A stretch of 64,000 bases of DNA, from NCBI GenBank assembly GCA_044229845.1, contig JBGASG010000010.1:32001-96000 (forward strand), in the 5' to 3' direction. Source of the DNA: Candidatus Obscuribacteraceae bacterium. GTDB lineage: Bacteria > Cyanobacteriota > Vampirovibrionia > Obscuribacterales > Obscuribacteraceae. Below the pieces are notes generated by a model. The model saw only the letters and a program-made list of their open reading frames with translations, did no database searches and had not been told where the DNA came from. Of the stretch, positions 1 through 64,000 are shown piece after piece; position 1 is the first letter of the stretch, and each line of letters opens with the position of its first letter. The position numbers were made by a program, and so were the translations under genes.

Positions 1-492
1 GGCATCGATGCTGACCACCGTTCCGTCGGCGGAAGTGACAGGTTGGGGCGGTGGTGCCGGTTTTTTGGCCGGCACCGCCTTTGGTGCCATTTTGGCCAGT
101 ACACCACTATCTGCCAGGGTTAGCGACGTCGACAATACTTTGAGAGCTTCAGCATACCGCTGGTGGCGGTTGTAATACATGCCCAGATCCAGCAGCGAGC
201 ACATGTACTCTTTCGAGCGCTCCCCGAATTTCTTGCGCGCAACCGCCACCGGCACTTTGAAGGCTGGCTCGCCTTGCTCTTCCATGCCCATCGAGCCAGG
301 CGAAGACACGCCCGGTTCGCCGACGGGGACATCCCGTCCCGACGCACCGGGGATAACTCCTGGCGATTGGTCCAGAGGTTGGGCTGAAGATAAGTTGGGC
401 GGAAAGAAGCAGGTCACGGCGAGCAACCCGCAAATCACGGGCAATCGCTTGACTGCACGCTCGATCTCACATTCTGGACGAGACTGGGTCAT
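1..492 (-). CDS. Partial secreted TPR-like protein (runs off window start)
   Basis: Read manually because it is not in the ORF track. Open frame from ATG 492: MTQSRPECEIERAVKRLPVICGLLAVTCFFPPNLSSAQ (signal-peptide-like) ... KKFGERSKEYMCSLLDLGMYYNRHQRYAEALKVLSTSL (TPR-like helix pair). Overlaps the end of the XRE gene. Confidence 0.7.
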   Translation of the reverse strand, partial: MTQSRPECEIERAVKRLPVICGLLAVTCFFPPNLSSAQPLDQSPGVIPGASGRDVPVGEPGVSSPGSMGMEEQGEPAFKVPVAVARKKFGERSKEYMCSLLDLGMYYNRHQRYAEALKVLSTSLTLADSGVLAKMAPKAVPAKKPAPPPQPVTSADGTVVSIDA

Positions 493-829
493 CGTGCGTT
501 TCGCCACCGGCTGGCGCCTCGGACTTGACCTCACCAGGCGCTGTCCACTTGGCGGGGTTTGTGGCGATTTCATTTTCAACCGCAGTTAATAACTCCGACG
601 GGGGCACCGCTAAGCCTGAGGCTAGCGAGAATAATGCGCCCAGAGAAATGTTGCGCTCGCCGCGCTCTACATCCGATATATACGCTCTATTGAGCCCCGA
701 GCGCTTTGCCAGCTCGTCTTGTGTGAAACCTTTGCGTTTACGTGTCTGCCTTACAATGTCCGCAAAGGCGGACAGTTGCATAACCGTTTGAGCGTCACCT
801 TTCATGTTGCCGGGCCTCCGGGATGCCAT
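467..829 (-). CDS. XRE/Cro-C1 family HTH transcriptional regulator (controller-protein-like)
   Basis: VRQTRKRKGFTQDELAKRSGLNRAYISDVERGERNISLGALFSLASGL is a classic HTH_3 motif. Start is uncertain (829 or 805). Confidence 0.85.
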   Translation of the reverse strand: MASRRPGNMKGDAQTVMQLSAFADIVRQTRKRKGFTQDELAKRSGLNRAYISDVERGERNISLGALFSLASGLAVPPSELLTAVENEIATNPAKWTAPGEVKSEAPAGGETHDDPVSSRM

Positions 830-1011
830 TTGATGCCTGTGCTTATTATAGTCGACGGAATCGCGTATTCGTACAGCCAAACCTGACTTCAAGCACAATA
901 GATTTATAGTTTACACATAAGTCGGCCGGAATTCCGCCTCGTGAAGATACGCAACTGCCACAAGCATCTGCGTAAATCGACCGCTGATGCCACCGAATAT
1001 GGTGCGCAAGG

Positions 1012-2034
1012 TTAGTTAACTCGCTCAGCCAGGGCGTACGATTCTTCATATTTGGCGCGGATTTCCTGTGCTCGTTTCTCCAGGCGCTGGGCTTCAGCGG
1101 CCCGACAAGTGTTGTGCAACAGGCGGGCGTAAGCATCCATCCAATGCGCCATCTGCGGATGATCTGGTCCGAAAACCTTCTCGTAAAGGTCGCCGGCTCG
1201 CTTAAATGCCTGCTCGGCCCGGTAATCGCCTGAGAGCAAATAACACGTTGCCAGCCCGAACGCACAGTAAGCCAGGTTTCTCTGGGCATCCGGCACCCGC
1301 TCGAATGAATCGAGTGCCCGCTTGTACCATTGCTCAGCTTTTGGAAACTCGCGCATGCCCTGATAACAGCGTCCCAGGTTGTACCGGCAGTGCGCAATCT
1401 GTTCGTCATCACCCAACTGTTCGTAGATGGCCAGCGCGCGTTTGAAGTGCGGCTCCGCGAGCTTGTCCAGGTTCTGATCGTCATAGCACCGCGCCAGGGC
1501 GAATGTAGTCGCTGCGACATGCTCGTGCTCGGCGCCGTACAGTTTCTTGAATAACCCGATGGCTCGCTCATATAGCGGTACGGCATAGCCGTAATCACGC
1601 TGGTAGGTGCAGCAGCGCGCCAGGTTTTCCATGGCATGCGCCACATCCTCGTGTTCTGGACCGCGCAACCGCTCATAAATTGTCAGCGCACGCGAATAAA
1701 GAGGTCGCGCCTCGCTGAACTTGCCGCATTGCATGCGGCAGCGCGCCACACCGGTCAGGCTGTAAGCCACATCCTCGTGATTGGGTCCGTAAGCCAGCTC
1801 ATAAATCGCCAGGGCGCGCTGATAAAGCGACCCCGCACCCACATAATCGCCGCGGTGGCTGACACATTTGCCCAAAATCAAAAAACTGTATGCCAGCCGC
1901 ACGTCCGTCTCGGCCAGCATTCCAGACTCTACAGCCAGCCGAAAATAACGCTCGGCACGGTCATAGTTGCCCTCGGAGAGAGCCTGGTAGCCGTGCTGGC
2001 TTATCTCAGACCAGTTGATTTCCTTGCTGTCCAT
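1012..2034 (-). CDS. TPR protein (kinesin-light-chain-like 42-aa repeats)
   Basis: Repeated LYxRALxIYExxxGPxHEDVAxxxxxLA motifs. Confidence 0.9.
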   Translation of the reverse strand: MDSKEINWSEISQHGYQALSEGNYDRAERYFRLAVESGMLAETDVRLAYSFLILGKCVSHRGDYVGAGSLYQRALAIYELAYGPNHEDVAYSLTGVARCRMQCGKFSEARPLYSRALTIYERLRGPEHEDVAHAMENLARCCTYQRDYGYAVPLYERAIGLFKKLYGAEHEHVAATTFALARCYDDQNLDKLAEPHFKRALAIYEQLGDDEQIAHCRYNLGRCYQGMREFPKAEQWYKRALDSFERVPDAQRNLAYCAFGLATCYLLSGDYRAEQAFKRAGDLYEKVFGPDHPQMAHWMDAYARLLHNTCRAAEAQRLEKRAQEIRAKYEESYALAERVN

Positions 2035-2264
2035 CCAGTTGAACCGCGCTGCAAAATCTCAACGAGACCATTCAGCCTGTCTACTAATCGCGCACCCCGC
2101 TTGAACCGCCTTCAGTGGCTTGAAGTTGCCAAGCAGAGCCTAGACCCATTTTACAGCGAACATCAGTCAAGTGGGTGAATTTGGAGCGTTATAAGTCCCC
2201 CGTCGTTACGCAGACAACTAAAAACTGAATTGATATCAATACAGTTTTACAGCGCTGGTGAGGC

Positions 2265-2834
2265 TTAACGGTTTAGACCTTCGGGATGCTCAACGCTGGC
2301 GGTAGCGGTGAACTCCACCGGCACAGCAGTGCCAAGAATCGGCACACCGCCCAGAAGGGGCAGTCCGCTGAAATTCATGAGCGGCGCCACGTCGTAAGTG
2401 GCTCTCACCTGGTACTGATACACAGCAGCGTTTTGAGCGTTGTCCGACACATCAATTCGTCCGGAGACGGCAGGCGGTGGATAACTCTGGACCGTGCCCG
2501 AGCCCGTCTGTGTGACGACTGCCGAGAGCGCGGCGCCGTTGGGTGTCGTGTTGGGCGTCATGCGCGAGAAACTTTGAAACGGCTGCAATTGTGTGACTGT
2601 CGCATTGACCGCATTTTGAGCCTCGGTCATGCTCTGGGCAGCGCCGGCATTGCGGGCACCGAAGTTGGCGGTCAGCATGACGGTGATGACGCCGGTCAAG
2701 AAACTGGCCAGATTGAGCAAAGGGAAAAAGATCATGATGAAGAAGAGCCACATGGCGGGTCCAAACTCCGCCAGCGAGCTGCCTGTAATTCTCGGCCTTC
2801 TATAACGAAGCCTTCTTCTCTGGGGAACTGGCAT
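2265..2834 (-). CDS. TadE-like pseudopilin
   Basis: Basic leader RRPRITG, then SSLAE (Glu at +5) and a hydrophobic helix FGPAMWLFFIMIFFPLLNL. ANFGARNAGAA resembles the Tad 'AAR' motif. Confidence 0.75.
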   Translation of the reverse strand: MPVPQRRRLRYRRPRITGSSLAEFGPAMWLFFIMIFFPLLNLASFLTGVITVMLTANFGARNAGAAQSMTEAQNAVNATVTQLQPFQSFSRMTPNTTPNGAALSAVVTQTGSGTVQSYPPPAVSGRIDVSDNAQNAAVYQYQVRATYDVAPLMNFSGLPLLGGVPILGTAVPVEFTATASVEHPEGLNR

Positions 2835-2927
2835 TCTTCAGCACCTGCGCGCACTATTCAGATCGATTATGCCCATTTTGGACAAATCAATGTAGCGTTA
2901 AGCACACATCCAGCAATTTAACTCAAT

Positions 2928-4055
2928 CTACCGTGCCGCGGCCACGGCTCTTTGATCCACAAGTGAGCCGTCGCGTTTGTGGACCTGCAAAATGTTGTAC
3001 TGGGTATCGCGCTGTGCGGCATCGCGTCCCGATTGGTGGATGGATGCAATCATTTGCTTGAGCGTCACTTCGTGATAGGTGCCGGCAGCAGATACGACGT
3101 TTTCCTCCATCATGGTGCCGCCAAAATCGTTGGCACCGAATGCGAAGGCACTCTGCCCGAGCCCCGCTCCCTGAGTCACCCAGGAGGTCTGCACATTGCG
3201 CACGTTATCAAAGACGATACGCGAGATTGCCACCATGCGCAAATATTCAGAGGCCGTGGTCGGACGCTTGACGCGTTTGGAAAGTGGGGTGTTGCCTGGC
3301 TGGAACGACCAGGCGATGAAAGCTGTGAAGCCGCCCGTCTTGTCTTGCAGATCACGCAGGCGAATCAGGTGTTCGATGCGATCTTCGGCTTCGTCCACGG
3401 TGCCGTACATCATGGTGCTGCTCGTCTTCAAACCGAGGTTTTGAGCCACTTCCATCACTTCCAGCCAGCGCGCCGCCGGAATTTTCAGCGGGCTGATTGC
3501 TTCTTTGACGCGCTCGGTCAAGATTTCTGCGCCGCCGCCAGGCAGCGATGAAAGTCCTGCCTTGATCAAGCGTTCGAGAGTTTCTTTCAGAGAGAGATTG
3601 CTGACGCGTGTGATGTGGTCTATCTCTGAAGGTGAAAAGCCATGGATTGTCAGTTCCGGAAAGTCGCGACGCATGTTGCCGAGCAACTCTTCGTAGTACT
3701 CAATGCCCAGTTCGGGATTGTGTCCGCCTTGAATCAAAAGTTGAGTGCCGCCCAGTGCCACCAGCTCATCAATCTTCTCTTTGATAGTCTCGTAGGGTAC
3801 GACATAGCCTTTCTTCGACCCGGGTGGTGCATAGAAAGCGCAGAACGAGCAGTACGCATCGCAGACGTTGGTGTAGTTGACGTTACGATCGATGACGAAT
3901 GTGATGGGCTCTTCGTCGGCATGGAAGCGGCGGCGAATTTGATCGGCAGCCCAGCCCAGGTCGAGCAACGGCGCATGCTTGAGCAAATAAACGCCTTCGG
4001 CAAAGTTGAGACGTTTTCCGTCGACAACATCGAGTAGTAAGCGACGCGTTTCCAC
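2928..4055 (-). CDS. mqnC: Cyclic dehypoxanthinyl futalosine synthase (radical SAM)
   Basis: IDRNVNYTNVCDAYCSFCAFY (CxxxCxxC), SLPGGGAEIL, FIAWSFQPGNT, SWVTQG, GANDFGGTMMEENVVSAAG. Confidence 0.92.
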   Translation of the reverse strand: METRRLLLDVVDGKRLNFAEGVYLLKHAPLLDLGWAADQIRRRFHADEEPITFVIDRNVNYTNVCDAYCSFCAFYAPPGSKKGYVVPYETIKEKIDELVALGGTQLLIQGGHNPELGIEYYEELLGNMRRDFPELTIHGFSPSEIDHITRVSNLSLKETLERLIKAGLSSLPGGGAEILTERVKEAISPLKIPAARWLEVMEVAQNLGLKTSSTMMYGTVDEAEDRIEHLIRLRDLQDKTGGFTAFIAWSFQPGNTPLSKRVKRPTTASEYLRMVAISRIVFDNVRNVQTSWVTQGAGLGQSAFAFGANDFGGTMMEENVVSAAGTYHEVTLKQMIASIHQSGRDAAQRDTQYNILQVHKRDGSLVDQRAVAAAR

Positions 4056-4276
4056 AACGGGTATCCTTTGATCTGGGAGACAGACATTTTAAATGGGATC
4101 ACGAGATGCGTCTCTCGGCGTCCGTTAAGGTTTTCATCGAGCTTCACCGGAAACCCCGCCGACCCATTAAAATTAATCTCAGCAGCGGACACGATAGCCG
4201 CCGGTAAACTCGACAGGCGCGAGTAGCGGCAGTCTGCAGACGGCGGGATCTAAAGAACTGAAGGAGTCCAGGCGCT

Positions 4277-5239
4277 TTGGTCAAGTACAAAGATTACTAC
4301 TCAACGCTCGGCGTGCCGCGCAACGCCTCCGAAAAGGAGATCAAATCGGCCTACCGAAAGCTCGCCCGCCAGCACCACCCGGACGTCAATCAAGGCGATA
4401 AGACGGCTGAGGATAAGTTCAAGGACATCGCGGAAGCCTATGAAGTACTGAGCGATGCCGACAAGCGCAAGCGTTACGACACGCTGGGAGCCAACTGGAA
4501 GGCCGGTGCCGACTTCACACCGCCGCCGGGCTTCAGCGGATTCAGCTTCGATTTCAATGATTTGCGTGGCTTTGGACAGAATTCGCCGTTTTCTGATTTT
4601 TTCGAAACACTCTTCGGTCAGACCTTCACGGGTCAGCCCGGGTCCGGCGGACCAGGCGGCGCCCGGCGCGGCGGCACGATGAAGGGTGCCGACCAGGAAG
4701 CCGACATCGAACTGACGATCGAAGAGGCGGCCAAAGGTTCAGCGCGCAACGTGCATATCAGTGCTCCTGGACAGAAGCAGCGTACGCTGCAGGTAAAAAT
4801 TCCGGCCGGGGTGCGCACCGGTTCGAAAGTGCGCGTCGCCGGAGAAGCTGGTCCCAACCCAATGGGCGGGCCGCCCGGAGACCTTTATCTAAAGGTGAAA
4901 CTGAAGCCGCATCCATATTTTTCTGTGGAAGGCGATAATCTCGTTTCCGAACTGGTGGTATCACCGGCGCTGGCAGTTCTCGGCGGCGAAGTACAGGTGA
5001 ACACACTCGATGGTCCGGTACGCATCAACATTCCCGCCAACAGCCAGTCTGGGCGCATGCTGCGTTTGCGCGAGCGCGGATTGCCCAAGCTTAAGCAGAA
5101 GGTCAAAGGCGATCATCTGGTGCGCTTGAAAGTCAACGTTCCGGCCAATATCACAGAAGAAGAGCGCGAACTCTACCGCCAGCTGCTCGAAATCGAAAAT
5201 CGTCGCAGCGAAACTCAAGCTTCCGCATCAGCCAGCTAA
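4277..5239 (+). CDS. DnaJ-class (type II, CbpA-like) molecular chaperone
   Basis: N-terminal J domain (KDYY...HHPD), G/F-rich linker, DnaJ C-terminal domain, no zinc finger. Confidence 0.92.
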
Positions 5240-5244
5240 CTTGC

Positions 5245-6218
5245 TTACTTGGGTGGCTGGTTGCCTTGCTGCTGCTTCTTCGCGGCCGCCTCCGCTTCTT
5301 TCGCGGCTTTCTCCTGATTGGCGCGATCTTCAAGCGCAATCGACAGGTTGAATTCAGCATCAGCCTGCGAGTCTTCCTTCAATTTCTTGAGGACGACGGA
5401 CAGCGTGCGGTGCAGTTCAGCATTGTCCTGATTGATGCGTTTGGCGTCTTCCAGAAGCTCTTTCGCTTTGTCGTACTGGCCGATGTATGTATAAATCTGC
5501 GCCAGGCGAACCTTGGGCAATATCTCGGTCGGATTGGCGGAAATCTCGGAATTGAGCTGATAGATGGTGCGATCGACGCCGCCCCAGCTCTTTACCATTT
5601 CTTCGATGACGTCCGGCAGACCGCCTGATTGTGTCTCCATATTGACGCCGAACATGTACTCGTTGAGACCCTCTGTGGGATTACCCATGCGGGCAATCAA
5701 GATGCCCCGCCGCTTTTTGGCCTCGACGTTATTGGAGTTGATCAAAGTCACCGCTTTGTACTCGTCGGCGGCCAGCTGGTAAGTGGGTGGATTGGCTCTC
5801 TCGTACAGTTGGGCGAGCATCATGTGCGGCTCAGACCACTTGGGTTCTGCCTTGCTCACTATCTTTAACTGCTTGATAGCTTCAGCATCCATATTCGCGT
5901 TTCGCAGTTTTTCAGCCAGGTTCATGCGGATGTATTTGTTGCCGTGCGAGAGTGCCAGTGCACGGTTGAGAAGCCGCAGCCCCTCCTGGGGAGAGTTGCT
6001 CTTCATGTAGACATTGCCGGCGCAGAGATTGACGAGAATGTCGTGCGGTTTGGCCGCCAGCAGCTTGTCGGCTTTCATGGTTGCTTCGGCGAGTTGTCCT
6101 TTGGCAGCCAGCTTGCCCGGCTCCAACTCCTCACATAGGTGGCGGCGATGGCGAATATCGCATTCAGCGACAAGAAAGCGCGAATGATGTTGTTTTCATC
6201 GCCGGGCTGTCCGCCCAT
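5245..6218 (-). CDS. TPR protein, probably membrane-anchored, with an apparent frameshift near 6135
   Basis: ORF 5245..6126 has TPR repeats but no good start. An ATG at 6218, just after the holB stop, encodes MGGQPGDENNIIRAFLSLNAIFAIAATYV (hydrophobic anchor) in a different frame. Confidence 0.65.
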
Positions 6219-6222
6219 GGAA

Positions 6223-7198
6223 CTAAGGTTTTGCAAGGTGACCCTCTCCTTGATATTGAGCACGCAGATTGTTCAGCGAGTAGACGAAGGACTCGAGGGC
6301 CGTTGTCGGCTTCACGTAGTGCTCCATCTGCTCTTTGGTGTTTTCACTGAGGACGAGCAATTCGCTCAGATAAGTAGCGGCGCCGCGTTGATCGTTTCCG
6401 ATCGCCTGCGCTCGCAAGACTTCCAGCTCGCTGTCGGCGATGATGTCGACCAGTGCGCCGGGCGGTGCACCATCTTCCAGCAAGCCGTTCAATTCACTGA
6501 GCAACTCCTGTCCGTTGCAGACCGCCTTCAGAAATGAGCCTGATTGACCGGCTGTCCAGGCCCGGCGGGAATTGCCCACCAGCTTAGCTCGCACCGCCTG
6601 TAGTGTCGCTTCCAGGTCCGCCTCTTCTTTGCTGGTCGCTTGCGACCAGAGCGCCAGAGCCGCAGATTTGCTGACCAGGATGGTCTGGGCGCGACTGACG
6701 ATGGTCGGCAGCACGGCTTCCACATTAGTGGCAAACATGAAGAATAAGCAGTTGCCGGCGGGCGGCTGCTCGATGCTCTTCAAAAGAGCGTTGGCAGCCG
6801 GTCTGTGAAATATCTCTTCATCGGCCTCCGGGATGACGACGACCCGAAAGTAGCGCGAAGTCTTCTGCAACTCGCCGACCAGGGCTCGCGCCTTGTCCAC
6901 CGGCACCTTTTGGCCGACTTTCTCGCCGGAGAGGTTGAACCAGGCTTGCGGATGGCTGTTCTGCATGATCCAGTCGCAGTTCTGGCAAAGCGCTTCGGGG
7001 CTTTCAACCAGGCAGGAGCGGCGGTTGGGCAACTCCTCCAGCAATACCTGGTCGCGGCTATCGCCGAAAACCCGCAGACAATTGAGGAAAGCCGCCATCT
7101 GGCGCGCCAGCTGCCACTTGTCATCAAGAGAGCACTGCGGCTTCAAGCAGTTTTGTCGCCAGGGGCTGCCTGGAATTCAGTTGCAAGTCGAAAATCAT
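6223..7198 (-). pseudogene. holB: DNA polymerase III delta-prime subunit, interrupted near the N-terminus (deletion/frameshift or assembly error)
   Basis: Main ORF has LARQMAAFLNC...C...CQNC...HPQ, AANALLKSIEQPP and VLPTIVSRAQ. A HolB-like N-terminus MIFDLQLNSRQPLATKLLEAAV starts at 7198 in another frame, and the usual HAYLFxG segment is missing. Confidence 0.75.
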
Positions 7199-7340
7199 CG
7201 CTCAACCCGAGTTTCATGGCGAAACGCGGCCAATATTCCCTCTAGAAGTTAAGAATACACGGATTTTAGTGACTCGTTACGGCGCATGCCCGCGAAGATT
7301 ATCGGGCGTTAAAATTCGCAAGACCTGAAACCCACTGAAA

Positions 7341-7369
7341 TTGACAGCCGTAGCGGTTGTCGTTAAAAT
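7341..7369 (+). promoter_or_regulatory. sigma70-type promoter
   Basis: TTGACA (7341-7346), 17-bp spacer, TAAAAT (7364-7369). Confidence 0.8.
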
Positions 7370-7375
7370 ATGTCG

Positions 7376-7514
7376 GTCAAAGGGGTAGAAGCCTGAGTGG
7401 ATGCTCCTTTCCGCCGGTCGAGTGCTGAGCATAGCTGCCAGCAACGATTTAATTAAGGCGGAAGAGAGGCATGGTCTGCAGAAAAGCGGGCGGCAAAGAA
7501 CTCTCCCGTTTGAC
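7376..7514 (+). ncRNA. Structured rod-like RNA upstream of purA (candidate 6S RNA or cis-regulatory leader)
   Basis: Nested complementary segments: GTCAAA 7376/TTTGAC 7509, GCCTG 7391/CGGGC 7487, ATGC 7401/GCAT 7469, CTTTCCGCC 7407/GGCGGAAGAG 7457, GGTCG 7416/CGATT 7445, TGCTG 7423/CAGCA 7439, apical AGC-ATA-GCT. Begins at the predicted TSS. Confidence 0.55.
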
Positions 7515-7545
7515 GACCCGTAAGATGTTTAGGGGAGTCAACAAA

Positions 7546-8913
7546 TTGGCAAACGTAGTTGTCGTCGGCGCACAATTCGGTGATGAAGGCAAGGCAAAAG
7601 TAACCGACCTGCTTTCCAAGAATGCGGACTTTGTCGTCCGCTACCAGGGTGGAGCGAACGCAGGTCATACCGTCGTCGTCGACGGCGAGACCTATAAGCT
7701 GCACCTCATCCCCAGTGGCATCATATATAGTGGCAAGACCTGCATCCTCGGACCGGGCATGGTGATCGATCCGAAAGCATACTTGAACGAGCTGAAGGCG
7801 CTTGTCGACCGCGGTCTGGACGACAAGAACCTGAAAGTTTCTTCCACCGCCCACGTGACGATGCCCTATCACCTGATTCTGGATGCCGCGGAGGAAGAAG
7901 CGCGCGGCTCTCAGAAGATCGGCACGACCAAACGCGGTATCGGTCCAACATATGCCGACAAGTGCGCCCGCATCGGCATCCGCATGGAAGACCTGATTGA
8001 CAAAGATGCTCTCAGGACGAAACTGGAATACATCGTACCCAAGAAAAACGTATTGCTGGAGCGGCTCTTCAACCTGCCGCCGCTTTCAGTGCAGGAGATC
8101 TTCGACGAGTACAGCCAGTACGGCGAGCGCATCGCCAAATATGTCACCGACACATCAGCAATTATTTTCGAAGCGGTGCACGCCCGCAAGAACATTCTTT
8201 TCGAAGGCGCGCAGGGCACTTTGCTCGACCTCGATCACGGCAGCTATCCATATGTCACATCGTCCAGCCCTTCGGCAGGCGGTGCTTGCGTCGGCGCCGG
8301 CATCGGACCGACGATTGTCGACCGCGTGATCGGCGTATCGAAAGCCTACATGACCCGCGTCGGCGAAGGTCCTTTCCCGACCGAGCAGTTTGGCGAAGTC
8401 GGCGAACAGTTGCGTCAGGTCGGCAAACCATGGGCGGAAGTCGGAGTGACCACCGGACGTCCGCGCCGCTGCGGCTGGTTCGACGCCGTGCTGGGCAGAT
8501 ACTCGGTGCGCATCAACGGACTCGATTGCCTGGCGATCACCAAACTCGACGTCCTCGATGACTTCAAAGAAATCAAAGTTTGTGTCGGCTACCGCGATCC
8601 GAAAAACGACGAGATTTACAGAGAGTTGCCCAGCATCGCCGGCTCCGTGTTCGGGCGCATGGAAGCGGTCTACGAGACCTTCCCGGGCTGGCAGAAATCC
8701 ACCACCGACTGCCGGTCTTTCTCAGATCTGCCGCAAGCGGCACAACGCTATCTCAACTTCATTCAGGATGAACTGGATGTGCCGGTGGCGATTGTCAGCG
8801 TCGGTCAAAATCGCGATCAAACAATCATCATCGAAGATCCGATTCACGGACCGAAGCGCGTCTTGACTCGCCCGGCCGTCAACCTCAACCAGCCGCAAGC
8901 TCAGATGCGCTAG
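7546..8913 (+). CDS. purA: Adenylosuccinate synthetase
   Basis: [52 protein letters not shown] start at 7546 follows SD AGGGGAG. Confidence 0.98.
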
Positions 8914-8929
8914 GTCAAAGTCGCGGCAT

Positions 8930-9859
8930 TCAGTGCTGCCACTGGGAAAAAAACTTGCCAACCTCAGCAGCCAGTCCGTGCAGACCAGTGCGGATGCGCA
9001 AAGCGACGTTGTTCTTTTTTGCGCGGCACCGCTCGATGCCGGTCAACGCCGATGCCGAATCCGGGTCGTATTCCAGGAGAGTGCGATATTCCGCAATCGC
9101 CCCGTCGAAGTCGCCTCCGAAAAGCTCCAGGTTGCGCGCCAGCCGCAAGCGAGCTTCCGTTTCAAAGGGATTTTTGGTCAGGATGGTTCTCAACACCTGC
9201 CGCGCCCGGTCGGGATGATTCATGCGTTGTTCCAGATCCGCCAGTTCGATCTGCCAGGCGGTTGGATCTTGCGAAAGCGCTATGGCGGTTTCCAAATAAC
9301 GACTGGCCTGGTTGAAGTCGCCTTTGCGCACTTTCACTTCATAACAGAGATGCAGCACCTCCGGATTGGCGGCACCGGTCCCGATCATCGACTGCAACTC
9401 TTTTTCCGCATCGTTGACTTTGTCCGTATCAAGCAAGGCTTCAACGTAAGCCAGCTGTGCGCCCAGGTTGGCAGGGTCGAGACTCTTAGCCCTGATCGCC
9501 GAAGATAAGGCTTCCTTGAAGTCGAGGTTGTCCAGCTGCAGTTGCGAGATGACAACATGAGCTTCCACATTCTGCGGTTGCAGTGCCACCACCCGCTGAA
9601 ACATCTGCAATGCCTGGCGCGGTTTCCCTGAACTGCGCAAAATACTTCCGTACTCGACGAGCAAGGGCACGTCGTTGGGATGCTGCTTGAGCAATTCCAC
9701 CGCTTCCGCCTGCGCCTGATACAGCTTGCCTTCCTTGAACAGCTGGTGCAGTTTCTCAGCAGCAGACGGCGCTGCCAACACTTTCGCTTCCGCAGTCAGC
9801 GACAATGCGACAAACAAGCTGACAAGGGAAGCTGATTGTGCGCGCATGAAAAAAGACAT
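8930..9859 (-). CDS. Secreted TPR protein (degenerate C-terminal DVAxQ-type motif)
   Basis: Signal peptide (LFVALSLTAEA), TPR repeats, C-terminus RCRAKKNNVALRIRTGL. Confidence 0.85.
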   Translation of the reverse strand: MSFFMRAQSASLVSLFVALSLTAEAKVLAAPSAAEKLHQLFKEGKLYQAQAEAVELLKQHPNDVPLLVEYGSILRSSGKPRQALQMFQRVVALQPQNVEAHVVISQLQLDNLDFKEALSSAIRAKSLDPANLGAQLAYVEALLDTDKVNDAEKELQSMIGTGAANPEVLHLCYEVKVRKGDFNQASRYLETAIALSQDPTAWQIELADLEQRMNHPDRARQVLRTILTKNPFETEARLRLARNLELFGGDFDGAIAEYRTLLEYDPDSASALTGIERCRAKKNNVALRIRTGLHGLAAEVGKFFSQWQH

Positions 9860-9907
9860 ATTGATATGGTATCAGACACGTTAAATGTTCCAGTATCATT
9901 CACTTTC

Positions 9908-12361
9908 ATGATCAACAGCGCGTACCCGGCAGACACAGCCCGCTCCGAATCGATCGTCTTGATCGCGGCGCTCGTCCTTTTGTCGGGATTGATCACCAGC
10001 GTCTATATCCTTGGCGTTCATCAAGGAGCGATTCAGGGCCGCCGGCAAAACGCCGTCGAACACGCGGCCCGGATGGCAGCAGAGGAGCTGTCTACCGTCA
10101 CCGTCTCCGACTCCCGTTTTGGCGAAGTCGGTCTTACGGACCGTTTGATCTCTTTGCCCGGGCAGCCGGCTTCTAAAGCGCGCCGCGTCACCGGCATCAA
10201 CACGATGTTTGCCACTTTGCGCATCGACCTTTTGATCGCAGAAAAACTCGGTTTGCGCAGCATCGCCTCGATGGTCTCGGCCGATCTGGAAAAGGCCGAC
10301 GAAGTACGCGAGTCACTGCGCTCCAAGCTGCTGGCAGCCTCCTTCGTCGAAACCAATCCCAACAGCAAAGAAGGTCATGCAATCTGGTCGCGTGTCGGGC
10401 AGATTCTTGAGAAATCCACGTCCAACACAGGCGAAAAACTCACCACTTATAGTGTCAGCCTCGGACATCTCACCAAGCCGATGGTCACCACCACCGTCTC
10501 GCCGTCCTTTGAACCGACATCCAGCAAAGACGGGTTTTATCTGAGCGGCGTGGATATAACGATGCCGCACGGCAAGCCGCTGCGCTTCACGGAAATTCGC
10601 CCGAAAACTACTTTCGTCGACGCCAATCTGTTCACACCAGAACCTCAATACCTGCCACCGACAGTGGTGCGAGTCACGGCCAATTTCGACGTTCCCGCTC
10701 AAGGCAAAACCCCTTCCCGCAAGCTGGTGCGCACCGCCTGCGCAGTGATCGGCGGTGCATCCGAGCCACCGGCTCCGGCCACGTTGCTGGTATCTTTCCC
10801 ATTCGGCGCACCACCGCAATTTACAACCGTGCGCTCGCTGCTGGGCTTCTCCAACTGGACCGGCGACGGCACCTGGTTGCGGGCAGTGGGCGGTCCGGTA
10901 CCGGGCACGGGGCACCTGGTCGCCGACCCTCATGCGACCCAGGAAAATCTTTTACCGCAGCAAGCCATTCAGGTTGCTTTTTACGACTGGCTCAGACAAT
11001 CAGGTCCTACGATCAAGCTGGAACGTGTTCGCGAACTACTGGATGCGCCATGGCCGGTCGCGACCGTCGAGGGCGAAGCGTCGACCCGACAAAATAGCGC
11101 CGTCACCTACGAGACGGGCGCCCGCAGCTATGCCGTAATCAACCAGTCGGAGCCCGGCGGCAGCGGTCAACAGTTGCTCTCCGAAGTCTTCAAGGCCAAG
11201 ATTTCGCAGAAATCCTTTCCGGCTTCGGCGCTGCCCCTCTTTATCGATCAGCAAGGGAACTGCAATTTGCCTGGTCGTCACGGCATGGACAAGAGCTTCG
11301 TGCTCAGCTTCATTCAAGATCTATACGAAACAAACCTGGCCAGCATCGAAACCCACAACATTGCCCGCACCATATTGGACCGCATGAATACTGCCATCGA
11401 GCAGCAACTTCAGAATCTTTCCATCGAACGAGAAGAACTGCACTCCATCGAGCTGCGCCTGGCGCGCCTGAAGAAAGTCAAAGAACATGATGCCGACCCG
11501 CAGCATGCTCTCGAGTTGGAGAAACAGGAGAACTTGCACAAGGCAAAACTGGAGAAAGTAGGGGCGATCGCCGGACTTCTCAACGAACACGAAGCGGTGC
11601 GCGAGCGAGCCCGCCTGGCGCTGCGCAACGCCGATGCCGCGTGGCTATCCACCTGGGATATCGGTAGCAAGTTAAGCCTCTACACACGCGGCGGACTGCA
11701 CCGAGTTGGTTCGCCCTGTTCGGGCTATTTGCTCGGACTGAAGCAGGTATTCACTCCGCAGCCGGTGCCGATTGCGGAAGAAGACATCTACGAAAAGTCC
11801 CCCGATCAACACCAGCCCCCGCAGCAAAGCGCGGCTTTCTGGCTGACCCCCAGTCTGCAGGTGTTGCTGCCGGCCGACGACGGTTTTATCGTCGAGGGTT
11901 TGCCGCTCTCGGAAGTACGCCAGCGGTTTCGCGCTCCGGACACAGCGCCGCCGGCTTTCTATGCCTGGACTTCATCGCAATTGACCAGCGACCAAAAACT
12001 CGAATCGCGCTCGCTGCGGCAATCACCCTTCGAGAATACCGGCATCGAGAAGACACAGTTGCTCTACCTGGCTGCTGATGCCATTCGCACCGGACAAAAT
12101 CCCGAGGTGACGTGGACGCTTTTAATCAGAGACGAAGTAGCATCAAAAGGAGCCGCCGCCGGTGAACCGGTCCGTGGCCACCAGGGGTGGTGCGCGGAGA
12201 ACTCACTCAGTTTCGAGGAATGCCCGGGATTGGCCTGTGAAATTCAGATGCGAGCGCCGCTGCCGCTGCTCCCCGATCTGCCGGCCGGACCAAGCGTGAT
12301 CAGCCCGCGCGGCGCCGAGCGCACAGCTTTGATACCACCGACACCGCTCAGCATGCTCTGA
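9908..12361 (+). CDS. Large protein with TadG-like N-terminus and internal coiled coil
   Basis: N-terminal hydrophobic helix followed by RQNAVEHAARMAAEEL (resembles the Tad LQxAADAAALAAA motif). Coiled coil around 11390-11640. Start uncertain. Confidence 0.6.
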   Translation: MINSAYPADTARSESIVLIAALVLLSGLITSVYILGVHQGAIQGRRQNAVEHAARMAAEELSTVTVSDSRFGEVGLTDRLISLPGQPASKARRVTGINTMFATLRIDLLIAEKLGLRSIASMVSADLEKADEVRESLRSKLLAASFVETNPNSKEGHAIWSRVGQILEKSTSNTGEKLTTYSVSLGHLTKPMVTTTVSPSFEPTSSKDGFYLSGVDITMPHGKPLRFTEIRPKTTFVDANLFTPEPQYLPPTVVRVTANFDVPAQGKTPSRKLVRTACAVIGGASEPPAPATLLVSFPFGAPPQFTTVRSLLGFSNWTGDGTWLRAVGGPVPGTGHLVADPHATQENLLPQQAIQVAFYDWLRQSGPTIKLERVRELLDAPWPVATVEGEASTRQNSAVTYETGARSYAVINQSEPGGSGQQLLSEVFKAKISQKSFPASALPLFIDQQGNCNLPGRHGMDKSFVLSFIQDLYETNLASIETHNIARTILDRMNTAIEQQLQNLSIEREELHSIELRLARLKKVKEHDADPQHALELEKQENLHKAKLEKVGAIAGLLNEHEAVRERARLALRNADAAWLSTWDIGSKLSLYTRGGLHRVGSPCSGYLLGLKQVFTPQPVPIAEEDIYEKSPDQHQPPQQSAAFWLTPSLQVLLPADDGFIVEGLPLSEVRQRFRAPDTAPPAFYAWTSSQLTSDQKLESRSLRQSPFENTGIEKTQLLYLAADAIRTGQNPEVTWTLLIRDEVASKGAAAGEPVRGHQGWCAENSLSFEECPGLACEIQMRAPLPLLPDLPAGPSVISPRGAERTALIPPTPLSML

Positions 12362-12373
12362 CGGCCAGCTAAG

Positions 12374-12859
12374 CTATTTCACCAGTTCCACAGAAGTGAC
12401 CTTCAACACCCGCACCCCGCCTTTAGTAGCCAAATGACCTTTCACTTTCACACGCTTTGCCACAAAAGGCGCCAGCAAATCTTTGCAGCCGGTGTAGGCT
12501 TTGTGCTTGACGCACAAGTAGAGCAGTCCTTTGTCGTCGACGATACCGGGCGTCACACCACCCATTACGCAAGCAAGCGCGCACGATTGATGGTGAGCCC
12601 CGCGTCCATCACCCATCACTTGCGAGGCATAGCACCATGAGTCTACGACTTCGCCGACCAGTTCAACCGGCACCGCCACCGGTGCCAGATGTCCGGAGGC
12701 ACCGCCTGCGGCTTGCTGCCCACCCGGCTGTGCGGCGGGTTTCCCGGTGGTCGGCACCGCCGGTTTCTTCACTGGATCTGCAGCCAACCCTGGTGTGATA
12801 GGCAGGCAGAGGATGACGAGACAGAAGAGCGAAATACACAACTTTGATCGTTGCGGCAT
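12374..12859 (-). CDS. Secreted hypothetical protein with Cys/His cluster
   Basis: Signal peptide, GEVVDSWCY...HHQSCALACVMGG, beta-rich C-terminus. Confidence 0.75.
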   Translation of the reverse strand: MPQRSKLCISLFCLVILCLPITPGLAADPVKKPAVPTTGKPAAQPGGQQAAGGASGHLAPVAVPVELVGEVVDSWCYASQVMGDGRGAHHQSCALACVMGGVTPGIVDDKGLLYLCVKHKAYTGCKDLLAPFVAKRVKVKGHLATKGGVRVLKVTSVELVK

Positions 12860-12871
12860 ACAAACTTCCTG

Positions 12872-13396
12872 TTAACGGCGGCGCCCGCAGGCAGTCGGCG
12901 TCACGGTCACGGTCTCGAACTGGCTGGCATCAAGCACTTGAGCCTTCTTATCCAGCGTGGCCGCCGAACCCCAGTTGGAGGTAGAGTCTTTCTTGGCGGT
13001 TGCTCCAGCGCCACTGGCTTGAGCGACTGTCGAGCCGGAGCTCAAGCCCGGCTTTGCCTTCTCCAGCGCAGTATAAGCCGCCCAAGAGCGATAACGCACT
13101 TCGGCATCTTTGGAATTATCGTAGTTCCATTTGAATTCCTGCTTGGCACCGGCCCAGTTGCCGATGGCTTGGTAAGCCAGTCCAAGGTAATAGTGAGTGT
13201 AAGGATGATTGCGGTTGGCAGCCGAAACTTTCTTCAGTTTGGCAATCGCCTCCGGATATTTCTTAGCGTTGTAATCGGCGACGGCGCCGTTGAGTTCAGC
13301 AGGACATCCCGCCAGACAGGGGGCGCAGATCAAAACCAGATTGGTCACGCTCAGACAGACAGCCAGTGCCCCACGCAGGGCCGCAGATTTTTTCAT
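12872..13396 (-). CDS. Short TPR protein, possible lipoprotein
   Basis: Signal ending LAGC (lipobox-like), TPR motif HYYLGLAYQAIGNWAGAKQEF. Confidence 0.75.
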   Translation of the reverse strand: MKKSAALRGALAVCLSVTNLVLICAPCLAGCPAELNGAVADYNAKKYPEAIAKLKKVSAANRNHPYTHYYLGLAYQAIGNWAGAKQEFKWNYDNSKDAEVRYRSWAAYTALEKAKPGLSSGSTVAQASGAGATAKKDSTSNWGSAATLDKKAQVLDASQFETVTVTPTACGRRR

Positions 13397-13419
13397 TAGT
13401 GCAATCCTTTCCTATGGAC

Positions 13420-13887
13420 TTAGATGCCCGGGTCGCGACCCAGTTCTTCCTGAGGTCTCGTAGTCGAGAAGGTAAACGGCATATCAGCGCTGAGCCCTGG
13501 AATAGCAACGAAAAAGGGGATGCGCAAGAACGGTTCACAAACCACACGCGTCTGCAGCTGAACAGTCATCGAGTTGTCCGCATGAGTCACCCAGGTCGGG
13601 CCGACATGCGTGACGTCGCTGGAGGCCAGTTTCAAGAAATTGGCAAATGCTGTGCTGGTGAATTCATTGTCCACACGCTGTATCCCCTGACTGGCTTCAG
13701 CAGCGATCGGACGACGCAGGGCTATTTCGCGCAGTTCCGCGTTGTGCAGCAAAAAGCAGAAGCAATAGTTGGCGGCAATGCCGAGCAAGTCGATCAAGGG
13801 AAAGAAGATCAGGAGCAACAGCACAAACAGTGCCGGACCTGTCTCAGTAATGGCGCTGCCCCGACGAGAGCGCAGTCTCAACTTCAT
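13420..13887 (-). CDS. TadE-like pseudopilin
   Basis: RSRRG|SAITETGPALFVLLLLIFFPLIDL (class III-like signal, Glu+5). Confidence 0.8.
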   Translation of the reverse strand: MKLRLRSRRGSAITETGPALFVLLLLIFFPLIDLLGIAANYCFCFLLHNAELREIALRRPIAAEASQGIQRVDNEFTSTAFANFLKLASSDVTHVGPTWVTHADNSMTVQLQTRVVCEPFLRIPFFVAIPGLSADMPFTFSTTRPQEELGRDPGI

Positions 13888-13896
13888 ATTCTCTCC

Positions 13897-15231
13897 TCAG
13901 GCACTGCTGACGGTGCCCTGTTTGCGGCGGCGTAACAGTTGCTTGATTTGCCAGGCTACGTCACGCTTGCTGTTCTCTAGTCTATTGCTAAATCTGAGTG
14001 CCGACAAGACGATTTGGGTGTCCTGGGGCGCCAGATCGAGCGCTTTGCGATAGCACATTGCAGCCGATCCCATGTCGCCGGCCCCCTCAAAGTCACGAGC
14101 CAACCGATACCAGCCTCTGGCCAGTCGCGGATCTTCAAGCAACCCCTTCTCGTAAGTGGCAATTGCTTCCCGCCGCCGCCCCAAACGGTCGAGGACATCG
14201 GCAAGTCCGAAAAAAAGACGAGGTCCCTCAGCCCGCCCGCCCAGGCGACGTCTGGCCATGGCGGCCACATTGGCCGTCTGGGAGGCGTTCAAAAACCGCT
14301 CCAGATAAGCCACACGTTTTTTGACGCGCTCCATGTCTTCTTGCTTGGTGGTCAATGCCATCTGGTAGAGAGCCGGCTCCAGGGCGTCTGCGTAGAAGCC
14401 CTGCGCTTGATAGCTGCGGGACAGCAATTCAGCGATGCCCGGATGGGTGGAGCGCTCTTCATAGGCCTTCTTCAGATAGGGCACCGCCTGACTGGGGTGC
14501 CCCGACAGGAAAAGGGCTTGCCCCTTCATCAAGTTGGCGTAGAAGTGGTCAGGTTTTACTTTCAGGTCATCATCAGCCAGCTTGATAGCGTCCGCATAAC
14601 GGCCTTGATTAATGCGCAACGCGGCGATCATCGACTTGACGCCGGTGACGGCTCGCGGCGAATGCAAAGCCTGATTGAGTTTGTCTTCTGCTTTCTGATT
14701 GCGTCCCTGCGAAAATTCGTAGAGCCCCTGCATATACAGGACTGCCGGATCTTCGGGAAAACGATAAGCCATATAGCCGAGAAGTTTGTATGCGCCGACG
14801 CGATCCTCGGCATCCAATTTGGACTGGAATAGCTCAAGCAAAGCGCCCGGTCTGGTCGGGTCCAGCTCGTCGGCTTTGCGGAACTCGAGTTCAGCCAGAC
14901 TGGCATACCCGGCCATATCGAGGGCTCGCCCGAGGATGAAATGCGCCCGAGCGTTTTTCGGGTCGCGCTCGACCACGTGTCCCAGTTTCTCGATCACTGC
15001 GGTGGTGGCGTTGCCATCCTCGACCTGTTTTTCCAGGGCTGCCAGCTCAGATCCCGGCGCGGCGGCTTCTGTAGCCGCCACCGCATGCGGTGCCAGGGCT
15101 GGTGCAGACCAGGCGCTGGCGGTTTGAAGCGTCACGGATGAGCAGAGGATGAAACCAACTGCCAGAGACAATTTCAAGGTCAGGAGACGATTATTCAGAT
15201 GGAACCGACTTCGGCATGTTGAAGACGACAT
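13897..15231 (-). CDS. Secreted TPR protein with C-terminal DVAWQ motif
   Basis: Signal-like LSLAVGFILCSSVTLQTASA, many TPRs, ends RLENSKRDVAWQIKQLL. Start uncertain. Confidence 0.85.
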   Translation of the reverse strand: MSSSTCRSRFHLNNRLLTLKLSLAVGFILCSSVTLQTASAWSAPALAPHAVAATEAAAPGSELAALEKQVEDGNATTAVIEKLGHVVERDPKNARAHFILGRALDMAGYASLAELEFRKADELDPTRPGALLELFQSKLDAEDRVGAYKLLGYMAYRFPEDPAVLYMQGLYEFSQGRNQKAEDKLNQALHSPRAVTGVKSMIAALRINQGRYADAIKLADDDLKVKPDHFYANLMKGQALFLSGHPSQAVPYLKKAYEERSTHPGIAELLSRSYQAQGFYADALEPALYQMALTTKQEDMERVKKRVAYLERFLNASQTANVAAMARRRLGGRAEGPRLFFGLADVLDRLGRRREAIATYEKGLLEDPRLARGWYRLARDFEGAGDMGSAAMCYRKALDLAPQDTQIVLSALRFSNRLENSKRDVAWQIKQLLRRRKQGTVSSA

Positions 15232-15685
15232 TTAACTGGCAAGCGTACTGAGCGTTGTTGGAGGGGAAGGTGATGATCGTGGTGTTCATGTTTTTGTAGC
15301 GGGCGGTCACCATTCTTTCGGTCGTTTGCCCGACGGTCCAGTGAAAGTTGATCAGCGCTTGCTTGTACCAGCCCAGCACCGCAGCAGCCGCATCGGTGCA
15401 GGCATAGCGCATGGTTATTTCAGCACCGCCATCCTTGCGATAACGCACGTTGCCCCAGAGAAACTGTCCGCCACCAGCCCAGGCCGGGAAGTTGGGCAGA
15501 TCAATGGCTTTTGTCAGTACTTTAAACTCACCGCTGGCCTGCAGCTGATCGATCTGGGTTTTGCCTGCAGTCCGCGGCGCCGGTTGCGTCTGGGTCGGAT
15601 GTTGCTGCTGCGCAGACCCCGGCATTGCCGGCGTCAGCAGCAACACGGTCGCAGTCGCAGTCAGCGTCTGGCGTCTGCTCAACAT
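15191..15685 (-). CDS. Small secreted hypothetical protein (paralog of 30286..30837)
   Basis: ATG 15685 overlaps the end of the upstream gene. Signal peptide, DLPNFP...GQFLWG...YA...VLGWYKQAL...W. Confidence 0.75.
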   Translation of the reverse strand: MLSRRQTLTATATVLLLTPAMPGSAQQQHPTQTQPAPRTAGKTQIDQLQASGEFKVLTKAIDLPNFPAWAGGGQFLWGNVRYRKDGGAEITMRYACTDAAAAVLGWYKQALINFHWTVGQTTERMVTARYKNMNTTIITFPSNNAQYACQLNVVFNMPKSVPSE

Positions 15686-17736
15686 GGGCAGCACCATTGT
15701 CCGCCGCCGCTGGAGCAGTTGCGGAAGCGCAGGACGCCGAGCAGGTTGTTGCTGCCCGAGTGCGGACGCCACTGCGTTCTGTCGAGAGTGGTGGCACCAG
15801 GACCGGCGGGGCAATCCCACGGGTTCGGATAGCCGCCCTCGTTGGGCAGGTTGATCAATCCGCCACCATGGGTGAAGCCTTCCACGTTGGCTTGTCTGGT
15901 TGCATAACCAGGCGTGCCTGGATTCGGGAACGGACCATCGGGAATGACGGAGTTGGGATTGTCGAAGTCGATGTTTTGCGGAACCTGCCAGCCTTGCGGA
16001 TACTGGCTTACCGGTCCCATGGTCAACTGGTGCGTGTTGGGGTTGACGAAGATGATGCGCACTTCGCCGAAAGGCACGCGGCCGTTGGCCAGCAAGGCGT
16101 CGATATCCTGGTCGCGCACCAGCGGATCCATCTGGTGCATGCGCGTGCGCATGTCGGATTGGATGAAGGTGGTGCTGGTGGTCATCTGGTTGAGCAAACC
16201 GCCGAGGGTCGGGTTGGCGTCACCAAACGGAATCTGCGACGGGTTGCTGCGAATGTCGAGCGGGTAGGTCTTCAGTCCCGTGCAGGGATAGTTGCCGAAT
16301 GCCGTGCGGCAGGCAGATCCGCCGAAGTCTACGCCGGCTCTGACTTCCAGAACGAGCGCCTTGAAGCGTTCGATGGCCATCAGGTTGTCCGTCTGTTGCG
16401 GTGGTCCGAAGCGCGACGGCGAGTAGGTGTTGTTGAAGGCCGTCTGCAAGCCGTTGCACGGAGGAGAACCGACGCTCGCCGGCGTGTTGTCGCAGTTGAA
16501 TACCGTGGGGTTGGAGCCGGGTCCGAAGTCATTGACCAGTTGCGTAGCCGAGAAGCTCGATGGTGAGTCAATGAAGTTGCCCTGGCTGAGCCAGTTGGTG
16601 GCTGCCGCTTCGCGACCCGATTGAGTCTGCGGCTGAGCATTGGCGATGTCTTGACGAAGCGCGTTGTAATCGGCGTTTTCCGAAATATATGTGTGTCCGT
16701 TCGACTGAGCGACGTTGACTATGTTCATCAGGGCGACGAACATGTCGGGAGCGCGTCCGGGCGGGCTGGGCAGAGTTTGCACCGGTCCGGAAAGTGACGC
16801 GCCGGCATTGTCTACCAGGATGAAACCGCGAGGGATGGCAGTGCCGTAGTCGAGGTTGAGCGAGCCGACGACGGCGCACGCTCTGGTCAAGATCGAATTG
16901 TTCGTTTGCAGCGTCTCGTTAGCGCGACCGCCTGAACGGAAGGCATTGGGCGGCAGAAGCGGATTGGCGCGAGTGCCGAGTATCGGTGTTTGCGAGACGG
17001 TGGCATGGAAATCATCCAGTGAGACGCCGTGCGGTTGTTCGCCGGGGCGCAGAGGCACTGCGACTGGACGCACCGTGCCGGTGCCGAGGCTGGTGTAGCC
17101 GCGCAGGAAGAGTTTGCCACTCTGGTTGAAAACACTGGAATTGTCGTTGGCGAAATTGAGCCCGTTGGGAATCTGGTTGTTTCTGATGTAGACGTTACTG
17201 GCGGCGTTGCGCTTCATAAACGCATTCTGAGTTTCTCCCTGAACGTCTTGCGTATTGCTATTGCCCAGCATGCGCAGAGCATTCTGCGTCGACACATTCT
17301 GGAAGAAGCCTTTGACGTTGTTGTGTTGCGAGAGGTTCGTAGCGAGCCGGTTGCCGATGCCCGTGTCGCCTTCCAGCATATTGAAAATCGCCTGGGCATT
17401 GGTGCGCGCCTGCGGAGTGCCCTCGGCTTGCGCATTCAGTGCCACCAAGGTCGCTTTGCCGACCAGGCGGTTGAAGGTGAGCAAATTGACTTCGCCGTTG
17501 ACGTCGGTCAGATCACCGAACTCATTCAGTTCGTTGCCGGAAAGCGTAAATCCCGGCGAACGCAAGGCTTGCTTGGCTACGTTGAGGTTGCCGGCATCGG
17601 TGGCTCGTTGCAATTCGGTGCCACCACCGGTAATCATTTGATAGAAGAAGAAAGCGATTCCAAGGAGTACCAGCAGCAATCCGAGCGATGCCACGAAAGC
17701 CAGGGTGCCTCCGATACTTCGACGTCGCGTAGCCAT
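15679..17736 (-). CDS. Large TadG-like pseudopilin / putative pilus-tip adhesin
   Basis: RRRSIG|GTLAFVASLGLLLVLLG, ELQRATDAGNLNVAKQAL. Asn/Gly/Pro/Thr-rich body with several Cys, ends WCCPC. Confidence 0.75.
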   Translation of the reverse strand: MATRRRSIGGTLAFVASLGLLLVLLGIAFFFYQMITGGGTELQRATDAGNLNVAKQALRSPGFTLSGNELNEFGDLTDVNGEVNLLTFNRLVGKATLVALNAQAEGTPQARTNAQAIFNMLEGDTGIGNRLATNLSQHNNVKGFFQNVSTQNALRMLGNSNTQDVQGETQNAFMKRNAASNVYIRNNQIPNGLNFANDNSSVFNQSGKLFLRGYTSLGTGTVRPVAVPLRPGEQPHGVSLDDFHATVSQTPILGTRANPLLPPNAFRSGGRANETLQTNNSILTRACAVVGSLNLDYGTAIPRGFILVDNAGASLSGPVQTLPSPPGRAPDMFVALMNIVNVAQSNGHTYISENADYNALRQDIANAQPQTQSGREAAATNWLSQGNFIDSPSSFSATQLVNDFGPGSNPTVFNCDNTPASVGSPPCNGLQTAFNNTYSPSRFGPPQQTDNLMAIERFKALVLEVRAGVDFGGSACRTAFGNYPCTGLKTYPLDIRSNPSQIPFGDANPTLGGLLNQMTTSTTFIQSDMRTRMHQMDPLVRDQDIDALLANGRVPFGEVRIIFVNPNTHQLTMGPVSQYPQGWQVPQNIDFDNPNSVIPDGPFPNPGTPGYATRQANVEGFTHGGGLINLPNEGGYPNPWDCPAGPGATTLDRTQWRPHSGSNNLLGVLRFRNCSSGGGQWCCPC

Positions 17737-17918
17737 GTAATCGAACCTCAACGAGTAAGAAGGAAAATGAATGAAAGGAAAAGGAAAAGGAGTGTACCGA
17801 ACGAATGAAAGAGCGGACGCGAATCAAGGAAACGCGACCCCAAAGCTGCACACAGTTACCGTTTCGGCTGAAGATTAGCGCGTGATAATCTTGTGTTCTG
17901 GAACATTATCTGCATTTA

Positions 17919-18953
17919 ATGGAGCAAAGTCAAGTGCGATTCAGCGTATTTTCCACCCTGCTCAAGAAGAACGCCGGAATGCGCTTGTTAGCGGCATCGC
18001 TGGCCCTGAGCACGTTGGCATCTTGTAGTATAAAACCGAGATCGCTGGCTCTCCAAGAGCAAGCTGCTCAGGCGCTTAAAGAAGGGAAACCGGTCGTCGC
18101 TAAAGCACTGCTTAATCAGGCGATTGAGACCGCCAATCAGACTGGACAGCCGGCAGATGCGCTGGAGAGTTATCGGCAGGCAGCGATCCTATCTATAGGA
18201 GCGGACCCGACCGGAAAGCGCCCGTCCGAACTGGCCAATCGAGCCGTCGAGCTGGCTGAGCAAAAGTATGGAATCGCCGATCCACGCATCATTCCTTATT
18301 TGAGTTGTGCCGGTCAGGTGGCATATCGGCACCACGACTTCGAAACGGCGGAAAAGTTTTACAGCCGAGCCCTGTCTTTGCATGATGCGGCCCGTCAACC
18401 CGACGACCTGGCGTTTAGCGAAATTCTCGGCGGACTGATTTCAGCCAGTTGCGCCGGAGGCAAGTGCATTGATGCAGAGCCGCTCTACAAAAGGCTGATC
18501 GCGGTGCGCACTCGTGAGCTCGGTGCCGATCACGAACACACTTTGAGCGCCAGTATGATGTACGCCGAAAATTGCGAGCGCCGCAAAAAGTATACGCAAG
18601 CTCGCGAGATTTATATGACCTGCGTGCGTTCGGCGCAAAGCAGAAATCCGCAGCTTTTGCCGGCACTACTGGCGGGCATCGGTCGGCTCTATAATTTGGA
18701 GGGCCGGTACGCAGAAGCGGAGCAAGCACTGACCAGCGCTGCACGCCTGATTGCCACCAACCCTCAGTCACCAGATCGCTATCGAATTTACGGCGAACTT
18801 GCCACCACCAACGCTCACCTCAATCGGCGACCGCAAGCCGAGATGTTCTACAAACTGGCTATCGAAGCGGCTACCCGCGCAACCGGCGGCGAGTCTCCCG
18901 AGACGACCTCTCTGCGCTCGGCCTACGATCGGTTCAAATCACCAGCGAACTGA
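17919..18953 (+). CDS. TPR protein, probable lipoprotein
   Basis: LALSTLASC lipobox-like signal, KLC-like TPRs (LGADHEHTL). Start uncertain. Confidence 0.8.
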   Translation: MEQSQVRFSVFSTLLKKNAGMRLLAASLALSTLASCSIKPRSLALQEQAAQALKEGKPVVAKALLNQAIETANQTGQPADALESYRQAAILSIGADPTGKRPSELANRAVELAEQKYGIADPRIIPYLSCAGQVAYRHHDFETAEKFYSRALSLHDAARQPDDLAFSEILGGLISASCAGGKCIDAEPLYKRLIAVRTRELGADHEHTLSASMMYAENCERRKKYTQAREIYMTCVRSAQSRNPQLLPALLAGIGRLYNLEGRYAEAEQALTSAARLIATNPQSPDRYRIYGELATTNAHLNRRPQAEMFYKLAIEAATRATGGESPETTSLRSAYDRFKSPAN

Positions 18954-18990
18954 TCTAGACTGGCAGCAGCACCGCCGAAGGACTGAGAAA

Positions 18991-19710
18991 ATGAAAACAG
19001 CCCGCCATCGTGTTTCGTTCTTGATTGCCACCACTTGCACTTTGCTGTCCTTTCCTTGTCTCAGCGACTATCTGATTGACGATTTTCTCGGCGGCTGCGC
19101 GCTGGCGGCGCCGGCAAAAGCAGCGGCGCGCGGCGAGTCTTTAGAAGCATGGACCGACAGAATTACGAAACAGGTCAAACAGAACTGGCATCCACCGCAA
19201 TGCAACGTCAGCGAGAACACGATTATGTACTGCGACATCGACGCCAGCGGCAAGATTGTCGGCACTAAGTTGCAAAAGTCTTCCGGAGTGAAGGCTCTGG
19301 ATGAATCAGTCGCCAAAGCGTTCGCCGACACCGGTCAGGTCGCGCCTCCGCCAGTGGCCTTCCCCAAGGGGGTACCGGCGATGACGGTGGAAATCACTTT
19401 CGACTACAAAGTCCAACAACAGCAGGCTCCGCGAGCCGCCACCAAAGCGCCCGCCGCCAAACCGGCAATCGCACCAGCGGCGGCGCAAACGCCCGCCCTG
19501 GATACCACGGTGCCGGCCGCTGATACCACCGCCGCACCGGCGCTAGACATACCGGCCGCATCACCGCCCATGGAGATGCCGCCGGCAGCCGTTCCTGAGA
19601 CTCCCGCCAGCGAGCCGCCTGCCACAACCGCGCCGTCGTCCGAAGAGTCCAGTACGGCTCCACCATCTTCAACACCGGCAGCCGGCGGCGATCCCTTCGA
19701 AGCTAAATGA
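18991..19710 (+). CDS. TonB/TolA C-terminal domain protein with Pro/Ala-rich tail
   Basis: VKQNWHPP...IDASGKI...KSSGVKALDESVAKA...PPPVAFP...VEITFDY. N-terminal signal. Confidence 0.8.
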   Translation: MKTARHRVSFLIATTCTLLSFPCLSDYLIDDFLGGCALAAPAKAAARGESLEAWTDRITKQVKQNWHPPQCNVSENTIMYCDIDASGKIVGTKLQKSSGVKALDESVAKAFADTGQVAPPPVAFPKGVPAMTVEITFDYKVQQQQAPRAATKAPAAKPAIAPAAAQTPALDTTVPAADTTAAPALDIPAASPPMEMPPAAVPETPASEPPATTAPSSEESSTAPPSSTPAAGGDPFEAK

Positions 19711-19724
19711 GTTGATACGGCGCG

Positions 19725-20183
19725 TTATTTGGTCTTCGGCAAGATCACTGTCGGCATGTCGGAAATTGCCTTGTCGTCCACATCAGCAAACTTGACGTTT
19801 TCCTCGATTGATTTATCGAAGATTTGTTTGAGCGTCGTCTGCTTCCTGTCGTAAATCACCAGCCCCCAGTAGGGCTTGAAGATAGAAACATCGGCTTTAA
19901 GTACGCCGGGAGAGGTACGCATTCTCTGGGCCACACGGCGCAGACAGGCGACGCAACTGGCTCCAGTGACTCTGAAATCCGCCCGCTGCAGAGCGGCCGG
20001 AGTCGCCTTACCGGTCGGCGTCGCAGCGCTTTGACCGGCAGCTGTGGACTTTGCCGCCTTGGGCGCTGGTTTGCCAGCAGGCGCCTCCGGTTTGGACGCA
20101 GCGGCTGGTAATGCCAGGACCGAAATTGCCATAGCCATTAAAAGTCCAGTTCTCACAAATACCTCATTTCCCGAATGCCGCAC
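19725..20183 (-). CDS. Secreted heavy-metal-associated (HMA) domain protein
   Basis: Signal peptide, FRVTGASCVACLRRV...PGVLKADVS (HMA CxxC). Confidence 0.8.
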   Translation of the reverse strand: MRHSGNEVFVRTGLLMAMAISVLALPAAASKPEAPAGKPAPKAAKSTAAGQSAATPTGKATPAALQRADFRVTGASCVACLRRVAQRMRTSPGVLKADVSIFKPYWGLVIYDRKQTTLKQIFDKSIEENVKFADVDDKAISDMPTVILPKTK

Positions 20184-20368
20184 CCAGTCAATAAAAGTTA
20201 TAACCGGTCCGAGCCGCCCAGCTATTGTGAAATGGCATTAAGTTGATACAATATTAATGTTTCCAGGAGCTCTCTCCCCTGAACTGGGCATAGAGTTCTT
20301 GGGATTCCAAATAGAACTCCCGACCTCACTTTACTAAAGGCCGATTTCCCTTGAGAGGAAATAGAATC

Positions 20369-20812
20369 ATGTTGCGTCGTCGTCGTACGTCTGGTTCCGC
20401 CATTATGGAAACTGGTCCGGCGCTGTATGTGTTTTTGCTTTTGATCTTTTTCCCGATGGTAGATTTGCTTTTTATGGGCGTCGACTTCTGCGGTTCCTGG
20501 TACATGAACCATCTGGTGGTGCGCGAACTGGCTCTGCGCAAAAAATCCGAGTGGCCAAATGCCATCTCGCAAGTCGTCACTCCGTTCACCAACGCCGGAG
20601 TCGGACAGTTCATGCACATAACCGGCAGCTCTCATGTGCCGATCAATGTCGGCCAGCCGACCGACGGTGAGCGCATGAAAGTGCAGTGCGACAGCACCGT
20701 CACCTGTGCGCCGTTTCTGCAATTACCAATTCCCGGTTCTATTCCTGGACTTTCCGGACCGGTGACTTTCAGATTCTCATCCGAAAGACCTCGAGAGAAC
20801 GACTTAGACTGA
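20369..20812 (+). CDS. TadE-like pseudopilin
   Basis: RRRRTSG|SAIMETGPALYVFLLLIFFPMVDL. Paralog of 13420..13887. Confidence 0.8.
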   Translation: MLRRRRTSGSAIMETGPALYVFLLLIFFPMVDLLFMGVDFCGSWYMNHLVVRELALRKKSEWPNAISQVVTPFTNAGVGQFMHITGSSHVPINVGQPTDGERMKVQCDSTVTCAPFLQLPIPGSIPGLSGPVTFRFSSERPRENDLD

Positions 20813-20813
20813 C

Positions 20814-21251
20814 ATGAAGACATCAAAACGACTCCGACGCGGACAAAGCATAGTTGAGACAGTGGTTGGTATCATTTTTCTGATCCCAATTGTTCTGTTT
20901 CTGCTCGACGTTTCAGTGCTGGTAATGGCCCAGACCGCCAACGACAACCTGGCGAAAAGCGCCGCCCGCGCCGCCGCCAGCGCTACTCCAGGACCGGGAC
21001 AGACTGGCACCTCGTCCGCCGGACAGGCAGCCGCTCAACGCGTACTCAACAACTTTGCCACCTCTTCGATCATTACATCGAAAACAATGCCGACGTTCGA
21101 TTACGATATGAGTACCGGCAACGTCACCGTCGGCACGCAAATCGTCGTCAGACCGCCGGTCGTCTTCCCTGGATTCAGCCAGTTCAACTTCAACGCCCGC
21201 GCCACAGAACCGATTGTTTCTATTCCACCAACGGCATCTAGCGGCAGCTAA
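20814..21251 (+). CDS. TadE-like pseudopilin
   Basis: RLRRG|QSIVETVVGIIFLIPIVLFLLD...LAKSAARAAA. Confidence 0.85.
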   Translation: MKTSKRLRRGQSIVETVVGIIFLIPIVLFLLDVSVLVMAQTANDNLAKSAARAAASATPGPGQTGTSSAGQAAAQRVLNNFATSSIITSKTMPTFDYDMSTGNVTVGTQIVVRPPVVFPGFSQFNFNARATEPIVSIPPTASSGS

Positions 21252-21256
21252 AACAC

Positions 21257-22474
21257 TTGATGCGTTCATTCACCATATATGGTGCCAGACCGATCGCCCT
21301 GGCAACCGTCTGTGTGTGGATGCTTGCCGCAGGTTCGTCCGCTGCGGCGGCGCCAGTGGCGTCCGCCGCAGACATGCAGCAACTGGCAGACGTCGTCAAA
21401 AGCCATCCAGACGATGCGCAGGCTCGTTTGCAGTTGGCGCTGGCACTGGCCAAAAACGGCTTCCGCAGCCTGTCCGCAGATCAATTGCAGGAAGCCGACC
21501 GCATCCAGCCCGGCTTCGTGCGCGAACGATTCCATAGTTTCATGCGGTCCGGACGGCAGTCAGAACAGAGGGACAACTGTAAGTGGATTGTCTTTTACAT
21601 CCTTCGTCAGAACCCCGAAGACGCCGATGCATTGCTGCTTACAGCGACTTCACTCTCCGCCGGGGGACAGGCAGACCTGTCGCGCTCAGTTCTCGAGAAA
21701 GCCATCAGAAATGCACCACGCCATCTCGGGTTGCATGCGGAGTTGGCACGCGTGCTCAACGATCAAAAGCAGTTTGCGCCGGCTTACGCCGCCGCCGCCC
21801 AGGAGCTTGCCATCGACCCAACCAGCGCCCCGGCGCGCTTCGAGTACGCGCGCGCACTGCTGGAACTGGGCAATCAATCACAGTTTGTCAGCGCCACGTT
21901 GCAAGCAGCCTACCAGCAGGATCCTAAGAATCGCGACAAGAGTCTGCTTTTCGCCCGCTGCCTGATCCGGCAGGGGCAATATCAAAAGTGTCTGCCGCCT
22001 TTGCTCTACAACATCTCCGCACTGGCTCCCCCGCAAGAAATAGATGAAACCGACGCACTTCTGGCGACCGTGCTGGACCACCTGCCAGGCAGCTCGATCA
22101 AGTTGCAAGCAGATAAGCTGGCAGCCGGGATACCCGACCCTTTCATGAAAGGCTACTTTCACATGCGCCTGGGAAGCATTTTCGACGGCAAGGCGCAGTA
22201 CGCTCAGGCAAATGAGGAGTATCTGCAAGCCATAGAGACGCATTCGCCATTCGAAGGCAGTGCTTGCTTCCACCTCGCCCACAACCTGGATACAAAATTT
22301 CAGGATCCGCAAAGAGCTCTGCCTTATTACCGCCAAGCCGCCGTCCTCAAACCATACGACAATCAGGTCCAGCGGGTGACCGCACGCACGGAAGACCGCT
22401 GCCGCAACCGTCCCCGCGACGTGGCAGGGCAGTTGAAGTCGTTTTTGTGGCGTAACGTGAACAAAGCCAGGTGA
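21257..22474 (+). CDS. Secreted TPR protein with C-terminal DVAGQ motif
   Basis: Signal peptide, TPRs, ends RCRNRPRDVAGQLKSFL. Confidence 0.85.
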   Translation: MMRSFTIYGARPIALATVCVWMLAAGSSAAAAPVASAADMQQLADVVKSHPDDAQARLQLALALAKNGFRSLSADQLQEADRIQPGFVRERFHSFMRSGRQSEQRDNCKWIVFYILRQNPEDADALLLTATSLSAGGQADLSRSVLEKAIRNAPRHLGLHAELARVLNDQKQFAPAYAAAAQELAIDPTSAPARFEYARALLELGNQSQFVSATLQAAYQQDPKNRDKSLLFARCLIRQGQYQKCLPPLLYNISALAPPQEIDETDALLATVLDHLPGSSIKLQADKLAAGIPDPFMKGYFHMRLGSIFDGKAQYAQANEEYLQAIETHSPFEGSACFHLAHNLDTKFQDPQRALPYYRQAAVLKPYDNQVQRVTARTEDRCRNRPRDVAGQLKSFLWRNVNKAR

Positions 22475-22521
22475 CGATTTCATGGGGATATGATCCTGCA
22501 CGTATCTGTGGGAGGTTTCTC

Positions 22522-24252
22522 GTGAGCAAGCGCATCGGTTTCTTTACTCTGGCTCTCCACACTCTGATGATTCTCGCCCTGGTCGTGCAACCACCTGCGG
22601 TGCGCGCTCAGACGTGGCAATCCAGCCAGCCGAAACTGGTGCTGATGATTGTGCTCGATCAGTTCAACTACGATTACCTGAACCGCTTCCAGGACAAACT
22701 GGGCACGGGCGGCTTCCGGCTGTTGATGGAAGGTGGAGCACACTTTACCAACTGCAAGTACACTCAGGCGACAACACAGACGGCAGTCGGACATTCGATT
22801 ATCGCGACCGGCGCTCTGCCCTGGGCGACCGGCGTCATCGCCAATGACTGGTACAGCCGCGGAAAAGACAAAGAAGTGCTGGCGGTCTCCGACGACTCCG
22901 CGCAGATGGTGGGCGCCAACGGCCCCGGCGCCAGCGCCCGCGCCATGCAGGGCAGCACCATCGGCGATCAGATGAAGTTGGCCACCAACGGCCGCAGCAA
23001 GGTGATCACCATTTCGCTCAAAGACCGCGGCGCCGTTTTTCTGGCCGGCAAGCTGGCCAATGAAGCTTACTGGTGGGATATGCGCACCGGCACTTTCGTA
23101 ACCTCCTCGCAATACGGCTCGACACTCTCCGGCTGGGCCAAGACTTTCAACGACAGCCACTATGCCGACAAATTCTACGGCAAGCCCTGGCAGCGCCTGC
23201 TGCCTGAAACTGCATATGGTGCCTCGACCAAAGACGACTATGTTTACGAGCGCCCGATTCCCGGAGACGGGCGCCAGTTTCCGCATGTCATCACCGGTGG
23301 TGGCGCAGGTCCCGGACCGGAATTTTACGGCGCCTTCGCCATGTCGCCGTTTGCCAATCAGATGCTCGCCGATCTGGCTCGTGAAGCCATCGACCGCGAG
23401 AGCCTCGGGCAGCACACCGACCCCGACATGCTCGGCATCAGTTTCTCCGCCACCGACTACGTAGGTCACAGCTTCGGACCGTACAGCCAGGAAGCGGAAG
23501 ACATGTTCTTGCGCCTGGACCAGAGCCTGGCCAGCCTGTTTGTCTTCATAGATCAGAAGATTGGACTGGACCGCTGCTTGATTGTCGTCACCGGCGATCA
23601 CGGCTCGATGCCGATTCCGGAGTTTCTCAAAGAGCGCGGTCTGGATGCCGGACGGATTGATCCCAAAGCCTTCAAGACGCTGCTCGATTCGGCTCTTGAC
23701 GCGCGGTTGGGAGCGGACGATTGGATTACGTCTTTCCAACCGCCTAACCTTTACTTAAACCTGGCGACAATCGATAAGCAAAAATACAGACAGCCGGAAG
23801 TAGAATCGCTGGCCGCGAAGTTGTCCCACGGCATCCCCGGTATCTCCGAAGCATATACAGCAGGACAGTTGTTCGCCAACAACATGCCCAACGGGCCGCT
23901 CACGGAGAGCGTGCGCCAGGGCTATTATTGGGGTCGCAGCGGCGAACTGGTGATATTGCCGAAGCCGGGATATATATTCAGTTCCGAACCGACCGGCACC
24001 AGCCACGGCAGCCCGTATGCCTACGACGCGCAAGTGCCGCTCTTGCTTTACGGCACCGGTATTCGTGCAGGCAAATACGGCAACAGCTGCGCTCCGCAAG
24101 ACATCGCACCGACGCTTGCCACTGTGGTCGGCACGGCGGCGCCATCGCTGTGCGAGGGACGCGTTCTTACCGAATGCCTCTCGCAAGTGCAGGGGCCGCC
24201 CCGTCCCGCCAACATGCCGCTTGCAGCCCCGGCCGATGCGCAAGTGAAATAA
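22522..24252 (+). CDS. Alkaline phosphatase superfamily protein (PafA-like)
   Basis: PKLVLMIVLDQF, TQTAVGH (Thr nucleophile), SLKDRGA, TDYVGH, TGDHG, TSHGSPYAYD. GTG start after GGAGG. Confidence 0.92.
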   Translation: MSKRIGFFTLALHTLMILALVVQPPAVRAQTWQSSQPKLVLMIVLDQFNYDYLNRFQDKLGTGGFRLLMEGGAHFTNCKYTQATTQTAVGHSIIATGALPWATGVIANDWYSRGKDKEVLAVSDDSAQMVGANGPGASARAMQGSTIGDQMKLATNGRSKVITISLKDRGAVFLAGKLANEAYWWDMRTGTFVTSSQYGSTLSGWAKTFNDSHYADKFYGKPWQRLLPETAYGASTKDDYVYERPIPGDGRQFPHVITGGGAGPGPEFYGAFAMSPFANQMLADLAREAIDRESLGQHTDPDMLGISFSATDYVGHSFGPYSQEAEDMFLRLDQSLASLFVFIDQKIGLDRCLIVVTGDHGSMPIPEFLKERGLDAGRIDPKAFKTLLDSALDARLGADDWITSFQPPNLYLNLATIDKQKYRQPEVESLAAKLSHGIPGISEAYTAGQLFANNMPNGPLTESVRQGYYWGRSGELVILPKPGYIFSSEPTGTSHGSPYAYDAQVPLLLYGTGIRAGKYGNSCAPQDIAPTLATVVGTAAPSLCEGRVLTECLSQVQGPPRPANMPLAAPADAQVK

Positions 24253-24337
24253 AGCCCATCTAGTCCGAGAGTGCAGATGCCGCATGGCATCGTGGTTTAG
24301 AGCGGAAAGATAACAGCAAGTCTGGTATCTTTTTGCT

Positions 24338-27253
24338 ATGTCAAATCAAAAAACTCTGTTGCTCGTCGACGGAAGCTCTCTGGCATTCCGTTCGTTCTTC
24401 GCGCTGCTGACTTCCGGTTTGCGTCGTTCTGACGGACAGCCGACCTGGGCTGTCTACGGATTTTTCAATTCCCTCTTCGACGTTCTCGAACGTTGGACGC
24501 CCGATTGCATTGCTGTGGCATTCGACGTGGCGAAAAAGAAGACATTCCGGCACGAAGAATTTCAGGACTACAAAGCCGGACGGGCGGCTATGCCCGATGA
24601 CCTGTCAGTGCAGTGGCCCGTGATCAAGCAGGGGCTGGAAGCTTTGAAAATTCCCATCTACGAGCTGGAGGGCTACGAAGCGGATGACGTCATCGGCACC
24701 GTCGCCAAGAAATCCATCGACCAGGATTTGCAGGTCTTCATTCTTACCGGCGATCACGATGCGTTCCAACTACTGGACGGCAAAATCCAGGTCCTGATGC
24801 CGAGCACCAAAGAAGGGCTAAAAACATACGGGCCGCAAGAATGTTTCGACAAACTGGGTGTCTGGCCGGATCAAATCACAGACTACAAAGGATTGTGCGG
24901 CGACACCTCCGACAATATTCCCGGAGTGCGGGGCATCGGTCCGAAGACCGCCGTGCAATTGCTGACGCAGTACAAAACTGTAGAAGGCATCTACGAGCAT
25001 CTCAGCGAACTGAAATCTGATGCGATGCGCAAGAAACTCGATGAGGGCAAACAAAGTGCTCTCATGAGCAAGAGCCTGGCCACTATTCATCCGGATGTGC
25101 CTTTCGAACTCGACTTCGAGCATTGCCGGCTGACCATGCCGGAAATCGAAACCGCCACCAGCTTTTTCCGCGACATGGAATTCAACGCCATCCTCAAACG
25201 CCTGCCGAAAATTCTGTCGCGCTTCAACAACGGCGTCACCCCGGACATCGACCCGGCACTTCTGGAGCCGCTCAACAAGGCTCGCCGCAGCCGGCGCCCG
25301 AACACCGAAGAGGTGGAACCAGGGCATTACGATCAAGTTGCACCGGCGGCCGCCACCATTGCCATCCAGGAGCGCCTGCCACTATATACGGTGCAGCCCA
25401 TGGACAAGCCGACGCCGCTTGTAGTGCGCAATACCCAACAACTGAGCGACCTGCTTTCGGAAGTAAGCAGTTGCACGGTGCTCTCCATCGAGTTGGGTCT
25501 GACCAACGCCGCTTCCCTGGAGGGTGACATCGCCGGCATAGCGCTGGCCTGGTCAGCGGCTGCCTCCTACACAAGCGAAAGTCGATTTGCTGCGGACGCC
25601 GAGAAATGGAGCGTGCGTTCGGCATATATTCCCCTGACACACAAGAGCGACGGCGAGCAGGTGGACAGCGGCACTGTTCTCAAAGCGCTGAAACCGATTC
25701 TGGAAAACAAGGCAATCGGCAAAGTAGGCTTCAACTTAAAACACTCTATGAACGCCGCTTCGTTGAAAGGCATCGCAATTGCACCTTTGCTCTTCGACCC
25801 CATGCTGGCCAGCTACATCGTCAACCCTGATGACAAACACAAATTGAAAGAGCAGGCAGAGCGGGCTCTTTCCTACTCGCTGCAAGACATCACAGAGCTC
25901 CTGGGCACAGGCAAGAAACAGATCACCGTCGACTACCTGCCGGTCGACAGCGCGGCGCAAGCCCTGGCAGATGCGGCTCGCGTCAGCCTGGAGTTGACGC
26001 GCTATTACGCGCAGTCGGTCAACACCGATCAAGACTACCTGATGTGGGAGATGGATCTGCCACTGGCGACCGTACTGGCCCGCATGGAACAAAACGGCGT
26101 CAAACTGGACGTGCCGTTTTTCGAAAGCTATGCCGTAGAGTTGGCGGCTGATATCGAGCGACTAGAGAAAGAGATCTTCGAACTTGCCGGTCATGCCTTC
26201 AATATAGGCTCACCGCTGCAACTGCAAAAGGTGCTCTTCGAAGAACTGCAATTGCCCACTAAGGCAAAGACCAAAACCGGATATTCCACCGATGCATCGG
26301 TTCTGGAATCTTTGAAAGAACATGAAATCGTCGCCAAGATTCTGGAATACCGGCAGTTGAGCAAATTGCAGTCCACTTACGTGGTGGCATTGCCCCGCCA
26401 GATTTCATCACGCGACAACAGACTGCACGGCGAATTCAATCAAACAACCACCGCCACCGGTCGCCTTTCTTCCACTAACCCCAATCTGCAAAACATTCCC
26501 ATCCGAACGGAGCGCGGAGGTCGCATCAGGAAAGGTTTCATAGCCAGTGACAGCGATCACCTGCTGGTGTCCGCCGATTATTCGCAGATCGAGTTGCGAC
26601 TCCTGGCACACATGTCCGGCGACGAGAGGTTGATCGAAGCTTTCGGCAACGATGAAGACATTCACTCGCGCACCGCCCGTGACATCTTCGATGTGTCGGA
26701 GGAAAACGCAGTGACAGCCGACATGCGCCGCGTCGGCAAGACGCTCAATTTCGCCCTCATCTATCAGCAAGGACCCTTTGCCACCGCCCAGTCGCTCGGC
26801 ATACCGACGCGTGAAGCGCAAAAGTTTATCGACAAGTACTTCGCCACCTATCCCAAAGTGCGCGCGTTCATGTCGGGCACCATCGCCAGTGCCCGCCAGA
26901 CCGGTTATGTGGAAACATTGTGGGGACGCCGCCGGTACTTCGCTATGATCAACGATCGCAACGACGCGGTTCGCAAAGCTGCCGAACGCGCCGCTTGCAA
27001 CGCACCGCTGCAAGGCAGCGCCGCCGATCTGATCAAACTGGCGATGGTGCGCCTGGAGAAAGACTTCCAACAAGCAAACCTGGATGCCAAATTGATTCTG
27101 CAGGTACACGACGAACTGGTTTTCGATGTTCCGAAAGACCAGCTCGAACCCACAAAAGAAGCGATCAAGCTGGCGATGGCAATGGATCAACCACTGCGAG
27201 TGCCCTTGCGCATCGATGTCGGTTGCGGCAGCAACTGGGGCGACTGCAAGTAG
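24338..27253 (+). CDS. polA: DNA polymerase I
   Basis: 5'-3' exonuclease (DGSSLAFR, YEADD, GDTSDNIPGVRGIGPKTA) and polymerase motifs (TGRLSSTNPNLQNIP, ADYSQIELR, LQVHDEL). Confidence 0.98.
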   Translation: MSNQKTLLLVDGSSLAFRSFFALLTSGLRRSDGQPTWAVYGFFNSLFDVLERWTPDCIAVAFDVAKKKTFRHEEFQDYKAGRAAMPDDLSVQWPVIKQGLEALKIPIYELEGYEADDVIGTVAKKSIDQDLQVFILTGDHDAFQLLDGKIQVLMPSTKEGLKTYGPQECFDKLGVWPDQITDYKGLCGDTSDNIPGVRGIGPKTAVQLLTQYKTVEGIYEHLSELKSDAMRKKLDEGKQSALMSKSLATIHPDVPFELDFEHCRLTMPEIETATSFFRDMEFNAILKRLPKILSRFNNGVTPDIDPALLEPLNKARRSRRPNTEEVEPGHYDQVAPAAATIAIQERLPLYTVQPMDKPTPLVVRNTQQLSDLLSEVSSCTVLSIELGLTNAASLEGDIAGIALAWSAAASYTSESRFAADAEKWSVRSAYIPLTHKSDGEQVDSGTVLKALKPILENKAIGKVGFNLKHSMNAASLKGIAIAPLLFDPMLASYIVNPDDKHKLKEQAERALSYSLQDITELLGTGKKQITVDYLPVDSAAQALADAARVSLELTRYYAQSVNTDQDYLMWEMDLPLATVLARMEQNGVKLDVPFFESYAVELAADIERLEKEIFELAGHAFNIGSPLQLQKVLFEELQLPTKAKTKTGYSTDASVLESLKEHEIVAKILEYRQLSKLQSTYVVALPRQISSRDNRLHGEFNQTTTATGRLSSTNPNLQNIPIRTERGGRIRKGFIASDSDHLLVSADYSQIELRLLAHMSGDERLIEAFGNDEDIHSRTARDIFDVSEENAVTADMRRVGKTLNFALIYQQGPFATAQSLGIPTREAQKFIDKYFATYPKVRAFMSGTIASARQTGYVETLWGRRRYFAMINDRNDAVRKAAERAACNAPLQGSAADLIKLAMVRLEKDFQQANLDAKLILQVHDELVFDVPKDQLEPTKEAIKLAMAMDQPLRVPLRIDVGCGSNWGDCK

Positions 27254-27335
27254 CGGCTCCTCATCCTGGCGGGGAACAGAAACAGCCCGTTCACGTCTTG
27301 CCAGAAGCGAGTTGATTTCTGGATGAGAACAGGCA

Positions 27336-27731
27336 ATGGACGCAAGCTCCTTTTTTTCGACCGCAGGAGAGTTGAAAAGCCTTGTTTCACGTTATTTGGC
27401 GGCAGGAGCTCGCAATACCGCACCGGCGGTGCTGCTTAAGTTGAGCGCGGACGACAACGAACATGTGCGCAGGCGGGTGGCCGAGAATCCCAATACACCG
27501 GGACAGGCGCTGTCTGCGCTGTCACAGGACGACGTAGATGAAGTACGCCTGGCGGTGGCTCTCAATCGCAGAACTCCCCCGCAGGTCCTGCAACAGCTTT
27601 CAGACGACTTAAATCCTGAAGTGCGGTTTGCCATCGCCGCCAACGAGACGATGCCGGACTCCATTCTTCTCGGTCTTTTCCTGGATGCAGATCCCTGGGT
27701 GGCCGACCGGGCAAGCCAGACCTTGAGTTGA
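27336..27731 (+). CDS. Leucine-rich-variant / HEAT-like repeat protein
   Basis: 24-aa repeats LSxDxxxxVRxxVAxNxxTP. Confidence 0.85.
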   Translation: MDASSFFSTAGELKSLVSRYLAAGARNTAPAVLLKLSADDNEHVRRRVAENPNTPGQALSALSQDDVDEVRLAVALNRRTPPQVLQQLSDDLNPEVRFAIAANETMPDSILLGLFLDADPWVADRASQTLS

Positions 27732-27778
27732 TCGACCTTTCTGTATAATTGCCTGCGGAGCACAGATCCGAGGCATGA

Positions 27779-29071
27779 ATGTTGGCAATCAGGTTAATCG
27801 CCGTCGCCGTTCTGGCGTCCATGATTTTTTGTGCCGCAGCTCAGGCGGCGGGGTTGAGCGACGCTGATATCGCGCCTTTCGAGAAGCGTCTCAATTCCAA
27901 ATACCCGCTCAGCGAATCTCAGTTGCAGCAACTGGACGCGCTCATCAAGGCCCATCCGGATGAAGCATATTTGCATTACTTGCTGGCTCGCCATCAGAGG
28001 CGGTTGGGCTATACACAACTCGCCGACGAGACGGTCAATACTGCCCACAGCCGCCCGGACGCCTCCGGTCTCTTCAAAAAACTGATGGAGCAGCAGGTTG
28101 CCAATGCCGAGATCGACCGGGCGCTCAACGTCATGAAATATGCCAATCACTGGCACTCCAACAGCGATATCGGCATTGCCCTCACTGCTTTCTACTTTAA
28201 CGAGGAGGCGCTGGTCGCACCCGCTGACAAACAAGCGGAGTTGAAGCAGAAAGTAACTGTCGAAATTGCCCGCCTGGCATCGCACAAAGAGACCTGGCCG
28301 CCGGGCGTCGGCGGACTGCTGGGACACATAGAGTACACGCAAGGCAATGATGCACGGGCTATCGAATTCGCCGATATCGACTTGCGTAAAGACCAGCACT
28401 TGCAATTGGCCAACCAGGTGAAAGGGTTGGCTCTATTTCAGCAAGGAAACATGAAGGCATCTATACAGCCCCTGTCGGAAGTATTCGCCGCCAATCCCGA
28501 GAACGGGCGCACCACACCATCGTACGCCCAGGCTTTGATTGCCTGCGGACAAGACAAGCAAGCGCTGGCGCCCGCTTTCTATGCACTGACGCAAGCCAGC
28601 GACGCCGCGCAGCTCAAGGTCTTCGAGAAACGCCTGACGCGCCTTCTTTTGCGACTGGACGGACCGTTCGTCGATGCCACCATCAGCGATGTCACTCGCA
28701 GAGCCCGCTGGACGTCGCAGTTTTACACGTTTTATTTCGCACTCGCCGAAGCCTACGAACAGATACATAAGCCGGAGCAGGCACTGCGCTGCTACGCGCT
28801 GGCCTGCTCATACAACAAAGCGCCGACGACCGCGCTGTCCCGCATGGGCAGGCTGCACCAGAACGCCGGACGCTATAAAGAAGCGCACGACTGTTATGCC
28901 CTGTCGGCTCTCTCCAATCAGGAGAATATTTCGGCCAAGTTGGCCTTCAATCGCCTCGCAGACCGCCTCGCCAATCGCGATAATGACGTGGCCTGGCAGC
29001 TGCGCGACTGGCTGCGCCGCACGTTCTGTTTCACTGGAAAACGCGGTGCCCAGTCCTCAACACGTTCTTGA
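27779..29071 (+). CDS. Secreted TPR protein with C-terminal DVAWQ motif
   Basis: Signal peptide (AAAQA), TPRs, RLANRDNDVAWQLRDWL. Confidence 0.85.
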   Translation: MLAIRLIAVAVLASMIFCAAAQAAGLSDADIAPFEKRLNSKYPLSESQLQQLDALIKAHPDEAYLHYLLARHQRRLGYTQLADETVNTAHSRPDASGLFKKLMEQQVANAEIDRALNVMKYANHWHSNSDIGIALTAFYFNEEALVAPADKQAELKQKVTVEIARLASHKETWPPGVGGLLGHIEYTQGNDARAIEFADIDLRKDQHLQLANQVKGLALFQQGNMKASIQPLSEVFAANPENGRTTPSYAQALIACGQDKQALAPAFYALTQASDAAQLKVFEKRLTRLLLRLDGPFVDATISDVTRRARWTSQFYTFYFALAEAYEQIHKPEQALRCYALACSYNKAPTTALSRMGRLHQNAGRYKEAHDCYALSALSNQENISAKLAFNRLADRLANRDNDVAWQLRDWLRRTFCFTGKRGAQSSTRS

Positions 29072-30281
29072 TCTGCCCCGCCACGTCGTTGTCTTGATTT
29101 TGCATGCGTATGTGCAGTCGGTCGCGCATCAAGCACAGCGCCCGATTGTCCGGCTCGAAGAGCAGCGCGTACTCGCAGGCTTGCAGGGCCTGCTGATAAT
29201 GCCCCAGGCGTGCTTCTTCGCGTGCGTACTCCATTTGGGCTTTGACATTGCGCGGCTGATCCTTGACCGCGGCAGTCAGTTCTTCCAGGACTCTTTTGCG
29301 ATCGCCCAGGCGCTGAAACACTCGCGCCAGTCCAATGTGCAAATCGCCGCCCCGATCACCGAAGTGGGCGGCGCGGCTGCCCTCTTCAATTTCACGGCGG
29401 CGCACCGCATCCGGCACCATCCTGTACAGGCGTGCCACAAGTTCCTGACGCTGCACATCTTCAGGTTTGATGGTCAGGTAGTAGAGAGATGTCTTGAACG
29501 CATCTTCCTTCATGCCCAGAGCCATATAGGTTCTGGTCAAATCGCCGGCCGCGCCGCGCTCGTAAGGACGGTTGAAGAACGCCTTCTGCAACGGACGTAA
29601 TGCTTCGGCATAACGGCGCAGGTGATAGAGACAACGCCCGGTAAGAGCTTGGAACTCGGGATCGCGCGGATCAATTGCGGCATCGGCTTCCGCATACCTC
29701 AGCGCTTCTGCATATTTCCCTTCGACCAGCAGTTGCCAGCCGCGTACTCCGTTGATGCCCTTCAGCCTCTGATGGTGCGCCACCGCTTGCAGGTACCAGG
29801 ACCAGCCATTTTCGACAGTCCCCCAGCGGGCTTTCAAAATCTCTTCCAGATTTTTGAGAGAGGGATCCTCCGGAAAGTTGGTGCTGATTTCCAGATACTG
29901 CTTCATTGCCAGTTCCAGATCGCCACTATTCATAGTGGCATGAAACTTCTCCAGACGGGCTTGCGCCGTGGCGACATCCAGGGCTTTAGCCGATCGATAG
30001 GTGTCGGTCGCCAGTTCGAACATGCCGGCGTTCTGCAAAGCCTGAGCGAGAACGAAACGAGCCCTGGCGCTTTGCGGCTGCTGGTCGACGAGTTGGCGGG
30101 CCTGATCTAATAACACGGGCGCAGGCTGTCCACCGCCCTTATCCAGCGTCTGCTCGAGCGCCTGCATTTCAACGTTTTTTTGCGCTTCCGCCTGAGCGCC
30201 CAAAGACGGCACAAATCCCAAGACCTGAATAAGCTGGAAAGCCAGGCAGACAGGCAGAACCGTTGCGACCTTGCGCGACAT
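29031..30281 (-). CDS. Secreted TPR protein with C-terminal DVAGQ motif
   Basis: Signal peptide, TPRs, RMQNQDNDVAGQIKNVL. Confidence 0.85.
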   Translation of the reverse strand: MSRKVATVLPVCLAFQLIQVLGFVPSLGAQAEAQKNVEMQALEQTLDKGGGQPAPVLLDQARQLVDQQPQSARARFVLAQALQNAGMFELATDTYRSAKALDVATAQARLEKFHATMNSGDLELAMKQYLEISTNFPEDPSLKNLEEILKARWGTVENGWSWYLQAVAHHQRLKGINGVRGWQLLVEGKYAEALRYAEADAAIDPRDPEFQALTGRCLYHLRRYAEALRPLQKAFFNRPYERGAAGDLTRTYMALGMKEDAFKTSLYYLTIKPEDVQRQELVARLYRMVPDAVRRREIEEGSRAAHFGDRGGDLHIGLARVFQRLGDRKRVLEELTAAVKDQPRNVKAQMEYAREEARLGHYQQALQACEYALLFEPDNRALCLMRDRLHIRMQNQDNDVAGQIKNVLRTGHRVFQ

Positions 30282-30285
30282 TTAC

Positions 30286-30837
30286 CTACCGGGTCTGCGT
30301 GGTGCCTGACCGATTCAGATTGCTGTTGACGTTTCTGGACGCATTCGCGTCGTCATCTTGAGGTCGGCAGAATTTGTAGGCGATGTTCAAGCGATAGCGA
30401 TAGCCGACCAAATTCATGTTGTCGACAAAAACGTTGACTACGTTGCCATCTTTAGGTCTCATCGCATAGAGGCTGTTGTCGGTTTTTGGGCCCATCTTCC
30501 AACCATATTGCTTGAGCACCATTTCGTACCAGGCAATCACCGACGGTGGCGGCTCGTTGATCGCATACTCAAGGTGAACGGACTTTTGATTGTTCCGTCC
30601 GACTTCCCCTGAGCGTGCATACATGAACTTGCCGCTTGTGAAGTTAGGCAGATTGGGCAGGTCAGGCGGTTGCTGCATACGGCTGTACACAGCTTTGGCG
30701 CTATTTTGCTGGAGGACCTGCGTACCTTTGTCGCGATTCCTGTATTTGTTAGCCTTCGGCTGCTGTTGCGCGGCGCAGGGCAAGGCCAGGGTGACCAGCG
30801 CGATTAGCGCCAAGCCTTCCCGAAATTTCGGACGCAT
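30286..30837 (-). CDS. Small secreted hypothetical protein (paralog of 15191..15685)
   Basis: Signal peptide, DLPNLP...GKFMYA...YA...VIAWYEMVL...W. Confidence 0.8.
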   Translation of the reverse strand: MRPKFREGLALIALVTLALPCAAQQQPKANKYRNRDKGTQVLQQNSAKAVYSRMQQPPDLPNLPNFTSGKFMYARSGEVGRNNQKSVHLEYAINEPPPSVIAWYEMVLKQYGWKMGPKTDNSLYAMRPKDGNVVNVFVDNMNLVGYRYRLNIAYKFCRPQDDDANASRNVNSNLNRSGTTQTR

Positions 30838-30863
30838 ACTTTATCGGTCCTCCGTGCTCTGTT

Positions 30864-33128
30864 TTAGTTGGGGCAGCTGAATTGCGGCGATTGACCGAGG
30901 CTACCACCATTTCTAAAACTTACCACACGGTTTTGCAGTTTTACTTCACCAAGGATATTTCTGTAGCCGCAGCTGGGGGTGATGAGCGCGAGGTCTTCGG
31001 CGCTGCATTCACCAGATTGGCACTGGAACATACGCTCGTGAATACCAGCTTCGTGTCTGGGGTTGATAACTTCCATGGTATTGCCTTCCATCGTGTCGTA
31101 CTGCTGATAGAAGCGCCACTGGTTGTTAGGTCCGCCAGGTGTGCCGTCTGGAGCTTGGTTGCGCCAGCTGACCGGAGTCTGGTTGTTCAGTTGGTGCCCG
31201 AGTCTCGGGGTCGGTCTGCCTTGCGGATCGAGCGTGGTGTAGTCAACATAGAGGAAGTACGGCGTGTCGGAGAGCGGCAAGACGTTTTCGGCGACGTGGT
31301 GAGAGCTGCGACCGTTGCTATTGATCGGCCAACCAACGGCGTCATCGATTTTGTCAGGATCGACGGTCGGGCACATCTGGAACATGCGTTGACGTACAAA
31401 GTCGCGCATCTTGGAAGCGGCAGTATTGCCGTTGCTGCTGTAGGCGCCACTATTGCGTTCTTGAACTGTCGATGCAGCTTGATAAACCAGCTCGCAAAGC
31501 GTGCCGTCTTCGCTGATCTGACATCGTTGCAGGCTGCTGTTCTGTCTCCACGGACGTCCGACACCAGGCTCCAGCGGTTTCCACAGGCGCATGCCGGTGA
31601 CTGCAGGAATGGAGGTGTCGATGCCGCCCGGTGTGTTGAACTGGTCGACGACACGACATTTCACTTGCTCTAGCGCCATCAGGTTGTCTGACGGTCCGGC
31701 TGGTGTGGTGTACGGTCCGTCGCCCGAGAATGCTCTATCAAGAGCACCACTATCGAGCAAGTTACGGCAGGCCGGATCTTCGGATGGGAAGCCCTGACCT
31801 TGGATAGGTTGGTAGGTATTGCGGTCTGTGCATACGTTCGATGGAGCGCCGTTCGTGAGGCGAATGCCTTGCGCATCATTGATTGTGGCTGGGTTGCCGG
31901 AGGTCGTGTAGAGGTCGGTCAGTGGCGGCTGTTGCACGGCTGTCTGGTTAGGGTCGGCAGCCATCGCCCGGTTGTATCGATCCCAGTCTTCCAGAAGACC
32001 GTCTGTGGAAGTCATGCAACCGCCACCGACTTTGACACCGATCGAGGGATCCAGTTCATCATCGAACAGGTTCCACGCGGCCGGGTTGGTGGGATTTGCG
32101 CCAGCACCCAGTCCGGCCGGGTTGAGAATACGGATGTAGCCGTCCGGAATCGCCGGCACGTACTCTTTGGCCGGAGTGGCCCCATTGTTGCCGCCGGCTG
32201 CATCTACAATGCCGACAAGTGCGCAAGCAATGGTATTGAGATTGGTGACGCTCTTCTCTTCAGTGGTTGCAGCAGCGCTGCGGAACGCATTGGGAGGTAT
32301 GCGCACACCGTTGACCGGTATGTTGCGCGCCGCATCAAAGTCGGCTTGCGAAGCCAGACGGGGCTGGTGGCGGGGTTGGACCGGTACGCCGACCACCGGC
32401 ATGTTGATACCGGTGACGTTCATGGCGGAGTAGCCGCGAATATATGTCTGTTGAGTGCGTTGGTCTGTGGTCAGCCAGCCGGCCGGCAACTGGAATCTGG
32501 CGCCGCTCGCCATCACCGGCATTTGACTGCGGTCGGCAGGTGTGGTCACAGGTGAGCGCAAGTTAGTCGCACCAACATCGGTGCCTGCGCGTTGTTCCAT
32601 GTAGGCAGCTGTGACACCGCGCTGGGCGAGGTTGTTGCGGCCGAGCATGCGAGTGGAGTTCTGTCCTGCCAGGTTGGAGAAAAAGCCAGTCAATTGACCG
32701 CCGCCGTTGTTGCCGGCACCCAGATTGGCAGCCAGGTTTTCGCCGATACCATCGTTGCCTTGCAGACGCTGCAGCAATGTGTTGGCGTTGTCGATACCCT
32801 GTTGGTTGCCGTCTGCGGAGGCGTTAATGGCGACCAGAAGCGAACGACCGACCAGGCGGTTGTAGCACTCCAGATCGACGTAGCCGGTGTCCGCGTCGAC
32901 GAGACTCAAAAAGTTTTCGTCATCGGAGCTGCCGCGCAAGCCAAACCCAGGGCTCTTGATCGCTTGTTTGGCGACGTTCAACCCGCCGGAGTCGGTGGCG
33001 TGTTGAGCTTCCCGCGCTCCGCCAAGAATCTTGGCCAACAGGAAGAAACAAGCTCCTATCAAGATCAAGACAAAGGTGCTTATTGCAACCAGGGAAAGAG
33101 TGCCACCACTCTGGTTTCGTAGCGCCAT
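30864..33128 (-). CDS. Large TadG-like pseudopilin / putative pilus-tip adhesin
   Basis: RNQSG|GTLSLVAISTFVLILIG, EAQHATDSGGLNVAKQAI. Paralog of 15679..17736. ATG 33128 with GGAGG upstream. Confidence 0.75.
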   Translation of the reverse strand: MALRNQSGGTLSLVAISTFVLILIGACFFLLAKILGGAREAQHATDSGGLNVAKQAIKSPGFGLRGSSDDENFLSLVDADTGYVDLECYNRLVGRSLLVAINASADGNQQGIDNANTLLQRLQGNDGIGENLAANLGAGNNGGGQLTGFFSNLAGQNSTRMLGRNNLAQRGVTAAYMEQRAGTDVGATNLRSPVTTPADRSQMPVMASGARFQLPAGWLTTDQRTQQTYIRGYSAMNVTGINMPVVGVPVQPRHQPRLASQADFDAARNIPVNGVRIPPNAFRSAAATTEEKSVTNLNTIACALVGIVDAAGGNNGATPAKEYVPAIPDGYIRILNPAGLGAGANPTNPAAWNLFDDELDPSIGVKVGGGCMTSTDGLLEDWDRYNRAMAADPNQTAVQQPPLTDLYTTSGNPATINDAQGIRLTNGAPSNVCTDRNTYQPIQGQGFPSEDPACRNLLDSGALDRAFSGDGPYTTPAGPSDNLMALEQVKCRVVDQFNTPGGIDTSIPAVTGMRLWKPLEPGVGRPWRQNSSLQRCQISEDGTLCELVYQAASTVQERNSGAYSSNGNTAASKMRDFVRQRMFQMCPTVDPDKIDDAVGWPINSNGRSSHHVAENVLPLSDTPYFLYVDYTTLDPQGRPTPRLGHQLNNQTPVSWRNQAPDGTPGGPNNQWRFYQQYDTMEGNTMEVINPRHEAGIHERMFQCQSGECSAEDLALITPSCGYRNILGEVKLQNRVVSFRNGGSLGQSPQFSCPN

Positions 33129-33396
33129 TTTCGGCTGCCTCCGTAAGGGACGGTCTCGAGAGTCCACTAACTCTATAACTGCGAACTTAGTAAGGAGAGG
33201 GCAAATATGCCGCACTGCAGTGCTTGGACTTCATTAAAGAGGGCTAAGCATTAACGCGGATTAAGTTAATTCTCCTTCATAATTGCCCCGTTGTCAATCG
33301 CCTTTAAGTGGCGTCGACCTGGGAAAGCCAGGGAAATCCCAAGCCTGTCTGCACTTTCTAAGAGACCTTATACCCAATCCCAGCCGGTTTTTTCGC

Positions 33397-34926
33397 TTAA
33401 ACCGCAGCGTTTTCCGGCTTCGGCGCGGATGAGGTCGCCAACTTGCTGTGTTTTCGGCTGTATAGGAAATAAATCACCAGCCCCACAGGACAGGTAATTG
33501 CATAGACCTTCAGAACCAGCGGATTTAAGAAACAGGCCAGCGCTATGCAACCCACAGCCCCCATCAGTCCAACCAAAGGGTTGACCAACTTCAGTCGGAT
33601 GGCACCGCCGCAAACAAACACGAATGCAACCAGGGTTCCTAAGACCATCATCTCAGTGACGCTCTCAAACGGGACGAAGCCAGCGAAAGTGGCGACCAGC
33701 ACCCCATTGAGCAGCAAGCCGAATATTGGATTACCGTTCTTCGAACGGGCAAAGATTCCGGGCAACAACCCGTCTTCCGCCATATTGCGGAAGATGCGCG
33801 GGCCTCCCATCGAAAGCACCAATAAAACATTGAAGATGCCAACTACAGCGCCGACGGCTATAGCGGTGCCGGCCCACTTCTCGCCTGAATTCATCAGTAG
33901 TGTAGCCAGGGGAGCCGAAGCCTCGTTGCCTTTGAAATCAGGGTTGACGGGTCCCGGCCACGGCTCTGGTGCCGCGGCTGCCGCCGGGGTCGATTCAGGG
34001 GCCGAGCCGGCTGATGGCAGCACAGTGTCAGCGGCCGGCGGCGGCGCGATGATCGGCGGCGGCGTTTTCAAAGCCTGCGGAAACACCGGCTCTATGCCCG
34101 TCGCAATCGCCATCACGGCAACGTAGAGAAATGCCACCATGCCTATACATAGATAAGTTGAAACCCGAGTGTCGCGCAAACTCTTCGATTCGCGCGCAAA
34201 CGTGTAGAGTGCATCGAAACCGACGTACGGAAAGACCGCGATGGCAGCTCCGGCCATTACGCCTTGCCAGCCGCGCGGCATGAAGGGTTGCCAGTTCTCC
34301 GGATGAATGTGCTGGATGCCGGCGATCATAAATATGGCCAACAAAGTAGTTTTCAGCACCACCAGCAGGAAATTCAATTTGGCAGATTTGGTGACACCGC
34401 CGAAAATCAAAATGCAGGTGACCGCAATCACCGCTAGTATGGCGACGACGTTGACACCGAAAACGAAGTGACCGGCCTTGTCAAAAGTGGGTCCCATCAA
34501 TACTGAAGGCAACGTGTAGTTGCAGGCCTTCTTCAAGTACTGACTCCAGCCGATGGCCACCGCAGAGGCGCCGAAACTGTATTCCAGAAACAGTCCAAAC
34601 GCGACGATCCAGGCAAACAGCTCGCCGATCGAGTGATAGACATAGCTATATGCAGAGACGCCGTGCGGAACTTTGGCGGCGAACTTCTCATAGCAGATGC
34701 CCACGAACAGGAAGACAAAACCGGTAATCACGAACGAGAGAATTCCGGCCGGACCGGCTTTCTCAGCGATGGTGCCGGGCATGACGAAGATGCCAGCACC
34801 GATGGTGGCACCAATACCCAGACCGGTGAGCATCAACCAGCCCAGATGCTTCGGCGTGTCCTTGTCGTGATAATCGGCGGGAACATCGGGCGTGCGCCGC
34901 AAAAGCGATGTCAATACATCTGACAT
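33397..34926 (-). CDS. APC family amino acid permease
   Basis: LGIGATIGAGIFV, AGPA, SAYSY, YVGFDA, PRIF, many TM helices. Pro-rich loop insertion. Confidence 0.92.
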   Translation of the reverse strand: MSDVLTSLLRRTPDVPADYHDKDTPKHLGWLMLTGLGIGATIGAGIFVMPGTIAEKAGPAGILSFVITGFVFLFVGICYEKFAAKVPHGVSAYSYVYHSIGELFAWIVAFGLFLEYSFGASAVAIGWSQYLKKACNYTLPSVLMGPTFDKAGHFVFGVNVVAILAVIAVTCILIFGGVTKSAKLNFLLVVLKTTLLAIFMIAGIQHIHPENWQPFMPRGWQGVMAGAAIAVFPYVGFDALYTFARESKSLRDTRVSTYLCIGMVAFLYVAVMAIATGIEPVFPQALKTPPPIIAPPPAADTVLPSAGSAPESTPAAAAAPEPWPGPVNPDFKGNEASAPLATLLMNSGEKWAGTAIAVGAVVGIFNVLLVLSMGGPRIFRNMAEDGLLPGIFARSKNGNPIFGLLLNGVLVATFAGFVPFESVTEMMVLGTLVAFVFVCGGAIRLKLVNPLVGLMGAVGCIALACFLNPLVLKVYAITCPVGLVIYFLYSRKHSKLATSSAPKPENAAV

Positions 34927-35076
34927 AAGCTGAATCTTGTAAATAAGAGAGAACTGTAAAACCTGGCTATGCTAGCATAGCCATTCAAATTCCAGGCGAT
35001 AGGAAATTCAGCTGGACCGCGCGAAGCGGTCCTTCCTCAAGAGCTTCGAGCCGGAGTCGGACTTCAAGGAGTTGAT

Positions 35077-36321
35077 ATGAAGATTCAGAAAGCAGCGGTC
35101 ATTGGTGCGGGAACCATGGGCGCAGGCATCGCACAGGTGCTCAGCCAGGCGGGCATCGAAGTCATACTCAAAGACATCGCGCAAGACATGCTTGACCGCG
35201 GGCTGGCAAACATTCGCCGCATGTACGATTCGCGAGTCAAGAAAGAGATTCTCACTCAAGCCGAAGCCGATTTCTTGATCGCTAACGTCAAGCTCAGCAC
35301 CACATACGATGGCTTCAAAGATGTTGATCTGGTGATCGAAGCCGCGCTGGAAACCATTGACCTGAAGCTGAAGATTTTTCAAGACCTGGACGCCAACTGC
35401 TCGCCGAACGCCATTCTCGCAACCAACACCTCGGCGCTTTCTATCTCCGAAATCGCTGCCGGCACCAAGCGCCCCGAGCGCGTTCTCGGTATGCATTTTT
35501 TCAATCCGGCACAGACCATGAAACTGGTGGAAGTAATTCCTGGTCTGCGCACCAAGAAGACAATTGTCGAGCAGATGTTGGCGCTCTGCCGGGATCTGCA
35601 TAAAATACCGGTGAAAGTCGAGGAATGCCCCGGCTTCCTGGTCAATCGCGTTCTCTTCCCTTATCTCAACGAAGCCTGCCATGTCCTGGAAGAAGGACTG
35701 GCAACTCCTGAGGAAATCGACAAAGCGGCAGTTGAGTTCGGTCTGCCGATGGGGCCATTCACATTGTTCGATATGACCGGGTTGGACGTCTGTCTGCATG
35801 TGCAGAATTTTCTATACGGCGAATACGGCGAGCGTTTCAAACCCGCCGCCATCCTCAAATTGCTGGTCGACAAAGGACACCTGGGACAAAAGTCCGGCGC
35901 CGGTTTCTTCAAGCACGAAAAAGGCCAGGTGCCCAAGAAAGACGAACCGAAACAATTCAACCCCGACCTGAAAGCGCTGCTGGAGAAAGCCCAGAAAGAA
36001 CGCAACCAGGCATCAGGCTCGCGTCCCTTCGACGCACACCGCATCATCCTGCCGATGTTCAATGAAGCCGTTTACGCAGTCCAGGAAGGCGTCGTCGACC
36101 ACAAAGATGTAGATGTAGCGATGGAACACGGCACCGGTCTCAAGCGCGGACTTTTAAGCTTGTCCGAAGAGAAGGGAATGCAGTGGTGCGTGGAAGAGAT
36201 GGATCAGTACGAAAAGGTCTATGGGTCGCGTTTTTGTCCGGCGTGGCTGATGCGCAAACTGGTGCGAGCACGCATCCACGATTTCTCAGTTCTCGAGCAG
36301 ACACCCGTAGGCGTGGGCTAA
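35077..36321 (+). CDS. 3-hydroxyacyl-CoA dehydrogenase
   Basis: IGAGTMGAGIA, ATNTSAL, GMHFFNPA, PGFLVNR, PMGPF. Second C-terminal dimerisation-like domain. Confidence 0.93.
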   Translation: MKIQKAAVIGAGTMGAGIAQVLSQAGIEVILKDIAQDMLDRGLANIRRMYDSRVKKEILTQAEADFLIANVKLSTTYDGFKDVDLVIEAALETIDLKLKIFQDLDANCSPNAILATNTSALSISEIAAGTKRPERVLGMHFFNPAQTMKLVEVIPGLRTKKTIVEQMLALCRDLHKIPVKVEECPGFLVNRVLFPYLNEACHVLEEGLATPEEIDKAAVEFGLPMGPFTLFDMTGLDVCLHVQNFLYGEYGERFKPAAILKLLVDKGHLGQKSGAGFFKHEKGQVPKKDEPKQFNPDLKALLEKAQKERNQASGSRPFDAHRIILPMFNEAVYAVQEGVVDHKDVDVAMEHGTGLKRGLLSLSEEKGMQWCVEEMDQYEKVYGSRFCPAWLMRKLVRARIHDFSVLEQTPVGVG

Positions 36322-36366
36322 CGCTGGAACCAGGCTGCCAGAACCAAAGAAGGAAGATGAAAGACC

Positions 36367-37566
36367 ATGATTAAGTGGGTCATGACATTTTTACTGATCT
36401 GGTTTATCTACAGCGTCAGAAGCATTTTTCCACCGATTATCGTGGGCGCGATCATCGCCTACTTGCTGCTGCCAATCGTGCAGAAACTTTCGCGCACAGC
36501 CAAGATTCCCGTCGGTCTGTCCACAGCCATCGTCTATATCAGCTTCGGTCTGGTGATTGGCGGTGCCATCTGGTTTTTGGGACCTGGAATTGTGCGAGAA
36601 CTGAGCGAGCTGGTGGAGAACCGCCGGGAGATAGTATCAAACTCGGTATCACAGTTCGCCCGGCTCACCAACTGGGGTCTGGACGTCGACACGACTACTC
36701 AACACATTCTCGGCAGCGTCACTGAGTCGATCGCCAAGCCCGCGGAGATCGCCCACTGGGGACACGTGCTCGGGCACGGGGCCCTCTCGATTTTGGTTTG
36801 CGTCGTCACGTCCATCTACTTGACTCTGGACAGCGACAAGGTCGGGCAGTTCTTGCTGCGCTATGTTCCGGAAGATCGACGTCAGCCGGTAATCGACCTG
36901 GCGGCGCAGATGAACCGCATCCTCAGCCGCTATATGCAAGGGCAGCTGGTTTTGATCTGCATCATGTCCTCGGTGGCCTGGATTTTCCTGCACTTCGTGA
37001 TCCACATGAAATACGCCCTGCCGGTGGCACTGCTCAGCGGATTTCTGGAGATTATTCCAGTGCTCGGTCCGATTCTCGCTACATCCACCGCGGCCATCGT
37101 CGGCATGTCGCAGTTCGGTCCCAAAGTCGCCCTTGGCATCATCGTCTTCTATACACTGGCCCGCTGGTTCGAAGACTACGTGATTGTGCCGAAAGTGATC
37201 GGACATGCGGTCGAGATGCATGCTTTGGCCGTCATTTTTGCCGTGCTTTGCGGCGAAGTGCTGGCGGGCGGACTGGGCATGTTGATTGCCATTCCGGTCG
37301 CCGCCTGCATCAAGCTGGCTTTCGACTTTTTCTATCTGGGCAAAGTTCCCGAATCGTCGCACGACAACGGCAAGCACGACGGTCAAGCTCACTCGCGCAG
37401 CGATGCCGCCAGTGTCAAGAAAAAAGAAATGCACGAGGCGTCCGCCGAGATCAAAGAGGCGACGCAAGAAGCCGTCGCTGATGCCGTCGGCACCGAAGCC
37501 GTGAAGACCGAAGACGTGAAGGCAGGCGCTCCACAAACCGAGTCTCTCAAAACGGACGCCGTCTGA
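36367..37566 (+). CDS. AI-2E family transporter
   Basis: IAYLLLPIV, YMQGQL, EIIPVLGP, EDYVIVPKVIG, GMLIAIPVAA. Confidence 0.92.
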   Translation: MIKWVMTFLLIWFIYSVRSIFPPIIVGAIIAYLLLPIVQKLSRTAKIPVGLSTAIVYISFGLVIGGAIWFLGPGIVRELSELVENRREIVSNSVSQFARLTNWGLDVDTTTQHILGSVTESIAKPAEIAHWGHVLGHGALSILVCVVTSIYLTLDSDKVGQFLLRYVPEDRRQPVIDLAAQMNRILSRYMQGQLVLICIMSSVAWIFLHFVIHMKYALPVALLSGFLEIIPVLGPILATSTAAIVGMSQFGPKVALGIIVFYTLARWFEDYVIVPKVIGHAVEMHALAVIFAVLCGEVLAGGLGMLIAIPVAACIKLAFDFFYLGKVPESSHDNGKHDGQAHSRSDAASVKKKEMHEASAEIKEATQEAVADAVGTEAVKTEDVKAGAPQTESLKTDAV

Positions 37567-37581
37567 ATTTGCTGCGCGAAC

Positions 37582-38631
37582 TCAGTGTCCCTGCATCGAG
37601 AAAACCAGCCAGGCGACCACGGAGACATAACCGATGGCGCCGCAAAGCATATAGCGCGCCGAAAGCCTCTGCCGATCTAGCAAGGCCAGATAGAAAAAAG
37701 CCGCGCCGATCGCGACGATGCCACTAATAGTAGTGCCGAGACTGAGGTCCCACTCGGTGAAAACTATCCCGAAAGCGGCCGGCCAGCAGCTTTGAAAAAC
37801 CAGCGCGCCGGTGATATTGCCCAGCGCCAGCGTGTCTTTGCCCTTGCGCGCCCAGAGAATACTGTTGACTTTCTCGGGCAGCTCAGTGGCAACCGGCGCC
37901 ACGATCAGCGAGAGAATCATTGGAGGCACCGCCAGGAAGGCACTCAGGGCGCGCACATGATCGACGAACAGAATTGCACCGCCAACAATACCAGCCAGTC
38001 CAATCAGCACTTGAACGACAATCACCGCAACATTAGTGCCGGTTTTGAGCAGCCTGTTGAGATGCAGGTGTTCGGGGGCTTCGCCTACTTCGCCTTCATG
38101 AGCAAACGTCTTGCGCAGGTAGAGAAAATACATGCCGACCATGAGCGCCGCCACCATCCAGCGCACCAGTTTGAAATCCGGGCGATCAAAAATAGGGAAC
38201 GCGCAAACCAGCGCCATGGCGTAACCCATGATGAAGAAGCTCAGATCGCGCTTGAGCACAACTTCATTGATGGCGAGCGACTCGGAGCGCAGCCCCCGCC
38301 TGGCACACCAGAGGATGGCAAAACCGCACAATCCCATGGTCAGCGTGGTCAACATAAAGGGAGCGCCGGCGATCGCGCCGATGCCGACTGAGTGCGCCGC
38401 GTGCACGGCCATCGAATCGCCGCCCGCAAAGCAAAGCACCGATACGACGGGAATCAAAGTTTCGGGCAGGGCCGTGCCGACCGCAGCCAGAACACTGCCA
38501 ACCACGCCCTCGCTCAAGTGCAGTTTCTGCCCCAACCATTCGACGCCGTTAGTAAACAGCTCGGCTGAACCGAGAATAATCAGGAGGGCACCGAAAAGTA
38601 CCAGTCCATCTATTGCTGGATGAGGCGCCAT
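37582..38631 (-). CDS. Sodium:calcium antiporter (CaCA/YrbG family)
   Basis: Alpha repeats AVGTALPE and PVATELPE, ALGNITG. Confidence 0.9.
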   Translation of the reverse strand: MAPHPAIDGLVLFGALLIILGSAELFTNGVEWLGQKLHLSEGVVGSVLAAVGTALPETLIPVVSVLCFAGGDSMAVHAAHSVGIGAIAGAPFMLTTLTMGLCGFAILWCARRGLRSESLAINEVVLKRDLSFFIMGYAMALVCAFPIFDRPDFKLVRWMVAALMVGMYFLYLRKTFAHEGEVGEAPEHLHLNRLLKTGTNVAVIVVQVLIGLAGIVGGAILFVDHVRALSAFLAVPPMILSLIVAPVATELPEKVNSILWARKGKDTLALGNITGALVFQSCWPAAFGIVFTEWDLSLGTTISGIVAIGAAFFYLALLDRQRLSARYMLCGAIGYVSVVAWLVFSMQGH

Positions 38632-38772
38632 TAGTTTTGTAGTACTTGTTTCTGCACTGTGTATGTAGCCCGTGAGTACACAGTAGCTGATTATTGAGCG
38701 TGTTATATTGGCTGACGATAAAAATTAGCAATCCGCTCGCGAATCACATTCGCAGTTACGCAGGAGATTGTC

Positions 38773-39057
38773 TTGACCACTATAAAGGATGTCGAACATG
38801 TGGCCAAACTGGCTCGCCTGGCGCTGACCGAGGAAGAAAAGGTCAAGTTTGCTGAACAGCTGTCCAAGATTATCGACAACTTCAATGCGCTCAAAGAAGT
38901 CGACACCGAGGGCGTTGAGCCGCTAACCCATGCCCTGCCGCTATACAACGTACTGCGGGAAGATAAGGTTGTGGCACCTCCAGGGCGAGACCTTCTTCTG
39001 AAGAACGCCCCTGCCGAAGAAAACGGTTTTTTCAAGGTCCCCAAAATCGGGGATTAA
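38773..39057 (+). CDS. gatC: Asp/Glu-tRNA amidotransferase subunit C
   Basis: VEHVAKLARL...VDTEGVEP...REDK...NAP...FKVPKI. Confidence 0.96.
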   Translation: MTTIKDVEHVAKLARLALTEEEKVKFAEQLSKIIDNFNALKEVDTEGVEPLTHALPLYNVLREDKVVAPPGRDLLLKNAPAEENGFFKVPKIGD

Positions 39058-39227
39058 CCGACTCCAACAAAGTAGTTGTGCTAAACGAGCGTCAGGCGCT
39101 GGTTAAATTGGCGCCGGTGGCTTATATTTGATTAGGTATGCCGCAAAGAACAGCGAGCGATATCCGGTCTGAGCTTTCTCTGCAGATCGACCTCGAGTTA
39201 ATTCTCGAGGGGCGGAGAGAAGGCTAA

Positions 39228-40928
<1,701 letters not shown>

Positions 40929-40938
40929 TTCAACGGTC

Positions 40939-41148
40939 ATGTACGAAGACGGCAATCCGGACGACGTCCCGACGAAGTATGTCATTCTCTATATCTGTCT
41001 TTTCGGTGCGCTGGCTACCGGTTTTCTGGCGGCGGGCATGAATGTACTCGGCATGGAGATATTCGGCATCACCCCCCTGCAATGGTGGTGGCTGCCTGGT
41101 ATTTTTGCCGCCATCGCCGGCGTCTTATTCTTCCTACCGCGATTTTAG
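40939..41148 (+). CDS. Small two-TM membrane protein
   Basis: 69 aa with two hydrophobic segments, directly after pyrG. Confidence 0.65.
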   Translation: MYEDGNPDDVPTKYVILYICLFGALATGFLAAGMNVLGMEIFGITPLQWWWLPGIFAAIAGVLFFLPRF

Positions 41149-41189
41149 ACCACAGCACCGAATCCCAAAGCACCGAATACGGTGTACTC

Positions 41190-44100
41190 TTATTCGTCTG
41201 GCAATGGATTGCCGGTGCGGCTGCGCAGTTCCGGCTCGTAGAGATCGCCGGTGATGAATTCCCAACGGTCTGCATCTTCAGAGATGAAAGTTTCGACTTT
41301 GCGCGCCATCTGTTCCAGTTTCTTGGCCTCAGCAGTGTCGCCCAATTTGCGGACGATGGCTGAACGTCTGTCGAGCAGATCAGGCATGGTGGTGTGATAA
41401 CGGTTGTAGGCGTTGCGAATGGCGACGAATGCTTTGTTGTACAGTTCGTCAGCCTCCTGATATTGCCCCTGCCGTCCGCTGGATTCAGCCTGCTTCATCA
41501 GTTCGAGCGATTGACGGACGGCTTTGGCGCGCACGCGCATTTGTTCGAGAGTAGCGTTGACGATCGCCAGCTGCTCGAGCACGGCATCCGACAGATCGGC
41601 ATTCAATCCCAGTGCTTCTACGTACGTGCGTTCCGCCACCTGGAACTTGTCTTGTTCTGCATAGCAGCATGCAGCCTGTGCTTTAATCAGGGCCAGGTCT
41701 GTAGCACTACGTCGAGGCTGAGAAATGGCGATGGCTTCAGCTGAGTCGTACAACTGTTCCGCTACTTGGAACAGTCTCAGTTTCTTCGCAGCAATCGCAA
41801 GCGGCATCAAATTCTGCACAATGCGCATGTCGGATGAGGGGAAGATTTCCCACGCAACCCGCAGAGCTTGCTCCAGCGTTGAATAAGCATCGACATCAGA
41901 TTCTGTCTTGTCTTCGTTCAGCTTTTGCAGCCCTGATTCCAGCTGTTGCCGCCACCAGGTGCGGGCATCTTCGAGGGCTTCGGACGTCACTTGCGACGCC
42001 AGTGGTGCTGCGGGAATCGGTGGTCCGCTCAACGTGCTGATCGCATCGGGATCGGTGGTCAACACTTTCTGAGGAATCGGGATGTCCGCTTCCTCTTCGT
42101 CCGCCGGTGGCGGCACGTTCAAAAGAATAGGCACCACCGTGCCCGGTGGCACGGTCTCGTTGGGATCGAAATCCGGCCCGTTGCCTGAGACTTTAGCAAT
42201 AGCAGCCAGGGACTCTTGTTCTTGCTTAGCTTTTTCAACATCAGCCAGTTCTTTTTCGGCATTGGCAGCAGCAGCTTCGGCAGCGGCTTTGGCAGCGCGC
42301 GCCAGTTCGTTAGCCATTTGCTCGTCAGCCCAGGCGGAAGCCGCTTCGGCAGCTTCTCGCTCGGCCCGCTGGGTAGCGGCTTCGGCAGCGGATTGTGCTT
42401 TCTCAGCCTGGACATCAGCTTGTTCTTTCGCTTTCTTGGCGGCAAAAGCCTCGGCCGCCTCTTTTTCTACTTTGGCGAACGCCGCATCCAGAGCCAGATC
42501 GAGGTCGTCTTTCTCGGGCTCCTTGGGAGCCGCAGGCGTGGGACCTTTGTTGACCGCACTCTGGTCATGCTGCAATGCAGCCATCCAGGAAGGCACCAGT
42601 GGATCGTCGCCGCCACCAGGCTGAGCGGGTGGTGTCGGCGTCTGCAATTCGCTATCAGGCGGTGCAGGCGGCGGTGTGACAGGCGGTGGTGCTTCGGCAG
42701 CCGGGACGGCGATTGGATTTAAGGCCGGTGGTGCGGCGGAAGCGGCAGGTGATTGCGCATCGTCTGGGGGCTGCGCGTTTTTCTGAATCGGTTTAAACGA
42801 CTTGGCGGCCTTGAGAATTGCCAGTCCTTGAGCCGCGCTAACTCCGCCTGCTTTCGCAGGAGTGGTGGCAGGCGGCGCACCGGCGGCCGGCGCTGCCGGT
42901 CCGTCACCGGGTGCAGTAGTGGCCGGTGCCTCACGGACAGCCGTGGCAGTCGCTGTCGACGCGTGCACAACCTCGGAGCCTCCGTTTTGCGCAGCTACTT
43001 CCTGGGCTGCATGAGCAGCGGCAGCAGCTTCTTCGGCGGCCTTGGCAGCAGCTTCTTCGGCGGCCTTGGCAGCAGCTTCTTCGGCGGCTTTGGCAGCAGC
43101 TTCTTCGGCGGCTTTGGCAGCAGCTTCTTCGGCGGCTCTGGCGGCAGCTTCTTCAGCAGCTTTGGCGGCAGCTTCTTCGGCGGCTTTGGCAGCAGCTTCT
43201 TCGGCGGCTTTGGCAGCAGCTTCTTCGGCGGCTCTGGCGGCAGCTTCTTCGGCGGCTCTGGCAGCTTCTTCGGCGGCTCTGGCAGCTTCTTCTGCAGCTC
43301 TGGCAGCCGCGGCTTCTTCTGCAGCTTTGGCGGCGGCCGCCTCTTCGGCAGCTCTGATTGCCGCCTCTTCGGCAGCTCTGGCAGCGGCGGCCGCTTCCTC
43401 CGCGGCTCTAATTGCAGCTTCTGCTTCTTCTTGAGCACGGCGAACAGCGGCAGCTTCTTCTTCCGCTTTCAATCTGGCGGCTTCTTCCTCGGCCGCCTTG
43501 GCTCGGAGATATGCTTCTTCGGCAGCCTTTCTGAATCCTTCTTCCTCAGCAGCCCGGCGCGCAGCCTCATCGGCGGCCGCCTTGCGGGCGGCCTCTTCGG
43601 CGGCGGCTTTGCGTGCGGCAATCTGGTCGGCTTCGCGTTTAGCCAGGTCGGCAGCTTTCTTGCGAGCCAGTTCCTCGGCAGCCTTGCGAAGGGTTTCTTC
43701 CTGAGCCAGGCGTCTGCGCTCTTCTTCTTCAAATGTCTTGCGTCGCGCTTCTTCTTCGGCTTCTCGGCGCTTCGCTTCGGCTTCTTCCTCAGCAAGCTTT
43801 CGGGCCGCTTCTTTCAGAGCCTCGATCCGAGCAGCTTCTTCCTCTTCGGCTTGGCGCTTCGCTTCTTCTTCGGCAGCAATGCGTGCAGCCTCTTCCTCTT
43901 CGGCTTTGCGTTTCGCTTCTTCTTCGGCAGCAATGCGTGCAGCTTCTTCCTCTTCGGCTTTGCGCTTCGCTTCTTCTTCGGCAGCAATGCGTGCAGCCTC
44001 TTCCTCTTCGGCTTTGCGTTTCGCTTCTTCTTCTGCAGCGATGCGTGCGGCTTCTTCCTCTTCGGCTTTGCGCTTCGCTTCTTCTTCTGCAGCGATGCGT

Positions 44101-45563
44101 GCGGCTTCTTCCTCTTCGGCTTTGCGCTTCGCTTCTTCTTCCTCGGCGGCGATGCGAGCCGCTTCATCTAGTTCGGCGATGCGCTTCGCTTCTTCCTCGG
44201 CAGCAATGCGCGCAGCTTCTTCCTCTTCGGCTTTGCGTTTCGCTTCTTCCTCGGCAGCAATGCGCGCAGCTTCTTCTTCGGCCTGGCGTTTTTCTTCCTC
44301 GGCGAGGCGAGCAGCTTCCTCATCAGCCAGGCGCGTCGCTTCTTCTTCGGCAGCCTTGCGCTCCGCTTCTTCTTCGGCAGCCTTGCGCTTCGCTTCTTCT
44401 TCGGCAGCCATGCGAGCGGCTTCTTCCTCAGCAGCTTTGCGCGCCACTTCTTCTTCGGCGGCTTTGCGAATCGCTTCCGCATCCGCCTGCGCCTTGGCGA
44501 TCGCCGCTTCAGCTGCCGCTTTGGCAGCAGCAGCCTCGGCCATAGCCTTGGCGGCAGCCGCTTCCGCCGCCGCTTGTGCCGCCGCAGCTTCGGCTGCCTT
44601 GGCGAGAGCCAGAGCTTCTGCAGCCTTCGCTGCCGCTACGGCTTCAGCTGCTTTGGCTGCAGCCAGTTCGCTGGCCGAAGGCATAGCATGCTCGCCGGTG
44701 GGTGCCGGTTTGGCAATTTCGCCGGTAGGAGAACTGGGAATGGTCGGTTTTAAAAGTTCACCGGTCGTCAGCGACGGCGGCTTCACGCTTTCGCCCGTGG
44801 TGGCGGTGCTGTCGGCCGGCGGCGCCGGCGGTGCCGGAGGCAGCGTCGGTTTCGTCACTTCGCCTGTAGCTTTCAACCATCTGCTGATGGCGTCTTCTGC
44901 GTCCGGGTCCGGCGCTGCCGACGACATAACATTGGCGCGCATGGCGGCTTCGCGTGCCCGCACCTCTGCAGTCAATCGCTCGGACGCCGCTCTCTCAGCG
45001 GCTTCCTCAGCGGCTTTCTGCGCGGCGGCCCGCTCTGCCTGCCGCTTCGCGGCGACTTCCGCCGGGTCGGGTGGCGGGGGTCCGAGCTTGGCTATCTCCG
45101 CCGGCGCATTGACATCAATTTGCTCGAGCGGCACACCTGTCTGCAGCAGCAAACGATGGAAGTAACCCAGCGCCACTTTGGACTCTTTCGACCTGGCGGT
45201 AGGGACCAGGCAAAGAACAGCGTTGTAGTAAATGCGGGCGGCTTCCAGCATCTCGCCCTTGTATTTCTTCATTTCCGCGAGGGCGAAGAGGTCCATGAAG
45301 ATGCAGGGTTCGTTCCAGGGATGGCGGGTGAGGTTGGTGAAAAGAGATTGGTCGAGGAGGAATGCCGCTTTGTCGAAATCACCGACAGCAAAATAAATCT
45401 GTCCGAGGAAGCTCAAAGCAGACGCCAGACGATAATCATCCGCCTGGAAGTTTTTCTGCGCGAATTCAATTGCTTGTTTGAGCTGTAATTGAGCTCTGAC
45501 GAATTGCCGCTTCTCCGCAGCAAGCGTGCCGCTCTTTACATATCCGTCCCAGGACATCGTCAC
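41190..45563 (-). CDS. 1457-aa protein: TPR-like termini flanking long Ala/Glu/Lys/Arg helical repeats and Pro-rich linkers
   Basis: N-terminal RLASALSFLGQIYFAVGDFDKA, central EEEAARIAAEEEAKRKAE and AAEEAAAK repeats, C-terminal TPR-like helices. Confidence 0.85.
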   Translation of the reverse strand: MTMSWDGYVKSGTLAAEKRQFVRAQLQLKQAIEFAQKNFQADDYRLASALSFLGQIYFAVGDFDKAAFLLDQSLFTNLTRHPWNEPCIFMDLFALAEMKKYKGEMLEAARIYYNAVLCLVPTARSKESKVALGYFHRLLLQTGVPLEQIDVNAPAEIAKLGPPPPDPAEVAAKRQAERAAAQKAAEEAAERAASERLTAEVRAREAAMRANVMSSAAPDPDAEDAISRWLKATGEVTKPTLPPAPPAPPADSTATTGESVKPPSLTTGELLKPTIPSSPTGEIAKPAPTGEHAMPSASELAAAKAAEAVAAAKAAEALALAKAAEAAAAQAAAEAAAAKAMAEAAAAKAAAEAAIAKAQADAEAIRKAAEEEVARKAAEEEAARMAAEEEAKRKAAEEEAERKAAEEEATRLADEEAARLAEEEKRQAEEEAARIAAEEEAKRKAEEEEAARIAAEEEAKRIAELDEAARIAAEEEEAKRKAEEEEAARIAAEEEAKRKAEEEEAARIAAEEEAKRKAEEEEAARIAAEEEAKRKAEEEEAARIAAEEEAKRKAEEEEAARIAAEEEAKRQAEEEEAARIEALKEAARKLAEEEAEAKRREAEEEARRKTFEEEERRRLAQEETLRKAAEELARKKAADLAKREADQIAARKAAAEEAARKAAADEAARRAAEEEGFRKAAEEAYLRAKAAEEEAARLKAEEEAAAVRRAQEEAEAAIRAAEEAAAAARAAEEAAIRAAEEAAAAKAAEEAAAARAAEEAARAAEEAARAAEEAAARAAEEAAAKAAEEAAAKAAEEAAAKAAEEAAARAAEEAAAKAAEEAAAKAAEEAAAKAAEEAAAKAAEEAAAAAHAAQEVAAQNGGSEVVHASTATATAVREAPATTAPGDGPAAPAAGAPPATTPAKAGGVSAAQGLAILKAAKSFKPIQKNAQPPDDAQSPAASAAPPALNPIAVPAAEAPPPVTPPPAPPDSELQTPTPPAQPGGGDDPLVPSWMAALQHDQSAVNKGPTPAAPKEPEKDDLDLALDAAFAKVEKEAAEAFAAKKAKEQADVQAEKAQSAAEAATQRAEREAAEAASAWADEQMANELARAAKAAAEAAAANAEKELADVEKAKQEQESLAAIAKVSGNGPDFDPNETVPPGTVVPILLNVPPPADEEEADIPIPQKVLTTDPDAISTLSGPPIPAAPLASQVTSEALEDARTWWRQQLESGLQKLNEDKTESDVDAYSTLEQALRVAWEIFPSSDMRIVQNLMPLAIAAKKLRLFQVAEQLYDSAEAIAISQPRRSATDLALIKAQAACCYAEQDKFQVAERTYVEALGLNADLSDAVLEQLAIVNATLEQMRVRAKAVRQSLELMKQAESSGRQGQYQEADELYNKAFVAIRNAYNRYHTTMPDLLDRRSAIVRKLGDTAEAKKLEQMARKVETFISEDADRWEFITGDLYEPELRSRTGNPLPDE
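43015..43400 (-). repeat. Intragenic 24-bp (and 21-bp variant) tandem repeats encoding AAEEAAA(K/R)
   Basis: Repeated GGCAGCAGCTTCTTCGGCGGCTTT-like units. Confidence 0.9.
43830..44280 (-). repeat. Intragenic 54-bp tandem repeats encoding EEEEAARIAAEEEAKRKA
   Basis: Repeated GCTTCTTCTTCGGCAGCAATGCGTGCAGC..TTCCTCTTCGGCTTTGCG.TTC units. Confidence 0.9.
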
Positions 45564-45668
45564 CTACCCTTCCATATAGGCGTTATACCCCGACTTTTCG
45601 CATGACTTCACCGAAAATCTCCAGGTCTTGCATTCATCTTTTTCCACATACAGATAAAATCTGTTGTC

Positions 45669-46658
45669 ATGCTCTACGGAGATATTTCGGCGGAAGACAT
45701 TCGGCAGGCGGGCGAACGCCTGGCGGGAAAAGTCGTCCAGACCCCCATACGCACGAGTTCCTGGCTCTCCTCCGCCACCGGTGCTGACATCTTCTTGAAA
45801 CTCGAGAATCTGCAAATCACCGGCTCGTTCAAGTATAGAGGTGCGTTGAATTGCCTGTCGGTTTTGTGGGCACAAGAGCAGCAAAAAGTTGTTACAGCAT
45901 CCGCTGGCAATCATGCTCTTGGTATTGCAGAGGCAGCCCGATCGACTGACATGCAAGCCACCATTTGCGTGCCTCGCACGATTGCCGGCAGCAAGCTTGA
46001 GAAACTGCAGCGGTACGGCTGCACGGTTATTCAAGAAGGCGACGACAGTCTGGCTCCGGAACTATATGCGCGCGGGCTGGCAGCCGCGCACAAAGACCTT
46101 TGCTACGTTTCGCCTTACAACGATCCGCTGGTGATCGCTGGACAGGGAACGGTGGCGCTGGAGATTTTGCGAGCCGTTCCCGAAGTGAAGACTATTGTGG
46201 TCGCCGTCGGCGGCGGCGGACTGGTGTCCGGAGTGGCCCTGGCTGCGCGCGATCACAATCCGAACATCCGCATTGTGGGCGTGGTGGCAGAGAATTCTCC
46301 GGTGATGAAGACGTGCGTCGAAGCCGGTGCGATTATCGCGGTCGGCGAGACTCCGACTATTGCGGACACCATCGCCGGCAACATCGAGAAAGGCAGCATC
46401 ACATTTCCCGTTGCTCGCGATCTGGTCGACGAGTGGGTGGCAGTGCCGGAGCACCTGATCAGGCAAGCGATGTTCGAGTTTTTGACGCACGAGCGCATGT
46501 TGATTGAGGGCTCAGCGGCTGCGGCAATCGCGTGCGTGTCTAGAAAGATGGTGGCGTTTCAACCCTCAGAAAAAGTGGCTGTCATCGTATGTGGTGGCAA
46601 CGTGGCGACTGAGATATGGCACGACGTCTGTCGCGAATATCTACCACATAGCAGTTAG
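45669..46658 (+). CDS. PLP-dependent threonine/serine dehydratase
   Basis: LKLENLQITGSFKYRGA, TASAGNH, VGGGGL, CGGN. No regulatory domain. Confidence 0.92.
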   Translation: MLYGDISAEDIRQAGERLAGKVVQTPIRTSSWLSSATGADIFLKLENLQITGSFKYRGALNCLSVLWAQEQQKVVTASAGNHALGIAEAARSTDMQATICVPRTIAGSKLEKLQRYGCTVIQEGDDSLAPELYARGLAAAHKDLCYVSPYNDPLVIAGQGTVALEILRAVPEVKTIVVAVGGGGLVSGVALAARDHNPNIRIVGVVAENSPVMKTCVEAGAIIAVGETPTIADTIAGNIEKGSITFPVARDLVDEWVAVPEHLIRQAMFEFLTHERMLIEGSAAAAIACVSRKMVAFQPSEKVAVIVCGGNVATEIWHDVCREYLPHSS

Positions 46659-46740
46659 AGGAACGCGGGATTCCGGTGATTAAGTTAGTGGTGGCATATA
46701 CGCACCACGACTCCGGTACCGAACGTATTTGATCTGTCAA

Positions 46741-47439
46741 CTAGTCGGCGACGATTACGAGGTTGCCGCCAGCTTCCTTAGCTTCAATGAGAGCTTCGCT
46801 GGCCGCTTCTAAGAGACTTTGCGGATCGCAGCTATGCTTCGGATAACAGGTGACTGAGAGTGTCGCCGTCACGTGAATGATTTTGCCGGAACGCGGATCG
46901 CGCAATTCCAGGGCTTCCACCCGGCGCCGCACGCGTTCTGCAACTGCCTTTGCGCCTTCCGAATCAGTTTCGTGAAGGACAGCCACCAGTTCTTCTCCAC
47001 CCCATCTTGCCGGCATATCAATTTCCCGGACAGAGGTGCGCAAAATATTGGACACTTCGATCAAAACTTTGTCGCCAATTTCGTGACCATAGCGAAGATT
47101 GATGTCTCGCATCCCATCGATGTCGACGAGCATCAGTGACAACGAATAACCCAGGCGCAAAGCGCGTTTAAGCGAATGGGTCAGGTGCTCCTTGAAGATG
47201 TGTCGGTTGGGGAGCCCCGTCAGAAGGTCTTTGCCCGCAAGCTCTTGCAGCCGTGCTTCGGCATTGGCGAGTGCGTGACGCAGACGGTCGATTTCGCGGT
47301 CTTTTTCTTTCAGAATTTTGTCCGTGACGGAAGACGCCATGGACGGTGTGTTCTGCATTTTTTTCATCTGTTGCTCCGCCACCCGATGGTGGGATGTGCC
47401 ATTGATGCGCTGCAACATTTGAGTTAGCCGTGTTTTCAT
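46741..47439 (-). CDS. Diguanylate cyclase (coiled coil + GGDEF)
   Basis: DLLTGLPNR, DID...INLRYGHEIGD, REID I-site, RWGGEEL. Confidence 0.9.
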   Translation of the reverse strand: MKTRLTQMLQRINGTSHHRVAEQQMKKMQNTPSMASSVTDKILKEKDREIDRLRHALANAEARLQELAGKDLLTGLPNRHIFKEHLTHSLKRALRLGYSLSLMLVDIDGMRDINLRYGHEIGDKVLIEVSNILRTSVREIDMPARWGGEELVAVLHETDSEGAKAVAERVRRRVEALELRDPRSGKIIHVTATLSVTCYPKHSCDPQSLLEAASEALIEAKEAGGNLVIVAD

Positions 47440-47623
47440 TTAATTCCAAACCCCAGCTTTTTGGAACGTGAGGCCCAAACGGTCAGCCTGTCGGGTTCTT
47501 CGCTCATCGCCCACATTATCTGTAGGTTTTGAGTTCCCGCTCGACAACTATTTAGTAGCCGAAGTTATATTAACGCCACTTAGGATTAATTACTAGCAAT
47601 ATAGGGGGGATAATCCCACGAAT

Positions 47624-48787
47624 TTAATTAACAGGTACTCTCGTGACCTCGGTACTGTTGCCCTGATCCAGGAGTACTAACCAATATTTATGTTTAGGAC
47701 TGGCCACGTCAAAAGTCATCGCCGCCTGCTCTGATGTATTCGGAGAGACCTTCTTCGAGCGCATTGCGATATTCGTCATGCCCAGCGATGGATAGTAGAG
47801 CACCTTCGTGTCGGACATAACGACCAGATTGGCCAGGCTGAACTCCTTATTTGTCCGGTTGTCGAGTGCAAATTCGACCCGCAGGAGTCGGGAACGTTTG
47901 TCGCCGTACTGGTCCGGCTGAAACTGGGCCTTTTTGACCACAATATCCAGGTTAGCCAGTTTGTTTGGCTCCGGCTCCGCCGACGGCAAAGCGTTTGGAT
48001 TGAACGTAGGCAGTGAAATAGGCGCGACCACTCTGAATTTGGCGGCTTCACCGGTGAAATTGGTTGAAATTTTGCCTTTGCGCCAGAGCGCGGCAATCAG
48101 ACCGATGGTGGCACCGGCGCCGGCACCGATGGCCACGGAATAGCCGTGGCTGGCCACCGCCAGTGGAATCCCGGTCAATTGCACGGACATCAGCGCGCCT
48201 CCGACAGCGCCCTGAGAGACCATTCTGGTATCGGTGACCAGGTGCTTCGCGACGGTCTTGGCGGTGGATTCGCCCGTCGACACGGATGCATCGACAGGGA
48301 TCACATACTTACCGTCAGGACTGACGAGCTTGTCGAATTTCACCTCGACGTAGCCGTTGCGTCCCAGGCGGCGCTGCCCTTCGACACGCGTCACCTTGCC
48401 GAGCACAAACCATTGCCCGGGTAGGACAACCTTGTCTTTGTCTTTGACGTCCATGCTGACCGCACCCACCACCTGATCGCCGACCTGGCTGACTTCGGAG
48501 TTGACTGTCGTATTGAGCGTCAAGTTTACTGATGTACCCTCCGGAACCACCTGCGGAGGGGCATCTTCGATGATCGGAGAGACATACTCCGACACTCCAC
48601 CCTGCAGACGCGGTTTAGGAGCCGCGACATCACCAGTGGTGGCGGCGTTGCCTGTCGCGCCGGTGGTGGCATCGGCGGCAATTACCGGAACAGTTGCCGC
48701 CAGCAAAACAATTGCGGCAGCGAATGGTGGCAGAATTCGGGTGGCCAATTTCACGTTTCTTCGCTCATGCCAAGCGCTGAAGGACAT
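47624..48787 (-). CDS. Secreted hypothetical protein (beta-rich TrbI-like region, glycine zipper, C-terminal Ig-like domain)
   Basis: Signal peptide, VPEGTSVNLTLNTTVNSE...VGD, GAVGGA/GAGAGATIG, VEFALDNRT...VSPN...MTFDV. Confidence 0.7.
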   Translation of the reverse strand: MSFSAWHERRNVKLATRILPPFAAAIVLLAATVPVIAADATTGATGNAATTGDVAAPKPRLQGGVSEYVSPIIEDAPPQVVPEGTSVNLTLNTTVNSEVSQVGDQVVGAVSMDVKDKDKVVLPGQWFVLGKVTRVEGQRRLGRNGYVEVKFDKLVSPDGKYVIPVDASVSTGESTAKTVAKHLVTDTRMVSQGAVGGALMSVQLTGIPLAVASHGYSVAIGAGAGATIGLIAALWRKGKISTNFTGEAAKFRVVAPISLPTFNPNALPSAEPEPNKLANLDIVVKKAQFQPDQYGDKRSRLLRVEFALDNRTNKEFSLANLVVMSDTKVLYYPSLGMTNIAMRSKKVSPNTSEQAAMTFDVASPKHKYWLVLLDQGNSTEVTRVPVN

Positions 48788-49011
48788 AGCCTAACTGCTT
48801 GCCTCTAGAATGACAAGAAGAAGTTGTAAACATTTGAACGAAAGTTCATTAGAAGCGGCATTTCGTCTCATAAACAGGCGTCGACAAAGCCTGTTGGCAA
48901 CCCTTGATAGCGTCGAAACCTGCCGTCATCGGTTCGCTGATATCTGTCGTGTCGCGCACCGTCGACGATACCACCAGCGAGCGCAGCAGCGACACACCAC
49001 CTGCAGTACCA

Positions 49012-49257
49012 TCAAACACTATACCAGACAGGCTGGAGCCGGCATCCCAATAGCTTTTCGAGCGCGCGAAAATCGGGCAGATACCCGCGCTTTCCGCAGC
49101 ACGGCAGGGTTACTTGCAACGTCGGATCCGAAGCTGTTGATTCCAATGCCTCGTATCTTTCGTAAAAGCCACGCAGGGATGCCATCGCTCTGTCGATGGC
49201 GGACTGGTCCGGAACGTATTGCGGATCAGCTGATACAAGGTATAACCCGTAGTCCAT
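49012..49257 (-). CDS. Short hypothetical protein with PCCG motif, possibly internally deleted
   Basis: ATG 49257 with SD CAGGAG. MDYGLYLVSADPQYVPD...LPCCG...LEKLLGCRLQPVW. Confidence 0.55.
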   Translation of the reverse strand: MDYGLYLVSADPQYVPDQSAIDRAMASLRGFYERYEALESTASDPTLQVTLPCCGKRGYLPDFRALEKLLGCRLQPVWYSV

Positions 49258-49432
49258 AATTTCTCCTGGCGTCTGCGATTGCCCCCCTGCAACCGCCAAC
49301 GACAAGGTACAGCCATTCCAAAGGAATTGTGAAAATATGAGCAGGCGCTCATCAAGTACCCCATAATTAGTTTCGGAGGATGCCGGGAGGGCATACTACG
49401 CTCACCTCGCGCCCAGGACTCAAGGACAGCAT

Positions 49433-52093
49433 ATGAATCTGGAAAAATTCACCCACAAAGCTCAGGAAGCGGTAACTAACTGCCAGACAATCTTGGCGCG
49501 ATTCGGGCATGCACAAGTGCAACCCGAACACCTGCTGCTTTCCCTTATGGAACAGCAGGACGGACTGGCGCCGAAGATCATTACTGCGTGCGGCGGTAAC
49601 CCCGAGACGATCACCGAGGAAGTGACGCGCTACTTAGGCACCTTACCGAAAACATCTTCGGTCAGCTTCAAGAAAGACGAGATTCACGTTTCCTCCAAAT
49701 TAATTGCCGAATTAGAAGAAGCAGGCAAAGAAGCCGAGAAGCTCAAAGACCAGTTTGTCAGTGTCGAACACTTGATGATGGCCCTGTGCGATACGTCCAA
49801 GTCGCAAGCCGGCAGCATCCTCAAACAAAACGGTATTACAAGAGATCGCATCTTCCAGACCTTGACCAAGATTCGTGGTGCACAAGGAGTCACCAGCCAG
49901 GATCCCGAAGCAACTTACGAAGCATTGAAACGCTATAGCCGCGACCTCACCGAAGCCGCCGCCGCCGGCAAACTCGATCCGGTAATCGGGCGCGATGAAG
50001 AAATTCGTCGCATCATGCAAGTGCTGTCACGGCGCACGAAAAACAATCCGGTGCTCGTCGGTGAACCGGGCGTGGGAAAAACGGCCATCGTAGAAGGGCT
50101 TGCTCAGCGAATTACCAAGGGCGACGTTCCCGAACAATTGAAGAACAAGAAACTCTTGTCGCTTGATATGGGTTCTTTGATCGCCGGCGCTAAGTATCGG
50201 GGCGAATTCGAAGAGCGACTGAAGGCAGTTCTCAGCGAAGTGATTCAAGCTGCCGGCAAAATCATTCTATTTATTGATGAATTGCACACCGTGGTCGGCG
50301 CCGGCTCCTCCGGCGAAGGCTCCATGGATGCGGGAAATTTGCTGAAACCGCCACTGGCGCGCGGCGAATTGCATTGCATCGGTGCCACCACCCTCGATGA
50401 ATATCGAAAGTACATCGAAAAGGATCCAGCTCTGGAACGCCGCTTCCAAACCGTATTAGTGGAAGAGCCCTCGGTCGAAGACACGATCTCCATCTTGCGC
50501 GGTCTCAAAGAGCGTTACGAAGTACATCACGGCGTGCGGATCAAAGATTCCGCACTGGTGGGAGCGGCCGTACTTTCGCATCGTTATATAACTGATCGCG
50601 CCATGCCCGACAAAGCTATCGACTTGATCGACGAGGCTGCAGCCAAGATGCGCATCGAGATCGACTCGATGCCAGCGGAGCTCGACGAACTGGAACGCCG
50701 CAAAATCCAACTGGAGATCGAACGCGAAGCCCTCAAGAAGGAAACTGATCAAGGTTCGCGAGAAAGGCTGGAACGCATCGAGCGCGAACTGGCGGAAATT
50801 AGGGAGAAAGCTGATGGACTGCGCGCTCAATGGCAATCTGAAAAAGATGCGTTGAACAAGTTGCAGATGCTGAAGGCCGAAAAGGAAGCCATAAACGTGC
50901 AGATTGAACAGGCCGAGCGGGCCACCGATCTGGCTCGGGCCGCCGAGTTGAAATACAGCACGCTCATGGAGATTGAAAAGCAGATCAAAGAGGCTGAAGA
51001 TCACTTCTTGAAGAAACGCGGACCGCGCCTTTTGTCGCAAGAAGTAAGCGAGGACGATATCGCGGAAATCGTCTCGAAGTGGACCGGTATCCCGGTCACC
51101 AAGCTGCTCGAGGGCGAAGTACAAAAACTGCTGCGCCTGGAAGAGCACCTACACAAACGCGTCATCGGGCAAGAAGAAGCAATCGTCGTGGTATCAAATG
51201 CAGTGCGGCGCGCCCGGGCTGGTTTAAAAGATCCCCACCGACCGATCGGTAGTTTCCTCTTCTTAGGCCCAACCGGAGTAGGAAAAACCGAACTGGCAAA
51301 GGCGCTGGCAGAGTTTCTTTTCGACGATGACCAGGCGATGGTACGCATCGACATGTCCGAATATCAAGAACGTCACACGGTCGCCCGACTGATCGGAGCA
51401 CCGCCTGGATATGTCGGATACGACGAAGGCGGTCAACTCACCGAAGCGGTGCGCAGACGTCCATACTCCTGCGTGCTGTTCGATGAAATCGAAAAAGCCC
51501 ACGGCGATGTTTTCAACGTCTTGCTGCAAGTTCTCGACGAAGGACACCTGACCGACTCCAAAGGACGCCAGGTCGACTTCAAAAATACAGTCTTGATCAT
51601 GACGTCAAACATCGGCAGTCAACACATCTTGCAGTATCAAATGGAAGCCTCGACCAAAGGCGAAGTGGCGTACGATGCCATGAAAGAGCGCGTCCTGGAA
51701 GCGCTGCGCGAACACTTCCGTCCGGAGTTCTTGAACCGTATCGACGAAACGGTCGTCTTCCATGCCCTCACCGCGGCCGAACTAAAATACATTGTCGACC
51801 TGCAGATTCAGTTCCTCAATCGCCGACTGGAAGAGCGCAAAATCAGATTGGAGCCCACCGAGGCCGCGCGCGAATGGCTGGCTAAGGTCGGTTACGATCC
51901 GATGTACGGCGCTCGCCCGCTCAAGCGGCTGATCCAGAAAGAAATCGAGAACCCGCTCGCGTTGAAGATGCTGGAAGGCAGTTTCGCCGACGGCGACACG
52001 ATCCTAATCGATGCCCAACCAGACGCTGACGACCTGATCTTCACAAAATCCGATTCGGCAGCACCGATGGTAGCTTCTCCGGCGACGGCATGA
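49433..52093 (+). CDS. clpB: ATP-dependent chaperone ClpB
   Basis: Two AAA+ modules ([16 protein letters not shown]), middle coiled-coil domain, [17 protein letters not shown]. Confidence 0.98.
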
Positions 52094-53505
52094 ATCTCAT
52101 CAGACACGGCATTGTCTTTTTGATTGCCGGCTTTCTAGTGACGGGCGGCGGTCTCGTTTCAGTCCATGCCAGCGAGTCCGCTGCCGGCAGTTCGATCAAA
52201 GACAAGTGGGCAGTGCTGATTGGCGTCAGCAAATTCGAGAATGCGCAGATTCCGACTCTCAAATATCCGGCCAAAGACGCCAGAGATCTCGCCGACTTCC
52301 TGGTCGCATCGGGAAATTTCAAACGAGATCACATCCTCCTGCTCACTGACGAGCTAGCGACGCGCGAAAACATACTTGATGCATTCGGCGACGGCTGGCT
52401 TCCCAAGCGAGTTCTGGAAGACGACCTGGTGCTGGTCTATGTTTCTTCTCACGGTAGCGCCGTCGATAATCGAGGCAACAACTTTATCATTGCGCACGAT
52501 ACCGACCCGGAAAAACCATTTGCGACTGGTATCAAACTGCAGACTCTGCTCAAAGATGTGACGGAGCGTACCGGCTGTCAGCGCGTGGTGCTCATGCTGG
52601 ATGCCTGCCACAGCGGCACCGCCACCGCCGATGCAAAAGGATTGACCAGAAACGGCATCGACCCCACCACCTATGTCGGCACCGGACAGGTGGTAATCAG
52701 TTCCAGCAAACCAGAACAAGTGTCATGGGAATCGAAGCGCTACAAAAATGGTGTGTTTACTCACCAGTTGATGAAAGCTCTGCAGAGCAAGGGTGCAGAA
52801 ACAAAGATCGATGATGCCTACTCCGCCCTCAAAGATGGGGTGGAAGCCGAGGTGCGTTTCGATCGCACCGTCGCGCAAACACCGCTTCTGCTCAGCAAAT
52901 GGCAGGGTCCACCGCTGGCTCTTCTGGCGCCGCCTACCAGTCCAAGAGTCGTACCCAGCGAGTCGCCACCGCCGGCGCCACCACCTCGCGCACAGCCCGC
53001 CGCCAGCGTCGCCCGCACAACTCAGATTCCGGCACCGACGACGACACCCGTTAATGTTAATAAGCCGCCAGTCAGACCGGCCACCAGCTCGGCCTCGCTC
53101 ACTTCGCCGCCATCAGCCAACTCCGGCAAGTATCCATATCTTCTGCGCCGCCCGATGATGACCACCGACTGGCGAGCAAGCGGAGGTGATCCGACCCTGG
53201 AAAGTGGCACGCGATTGATCACCGAGGACGAACTGGCGGGGATGAATCAGCTGCAAGTCGAGTGCGTCCTTAACGAACCGTTTGCCCGGCACGGACGTCA
53301 GTTTCTCACCCGAGGCATTCAAGATTACTTCAACGCTCAACCCTGGTATTCTGCGGACCCTGATTACCACTGGCGGGCCGACGATCCGCAGGTGCAAGCC
53401 CGCGGCTCGGACGATTCCCGCATCATCACCCCTAAACGCACCCCGAAGCAAGCTGCCAACATCGCGCTTTGCAAGAAAGTGCGCGCCAGGGTAATGGGTC
53501 GCTAG
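52090..53505 (+). CDS. Secreted caspase-family (C14) peptidase with C-terminal YARHG-like domain
   Basis: [15 protein letters not shown] (His), LDACHSG (Cys), NGVFT, Pro-rich linker, [12 protein letters not shown]...YFNAQPWY. Confidence 0.88.
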
Positions 53506-53506
53506 A

Positions 53507-54628
53507 TTAAGCCGTCTTCGCCATACGATCGGCTTGACTGACCAGGGAGGAGCGGATGGCGCGCGCACGGCCTTCCAACTTGGCTGCTATGGAAGCCCGC
53601 TTGGTCTTCTTCAGAACCCCCGCATAACACTCGATGCAGGCGGCAACGCTGGGATGCTCAACGCCGAAAGCGCGCACTCGAATCTTGAGCGCGTGCTTGA
53701 GCATCTTCTCCGCCTCTTCATACCGATGCTGCGAGACATAAATGTTTGCCAGGTTGAACGCCGATGATGCCGTTTCCGGATGACTGAGCCCGAGAGTCTG
53801 CTCGCGAATCTCCAGAGCCTTCTGCAGGAACAGCTCCGCTTCGCGGAAGCGTCCTTGTGCACGGTACAGGTCCGCCCTCGTCGCCAGAGCCAGCGCCACC
53901 AAGGGGTGCTGCGGAAACAGTTTCTCTTTCTCAGCCGTCAAGGCGCAGCGGAACAGAACCTCCGCGTCAGCGATGCGTCCTTGATTGAAGTAAATCTGGG
54001 CCAGCTCAGTTATCGAACGCGCGTCGCTGGCCTTACCGGAACCGAGGTCGGCGGAGGTGATGGACACGGACTTTTCATAGGCTTCCTTGGCTTCGGTGTT
54101 TTTGCCCTGCCGGCTGCACATGATTGCCAGAGCCAGATGACAGAGCCCGGAAAAGTAATTTCCCGCACCCAGGTTGCGGTCGTATAGACTCAACGACTTG
54201 CGGATGATGTCTTCGGCGCGAGCGTAGTCGCCGGCAGCATGATAGAGTCCGCCGAGGTAGTTGCGCCGCTCTGCAACCTGCAGGCTGTCAGGTCCATAAG
54301 TCTGCTCGGACAACTGCAGAGCTCGCAGGTAGTACGGTTCGGCTTCTGAAAACTTGTCTTGGATGCGCATGATCAGCGCCAGTCGATGCGCCGCCTGAAT
54401 CAGGTCTTCGGCGCTGGCTGTACCGCAATTGGTGCGAATGTTGAGAGAGCGCACGTAGAGCAATTCGGCACGCCCGTACTGCCCTTCGGTGTGGAAGAGC
54501 TCAGCCAGAATATCGAGTTCGACGCAAACAGCCGGGTCGTCTTTGCCGGCTTCCTTCTCGCGGCGGGCCAGCGCCTCTTCGGCTTCCTGGATCTTCCGTC
54601 CTCTGGTACGCTCCATGGGCAGATTCAT
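53507..54628 (-). CDS. TPR protein (kinesin-light-chain-like)
   Basis: ALEIREQTLGLSHPETA, ALKIRVRAFGVEHPSVA. Confidence 0.9.
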   Translation of the reverse strand: MNLPMERTRGRKIQEAEEALARREKEAGKDDPAVCVELDILAELFHTEGQYGRAELLYVRSLNIRTNCGTASAEDLIQAAHRLALIMRIQDKFSEAEPYYLRALQLSEQTYGPDSLQVAERRNYLGGLYHAAGDYARAEDIIRKSLSLYDRNLGAGNYFSGLCHLALAIMCSRQGKNTEAKEAYEKSVSITSADLGSGKASDARSITELAQIYFNQGRIADAEVLFRCALTAEKEKLFPQHPLVALALATRADLYRAQGRFREAELFLQKALEIREQTLGLSHPETASSAFNLANIYVSQHRYEEAEKMLKHALKIRVRAFGVEHPSVAACIECYAGVLKKTKRASIAAKLEGRARAIRSSLVSQADRMAKTA

Positions 54629-54665
54629 GGGTGGAACTCCCTCACCTTTCTTGATTATACAGTGG

Positions 54666-56030
54666 TTACGGCTTCGACTGTTGACGATAAAGGGACATGA
54701 CTTCCGCCATCACTTCTTTCAGCGCTACACCATGGGCGGTGGCATAAGCGGCACAATCTTCGAATTCCGGTTGGACGTTGATAATCTGTCCGCTGAGGTC
54801 GCGGCCGATTTTCAGACGCACCACCTCGCCCGCGGGTAACTGCACCTCCACCCACTGGCGATCAGCCAACACGCGCTGAGCGAGGTAGGAACGCGCCCCC
54901 AGCGAGGTTGTTTGAGCAAGCAACACCGCTTCCATCTTGAAGCGATCTGCAACCCGGGCTATCACCTGCACGAGATGTCCGCTGCGTCCCTTCTTCATCA
55001 CCGCCGGCAATACCACCACATCGAGGGCACCGGCGGCAAACAACTGATCCACGGCGTAACTGAGGGCTTGCGGAGAAAGGTCGTCCAGATTGGTTTCGAC
55101 AACGGCAATGCACTCGTTTTTGAACTGTGTCGAGTTGCCGCCGGTGGCATCGCCGACGACCAGACGGCAAGCATTCGGCCAGCCCGCCGGATCCTTGCTG
55201 CCGGCGCCATAGCCGACACCGGTGATGCGTTCAAACGACGGCGGAACTCCCCACTGGCTAGCGATTTCGCAAAGTATCGCGGCACCGGTGGGCGTCAGGC
55301 ACTCGAATTTGTGTTCACTGGATATGGTGGCAGCGCCGCCATGTTGTAACAGGTAGAGCACAGCCGGACCGGGCACTGCCAGAGTGCCATGAGCAGCTTT
55401 GACGAAACCGCTGCCGATCGGAACCGCCGACACATAGCTGCTTTCAATATCTAGCATTGTATAGCCGATAGCAAAACCGAGGATGTCGACAATAGCGTCG
55501 ACAGCACCGACCTCATGAAAGTGCACTTCGTTCTTACTGGTGCCGTGTACCTGCGCTTCGGAGACGGCGAGTCTCTCGAAGATGCGCGCTGCCAGGTCCT
55601 TGGCGCGAGGGGCAATTGCCGAGTCGGCAATGATTTTCAGCACATCACTCAGATGCCTGGTGCCTTCCGCATGAGAGTGCGACTCGCCGTTGCTGTGCGC
55701 GTGTTCGTGTTCATGCCCGTGTTCATGCCCGTGTTCATGCCCGTGTTCATGCCCGTGTTCATGCCCGTGACCACGGCTGTGCACTGCGCTAAATGTCGGC
55801 TGACTCCCGGCTTCGCCGGCGGCGTCAGCCGGAACGAGCACCAGAAGTTTCTTGCAGGCAACCGTGCCGCGCCTGACGTCGTGCAGCTCCACCTTGAAGG
55901 ATCCAGCCGGCAGCTCGACCTTTTTCAATTCTTGCCGCCATTCTTCAAAAGGTAGTCCGGCGTCAAGCAGAGCACCAAGCAGCATGTCGCCTGCTGCTCC
56001 AAACTGGCAGTCGAAATAAGCGACCCTCAT
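54666..56030 (-). CDS. larC: Nickel pincer cofactor biosynthesis protein LarC
   Basis: YFDCQFGAAGDMLLGAL, His-rich insert, VHFHEVGAVDAIVD, TPTGAA, ETNLDD, MKKGRSG, PEFED. Confidence 0.95.
   Translation of the reverse strand: MRVAYFDCQFGAAGDMLLGALLDAGLPFEEWRQELKKVELPAGSFKVELHDVRRGTVACKKLLVLVPADAAGEAGSQPTFSAVHSRGHGHEHGHEHGHEHGHEHGHEHEHAHSNGESHSHAEGTRHLSDVLKIIADSAIAPRAKDLAARIFERLAVSEAQVHGTSKNEVHFHEVGAVDAIVDILGFAIGYTMLDIESSYVSAVPIGSGFVKAAHGTLAVPGPAVLYLLQHGGAATISSEHKFECLTPTGAAILCEIASQWGVPPSFERITGVGYGAGSKDPAGWPNACRLVVGDATGGNSTQFKNECIAVVETNLDDLSPQALSYAVDQLFAAGALDVVVLPAVMKKGRSGHLVQVIARVADRFKMEAVLLAQTTSLGARSYLAQRVLADRQWVEVQLPAGEVVRLKIGRDLSGQIINVQPEFEDCAAYATAHGVALKEVMAEVMSLYRQQSKP
55707..55766 (-). 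repeat. Five exact 12-bp repeats encoding (GHEH)5 in LarC
   Basis: GTGTTCATGCCC x5 on the + strand. Confidence 0.95.
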
Positions 56031-56031
56031 G

Positions 56032-56685
56032 CTAATGACTCGCGGTCGGCAGGGACTTCAAAACGATTTCCGGCAGAGCACCGTCGGCAGTGACGCTGAT
56101 CTGTCTTTCGGCCAGCGATTGCACGTCGCCATGTTCGCTGTCGACCACTTTGAGCGTCTTGTGCCCTGGTGTGAGCACCAGGCGAAATGTTCCATCACGA
56201 GCGGTTCTCGAGAGTCCGCCGCCAGAGATGAGATCCTCAGGCGTCGAGGGTTTGGCGGCCGACGGACCGACTACTACAACTACATCTCGAACACCCTTGT
56301 CGCCCGCGACCACACGTCCGGTGATCAGGAATCCACGGTGCAGTCGAATAATTACTTGCTTGGTTTCCCGTCCCGTCAGATTGCCATATTGAGCCATCGC
56401 CAGGCGCGTCTTCTCGTCGGCGATCACTTCCAGAGAAACACCGGAGCAGGCTGCATGCTTGACTGAAAAATCTCCCTTGCCGTTGGTGACAATCGAGACG
56501 AGTTCGCCGCTGTCATGGTTGCGGAGCAAGATCTTGGCTCCGGCAACCGGCTTCGAAAGCGGATCCAAAATCTTGCCGCGCAGAGCGACTTTCTCTTCGC
56601 CACCGATAGCGGGCGCTAGCGCCAGAGAAAATGCGCCCAACAGCAGTGCACCGCGCAGTCCATCAAGCAGAAACTGTTTTGTCAT
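56032..56685 (-). CDS. Secreted carboxypeptidase-regulatory-like domain protein (two beta-sandwich repeats)
   Basis: LRGKILDPLSKPVAGAKI...TNGKGDF and ITGRVV...TARDGTF. Start at MTKQ is inferred. Confidence 0.78.
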   Translation of the reverse strand: MTKQFLLDGLRGALLLGAFSLALAPAIGGEEKVALRGKILDPLSKPVAGAKILLRNHDSGELVSIVTNGKGDFSVKHAACSGVSLEVIADEKTRLAMAQYGNLTGRETKQVIIRLHRGFLITGRVVAGDKGVRDVVVVVGPSAAKPSTPEDLISGGGLSRTARDGTFRLVLTPGHKTLKVVDSEHGDVQSLAERQISVTADGALPEIVLKSLPTASH

Positions 56686-56744
56686 TGCCAGCCATCTCGC
56701 GTCGTCGTGCGCACGCTTACACACACCGCGGAAACTATACACGA

Positions 56745-57869
56745 TCACCGTCCGGCAGAGGTGAGAAGCTGGCCGGTTGCGGCGCAAGTTCCGGTTGCTA
56801 CGCGGACGGCCAATTCGACCGGTGCGCGGAAGAGTGCCACACTGTCTCGGGACTGAGCCATCCGTTCGAGGCACCAGTAAATTATCAAGAATGCCGAAAG
56901 CCTGATCCAGAGAGCAACAGTTTGCTTATCGTAGGCTTCGCCGACACCCTTCCTTTTCCATTCTCGCTCATAGGATTTGAGGAAGGCTTGCAATCTCTTT
57001 TCGCTGACCGCTGTCTGCTCCGACGCGGCGGCATTCTCTCGTTCGGTCGCCAGTGCGAAAGTAAGCGCTCCGTAGGCAATATCCTGTACGCGGGCGCCGA
57101 TCTGCAAATCCTCATAATCAATCACTCCGACAACTTTGTCTGGACTGCTGAAGAGCAGATTGGCAGGATGGTAGTCGCCATGCAGCAGTGCCGTTGGTGC
57201 TTGAGCTTGCCGACTCGCCGGCAACAACCGCACATCTTCGATTACCTCTCTTAGTTGTTCGATCAACGAGTTACCCAGCGACTCTCTGATTGAGAAGCCG
57301 GGAACTGCATCGCCGCCCAATTTCGCGAGCGCAGCGGTCAGCCAGCCGGTTAGACTATCCAGCACCGCAGCATCCGCGACATCCAACTTTGACCCGGCAG
57401 ATAGCAACTTAGAAGACGCTGCATGAAAAAGCGCCAACGTCTCACCGCCTGCCGCCGACTCGATTTCACCCCACGTGCAATAGGTCCAGTCCATGGACGG
57501 CAGGCTTTCCACATAGTCATACAGCGACCAGAGGCAACCGTCGGACTGGAACAGCGTTGCACCAGATACGGTGCGAATCGCCGCCGGCGTCAGATGAAAG
57601 CCCGTGCTGCGCAGCTTGCCGATTGCCGCGTGCTGAGCTTCTATTCGCGGGGCGGTTTTGCCGGGAGCGTGACTTTTCAGGCAATAAACCACCCGCGGTC
57701 CGCTGGTGTCATCGGTAATTCTTGCGACAGTCGATGAAGCACCGCCACGCATGGGAGTGATGGAGAAGTCGGCAAGCCGATAGTTTTCGGCAATCTGTGT
57801 GGACAGAGTGCCGCGGCGGCGCGGTTCTAACTTGAAACCGTTAAGATCGTCCGCGTCGTCCATTGGCAT
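56745..57869 (-). CDS. APH / homoserine kinase type II-like phosphotransferase
   Basis: LLHGDYHPANLLF and VIDYED motifs. Confidence 0.85.
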   Translation of the reverse strand: MPMDDADDLNGFKLEPRRRGTLSTQIAENYRLADFSITPMRGGASSTVARITDDTSGPRVVYCLKSHAPGKTAPRIEAQHAAIGKLRSTGFHLTPAAIRTVSGATLFQSDGCLWSLYDYVESLPSMDWTYCTWGEIESAAGGETLALFHAASSKLLSAGSKLDVADAAVLDSLTGWLTAALAKLGGDAVPGFSIRESLGNSLIEQLREVIEDVRLLPASRQAQAPTALLHGDYHPANLLFSSPDKVVGVIDYEDLQIGARVQDIAYGALTFALATERENAAASEQTAVSEKRLQAFLKSYEREWKRKGVGEAYDKQTVALWIRLSAFLIIYWCLERMAQSRDSVALFRAPVELAVRVATGTCAATGQLLTSAGR

Positions 57870-57956
57870 CCCTCGACCGAGAACAGGTATTCTATTAAAA
57901 TCTAGATTCTAAAATCTAGAATCCCAGGCAATTTCCCAGTCTCCCAGTCTTCAGTC

Positions 57957-59054
57957 ATGGTCATCCAGATCGGTCCTTTGAGCTTGAAGAGCCGTGTATA
58001 CGTGCCGCCAATGGCGGGCGTGACGGATCTGGTTTTTCGCGACATCGTGCGCCGCGTCGACCCGCATTGCCTTATGTCGACGGAAATGGTCTCCAGCCGC
58101 AGTCTGCAATACCGCCCCGAGTCGAGAATTATGGACCTTTCGAACACGGAGCATCCGATTGGCATTCAGGTCTTCGGACACGAGCCTGACTGCATGGCTG
58201 CTGCGGCGCAGATGGCTGAGGCTCGCGGAGCTGACTTCATTGACGTGAACATGGGCTGTCCGGTCCCAAAAATCACCAAGGGCAAGGACGGTTGCGCGTT
58301 GATGCGCGAACCGGACCTAGCGCGCGAGATTCTCACAACCATGAAGAGCGCCGTCAACATCCCGGTCACCGTCAAGTTTCGTCTGGGTTGGGACGATGAC
58401 TCGCGCAACGCAGTAGAGTTTGGACTGATGGCTGAAGATGCTGGTGTCAGTGCCATCACACTGCACGGCCGCACCCGCCAGCAGCTTTATTCCGGCAAGG
58501 CCGACTGGAGTTTCATTGCCAAAGTCAAAAAGGCCGTTTCGGTGCCGCTTTTCGGCAATGGCGATGTGTTCGAACCCGAAGATGCAATACGCCTGCTCGA
58601 AATGACTGGCTGTGATGGCGTCGCGGTTGCCCGTGGCACGCTCGGCAATCCCTGGCTGATTCCGCGCATCACCAAATTTATCGAAACCGGCATCCTCGAC
58701 GATCCACCCGACGATGTCGAAAGGCTGATCGCTGCGTTTCTGCATTGCCTGGGGCTGATCAGATACAAAGGCGTCAGGGTCGGAACCGACCAGTCGCGCC
58801 GGCATCTCACTCATTACACTAAGGGCATTCGCGGTGCTGCGCCATTTCGCGCCCGTCTGACACAAATCAAAAGCGCGGCTGAGTGCCTGGCGGTACTGTC
58901 CGAACTGGCCGAACTGGCGGCCGGTCCGAGCGGCAAAGCGATGTTTCTCGCAGCCGTTGAAGCCAGCTACCTGAGCTACCAGGCGTCGCTGGAAGCAGGC
59001 GGATTCGCCGTTGCCAACGCCGTCGCCAACGCACCATCTCCGGTGCATGCTTGA
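57957..59054 (+). CDS. dusB: tRNA dihydrouridine synthase
   Basis: PMAGVTD, IDVNMGCPVPKI, TVKFRLGWD, LHGRT, GNGD, GNPW. Confidence 0.95.
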   Translation: MVIQIGPLSLKSRVYVPPMAGVTDLVFRDIVRRVDPHCLMSTEMVSSRSLQYRPESRIMDLSNTEHPIGIQVFGHEPDCMAAAAQMAEARGADFIDVNMGCPVPKITKGKDGCALMREPDLAREILTTMKSAVNIPVTVKFRLGWDDDSRNAVEFGLMAEDAGVSAITLHGRTRQQLYSGKADWSFIAKVKKAVSVPLFGNGDVFEPEDAIRLLEMTGCDGVAVARGTLGNPWLIPRITKFIETGILDDPPDDVERLIAAFLHCLGLIRYKGVRVGTDQSRRHLTHYTKGIRGAAPFRARLTQIKSAAECLAVLSELAELAAGPSGKAMFLAAVEASYLSYQASLEAGGFAVANAVANAPSPVHA

Positions 59055-59078
59055 ACTGATCGGCAGCCGCGGGCAGCC

Positions 59079-59288
59079 TCAGTGCCAGTAGAGGATAGTT
59101 ATTTCCAGAACGGCAAAAACCCAGGCAAAGGGCACGGCAACGGTGAACACCATGTCTAAGCCGAAGTTGATGTCTATGCCGTCTCGCCAGTCACAGAACC
59201 AGAGAACCGCGTTGGTAAAGGGCGTGATGCACCAGCCCATAATTCCGGCCAGGACCGAAAGAACCAGAATGAATGCCCAAAAATCCAT
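59079..59288 (-). CDS. Small membrane protein
   Basis: 69 aa with two hydrophobic segments. Confidence 0.55.
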   Translation of the reverse strand: MDFWAFILVLSVLAGIMGWCITPFTNAVLWFCDWRDGIDINFGLDMVFTVAVPFAWVFAVLEITILYWH

Positions 59289-59565
59289 TAATACCTAGCC
59301 TGAATGCGGCTCAACGCCATCGCCAATTTAGTTGCAAGCAGGACCCATGACAAGTGATTTACAACTTAAGTAAAAGTTTACTGGCGCAGCGATTTTGATC
59401 AATACCGAAAACCCTTGAAATCACGGGATTTTCGCGACCTGAGTGGGGTTTATACGATGCCAAGTTTCGTAATCACCGAATTCTTGGCAGGGCTCTCGCC
59501 GTCGATAGCCCCTTGACTTCAACAGAAGTGTTTAAACGCCCTAAGGGAAAAATCAGCACCCTAAG

Positions 59566-59592
59566 AAAAAAGCCGGTCTCGAAGGACCGGCT
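59566..59592 (-). terminator. Rho-independent terminator after gmk-rpoZ
   Basis: Minus strand AGCCGGTCC-TTCG-AGACCGGCT followed by a T run. Confidence 0.85.
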
Positions 59593-59625
59593 CGAAATGC
59601 TTGCGTGATGCGCCCAGCGCCCGGC

Positions 59626-59844
59626 TTAGAAACCGACCAGGTAATCGCCGCCCGTTGAGATCAGGATTGTGCCGTCGCCTTCAGCGGCAACCATTTGCAG
59701 CGCCTGAATGACGGGGTTGGTAGCGCGTGGCTGGTCGCGCGTTTCATTCTTGATCTGCTTGGCGCGCTGAGCGACCTTCAGTACCAGTTCGTAGCGATTG
59801 GGGTAATTTTCCAGAAGCTGGTCGAGAATGCGTGTCGTGCTCAT
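59626..59844 (-). CDS. rpoZ: RNA polymerase omega subunit
   Basis: NRYELVLKVAQRAKQ...NPVIQAL. Lies downstream of gmk. Confidence 0.9.
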   Translation of the reverse strand: MSTTRILDQLLENYPNRYELVLKVAQRAKQIKNETRDQPRATNPVIQALQMVAAEGDGTILISTGGDYLVGF

Positions 59845-59855
59845 GTTTAGTGCTC

Positions 59856-60524
59856 TCAGCGTTGTTTGATACGGCAACGTTCAGCATACACTATGTGTAC
59901 GAGATTCCGCACGGCTTCCTCTACATCGTCGTTTACAACCTCGTAATCGAAGAGGTGTCGCTCTTTCAGCTCTTGTTCGGCCTTGCGCAGGCGCAAGGCG
60001 ACTTTGTCCTTGCTCTCGGTGCCGCGGTTCGTGAGCCGCTCCCGAAGCGCGTTGAACGACGGAGGCGATATGAAGATAAGAACAGCTTGAGGAAACGCTC
60101 TGGCGATCTGCTTGGCGCCCTGCACTTCGATTTCGAGCAGAACGTCGATGCCGAGTGCCAGCTGCTCTTTGACCCAGACGCGCGGTGTGCCGTAATAAGA
60201 GCCGGCAAACTCAGCCGATTCCATCAGCTCGTCTTGCGCGCGCAACTCATCGAACTGCGCCTGGGTCCGGAAGAAATAGTCGACACCTTCCTGTTCGCCA
60301 AATCTCTGTTCGCGGGTTGTAACCGAGACCGACCGCACCAGATTAGGGCACTGCTCAATTAAGAGCTTGCGCAGAGTTCCCTTGCCAACTCCGGACGGTC
60401 CGGTGAAGACGATGAGATTTCCAGGTTGAGTCTTGTCCGCGGGCATGAACTCTTGCAGATTTGCCTCATCTGCCTTCAGCGAATACAGATTCTCTTTCTG
60501 TTTCACGCTGCCTCTGCCTTTCAT
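59856..60524 (-). CDS. gmk: Guanylate kinase
   Basis: GPSGVGKGT, SVTTR, GVDYFF, YYGTP, RGTE. Confidence 0.97.
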   Translation of the reverse strand: MKGRGSVKQKENLYSLKADEANLQEFMPADKTQPGNLIVFTGPSGVGKGTLRKLLIEQCPNLVRSVSVTTREQRFGEQEGVDYFFRTQAQFDELRAQDELMESAEFAGSYYGTPRVWVKEQLALGIDVLLEIEVQGAKQIARAFPQAVLIFISPPSFNALRERLTNRGTESKDKVALRLRKAEQELKERHLFDYEVVNDDVEEAVRNLVHIVYAERCRIKQR

Positions 60525-60701
60525 CCGGTTTAGGTATCCATGCGAAGTCTAGGACGTACGTGTTATTTCAAAGGTAACTTAAGGTCTCTAGCTCGTAAAG
60601 AGCGCATTGCGAAATCGCATGGGAATTCTCCCCTCAAACGGCTTACCCCCTGATAGTATTTTGCAGGAACAACAAGCAAGATTCCGCTCACCCCAAAAGC
60701 G

Positions 60702-62642
60702 ATGCAGCCATTTGATGCACTTACCATGCGGGCCGTCCTGCAAGAAGCGACGCCTTTGCTTCTCAACCGTAAACTGGACAAGGTTTACCAGCTGGGGCGC
60801 GACGAAGTAGTCATCGCCTTCCGCTCCAAAACCGGTCCGGGTCACTTCTTGATGTCGGCGCAGGCATCCTACGGTCGACTCTGCCTGGTGATGACGCCCA
60901 ATCTGCCCAAGCAACAGAACCCTCCCGGGTTTTGCATGTTGCTGCGCAAGCACCTGACTGGGGCCACCATCGTCGGCGTCGAGCAACTCCTGGGCGAGCG
61001 CGTGTGCGACCTGATTCTGGCTTGCGTGGATGAGCTGGGCAACAAATCAACTAAGGTCCTGACGGCTGAGATTATGGGTCGTCACAGCAACCTGATTTTC
61101 TGGGACAAGGACACCAATAAGATTATCGGCGCCTCGCATGTGGTGACACCGGAGATGAGCCGGCAACGAGAAGTGGCGCCGGGACTGCTTTACGTGCGTC
61201 CGCCTCAGCAAGACAAGCCGAGCGTCTTCGATGTCAGTCAGGAAAAATTCGGCGAGCTTTTCCAGAAGATACCGGTGCTGGTGTCAGCGACCGCGTCCAA
61301 CCCAGCACCACCTGCGCAACCACAGTCAGGCAACGGACCCGGTCCGTCCCACCTGTCGCGTGAGGTGACGACGCTGGAACAATGGCTACTGAGCACCTTT
61401 TCCGGGATGGGGCGGCATCTGGCCGAAGAGTTGATCGGCGCCACCAAACTGCCCGACCAGCTGGCGGCTCTGTCGGTCAACAGCGAAAGCGAGCAGACTC
61501 TATTCAATCGCATTCAGATGCTGCAAAAGATCGACCGATATCACCCGGCGATGGCGCTTGATCTGACCCGCTATACGGTGCTTTCCTGGTGGCAGGAGAC
61601 CATGAGCTCCGAGGAGTGGGAAGCCAACTGGAAAAAGTTTCCCGCCGCCAACGACATGGTGGAGGACTACTTCCGGGCCCTGCACGCCCGCGAGCAGATA
61701 CAGCAGCTGCGCGACCGCATCCGGTCCGACCTCAAGCTGGAGCTGGACAAACTGGATACTCGCTTTGCGGCAGCCAGCAAACAACTGGAGTCGTCGCAAA
61801 ATCACCAGCAACTCAAAGAGTACGGCGACTTGATTCTGGCAAACCTGGGCGGTATCGACCGCGGGCAGGAGCAGCTGATCTGCGACAACCTGCATGCAGG
61901 CTATGGCGGACAGGTGGCTATCGCCCTCAACCCCAATCTCACCGCTTCACAAAACGCACAGAGCTATTACCGCCAGTACGCCAAAGCCAGGGTGAGACAG
62001 AAAACGGCGGACGCTGCGCAGTCGGATGCCAAAACCAAACTCGACCTGGTGCGCAGCCAGCTGACCCGCCTGGACAATGCCTCCACCCTGGAAGACCTGG
62101 AACAACTGCGCGACCTTATTTTGCATCGTTCGCGCCGACCGGACCAGTCTCGTTCCAACCAGACCTCATCCGCAGCTGGTAAAGGCGGCGGTCGCGGAGT
62201 CCCCACCGGCGGTGGCGACAGAGGAACCGGTCAAGGAGGCGGTGCCAAGCATCCGCGCCTGATGAGCACCCGCTCTTCAGATGGCTGGTTGATTTACATC
62301 GGTCGCAACAGAATCGAAAATGACGTTTTGATCAGCAAGCTGGCGGCACCCCACGATCTCTGGTTGCACGTGCAAGGGCAAGAAGGCGCGCATGTTCTGA
62401 TCAAAAATCCCAACAAACAGGACCCGCCGGGTTCCACTCTGAAAGAGGCGGCACAGCTGGCCGCGCGCTTCTCGCGAGTCTCTCTAGGCGCAAAGGTACG
62501 AGTTGTCTACACACACGTCAAATACGTGAAGAAAATCGGCAAAGACAAACCAGGCATGGTTCGTTATGAGAACGAACGCACCCTGGAAGTCGACACCGGT
62601 GCACCGATGCCGCCCGCGCTGCGCAAGCTCTTCAACAAGTAG
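60702..62642 (+). CDS. NFACT family ribosome quality control protein (RqcH/FbpA-like)
   Basis: MQPFDAL, FCMLLRKHL, EIMGRHSNLI, SQNAQSYY, GRNRIEND, WLHVQGQEGAHV, KPGMVRY. Confidence 0.93.
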   Translation: MQPFDALTMRAVLQEATPLLLNRKLDKVYQLGRDEVVIAFRSKTGPGHFLMSAQASYGRLCLVMTPNLPKQQNPPGFCMLLRKHLTGATIVGVEQLLGERVCDLILACVDELGNKSTKVLTAEIMGRHSNLIFWDKDTNKIIGASHVVTPEMSRQREVAPGLLYVRPPQQDKPSVFDVSQEKFGELFQKIPVLVSATASNPAPPAQPQSGNGPGPSHLSREVTTLEQWLLSTFSGMGRHLAEELIGATKLPDQLAALSVNSESEQTLFNRIQMLQKIDRYHPAMALDLTRYTVLSWWQETMSSEEWEANWKKFPAANDMVEDYFRALHAREQIQQLRDRIRSDLKLELDKLDTRFAAASKQLESSQNHQQLKEYGDLILANLGGIDRGQEQLICDNLHAGYGGQVAIALNPNLTASQNAQSYYRQYAKARVRQKTADAAQSDAKTKLDLVRSQLTRLDNASTLEDLEQLRDLILHRSRRPDQSRSNQTSSAAGKGGGRGVPTGGGDRGTGQGGGAKHPRLMSTRSSDGWLIYIGRNRIENDVLISKLAAPHDLWLHVQGQEGAHVLIKNPNKQDPPGSTLKEAAQLAARFSRVSLGAKVRVVYTHVKYVKKIGKDKPGMVRYENERTLEVDTGAPMPPALRKLFNK

Positions 62643-62651
62643 CAGCGTTAA

Positions 62652-63347
62652 CTACATCTTCCGGAACAGTGCCACCACCACGCCTTGTATCTGCAGGTCG
62701 CTGGCTGCATCAATGAAGATAGGCTCCATCGATGAATTTGCCGGCTGCAGGCGGAAGCGTCCTTTTTCTTTGAAGAAACGTTTTAGCGTCGCGGTACCAT
62801 CCTCGGTGAGGCAGACGGCGATCTCTCCGTTGTTAGGAGTTGGCTTTGGCTTGACGATAACAAAGTCACCATCGAAGATACCGTCTTCTATCATCGACTC
62901 GCCTTTGACTTTGAGCGCGTAGCACCCTGAGTCGGCATACTGGCTTTCCACTTCCAGATATTCGTCGGATTGAATGGCATCAATCGGCGTACCGGCGGCG
63001 ATGGCACCAACAAGCGGCAGTTTGCTTTGCCGCGAATTGTAAGTTTGAGCCGGCTCGGCTACCCTTGCACCACGCTTGGTGCCGGCTGGCGCCGTTACAA
63101 CGCGCGGCGGTGGAGCTTCCCCCTCTTCGCCTTCGCCGATTACACGCAGCGAACGGTTGAGTCCAGGCTCCCACGAAACCATGCCCTTGTTTTTCAATGC
63201 CACCACGTGCTGGTGCACCGTCATGCGGTTACGCAGCCCCATTGCTTTAGCCAGGTCTGCCAGAGTCGGAGGAAAGCCGCGCTCATTCGTCAGTTCTTGA
63301 ATCAGCCGCAATACTTCCTTCTGCCTGGGCGGAAGCTCAACGCTCAT
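62652..63347 (-). CDS. lexA: SOS repressor LexA
   Basis: GFPPT HTH, cleavage site IAAG, catalytic GESM (Ser) and TLKR (Lys), LQPAN. Confidence 0.95.
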   Translation of the reverse strand: MSVELPPRQKEVLRLIQELTNERGFPPTLADLAKAMGLRNRMTVHQHVVALKNKGMVSWEPGLNRSLRVIGEGEEGEAPPPRVVTAPAGTKRGARVAEPAQTYNSRQSKLPLVGAIAAGTPIDAIQSDEYLEVESQYADSGCYALKVKGESMIEDGIFDGDFVIVKPKPTPNNGEIAVCLTEDGTATLKRFFKEKGRFRLQPANSSMEPIFIDAASDLQIQGVVVALFRKM

Positions 63348-63405
63348 TAGTAAAGTAATCCCCCTTTTGTCCACCACACGGGCCTTTTGACAAGGCACAT
63401 ACGTA

Positions 63406-63434
63406 AGTATAGTACCCGTCGATCTGTATGTCTA
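63406..63434 (-). promoter_or_regulatory. Predicted sigma70 promoter of lexA
   Basis: Minus strand TAGACA (63434-63429), 17-bp spacer, TATACT (63411-63406). Confidence 0.65.
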
Positions 63435-63530
63435 GCCCCCAAATGAGAACCTCGACAGTAGGAACCTGTGTAGCTTTCCGACTATCTGTAGGGTTGATTG
63501 AGTCCAGCCAAAGCCGGACGGGAGACAAAA

Positions 63531-63746
63531 ATGCAATCAACAAGTAATGGAGAGGTACATGTGGTGCCTTATCGGGAAGCCTGGGCGGTGGAAGCCCTTG
63601 GCATTAAGTATGTAGAGTTCGCCACCCAAGAGCTGGCGTTAAATTTCGGTCGCCTGCAGGCGGAGAAAAAACAGGCACCGCTTTTCGTGCACAGCCGCGA
63701 CGGCGAAATAGTTGCGTACAAGAAAAAAGGTGCGCAGGCAGCTTGA
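63531..63746 (+). CDS. DUF2188-like small protein
   Basis: VHVVP...WAV...FATQELA...GR...LFVHSRDGEI. SD GGAG. Confidence 0.8.
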   Translation: MQSTSNGEVHVVPYREAWAVEALGIKYVEFATQELALNFGRLQAEKKQAPLFVHSRDGEIVAYKKKGAQAA

Positions 63747-63837
63747 GCTTGCGGCGCCGGACCATCCGCTTAAAACATAGAACCGTTTCAAATGTGAAAC
63801 AATGGCAGCCTGCGATCCCGAATCTCGGTGAGGAATT

Positions 63838-64000
63838 ATGCTGCTCGTTACCGGTGCTGCAGGCTATGTCGCCAGTCATGTTTTGCGCACGTATATCTCG
63901 GAAAACTCAACAGAAGAAATCGTCGCTCTGGATGACCTTTCCGAAGGACACAAGCAGGCGATTCCGCAGTCGCCGCGCGTGCATTTTGAGGAAGGCAACC
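63838..64000 (+). CDS. galE: UDP-glucose 4-epimerase-like SDR (partial, runs off window)
   Basis: Read manually: MLLVTGAAGYVASH...VALDDLSEGHKQAIP. SD GAGG. Confidence 0.8.
   Translation, partial: MLLVTGAAGYVASHVLRTYISENSTEEIVALDDLSEGHKQAIPQSPRVHFEEGN

What the first reader, a model, noticed from the sequence alone, without database searches (positions are those of the whole stretch)
8930..30281. Conserved C-terminal tag on five otherwise divergent secreted TPR proteins
Seen: RLENSKRDVAWQIKQLL (~13933-13983), RCRNRPRDVAGQLKSFL (~22397-22447), RLANRDNDVAWQLRDWL (~28964-29014), RMQNQDNDVAGQIKNVL (~29057-29107) and degenerate RCRAKKNNVALRIRTGL (~8982-9032). All sit near the C-terminus of proteins with N-terminal signal peptides, and the four full motifs are followed by basic residues. 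Four of the five genes belong to or adjoin a Tad-like gene cluster, and the fifth (27779..29071) converges on one. The other TPR proteins in the window lack the tag. Inference: it may be an unrecognised sorting, membrane-docking (amphipathic helix) or partner-binding signal that defines a pilus-associated TPR family.
Basis: partly seen in the sequence, partly recalled or inferred. Interest (0 to 1): 0.8.

Follow-up and report, generated by a model that had tools for sequence, protein, structure and literature searches.

The report
Shared tail on pilus-linked TPR proteins
Five repeat-scaffold (TPR) proteins with predicted export signals end in the same short conserved tail; across one order of non-photosynthetic cyanobacterial relatives, and none of the other genomes searched, their genes sit beside pilin-like genes, so the tail is likely a docking handle for an undescribed accessory of Tad pili.

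Summary
The five motifs are real (three coordinates exact, two off by one base) and occur on no other TPR gene of the genome. They are not a portable tag on unrelated proteins. Four carriers are old paralogues (~420 aa, 21-29% identical); the fifth belongs to a separate ~320-aa family that shares the last TPR repeat and tail. Both families are confined to one order (homologues are labelled Obscuribacterales/Melainabacteria). The tail is the conservation peak in three alignments and was found on no unrelated protein among 1.84 billion representatives. AlphaFold2 reads it as capping helix, Asp N-cap, then an extra Trp/basic helix. 39 of 42 long-family loci in relatives lie within 3 kb of TadE/TadG-like pilin genes, against 6 of 121 other TPR genes here. 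A large TadG-like family has the same range and is missing together with both TPR families in one 98%-complete genome. Best reading (0.4): exported TPR scaffolds that use the terminal helix to dock at Tad minor-pilin (tip) modules. Membrane anchor, plain structural cap and export signal remain open; no partner was demonstrated. Not TadD.

The parts
13897..15231 (-). Long-family TPR protein, 444 aa; tail motif at 13933-13983
21257..22474 (+). Long-family TPR protein, 405 aa; tail motif at 22397-22447; directly after the TadE-like pair
27779..29071 (+). Long-family TPR protein, 430 aa; tail motif at 28964-29014; 3' end overlaps the next gene by 41 bp
29031..30281 (-). Long-family TPR protein, 416 aa; tail motif at 29058-29108
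8930..9859 (-). Short-family TPR protein, 309 aa; variant tail motif at 8981-9031
15679..17751 (-). Large TadG-like pilin candidate, 690 aa (basic residues, invariant Gly, long hydrophobic helix, then alpha/beta head); first gene of a TadG-like > small exported protein > TPR run
   Evidence: no Pfam or PDB match
30864..33215 (-). Second large TadG-like pilin candidate, 783 aa, same gene order
15191..15820 (-). Small exported protein (X family) between TadG-like and TPR genes; true start probably downstream of the first start codon
30286..30837 (-). Small exported protein (X family), 183 aa; Atlas lead to AF_1845 START-like clusters (score 0.92, family on 46-62% of members)
20351..20812 (+). 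TadE/F-like minor pilin candidate, 153 aa (invariant Gly and Glu five residues later)
   Evidence: no TadE Pfam match
20814..21251 (+). TadE-like minor pilin candidate, 145 aa
   Evidence: Pfam TadE E 0.0014, below cut-off
13420..13887 (-). TadE/F-like minor pilin candidate, 155 aa, 10 bp after the 444-aa TPR gene
9836..12361 (+). 841-aa protein distantly like the TadG-type genes but without a clear prepilin site; divergent from and overlapping the short-family TPR gene

Best explanation
The tail is the conserved end of two order-specific families of TPR scaffold proteins, predicted to be exported, whose genes travel with Tad minor-pilin-like genes, and its last helix is likely a docking handle that binds a shared protein partner at the site where Tad pilus tips are assembled. 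Shown: motif, family limits, conservation peak, gene neighbourhood, shared phyletic range. Predicted: the first half (RLxxRL in the long family, GxERC in the short) is the TPR capping helix; the Asp begins a further helix. Inferred: Sec export with a cleaved signal; the cap is fixed to the last repeat (conserved Glu and Arg residues); the extra helix offers a hydrophobic stripe (positions +1, +5, +8/9) with conserved Ala, Trp and Lys to a partner common to all paralogues; each paralogue's variable TPR groove would serve its own pilin module as a chaperone or adaptor. The partner is not identified.
For: Peak conservation in three alignments: 0.405 against mean 0.24 (26 long), 0.379 against 0.235 (40 long), 0.52 against 0.32 (29 short). 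The conserved residues are Arg, Asp, Trp and Lys, not the Ala/Leu/Gly of TPR packing. The model has helix 405-420, a turn with Asp424, and helix 425-439 beyond the cap. Two families of different length keep the same 66-column end (hhalign 99.0%; tail alone 94.2%). Neighbourhood: 39 of 41 intact long-family loci within 3 kb of TadE/TadG-like genes (39 of 42 with one split gene), against 6 of 121 other TPR genes and 2.3% of the genome, in at least two arrangements spread over the tree. Range: tail in 66 of 72 + 2 of 2 genomes of the order; large TadG-like family in 71 of 72 + 2 of 2 and 0 of 176 outside. G017 (98% complete) has no match for the long family, the short family or the TadG-like family but keeps secretins. 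The genome has Tad-type secretins, ATPases and Flp-like genes.
Against: The margin over the last TPR repeat is small in the larger set (0.379 against 0.346), so the conserved unit is a ~65-residue end module and much of it may be structural. The tail is cut or degenerate in 4 of 41 long-family proteins and in both g38 genomes, most still beside pilin-like genes. Three loci (L068, L098, split L081) have no pilin-like gene by my profiles. Other pilin-like clusters of this genome have no tagged TPR gene. The pilin labels rest on my own iterated profiles and motifs: Pfam TadE is matched below cut-off by 11 of 30 members of one subfamily, and not at all by the other or by the TadG-like family. Neighbourhood is inherited: the short family sits beside purA in 27 of 30 loci and beside the 841-aa type gene in 24 of 30. 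60 of 176 genomes outside the order have the RcpA-type domain without the tail, so Tad pili do not need it in general.
Confidence: 0.4

Rival explanations
1. In-plane membrane anchor: after signal cleavage the last helix lies on the periplasmic face of a membrane and keeps the TPR scaffold beside the Tad machine, working like the C-terminal helix of E. coli PBP5.
For: Tails are Trp-rich (9.8% against 0.7% in the body, 50 long; 4.1% against 0.6%, 29 short), basic and poor in acids; the short family keeps hydrophobic residues at +1, +5, +9, +13 and +16 (85-100%); only 1 of 50 long proteins has a lipobox-like string. PBP5 precedent: cleaved signal plus an 18-residue amphipathic C-terminal anchor (PMC2909392, passages).
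Against: Several long members stop two or three residues after position +9, too short for a PBP5-type anchor. The lipid-binding discriminant (formula and scale recalled, not from a call) exceeds 1.34 in only 13% of 23 long and 23% of 26 short tails; median hydrophobic moment 0.42 and 0.38 is under the 90th percentile of body helices. Anchors seldom keep exact residues such as Asp, Ala, Trp, Lys.
Confidence: 0.25
2. Plain structural cap: the motif is the folding cap of an old paralogue family; the extra helix packs back on the last repeat and binds nothing else. The proteins may still serve the pilus through their TPR groove.
For: First half is the capping helix; it always comes with the same last repeat, whose conservation is close behind; it is found on no unrelated protein; it decays in some lineages.
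Against: The 121 other TPR proteins of the genome end without it; an ordinary cap needs one helix, not two; two families that differ along their length kept this end as their best-conserved part.
Confidence: 0.25
3. Export or loading signal: the tail is recognised by the Tad pilus tip and the TPR proteins are carried out of the cell as cargo or tip-bound adhesins, as TcpF docks on the minor pilin TcpB.
For: C-terminal position, one shared motif on several variable paralogues, each gene next to a tip-like module. Precedent for minor pilins docking cargo is stated in PMC12075869 (passage).
Against: No enzyme, toxin or adhesin domain on any carrier; no unrelated cargo carries the motif; the motif is continuous with the fold.
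Confidence: 0.1

Closest known systems
TadD/CpaO pilotin (Tad secretin chaperone; PMC10499894 passages and section 10; PMC13170226 passages)
   Same: Exported TPR protein serving a Tad system
   Different: TadD is a lipoprotein with five TPRs (11 helices) that binds the RcpA C-terminus. These proteins lack a lipobox (1 of 50), the long model has about 22 helices after the signal region, there are up to five paralogues, and they lie beside minor-pilin-like genes, not the secretins.
Myxococcus Kil (Tad) tip modules KilLMN (PMC12075869, passages)
   Same: Several dispersed clusters of two small and one large minor pilin, apart from the core machinery
   Different: The words TPR and tetratricopeptide do not occur in that paper's main text; the large pilin-like family here is order-specific with no Pfam or PDB match; predation is not shown here.
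E. coli PBP5 C-terminal amphipathic anchor (PMC2909392, passages)
   Same: Cleaved signal peptide plus a C-terminal amphipathic helix
   Different: Unrelated protein; the tail here keeps specific residues and is often shorter than 18 residues.
Portable C-terminal sorting tags such as PEP-CTERM, GlyGly-CTERM, T9SS CTD (features recalled, not from a call)
   Same: Short conserved C-terminal motif followed by basic residues on exported proteins
   Different: No transmembrane segment after the motif and no unrelated carriers; restricted to two homologous TPR families.

Membership tests
TadD/CpaO pilotin | N-terminal lipobox cysteine | tested here: not met
   Lipobox-like string in 1 of 50 long proteins; none seen in the window's five N-termini
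TadD/CpaO pilotin | Five TPR repeats, 11 helices | tested here: not met
   Model of the 444-aa protein lists 23 helices, one in the signal region; TadD figure from PMC10499894 section 10
TadD/CpaO pilotin | Encoded with the core tad genes or secretin | tested here: not met
   Secretins on C1, ATPases on C19 and C22; carriers on C15
TadD/CpaO pilotin | Binds the secretin C-terminus | not tested
Portable C-terminal sorting tag | Found on unrelated proteins | tested here: not met
   78 of 81 hits among 1.84 billion representatives are C-terminal and long-family-like; 3 are repetitive proteins with partial matches
Portable C-terminal sorting tag | Motif followed by a transmembrane helix and basic tail | tested here: not met
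   Amphipathic, charged tail of 11-43 residues; a hydrophobic 19-mer past residue 60 in only 2 of 48 proteins
Portable C-terminal sorting tag | Cognate processing enzyme | not tested
   No search made
TPR superfamily | Tandem helical repeats matching TPR profiles | tested here: met
   Pfam TPR matches; all-helical model, pLDDT 89.6; best PDB matches are TPR solenoids
Tad minor pilins (neighbouring genes) | Basic leader, Gly cleavage site, Glu five residues later, hydrophobic helix | tested here: met
   Invariant G15/E20 in A6, invariant E15 in A5, A5-A6 homology 98.3%; the large family has the invariant Gly and long helix but no such Glu
Tad minor pilins (neighbouring genes) | Match to TadE/TadG family profile or pilin fold | tested here: inconclusive
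   TadE below cut-off in 11 of 30; none for A6 or A4; no Foldseek match, best VIA Z 6.4 to unrelated alpha/beta folds
In-plane amphipathic membrane anchor | About 18-residue amphipathic basic helix that binds lipids | tested here: inconclusive
   Pattern fits the short family, partly the long; discriminant mostly in the doubtful range; binding not testable here

The most novel reading that the evidence does not exclude
The tail is a loading signal for swappable Tad pilus tips: each tip module of these bacteria carries its own TPR protein, all docked through the same C-terminal helix, and the pilus delivers or displays them, making the Obscuribacterales Tad system a modular secretion or contact device comparable to the Myxococcus Kil tips.
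Probability: 0.12. Interest if true: 0.8.

Novelty: new variant of a known kind. Interest (0 to 1): 0.5.

Why it matters
Obscuribacterales are common in sludge and soil and poorly characterised; five literature searches pairing their names with Tad/pilus terms returned one paper, on termite-gut Melainabacteria (listing only). The finding exposes an order-wide elaboration of the Tad pilus: dispersed tip-like pilin modules with an unknown large pilin family, a small exported protein and two TPR families united by one tail. A 32-residue profile now marks these modules in any genome, and the tail gives one defined element to mutate when asking how multiple Tad tips are assembled and chosen, a question left open in the Myxococcus work.

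Tried and rejected
Complex prediction of the 405-aa TPR protein with the TadE-like pair and the N-terminal part of the 690-aa protein gave no verdict (score 0.00); it is no evidence either way. Fold searches of the TadG-like model found nothing clear; the TPR model matched only generic solenoids; the Atlas returned generic TPR clusters for the tail region. The long-family tail profile does not find the fifth protein at E 10; its link rests on the short-family profile (the 405-aa paralogue ranks second of 26,420 ORFs, E 0.0056) and on profile-profile comparison. Recent duplication or gene conversion rejected: 18-31 of 51 bases shared between tails, 2 of 6 to 7 of 9 codons identical at shared residues, long branches (quick tree only, the careful search did not finish). 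The in-genome Fisher p of 1.9e-6 is not relied on because the five genes are one cluster. Genus g22 lacked the PF13629 match but has secretins. Promoter and terminator scans were at chance level. Sludge and bioreactor metatranscriptome contigs cover pieces of the pilin-like genes and little of the TPR genes; contigs cannot rank expression, so nothing is concluded. Named-genome locus scans could not be run with the alignments. Three look-ups of earlier findings returned nothing.
Full report
OBSERVATION. A six-frame scan finds the five peptides in the five ORFs named. Three coordinates are exact; the 416-aa and 309-aa copies lie at 29058-29108 and 8981-9031. A loose pattern over 26,420 genome ORFs gives 13 hits; the five on TPR genes are all in this window. 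Profiles built without the window's sequences rank the four long proteins first (E 8.7e-11 to 0.0055, next 1.5) and the short protein first (5.5e-15). None of the other 121 TPR-like ORFs carries it.

WHAT CARRIES IT. The four proteins of 405-444 aa align end to end at 21-29% identity: they are paralogues. A 32-column tail profile (A3) matches 66 of 72 genomes of the window's family and 2 of 2 of the sister family; outside the order 6 of 176 genomes give weak partial matches (E 0.0016-0.05), four in frames under 36 residues. A phylum sample gave 0 of 200 (76 of these are from the same class). Among 1.84 billion representatives it finds 81 proteins; 78 have the match at the C-terminus and 3 are repetitive proteins with partial matches. 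A profile of the family body without the tail scores 77 of the 78 (two short fragments only weakly, 9.8 and 11.5 bits); the row for P0081 was cut from view. Source labels on homologues read Candidatus Obscuribacterales or Melainabacteria, with two cyanobacterial genus labels, and name them only as TPR or hypothetical proteins. The 309-aa protein belongs to a second, single-copy family (71 of 87 genomes of the family, 0 of 3 of the sister family) with consensus end GxERCxxKxND[LI]AxxxK. Its last repeat and tail align with the long family over 66 columns (99.0%), the tail alone over 21 (94.2%), although the long profile alone misses it. So the fifth motif is a true relative, and the conserved unit is last repeat plus tail.

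CONSERVATION. Twenty-column windows peak on the tail: 0.405 against a mean of 0.24 in 26 long proteins chosen by a full-length profile; 0.379 against 0.235 in 40 long proteins partly chosen by the tail search, with the last repeat next at 0.346; 0.52 against 0.32 in 29 short proteins. In 50 long representatives the core is R(-11) 82%, L 86%, R(-7) 92%, D(0) 96%, A(+2) 84%, W(+3) 88%, K(+6) 82%, D(+7) 84%. It is not universal: 32 of 41 match a strict pattern, five of the rest are near matches, four are cut or degenerate, and both g38 genomes have degenerate tails. Tail DNA shows no sign of recent copying.

STRUCTURE. AlphaFold2 on 26 sequences (pLDDT 89.6) gives an all-helical solenoid ending in helix 405-420, a four-residue turn whose last residue is Asp424, and helix 425-439. 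The tail is rich in Trp and basic residues, moderately amphipathic, and extends to about 18 residues in the short family.

NEIGHBOURHOOD. I fetched 40 regions of up to 20 kb around long-family hits, chosen by me across genera, not all hits, and labelled genes with profiles iterated from this genome's own genes. Of 41 intact long-family genes, 37 lie within 1 kb and 39 within 3 kb of a TadE- or TadG-like gene; one split gene (L081), dropped by the length filter, has none, giving 39 of 42. In this genome 6 of 121 other TPR genes and 2.3% of all bases are that close. Two layouts recur: large TadG-like gene > small exported X gene > TPR gene (twice in the window), and a pair of TadE-like genes divergent from the TPR gene (here the pair precedes it on the same strand). 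The layouts are interleaved on a quick tree, so the link survived rearrangement, but kin are not independent. The short family sits beside the 841-aa TadG-type gene in 24 of 30 loci and beside purA in 27 of 30, so its link could be inherited synteny alone. The large TadG-like family occurs in 71 of 72 + 2 of 2 genomes of the order and 0 of 176 outside. The one exception, G017 (98% complete), also has no match for either TPR family and only weak TadE-type matches, yet keeps secretins: a single joint loss. RcpA-type domains occur in 60 of 176 genomes outside the order without the tail.

THE PILUS. The genome has two secretins with the RcpA/CpaC N-domain on C1, assembly ATPases on C19 and C22 flanked by genes I read by eye as cpaB, cpaE, tadB, tadC and a prepilin peptidase, three weak Flp matches on C18 and 27 pilin-like genes in dispersed clusters. 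The small pilins show the Gly/Glu prepilin pattern and are homologous to each other; Pfam support is below cut-off or absent. The large family has a 59-residue N-terminal helix and an alpha/beta head but no structural match. This resembles the multiple tip clusters of the Myxococcus Kil system (PMC12075869, passages).

MECHANISM. Most likely (0.4) the proteins are exported TPR scaffolds that assist Tad tip modules and the extra helix docks on a partner shared by all of them; specific polar and aromatic residues kept by two families argue for a defined contact. A PBP5-like membrane anchor (0.25; PMC2909392, passages), a plain cap (0.25) and an export signal (0.1) remain. They are not TadD (PMC10499894, passages and section 10; PMC13170226, passages): no lipobox, about twice the helices, other location. 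No TPR lipoprotein gene was evident next to either secretin (by eye), so a pilotin-like role is not excluded.

LITERATURE. Searches for Obscuribacterales+pili+Tad, Melainabacteria+tight adherence+pili, Vampirovibrionia+Tad+pilin and Melainabacteria+Flp pilus returned no paper; Obscuribacterales+pilus returned one (PMC5877343, listing only). A Bdellovibrio preprint (10.64898/2026.07.08.737194, passages) notes TPR genes near dispersed tad genes without describing such a tail. The library lacks most subscription journals and I read no supplements, so a mention elsewhere is possible. No family-specific Pfam or NCBIfam model was matched.

VERDICT. Real, old, order-restricted and tied to Tad-like pilin genes; a family end-module rather than a portable tag; partner unknown. 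New variant of a known kind, interest 0.5.

Noticed in passing
G000:C1:213931-215865 and C1:227382-229748: The two RcpA-type secretins (644 and 788 aa) end in a near-identical 25-residue tail, a candidate pilotin-binding segment; no TPR lipoprotein gene is evident beside either.
   Followed up: no
G000:C21:72270-121614: Five further TadG-like genes, with a different family of 770-880-aa TPR genes next to several of them, sharing their own C-terminal pattern.
   Followed up: no
window 2265-2834 (-): A lone TadE/F-like gene upstream of the finding, missed by Pfam.
   Followed up: partly
window 29031-29071: Two tagged TPR genes converge and overlap by 41 bp, their tails 43 bp apart on opposite strands, without notable DNA similarity (31 of 51 bases).
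   Followed up: yes
window 15679-17751 and 30864-33215: The large pilin-like family is order-wide, multi-copy, often ends in a Cys-rich motif and has no Pfam or PDB match; its middle domain was barely tested.
   Followed up: partly
window 19725-20183 and 12374-12859: An exported heavy-metal-associated-domain protein and a 161-aa exported protein recur beside the modules in many relatives.
   Followed up: no
L081:8957-10407: A long-family gene split into two ORFs, away from pilin-like genes by my profiles.
   Followed up: partly
window 52090-53505 (+) and 41190-45563 (-): A caspase-like (EACC1-associated type) gene after clpB, and a 1457-aa ORF with no NCBIfam match.
   Followed up: no

Follow-up and report, generated by a model that had tools for sequence, protein, structure and literature searches.

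The 64,000-nucleotide stretch of DNA analysed here (the window) belongs to a MAG of Candidatus Obscuribacterales, uncultured and non-photosynthetic relatives of the cyanobacteria, and contains two paralogous minus-strand cassettes, A and B, in which genes for a large protein (big), a small secreted protein (small) and a tailed TPR protein follow one another in that order. The arrangement is conserved across the order Obscuribacterales; its core unit is big plus small, and the TPR gene is limited to certain clades. Profile comparisons indicate that the big proteins are distant TadG-like proteins whose N-terminal module is homologous to PF13400-type proteins. We put at somewhat better than even (a probability of roughly 0.55) the reading in which big is a TadG/KilN-like protein with a pilin-type helix, likely capping a Tad/Cpa pilus whose machine is encoded elsewhere, with small and, in some clades, the TPR protein serving as its dedicated periplasmic partners.

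Organization of the repeated cassettes

Cassette A consists of big_A, a 685-aa TadG/KilN-like protein (15679..17736, minus strand), small_A, a 164-aa secreted protein composed of a signal peptide, a linker and an alpha/beta domain of ~120 aa (15191..15685, minus), and TPR_A, a secreted TPR protein of 444 aa whose C-terminal helix, ...RDVAWQIKQLL..., is conserved (13897..15231, minus). Downstream on the same strand, with gaps of 9–23 nt, are genes for a 155-aa TadE1-type pseudopilin with a G-x4-E prepilin motif (13420..13887), a secreted protein of 174 aa that carries one or two TPR motifs (12872..13396) and a 161-aa Cys-rich secreted protein (12374..12859). The 174-aa protein is kept in the A-type locus of relatives, as is the 161-aa protein, which is 42–66% identical there and matched no known family. 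Cassette B, also on the minus strand, consists of big_B, a 754-aa paralogue of big_A with the C-terminus ...FSCPN (30864..33128), small_B, a 183-aa secreted paralogue of small_A (30286..30837), and TPR_B, a 416-aa tailed TPR protein (...NDVAGQIKNVL...; 29031..30281). Genes within the cassettes overlap or are spaced within 41 nt. The small proteins of A and B are 26% identical (E 4e-14, BLASTP) and the TPR proteins 29% identical over ~394 residues with the tail included (E 1e-36); the big proteins are 37% identical across their first ~345 residues (E 3e-46), and their C-terminal halves give no BLASTP alignment.

Two related arrangements are present in the window. The first is a plus-strand module (20351-22474) of a 153-aa TadE1-type pseudopilin (20351..20812), a 145-aa TadE2-type pseudopilin (20814..21251) and TPR_C, a 405-aa tailed TPR protein (...RDVAGQLKSFL...; 21257..22474). 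The second is a divergent pair (8930-12361) of TPR309, a secreted TPR protein with the tail variant ...NNVALRIRTGL... (8930..9859, minus), and big841 (9836..12361, plus), which represents a second TadG-like family and whose true start codon is uncertain. This pair recurs in a relative (L026). No BLASTP alignment was obtained between big841 and big_A; of the six big841 paralogues in other parts of the genome, five are on C21, where three of them pass PF13400, and one is on C19. The first-pass annotation had described the twofold gene order, the tight spacing, the paralogy at all three positions, the continuation of cassette A into a TadE-like gene and both of these partial modules, and the ORF coordinates and pairwise BLASTP searches agree with it; its assignment of the organism to Vampirovibrionia is also correct for this Obscuribacterales MAG. 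It had omitted two genes: a fifth tailed TPR gene, TPR_D (430 aa, ...NDVAWQLRDWL...; 27779..29071, plus), which is convergent with TPR_B and shares a 41-nt overlap with it at the 3′ end, and a further TadE1-type pseudopilin gene (189 aa; 2265..2834, minus) outside the span that it covered.

The TadE1-TadE2 pair lies 2.6 kb from cassette A, which itself has TadE1 only, and no such pair directly adjoins either cassette in the window, an arrangement that counts against the tip reading. The TadE1 and TadE2 genes carry the prepilin-peptidase motif G-x4-E ahead of a hydrophobic helix; among 28 sequences the Glu (E15) is invariant and the Gly five residues upstream (G10) is present in at least 90%. 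Their similarity to Pfam TadE is weak, with a score of 19.2–20.6 bits for the TadE2 protein of the window (cut-off 22.9) and PF07811 matches at E < 0.1 in 5 of the 28, one being the TadE from C22 that was included for reference.

The big proteins and their kinship with TadG

From its N-terminus big_A is composed of a leader, a conserved Gly, a hydrophobic helix, a conserved N-module of ~330 aa, a distal region that is variable and rich in Cys, and a conserved stretch of ~35 aa at the C-terminus, ending in WCCPC. It has the N-module in common with big_B and differs from it in the distal region, and in the family the distal region is less well conserved than either the N-module or the final 35 residues. 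The big proteins show the N-terminal features of large TadG/KilN-class minor pilins, namely a short basic leader, a conserved Gly, a hydrophobic segment and an extended alpha-1 helix; in 60 sequences G37 is invariant and R5, G9 and G26 nearly so. The AF2 model of big_A (pLDDT 84.7, pTM 0.77) opens with a 54-residue helix, H4-57, followed by a helical and beta module, and thus is in keeping with the pilin-type N-terminal helix proposed in the first-pass annotation.

The kinship with TadG is seen most clearly by profile methods. An hhalign comparison of the 60-sequence big family with ten TadG-like proteins of the source genome, five of which pass PF13400 while most of the other five match it below cut-off, gave a probability of 94.7% (E 6e-8) over 134 N-terminal columns, and the big-family HMM matches four TadG-like paralogues on C21, three of them passing PF13400, with E-values of 6e-7 to 8e-6. 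In the ESM Atlas big_A has as neighbours Melainabacteria clusters with PF13400 in 16–20% of members, and also a Bdellovibrionota cluster (score 0.95) with PF13400 in 84%. Direct Pfam searches give less: big_A has no PF13400 match at E ≤ 0.01, a copy on C8 and big_B score a sub-threshold 21.3 and 16.3 bits respectively (cut-off 22.3), and matches at E < 0.1 occur in 5 of 60 family members. That neither big_A nor big_B attains the PF13400 threshold counts against the TadG-type reading.

The big proteins have no Glu at position +5 after the conserved Gly, which counts against their being pilins. GspK, the largest and tip-most pseudopilin of the T2SS, likewise has no Glu +5, as expected for the first subunit, and its absence from big could be accommodated if big too is the first, tip-most subunit. 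Alternatively, big may be a bitopic inner-membrane protein rather than a fibre subunit, its role with small and the TPR protein being that of a scaffold, or a platform for assembly, in the periplasm that serves the Tad machine or a different envelope complex. The missing Glu is in line with this; PF13400 proteins include the classical TadG of Aggregatibacter, which is not known to be cleaved and stays in the membrane, and the signal peptides of small and TPR proteins predict that both are periplasmic. Nor does the big_A model have a pilin fold match above noise: against solved structures Foldseek found nothing at E ≤ 0.001, the best VIA match (Z = 5.3) is not convincing, and although type IV (minor) pilins or GspK account for 7 of the best 50 VIA rows (PilX, PilV, TTHA1222, PilB, P1 pilin, PilE and GspK, over residues ~27–295), their Z scores of 3.4–4.1 are under the noise level. 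However, big genes occur in multiple copies, with as many as 16 matches in one genome, and the distal half of the proteins is rich in Cys and varies between members, both of which fit poorly with a fixed part of one machine. Moreover, short forms of big are preceded on the same strand by TadE1-TadE2, giving a tadE-tadF-tadG-like order as in the Kil Tips of Myxococcus (PMC12075869). We regard the inner-membrane alternative as unlikely, and favour big as a tip protein.

Conserved linkage, partner proteins and the Tad machinery

A linkage of the three families in other genomes, to be expected if the cassette is a functional unit, is evident in public Obscuribacterales sequences, where 78 loci were found, 73 with a complete big ORF and 70 with enough downstream DNA. 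A small gene lies directly downstream of big in 57 of the 70, and a TPR-family ORF then follows in 35, of which 24 fit the strict tail regex; TadE1/2 is within 4 kb of big in 36/73. Among 28 distinct big genes drawn from the window and 21 other loci (20 in relatives and one in this genome), a small gene on the same strand lies at most 1 kb downstream in 20 cases, and across a locus boundary in one more. Because the counted loci come from related genomes these are not independent events. In five good genomes a small gene adjoins 12 of 21 big genes, and conversely 11 of the 12 small matches at E < 1e-10 adjoin a big gene. Distances between big proteins also correlate with those between the adjacent small proteins (Mantel r 0.57–0.60, a value reached in 0 of 2000 permutations).

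The small protein has an ordinary, not a pilin-type, N-terminus. The AF2 model of small_A (pLDDT 84.4) has as its best structural match PA1624 (6td9_B; Z 9.9, rmsd 3.5, 103 of ~120 domain residues), which is above the best Z of 7–8 that the search tool gives as usual; PA1624 is described as a two-domain Pseudomonas aeruginosa protein of unknown function (PMC7716261). Weaker matches to DcrB (7.4), SciW (7.2), TiME (7.0), BamC (6.4), Mog1 (5.4) and PsbP (5.2) are within background, and the best Foldseek E-value is 0.016. The predicted fold thus appears to be Mog1/PsbP/DcrB-like, from which nothing specific about function follows. The likeness of small_A to PA1624 and to the periplasmic domains of Mog1, PsbP, DcrB and BamC type is one of predicted fold only, with no sequence similarity detected.

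A different role for small, in which big carries it, either as a cargo that is secreted or presented at the surface or as a fourth subunit of the tip, with the TPR protein as its periplasmic holder, draws on its strict linkage to big and divergence along with it, and on its stable independent fold and the size of its family (1626 clusters at E ≤ 0.001). Its ordinary signal peptide and the lack of any likeness to enzymes or toxins in searches of Pfam, NCBIfam and the PDB speak against this role, which we consider quite unlikely, and we prefer small as a periplasmic partner of big. By the PilW and Tgl models, TPR_A and TPR_B do not fall within the pilotin lipoproteins of the PilW/PilF/Tgl/TadD type: TPR_A scores 43.7 bits against TIGR02521 (PilW; cut-off 154) and 31.9 against NF033762 (Tgl; cut-off 225), and TPR_B 20.4 and 18.3 bits respectively, all below the curated cut-offs and reflecting generic TPR similarity only.

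The first-pass annotation had noted that the window has no Flp, ATPase, TadB/C or prepilin peptidase gene and had placed the machine elsewhere in the genome, and both statements hold. Profile searches of the window found no T2SSE, T2SSF or Peptidase_A24 match above curated cut-offs, nor anything matching Flp_Fap at E ≤ 0.1, the sole machine-like item being a sub-threshold T2SSE match of 19.9 bits at ~51236–51550. Complete Tad/Cpa gene sets, together with Flp-like pilins, are encoded outside the window. A locus on another contig, C19, encodes CpaB (TIGR03177, 156 bits, cut-off 71), a TadZ-like protein, CpaF (PF00437, 208.9 bits), TadB and TadC as two ~310-aa T2SSF proteins with a single T2SSF domain each, and TadV, a 195-aa Peptidase_A24. 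In a second Tad locus, on C22, a TadE gene scoring 52.6 bits accompanies one for a Flp-like pilin, secretins are encoded on C1, and C18 has three tandem G-x4-EY pilin genes; the Flp pilins are identified by the G-x4-EY motif only, their Flp_Fap scores of 18 bits being below cut-off. At the level of the order, the big family and close CpaB orthologues have a common range: big occurs in 23/24 of f1 and 3/3 of f2, and CpaB in 24/24 and 3/3.

These observations bear on a third alternative, that the cassettes constitute a non-Tad envelope system, for instance an adhesin anchored in the membrane and equipped with export helpers of its own, the TadE neighbours and Tad-like N-terminus being coincidental or ancestral remnants. 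The window has no machine gene and the Pfam signal of the big proteins is weak, as such a system would predict, but the hhalign connection to PF13400-positive proteins, the recurrence of TadE1/2 near so many big genes and the coincidence of the big and CpaB ranges make it improbable.

A putative tip complex and its known counterparts

If big is indeed a Tad tip protein, TadE1, TadE2 and big would bundle through their N-terminal helices in the manner of a Kil Tip, leaving the variable, disulfide-rich distal half of big exposed for adhesion or for recognition of prey or host. The small protein may hold or escort this distal domain in the periplasm before assembly, and the TPR protein could act likewise through its TPR groove or C-terminal helix; alternatively, both might travel along as extra tip subunits. 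More broadly, and quite tentatively, Obscuribacterales may operate an expanded set of swappable Tad tips, each long tip having a private Mog1/PsbP-like escort and sometimes a TPR protein whose docking helix is conserved, which together would represent an unrecognized class of maturation or loading factors. Were this so, a contact-dependent predatory or host-attached lifestyle would be implied for these uncultured bacteria.

Comparison with the T2SS pseudopilin GspK in complex with GspI/GspJ (PDB 3ci0) gives a match for big_A (3ci0_K) of Z 3.4 over 97 residues, below noise; GspK belongs to a different secretion system and has no sequence relationship to big. The resemblance to classical TadE/TadF/TadG (PF07811, PF16964, PF13400) is closer, with pseudopilins bearing G-x4-E, a big protein with a Tad-type N-terminal segment and, as in classical tad loci, short big forms that come after TadE1-TadE2 in the same orientation. 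Unlike in classical tad loci, most members are under Pfam thresholds, the cassette genes lie outside the tad operon, the family has many copies per genome, and the long big forms come with additional genes, for small and the TPR protein.

Among known systems the closest is that of the Myxococcus xanthus Kil Tips, in which KilL, KilM and KilN are homologues of TadE, TadF and TadG (Herrou et al. 2025, PMC12075869). In both, several sets of paralogous minor-pilin genes are dispersed at a distance from those of the machine, which is encoded elsewhere; a large TadG-like protein has a helix of pilin type at its N-terminus and a variable, disulfide-rich distal domain without a PDB homologue; and there are two small TadE/F-like pseudopilins. 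The gene order of the short big forms is also that of the Kil Tips. The cassettes differ in belonging to the Obscuribacterales lineage, in a PF13400 link that is visible by profile methods only, and in adding a small Mog1/PsbP/DcrB-like protein and a tailed TPR protein, which have no counterpart in the main text of PMC12075869, where TPR, tetratricopeptide, chaperone and TadD are nowhere mentioned. The first-pass annotation knew of no description of this cassette, and this applies to the two additional proteins; the general concept of swappable tips has already been described, since the interchangeable Tad minor-pilin Tips of Myxococcus were published in 2025 (PMC12075869). The cassettes would carry this recent idea into a new lineage, together with two previously undescribed accessory proteins.

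Two paralogous cassettes and their surroundings

The first-pass annotation had described a three-gene cassette occurring twice on the minus strand, and ORF listing places both copies at the positions it gave. Cassette A consists of genes for a large protein (big_A, 685 aa; 15679-17736), a small secreted protein (small_A; 15191-15685) and a tailed TPR protein (TPR_A; 13897-15231), and cassette B of the corresponding genes big_B (754 aa; 30864-33128), small_B (30286-30837) and TPR_B (29031-30281), all overlapping or at most 41 nt apart. In BLASTP comparisons the large proteins are 37% identical over their first ~345 residues (E 3e-46) and do not align in their C-terminal halves, the small proteins are 26% identical (E 4e-14), and the TPR proteins are 29% identical across ~394 residues (E 1e-36); these sequence alignments support the proposed paralogy of the cassettes at every position.

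Cassette A continues, with gaps of 9-23 nt, into minus-strand genes for a TadE-like protein (13420-13887), a 174-aa TPR-like protein (12872-13396) and a 161-aa Cys-rich secreted protein (12374-12859), and the whole looks like a single six-gene operon. The 161-aa protein belongs to no family in Pfam and NCBIfam scans, and at least four relatives (L018-L021) keep it, at 42-66% identity, beside an A-type cassette. The predicted RNA fold at the 3′ end of cassette A is no better than that of shuffled sequence (z 0.21).

The two partial modules noted earlier are also real: a plus-strand TadE-TadE-TPR_C set (20351-22474), and a divergent pair (8930-12361) encoding the TPR protein TPR309 and big841, a TadG-like protein of a second family (9836-12361, plus strand). 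Missing from the first-pass inventory were a fifth tailed TPR gene, TPR_D (27779-29071, plus strand), and a further TadE-like gene (2265-2834, minus strand). TPR_B and TPR_D are convergent, and their 3′ ends share 41 nt (29031-29071). It is unlikely that the region is a recently acquired mobile island, since its GC content is even (0.54-0.59) and housekeeping genes are interspersed among the cassettes (purA-like, polA, dnaJ-like and a DNA polymerase III delta-type subunit gene).

Cassette proteins and TadE-like pseudopilins

Pfam and NCBIfam scans assign neither big_A nor big_B to a family. Judged by its sequence, the N-terminus of these proteins has the look of the Tad type, with a basic leader, a nearly invariant Gly, ~25 hydrophobic residues and a conserved ...ELQxATDxGxLNVAKQ... 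segment. The Pfam "Tad" family, PF13400, matches in the right place but weakly, at 21.3 bits in a paralogue on contig C8 of the same genome and 16.3 bits in big_B (cut-off 22.3), and it reaches E < 0.1 in 5 of 60 family members. Profile-profile comparison of this 60-sequence family with the genome's TadG-like reference set (10 proteins, five of them over the PF13400 threshold) gives 94.7% probability and an E-value of 6e-8 over 134 N-terminal columns, and the family HMM also matches four TadG-like paralogues on contig C21 at about 1e-6. The neighbours of big_A in the ESM Atlas are Melainabacteria clusters with PF13400 in 16-20% of members, together with a Bdellovibrionota cluster (score 0.95) with PF13400 in 84%.

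The AlphaFold2 model of big_A (60-sequence alignment; pLDDT 84.7, pTM 0.77) opens with a 54-residue helix (residues 4-57), the pilin-type N-terminal helix on which the first-pass interpretation depended, followed by five helices to residue 149, a beta-rich part to about residue 320 and a mixed alpha/beta distal half. Foldseek finds nothing in the PDB at E ≤ 0.001 with either this model or that of small_A, and neither the large-protein profile nor the TadE profile matches any PDB sequence at E ≤ 1. VIA returns no match to big_A at Z ≥ 8 (best 5.3), but because the query was the whole 685-residue model at once, residues ~300-685 were barely covered and we make no claim of a new fold. Among the 50 best VIA rows, seven are to type IV pilins, minor pilins or GspK and cover residues ~27-295, at Z-scores (3.4-4.1) below the tool's noise level. 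Conservation in the family is highest over residues ~1-330 and the last ~35 and lowest over ~350-625; the distal half is Cys-rich, and the proteins end in the pattern [FWY]-[SC]-x-P-[NDC] in 40 of 73 cases and in other -C-P-C or CCP forms in 12 more.

The TadE-like proteins form two pseudopilin subfamilies, TadE1 and TadE2, and in an alignment of 28 sequences a Glu is invariant and a Gly five residues upstream is present in at least 90%, which is, as a motif, the class III (Flp-type) prepilin signature. Their database matches are marginal: the window's TadE2 scores 19-21 bits against Pfam TadE (cut-off 22.9), this model reaches E < 0.1 in 5 of the 28 sequences (a reference TadE from contig C22 among them), and TadE1 has no family in Pfam and NCBIfam scans. 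The large proteins keep the Gly and have Leu or Phe at +5; GspK, the tip-most pseudopilin of the type II secretion system, also lacks the Glu at +5.

The small protein comprises a signal peptide, a low-complexity linker and a domain of ~120 residues with conserved L-P-x-L-P-x-Y-x-G and W-Y...W motifs. It matches no Pfam or NCBIfam family, its profile finds only chance-level matches among PDB sequences (E ≥ 0.57), and the ESM Atlas yields no usable lead for small_A (best score 0.85, unnamed clusters). An exhaustive profile search recovers 1626 clusters at 50% identity with E ≤ 0.001, 523 of them with E ≤ 1e-10; the best 150 of the 1626 are all 126-210 aa long and include no fused form, and where members are named, which is rare, they are MAG proteins of the Melainabacteria type. 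The AlphaFold2 model of small_A (115 sequences; pLDDT 84.4, pTM 0.71) is a beta-beta-alpha-beta4 sandwich (residues 74-157) with a short helix and strand ahead of it. Its best Foldseek E-value against the PDB is 0.016, and among solved structures PA1624 matches best (6td9_B; Z 9.9, rmsd 3.5 over 103 residues), a periplasmic protein with no known function (PMC7716261). Lower scores, Z 5.2-7.4, go to DcrB, the PknH ectodomain, SciW, TiME, BamC, Mog1 and PsbP. The predicted fold resembles a class of periplasmic protein-binding modules, suggesting that the small protein may have a partner role.

All of the tailed TPR proteins have a signal peptide and generic TPR matches. We considered whether they are PilW/Tgl-type pilotins and rejected this, as their scores fall far under the PilW and Tgl model cut-offs. 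Twelve cassette TPR proteins can be aligned end to end, and share the C-terminal tail R-L-x-x-R-x-x-N-x-x-x-D-[VL]-A-[WFG]-[RQ]-[LI]-[KR], in which D424 never varies and at least 90% of the sequences keep R413, R417 and A426.

Linkage, range and the Tad machine

Local HMMs for each cassette position were mapped onto 20 stretches from 13 relatives, selected for high-scoring matches and long contigs. A small gene lies on the same strand within 1 kb downstream of 20 of the 28 distinct large-protein genes in these stretches, the window and the C8 copy; one further large-small succession crosses a locus boundary and one small gene is convergent. Continuation into a TPR gene is seen in 9 by script count, or 10 with the boundary case. 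When five well-assembled genomes were searched whole, 12 of 21 large-protein genes had an adjoining small gene, and 11 of 12 small matches at E < 1e-10 adjoined a large-protein gene, as against one of six weaker matches. A public scan, which covers one genome per species with a single narrow peptide pattern and so shows presence, not absence elsewhere, gave 78 loci, nearly all of them under Obscuribacterales or Melainabacteria labels and a few under odd MAG labels. The large-protein ORF is complete in 73 of these and followed by at least 700 nt in 70; a small gene is directly downstream in 57 of the 70 and a TPR-family ORF comes next in 35 (24 meeting the strict tail pattern), and 36 of the 73 have TadE1 or TadE2 no more than 4 kb away. 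The linkage that the first-pass annotation expected in other genomes is kept for the large-small order, but since the three samples share genomes and the genomes are kin, these counts reflect conservation and not independent events.

Distances among large proteins correlate with those among their adjoining small proteins (Mantel r 0.57-0.60, reached by none of 2000 permutations), indicating that the pairs are inherited as units. In a tree of the N-module the TPR-bearing cassettes group: the A clade has a TPR gene in 6 of 6 members (support 83/86), and big_B groups with a TPR-bearing relative (90/74). In an 11-row clade (100/98) no row is scored as having a TPR gene, and eight have a small gene. 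A short form of the large protein (524-580 aa, the type of the C8 copy) usually lacks a small gene and follows same-strand TadE1-TadE2 genes, an order that matches the classical tadE-tadF-tadG. A-type loci in relatives also include a convergent TadE2-TadE1 pair, the 174-aa TPR-like protein and the Cys-rich one of 161 aa. In one relative, G010, three large-protein genes are followed immediately by an extended TadE2-type gene (182-185 aa) in place of the small gene (L029, G010:C7:610954-616487; L032, G010:C4:400442-402973), and these form a derived sub-clade.

Those relatives of big_A that have names are without exception MAG proteins, annotated as hypothetical and labelled "Candidatus Obscuribacterales", "Melainabacteria" or "Cyanobacteria bacterium", and the contig of the window itself occurs at 100% identity in a Candidatus Obscuribacterales MAG. 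With the source genome counted, big_A finds a match in 27 of 41 genomes: besides that genome these are 23 of 24 from the same family and 3 of 3 from the second family of the order, with none in 13 genomes from six other families of the class. This range, together with 2 to 16 matches per genome, marks the large proteins as an expanded, order-level family. The window's own genome has A, B and the C8 copy of the large protein, two small genes and five ORFs with the tail motif, the last two sets lying entirely inside the window.

The second TadG-like family, that of big841, gives no BLASTP alignment with big_A and is connected to it at the profile level only. Both the TPR protein next to big841 and the orthologue of that TPR protein in a relative have a variant tail at the C-terminus, so that tailed TPR proteins accompany both TadG-like families. 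The divergent pair itself recurs in a relative (L026:15748-19186), and the genome has six more copies of the big841 family, five on contig C21 (C21:75057-119151; three over the PF13400 threshold) and one on contig C19 (C19:245620-248400). Further TadE-like/TadG-like sets at C6:155580-160390 and C3:168162-170319 (PF13400 at 29.0 and 26.3 bits) show that many minor-pilin sets lie beyond the window.

As first reported, no Tad machine gene was found within the window, and the machinery sought elsewhere in the genome is present on other contigs. Contig C19 encodes CpaB (TIGR03177, 156 bits, cut-off 71), a receiver-ParA TadZ-like protein, a 535-aa CpaF-type ATPase, two ~310-aa proteins with a single T2SSF domain each and a 195-aa prepilin peptidase. 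Contig C22 holds a compact second Tad locus with a 70-aa Flp-like gene, TadE (PF07811, 52.6 bits), CpaB-like, TadG-like and ParA-like genes, an ATPase, TadB and TadC; two secretins are on contig C1, and a third T2SSE-family ATPase gene and a prepilin peptidase gene on contig C16. Three tandem, near-identical genes of ~64-70 aa (C18:176759-177757, minus strand) match Pfam Flp_Fap at only 18 bits, and their G-x4-EY motif followed by a hydrophobic stretch argues that they encode the putative major Flp pilin for the Tad/Cpa machine. Both families of the order have close CpaB orthologues (42-60% identity) in every genome, 24 of 24 and 3 of 3, and of the 13 other genomes of the class 4 have distant ones only (28-32%); this range matches that of the large proteins and is compatible with the two working together. 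Three CpaB orthologues have one in-frame TAA each (G025:C90:27619-28614, G027:C300:10785-11783 and G015:C231:23271-24041; two of these genomes are from the order's second family), which may reflect an error in sequencing, a pseudogene or a split gene.

Comparison with Kil Tips

We put the chances slightly above even, at roughly 0.55, that the cassettes are Kil-Tip-like Tad minor-pilin "tip" modules, found order-wide and equipped with two tightly linked accessory families not described before. The first-pass interpretation of tip modules finds partial support, and its further elements stay conditional: the large protein may be located at the pilus tip and bundled with TadE1/2, the small and TPR proteins may bind it, and the cassettes may function in adhesion or predation. 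To our knowledge, the small and tailed TPR families are in no Tad, T4P or T2SS scheme.

The literature search found no publication on Tad systems in Obscuribacterales and no relevant one on a chaperone for a TadG-type minor pilin; what it returned on Obscuribacterales and predation appears to be ecology and taxonomy work. A minor-pilin repertoire like Kil Tips, in many copies per genome, would extend throughout an uncultured, cyanobacteria-related order, and the small family alone accounts for more than 1,600 metagenomic clusters at 50% identity that carry no annotation. Should the small and TPR proteins act as tip-specific escorts, they would represent the first chaperones dedicated to the tip subunits of type IV filaments and would offer a handle for predicting active tips, and the variable distal domains of the large proteins are candidates for prey, host or surface recognition.

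Tad pilus "Tips" were not defined until 2025, and then for Myxococcus and a few other bacteria only (PMC12075869). As described there, Myxococcus has four paralogous gene sets for the TadE/F/G-like KilL/M/N (Herrou et al. 2025, PMC12075869), which are predicted to form spearhead-shaped heterotrimers via their N-terminal helices, the large KilN exposing a variable, disulfide-rich domain that has no PDB homologue; the sets are needed genetically, in combinations, to kill different prey, and similar Tips are proposed in Bdellovibrio, Bradymonas and some pathogens (PMC12075869). That main text does not contain the terms TPR, tetratricopeptide, chaperone, TadD, Cyanobacteria or Melainabacteria, although its supplementary tables could list cyanobacterial kil/tip HMM matches (PMC12075869). 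As far as the main text allows the comparison, the Obscuribacterales cassettes and the Kil Tips are alike in anatomy, and the cassettes differ in belonging to another lineage and in having, in addition, the small protein and the tailed TPR protein.
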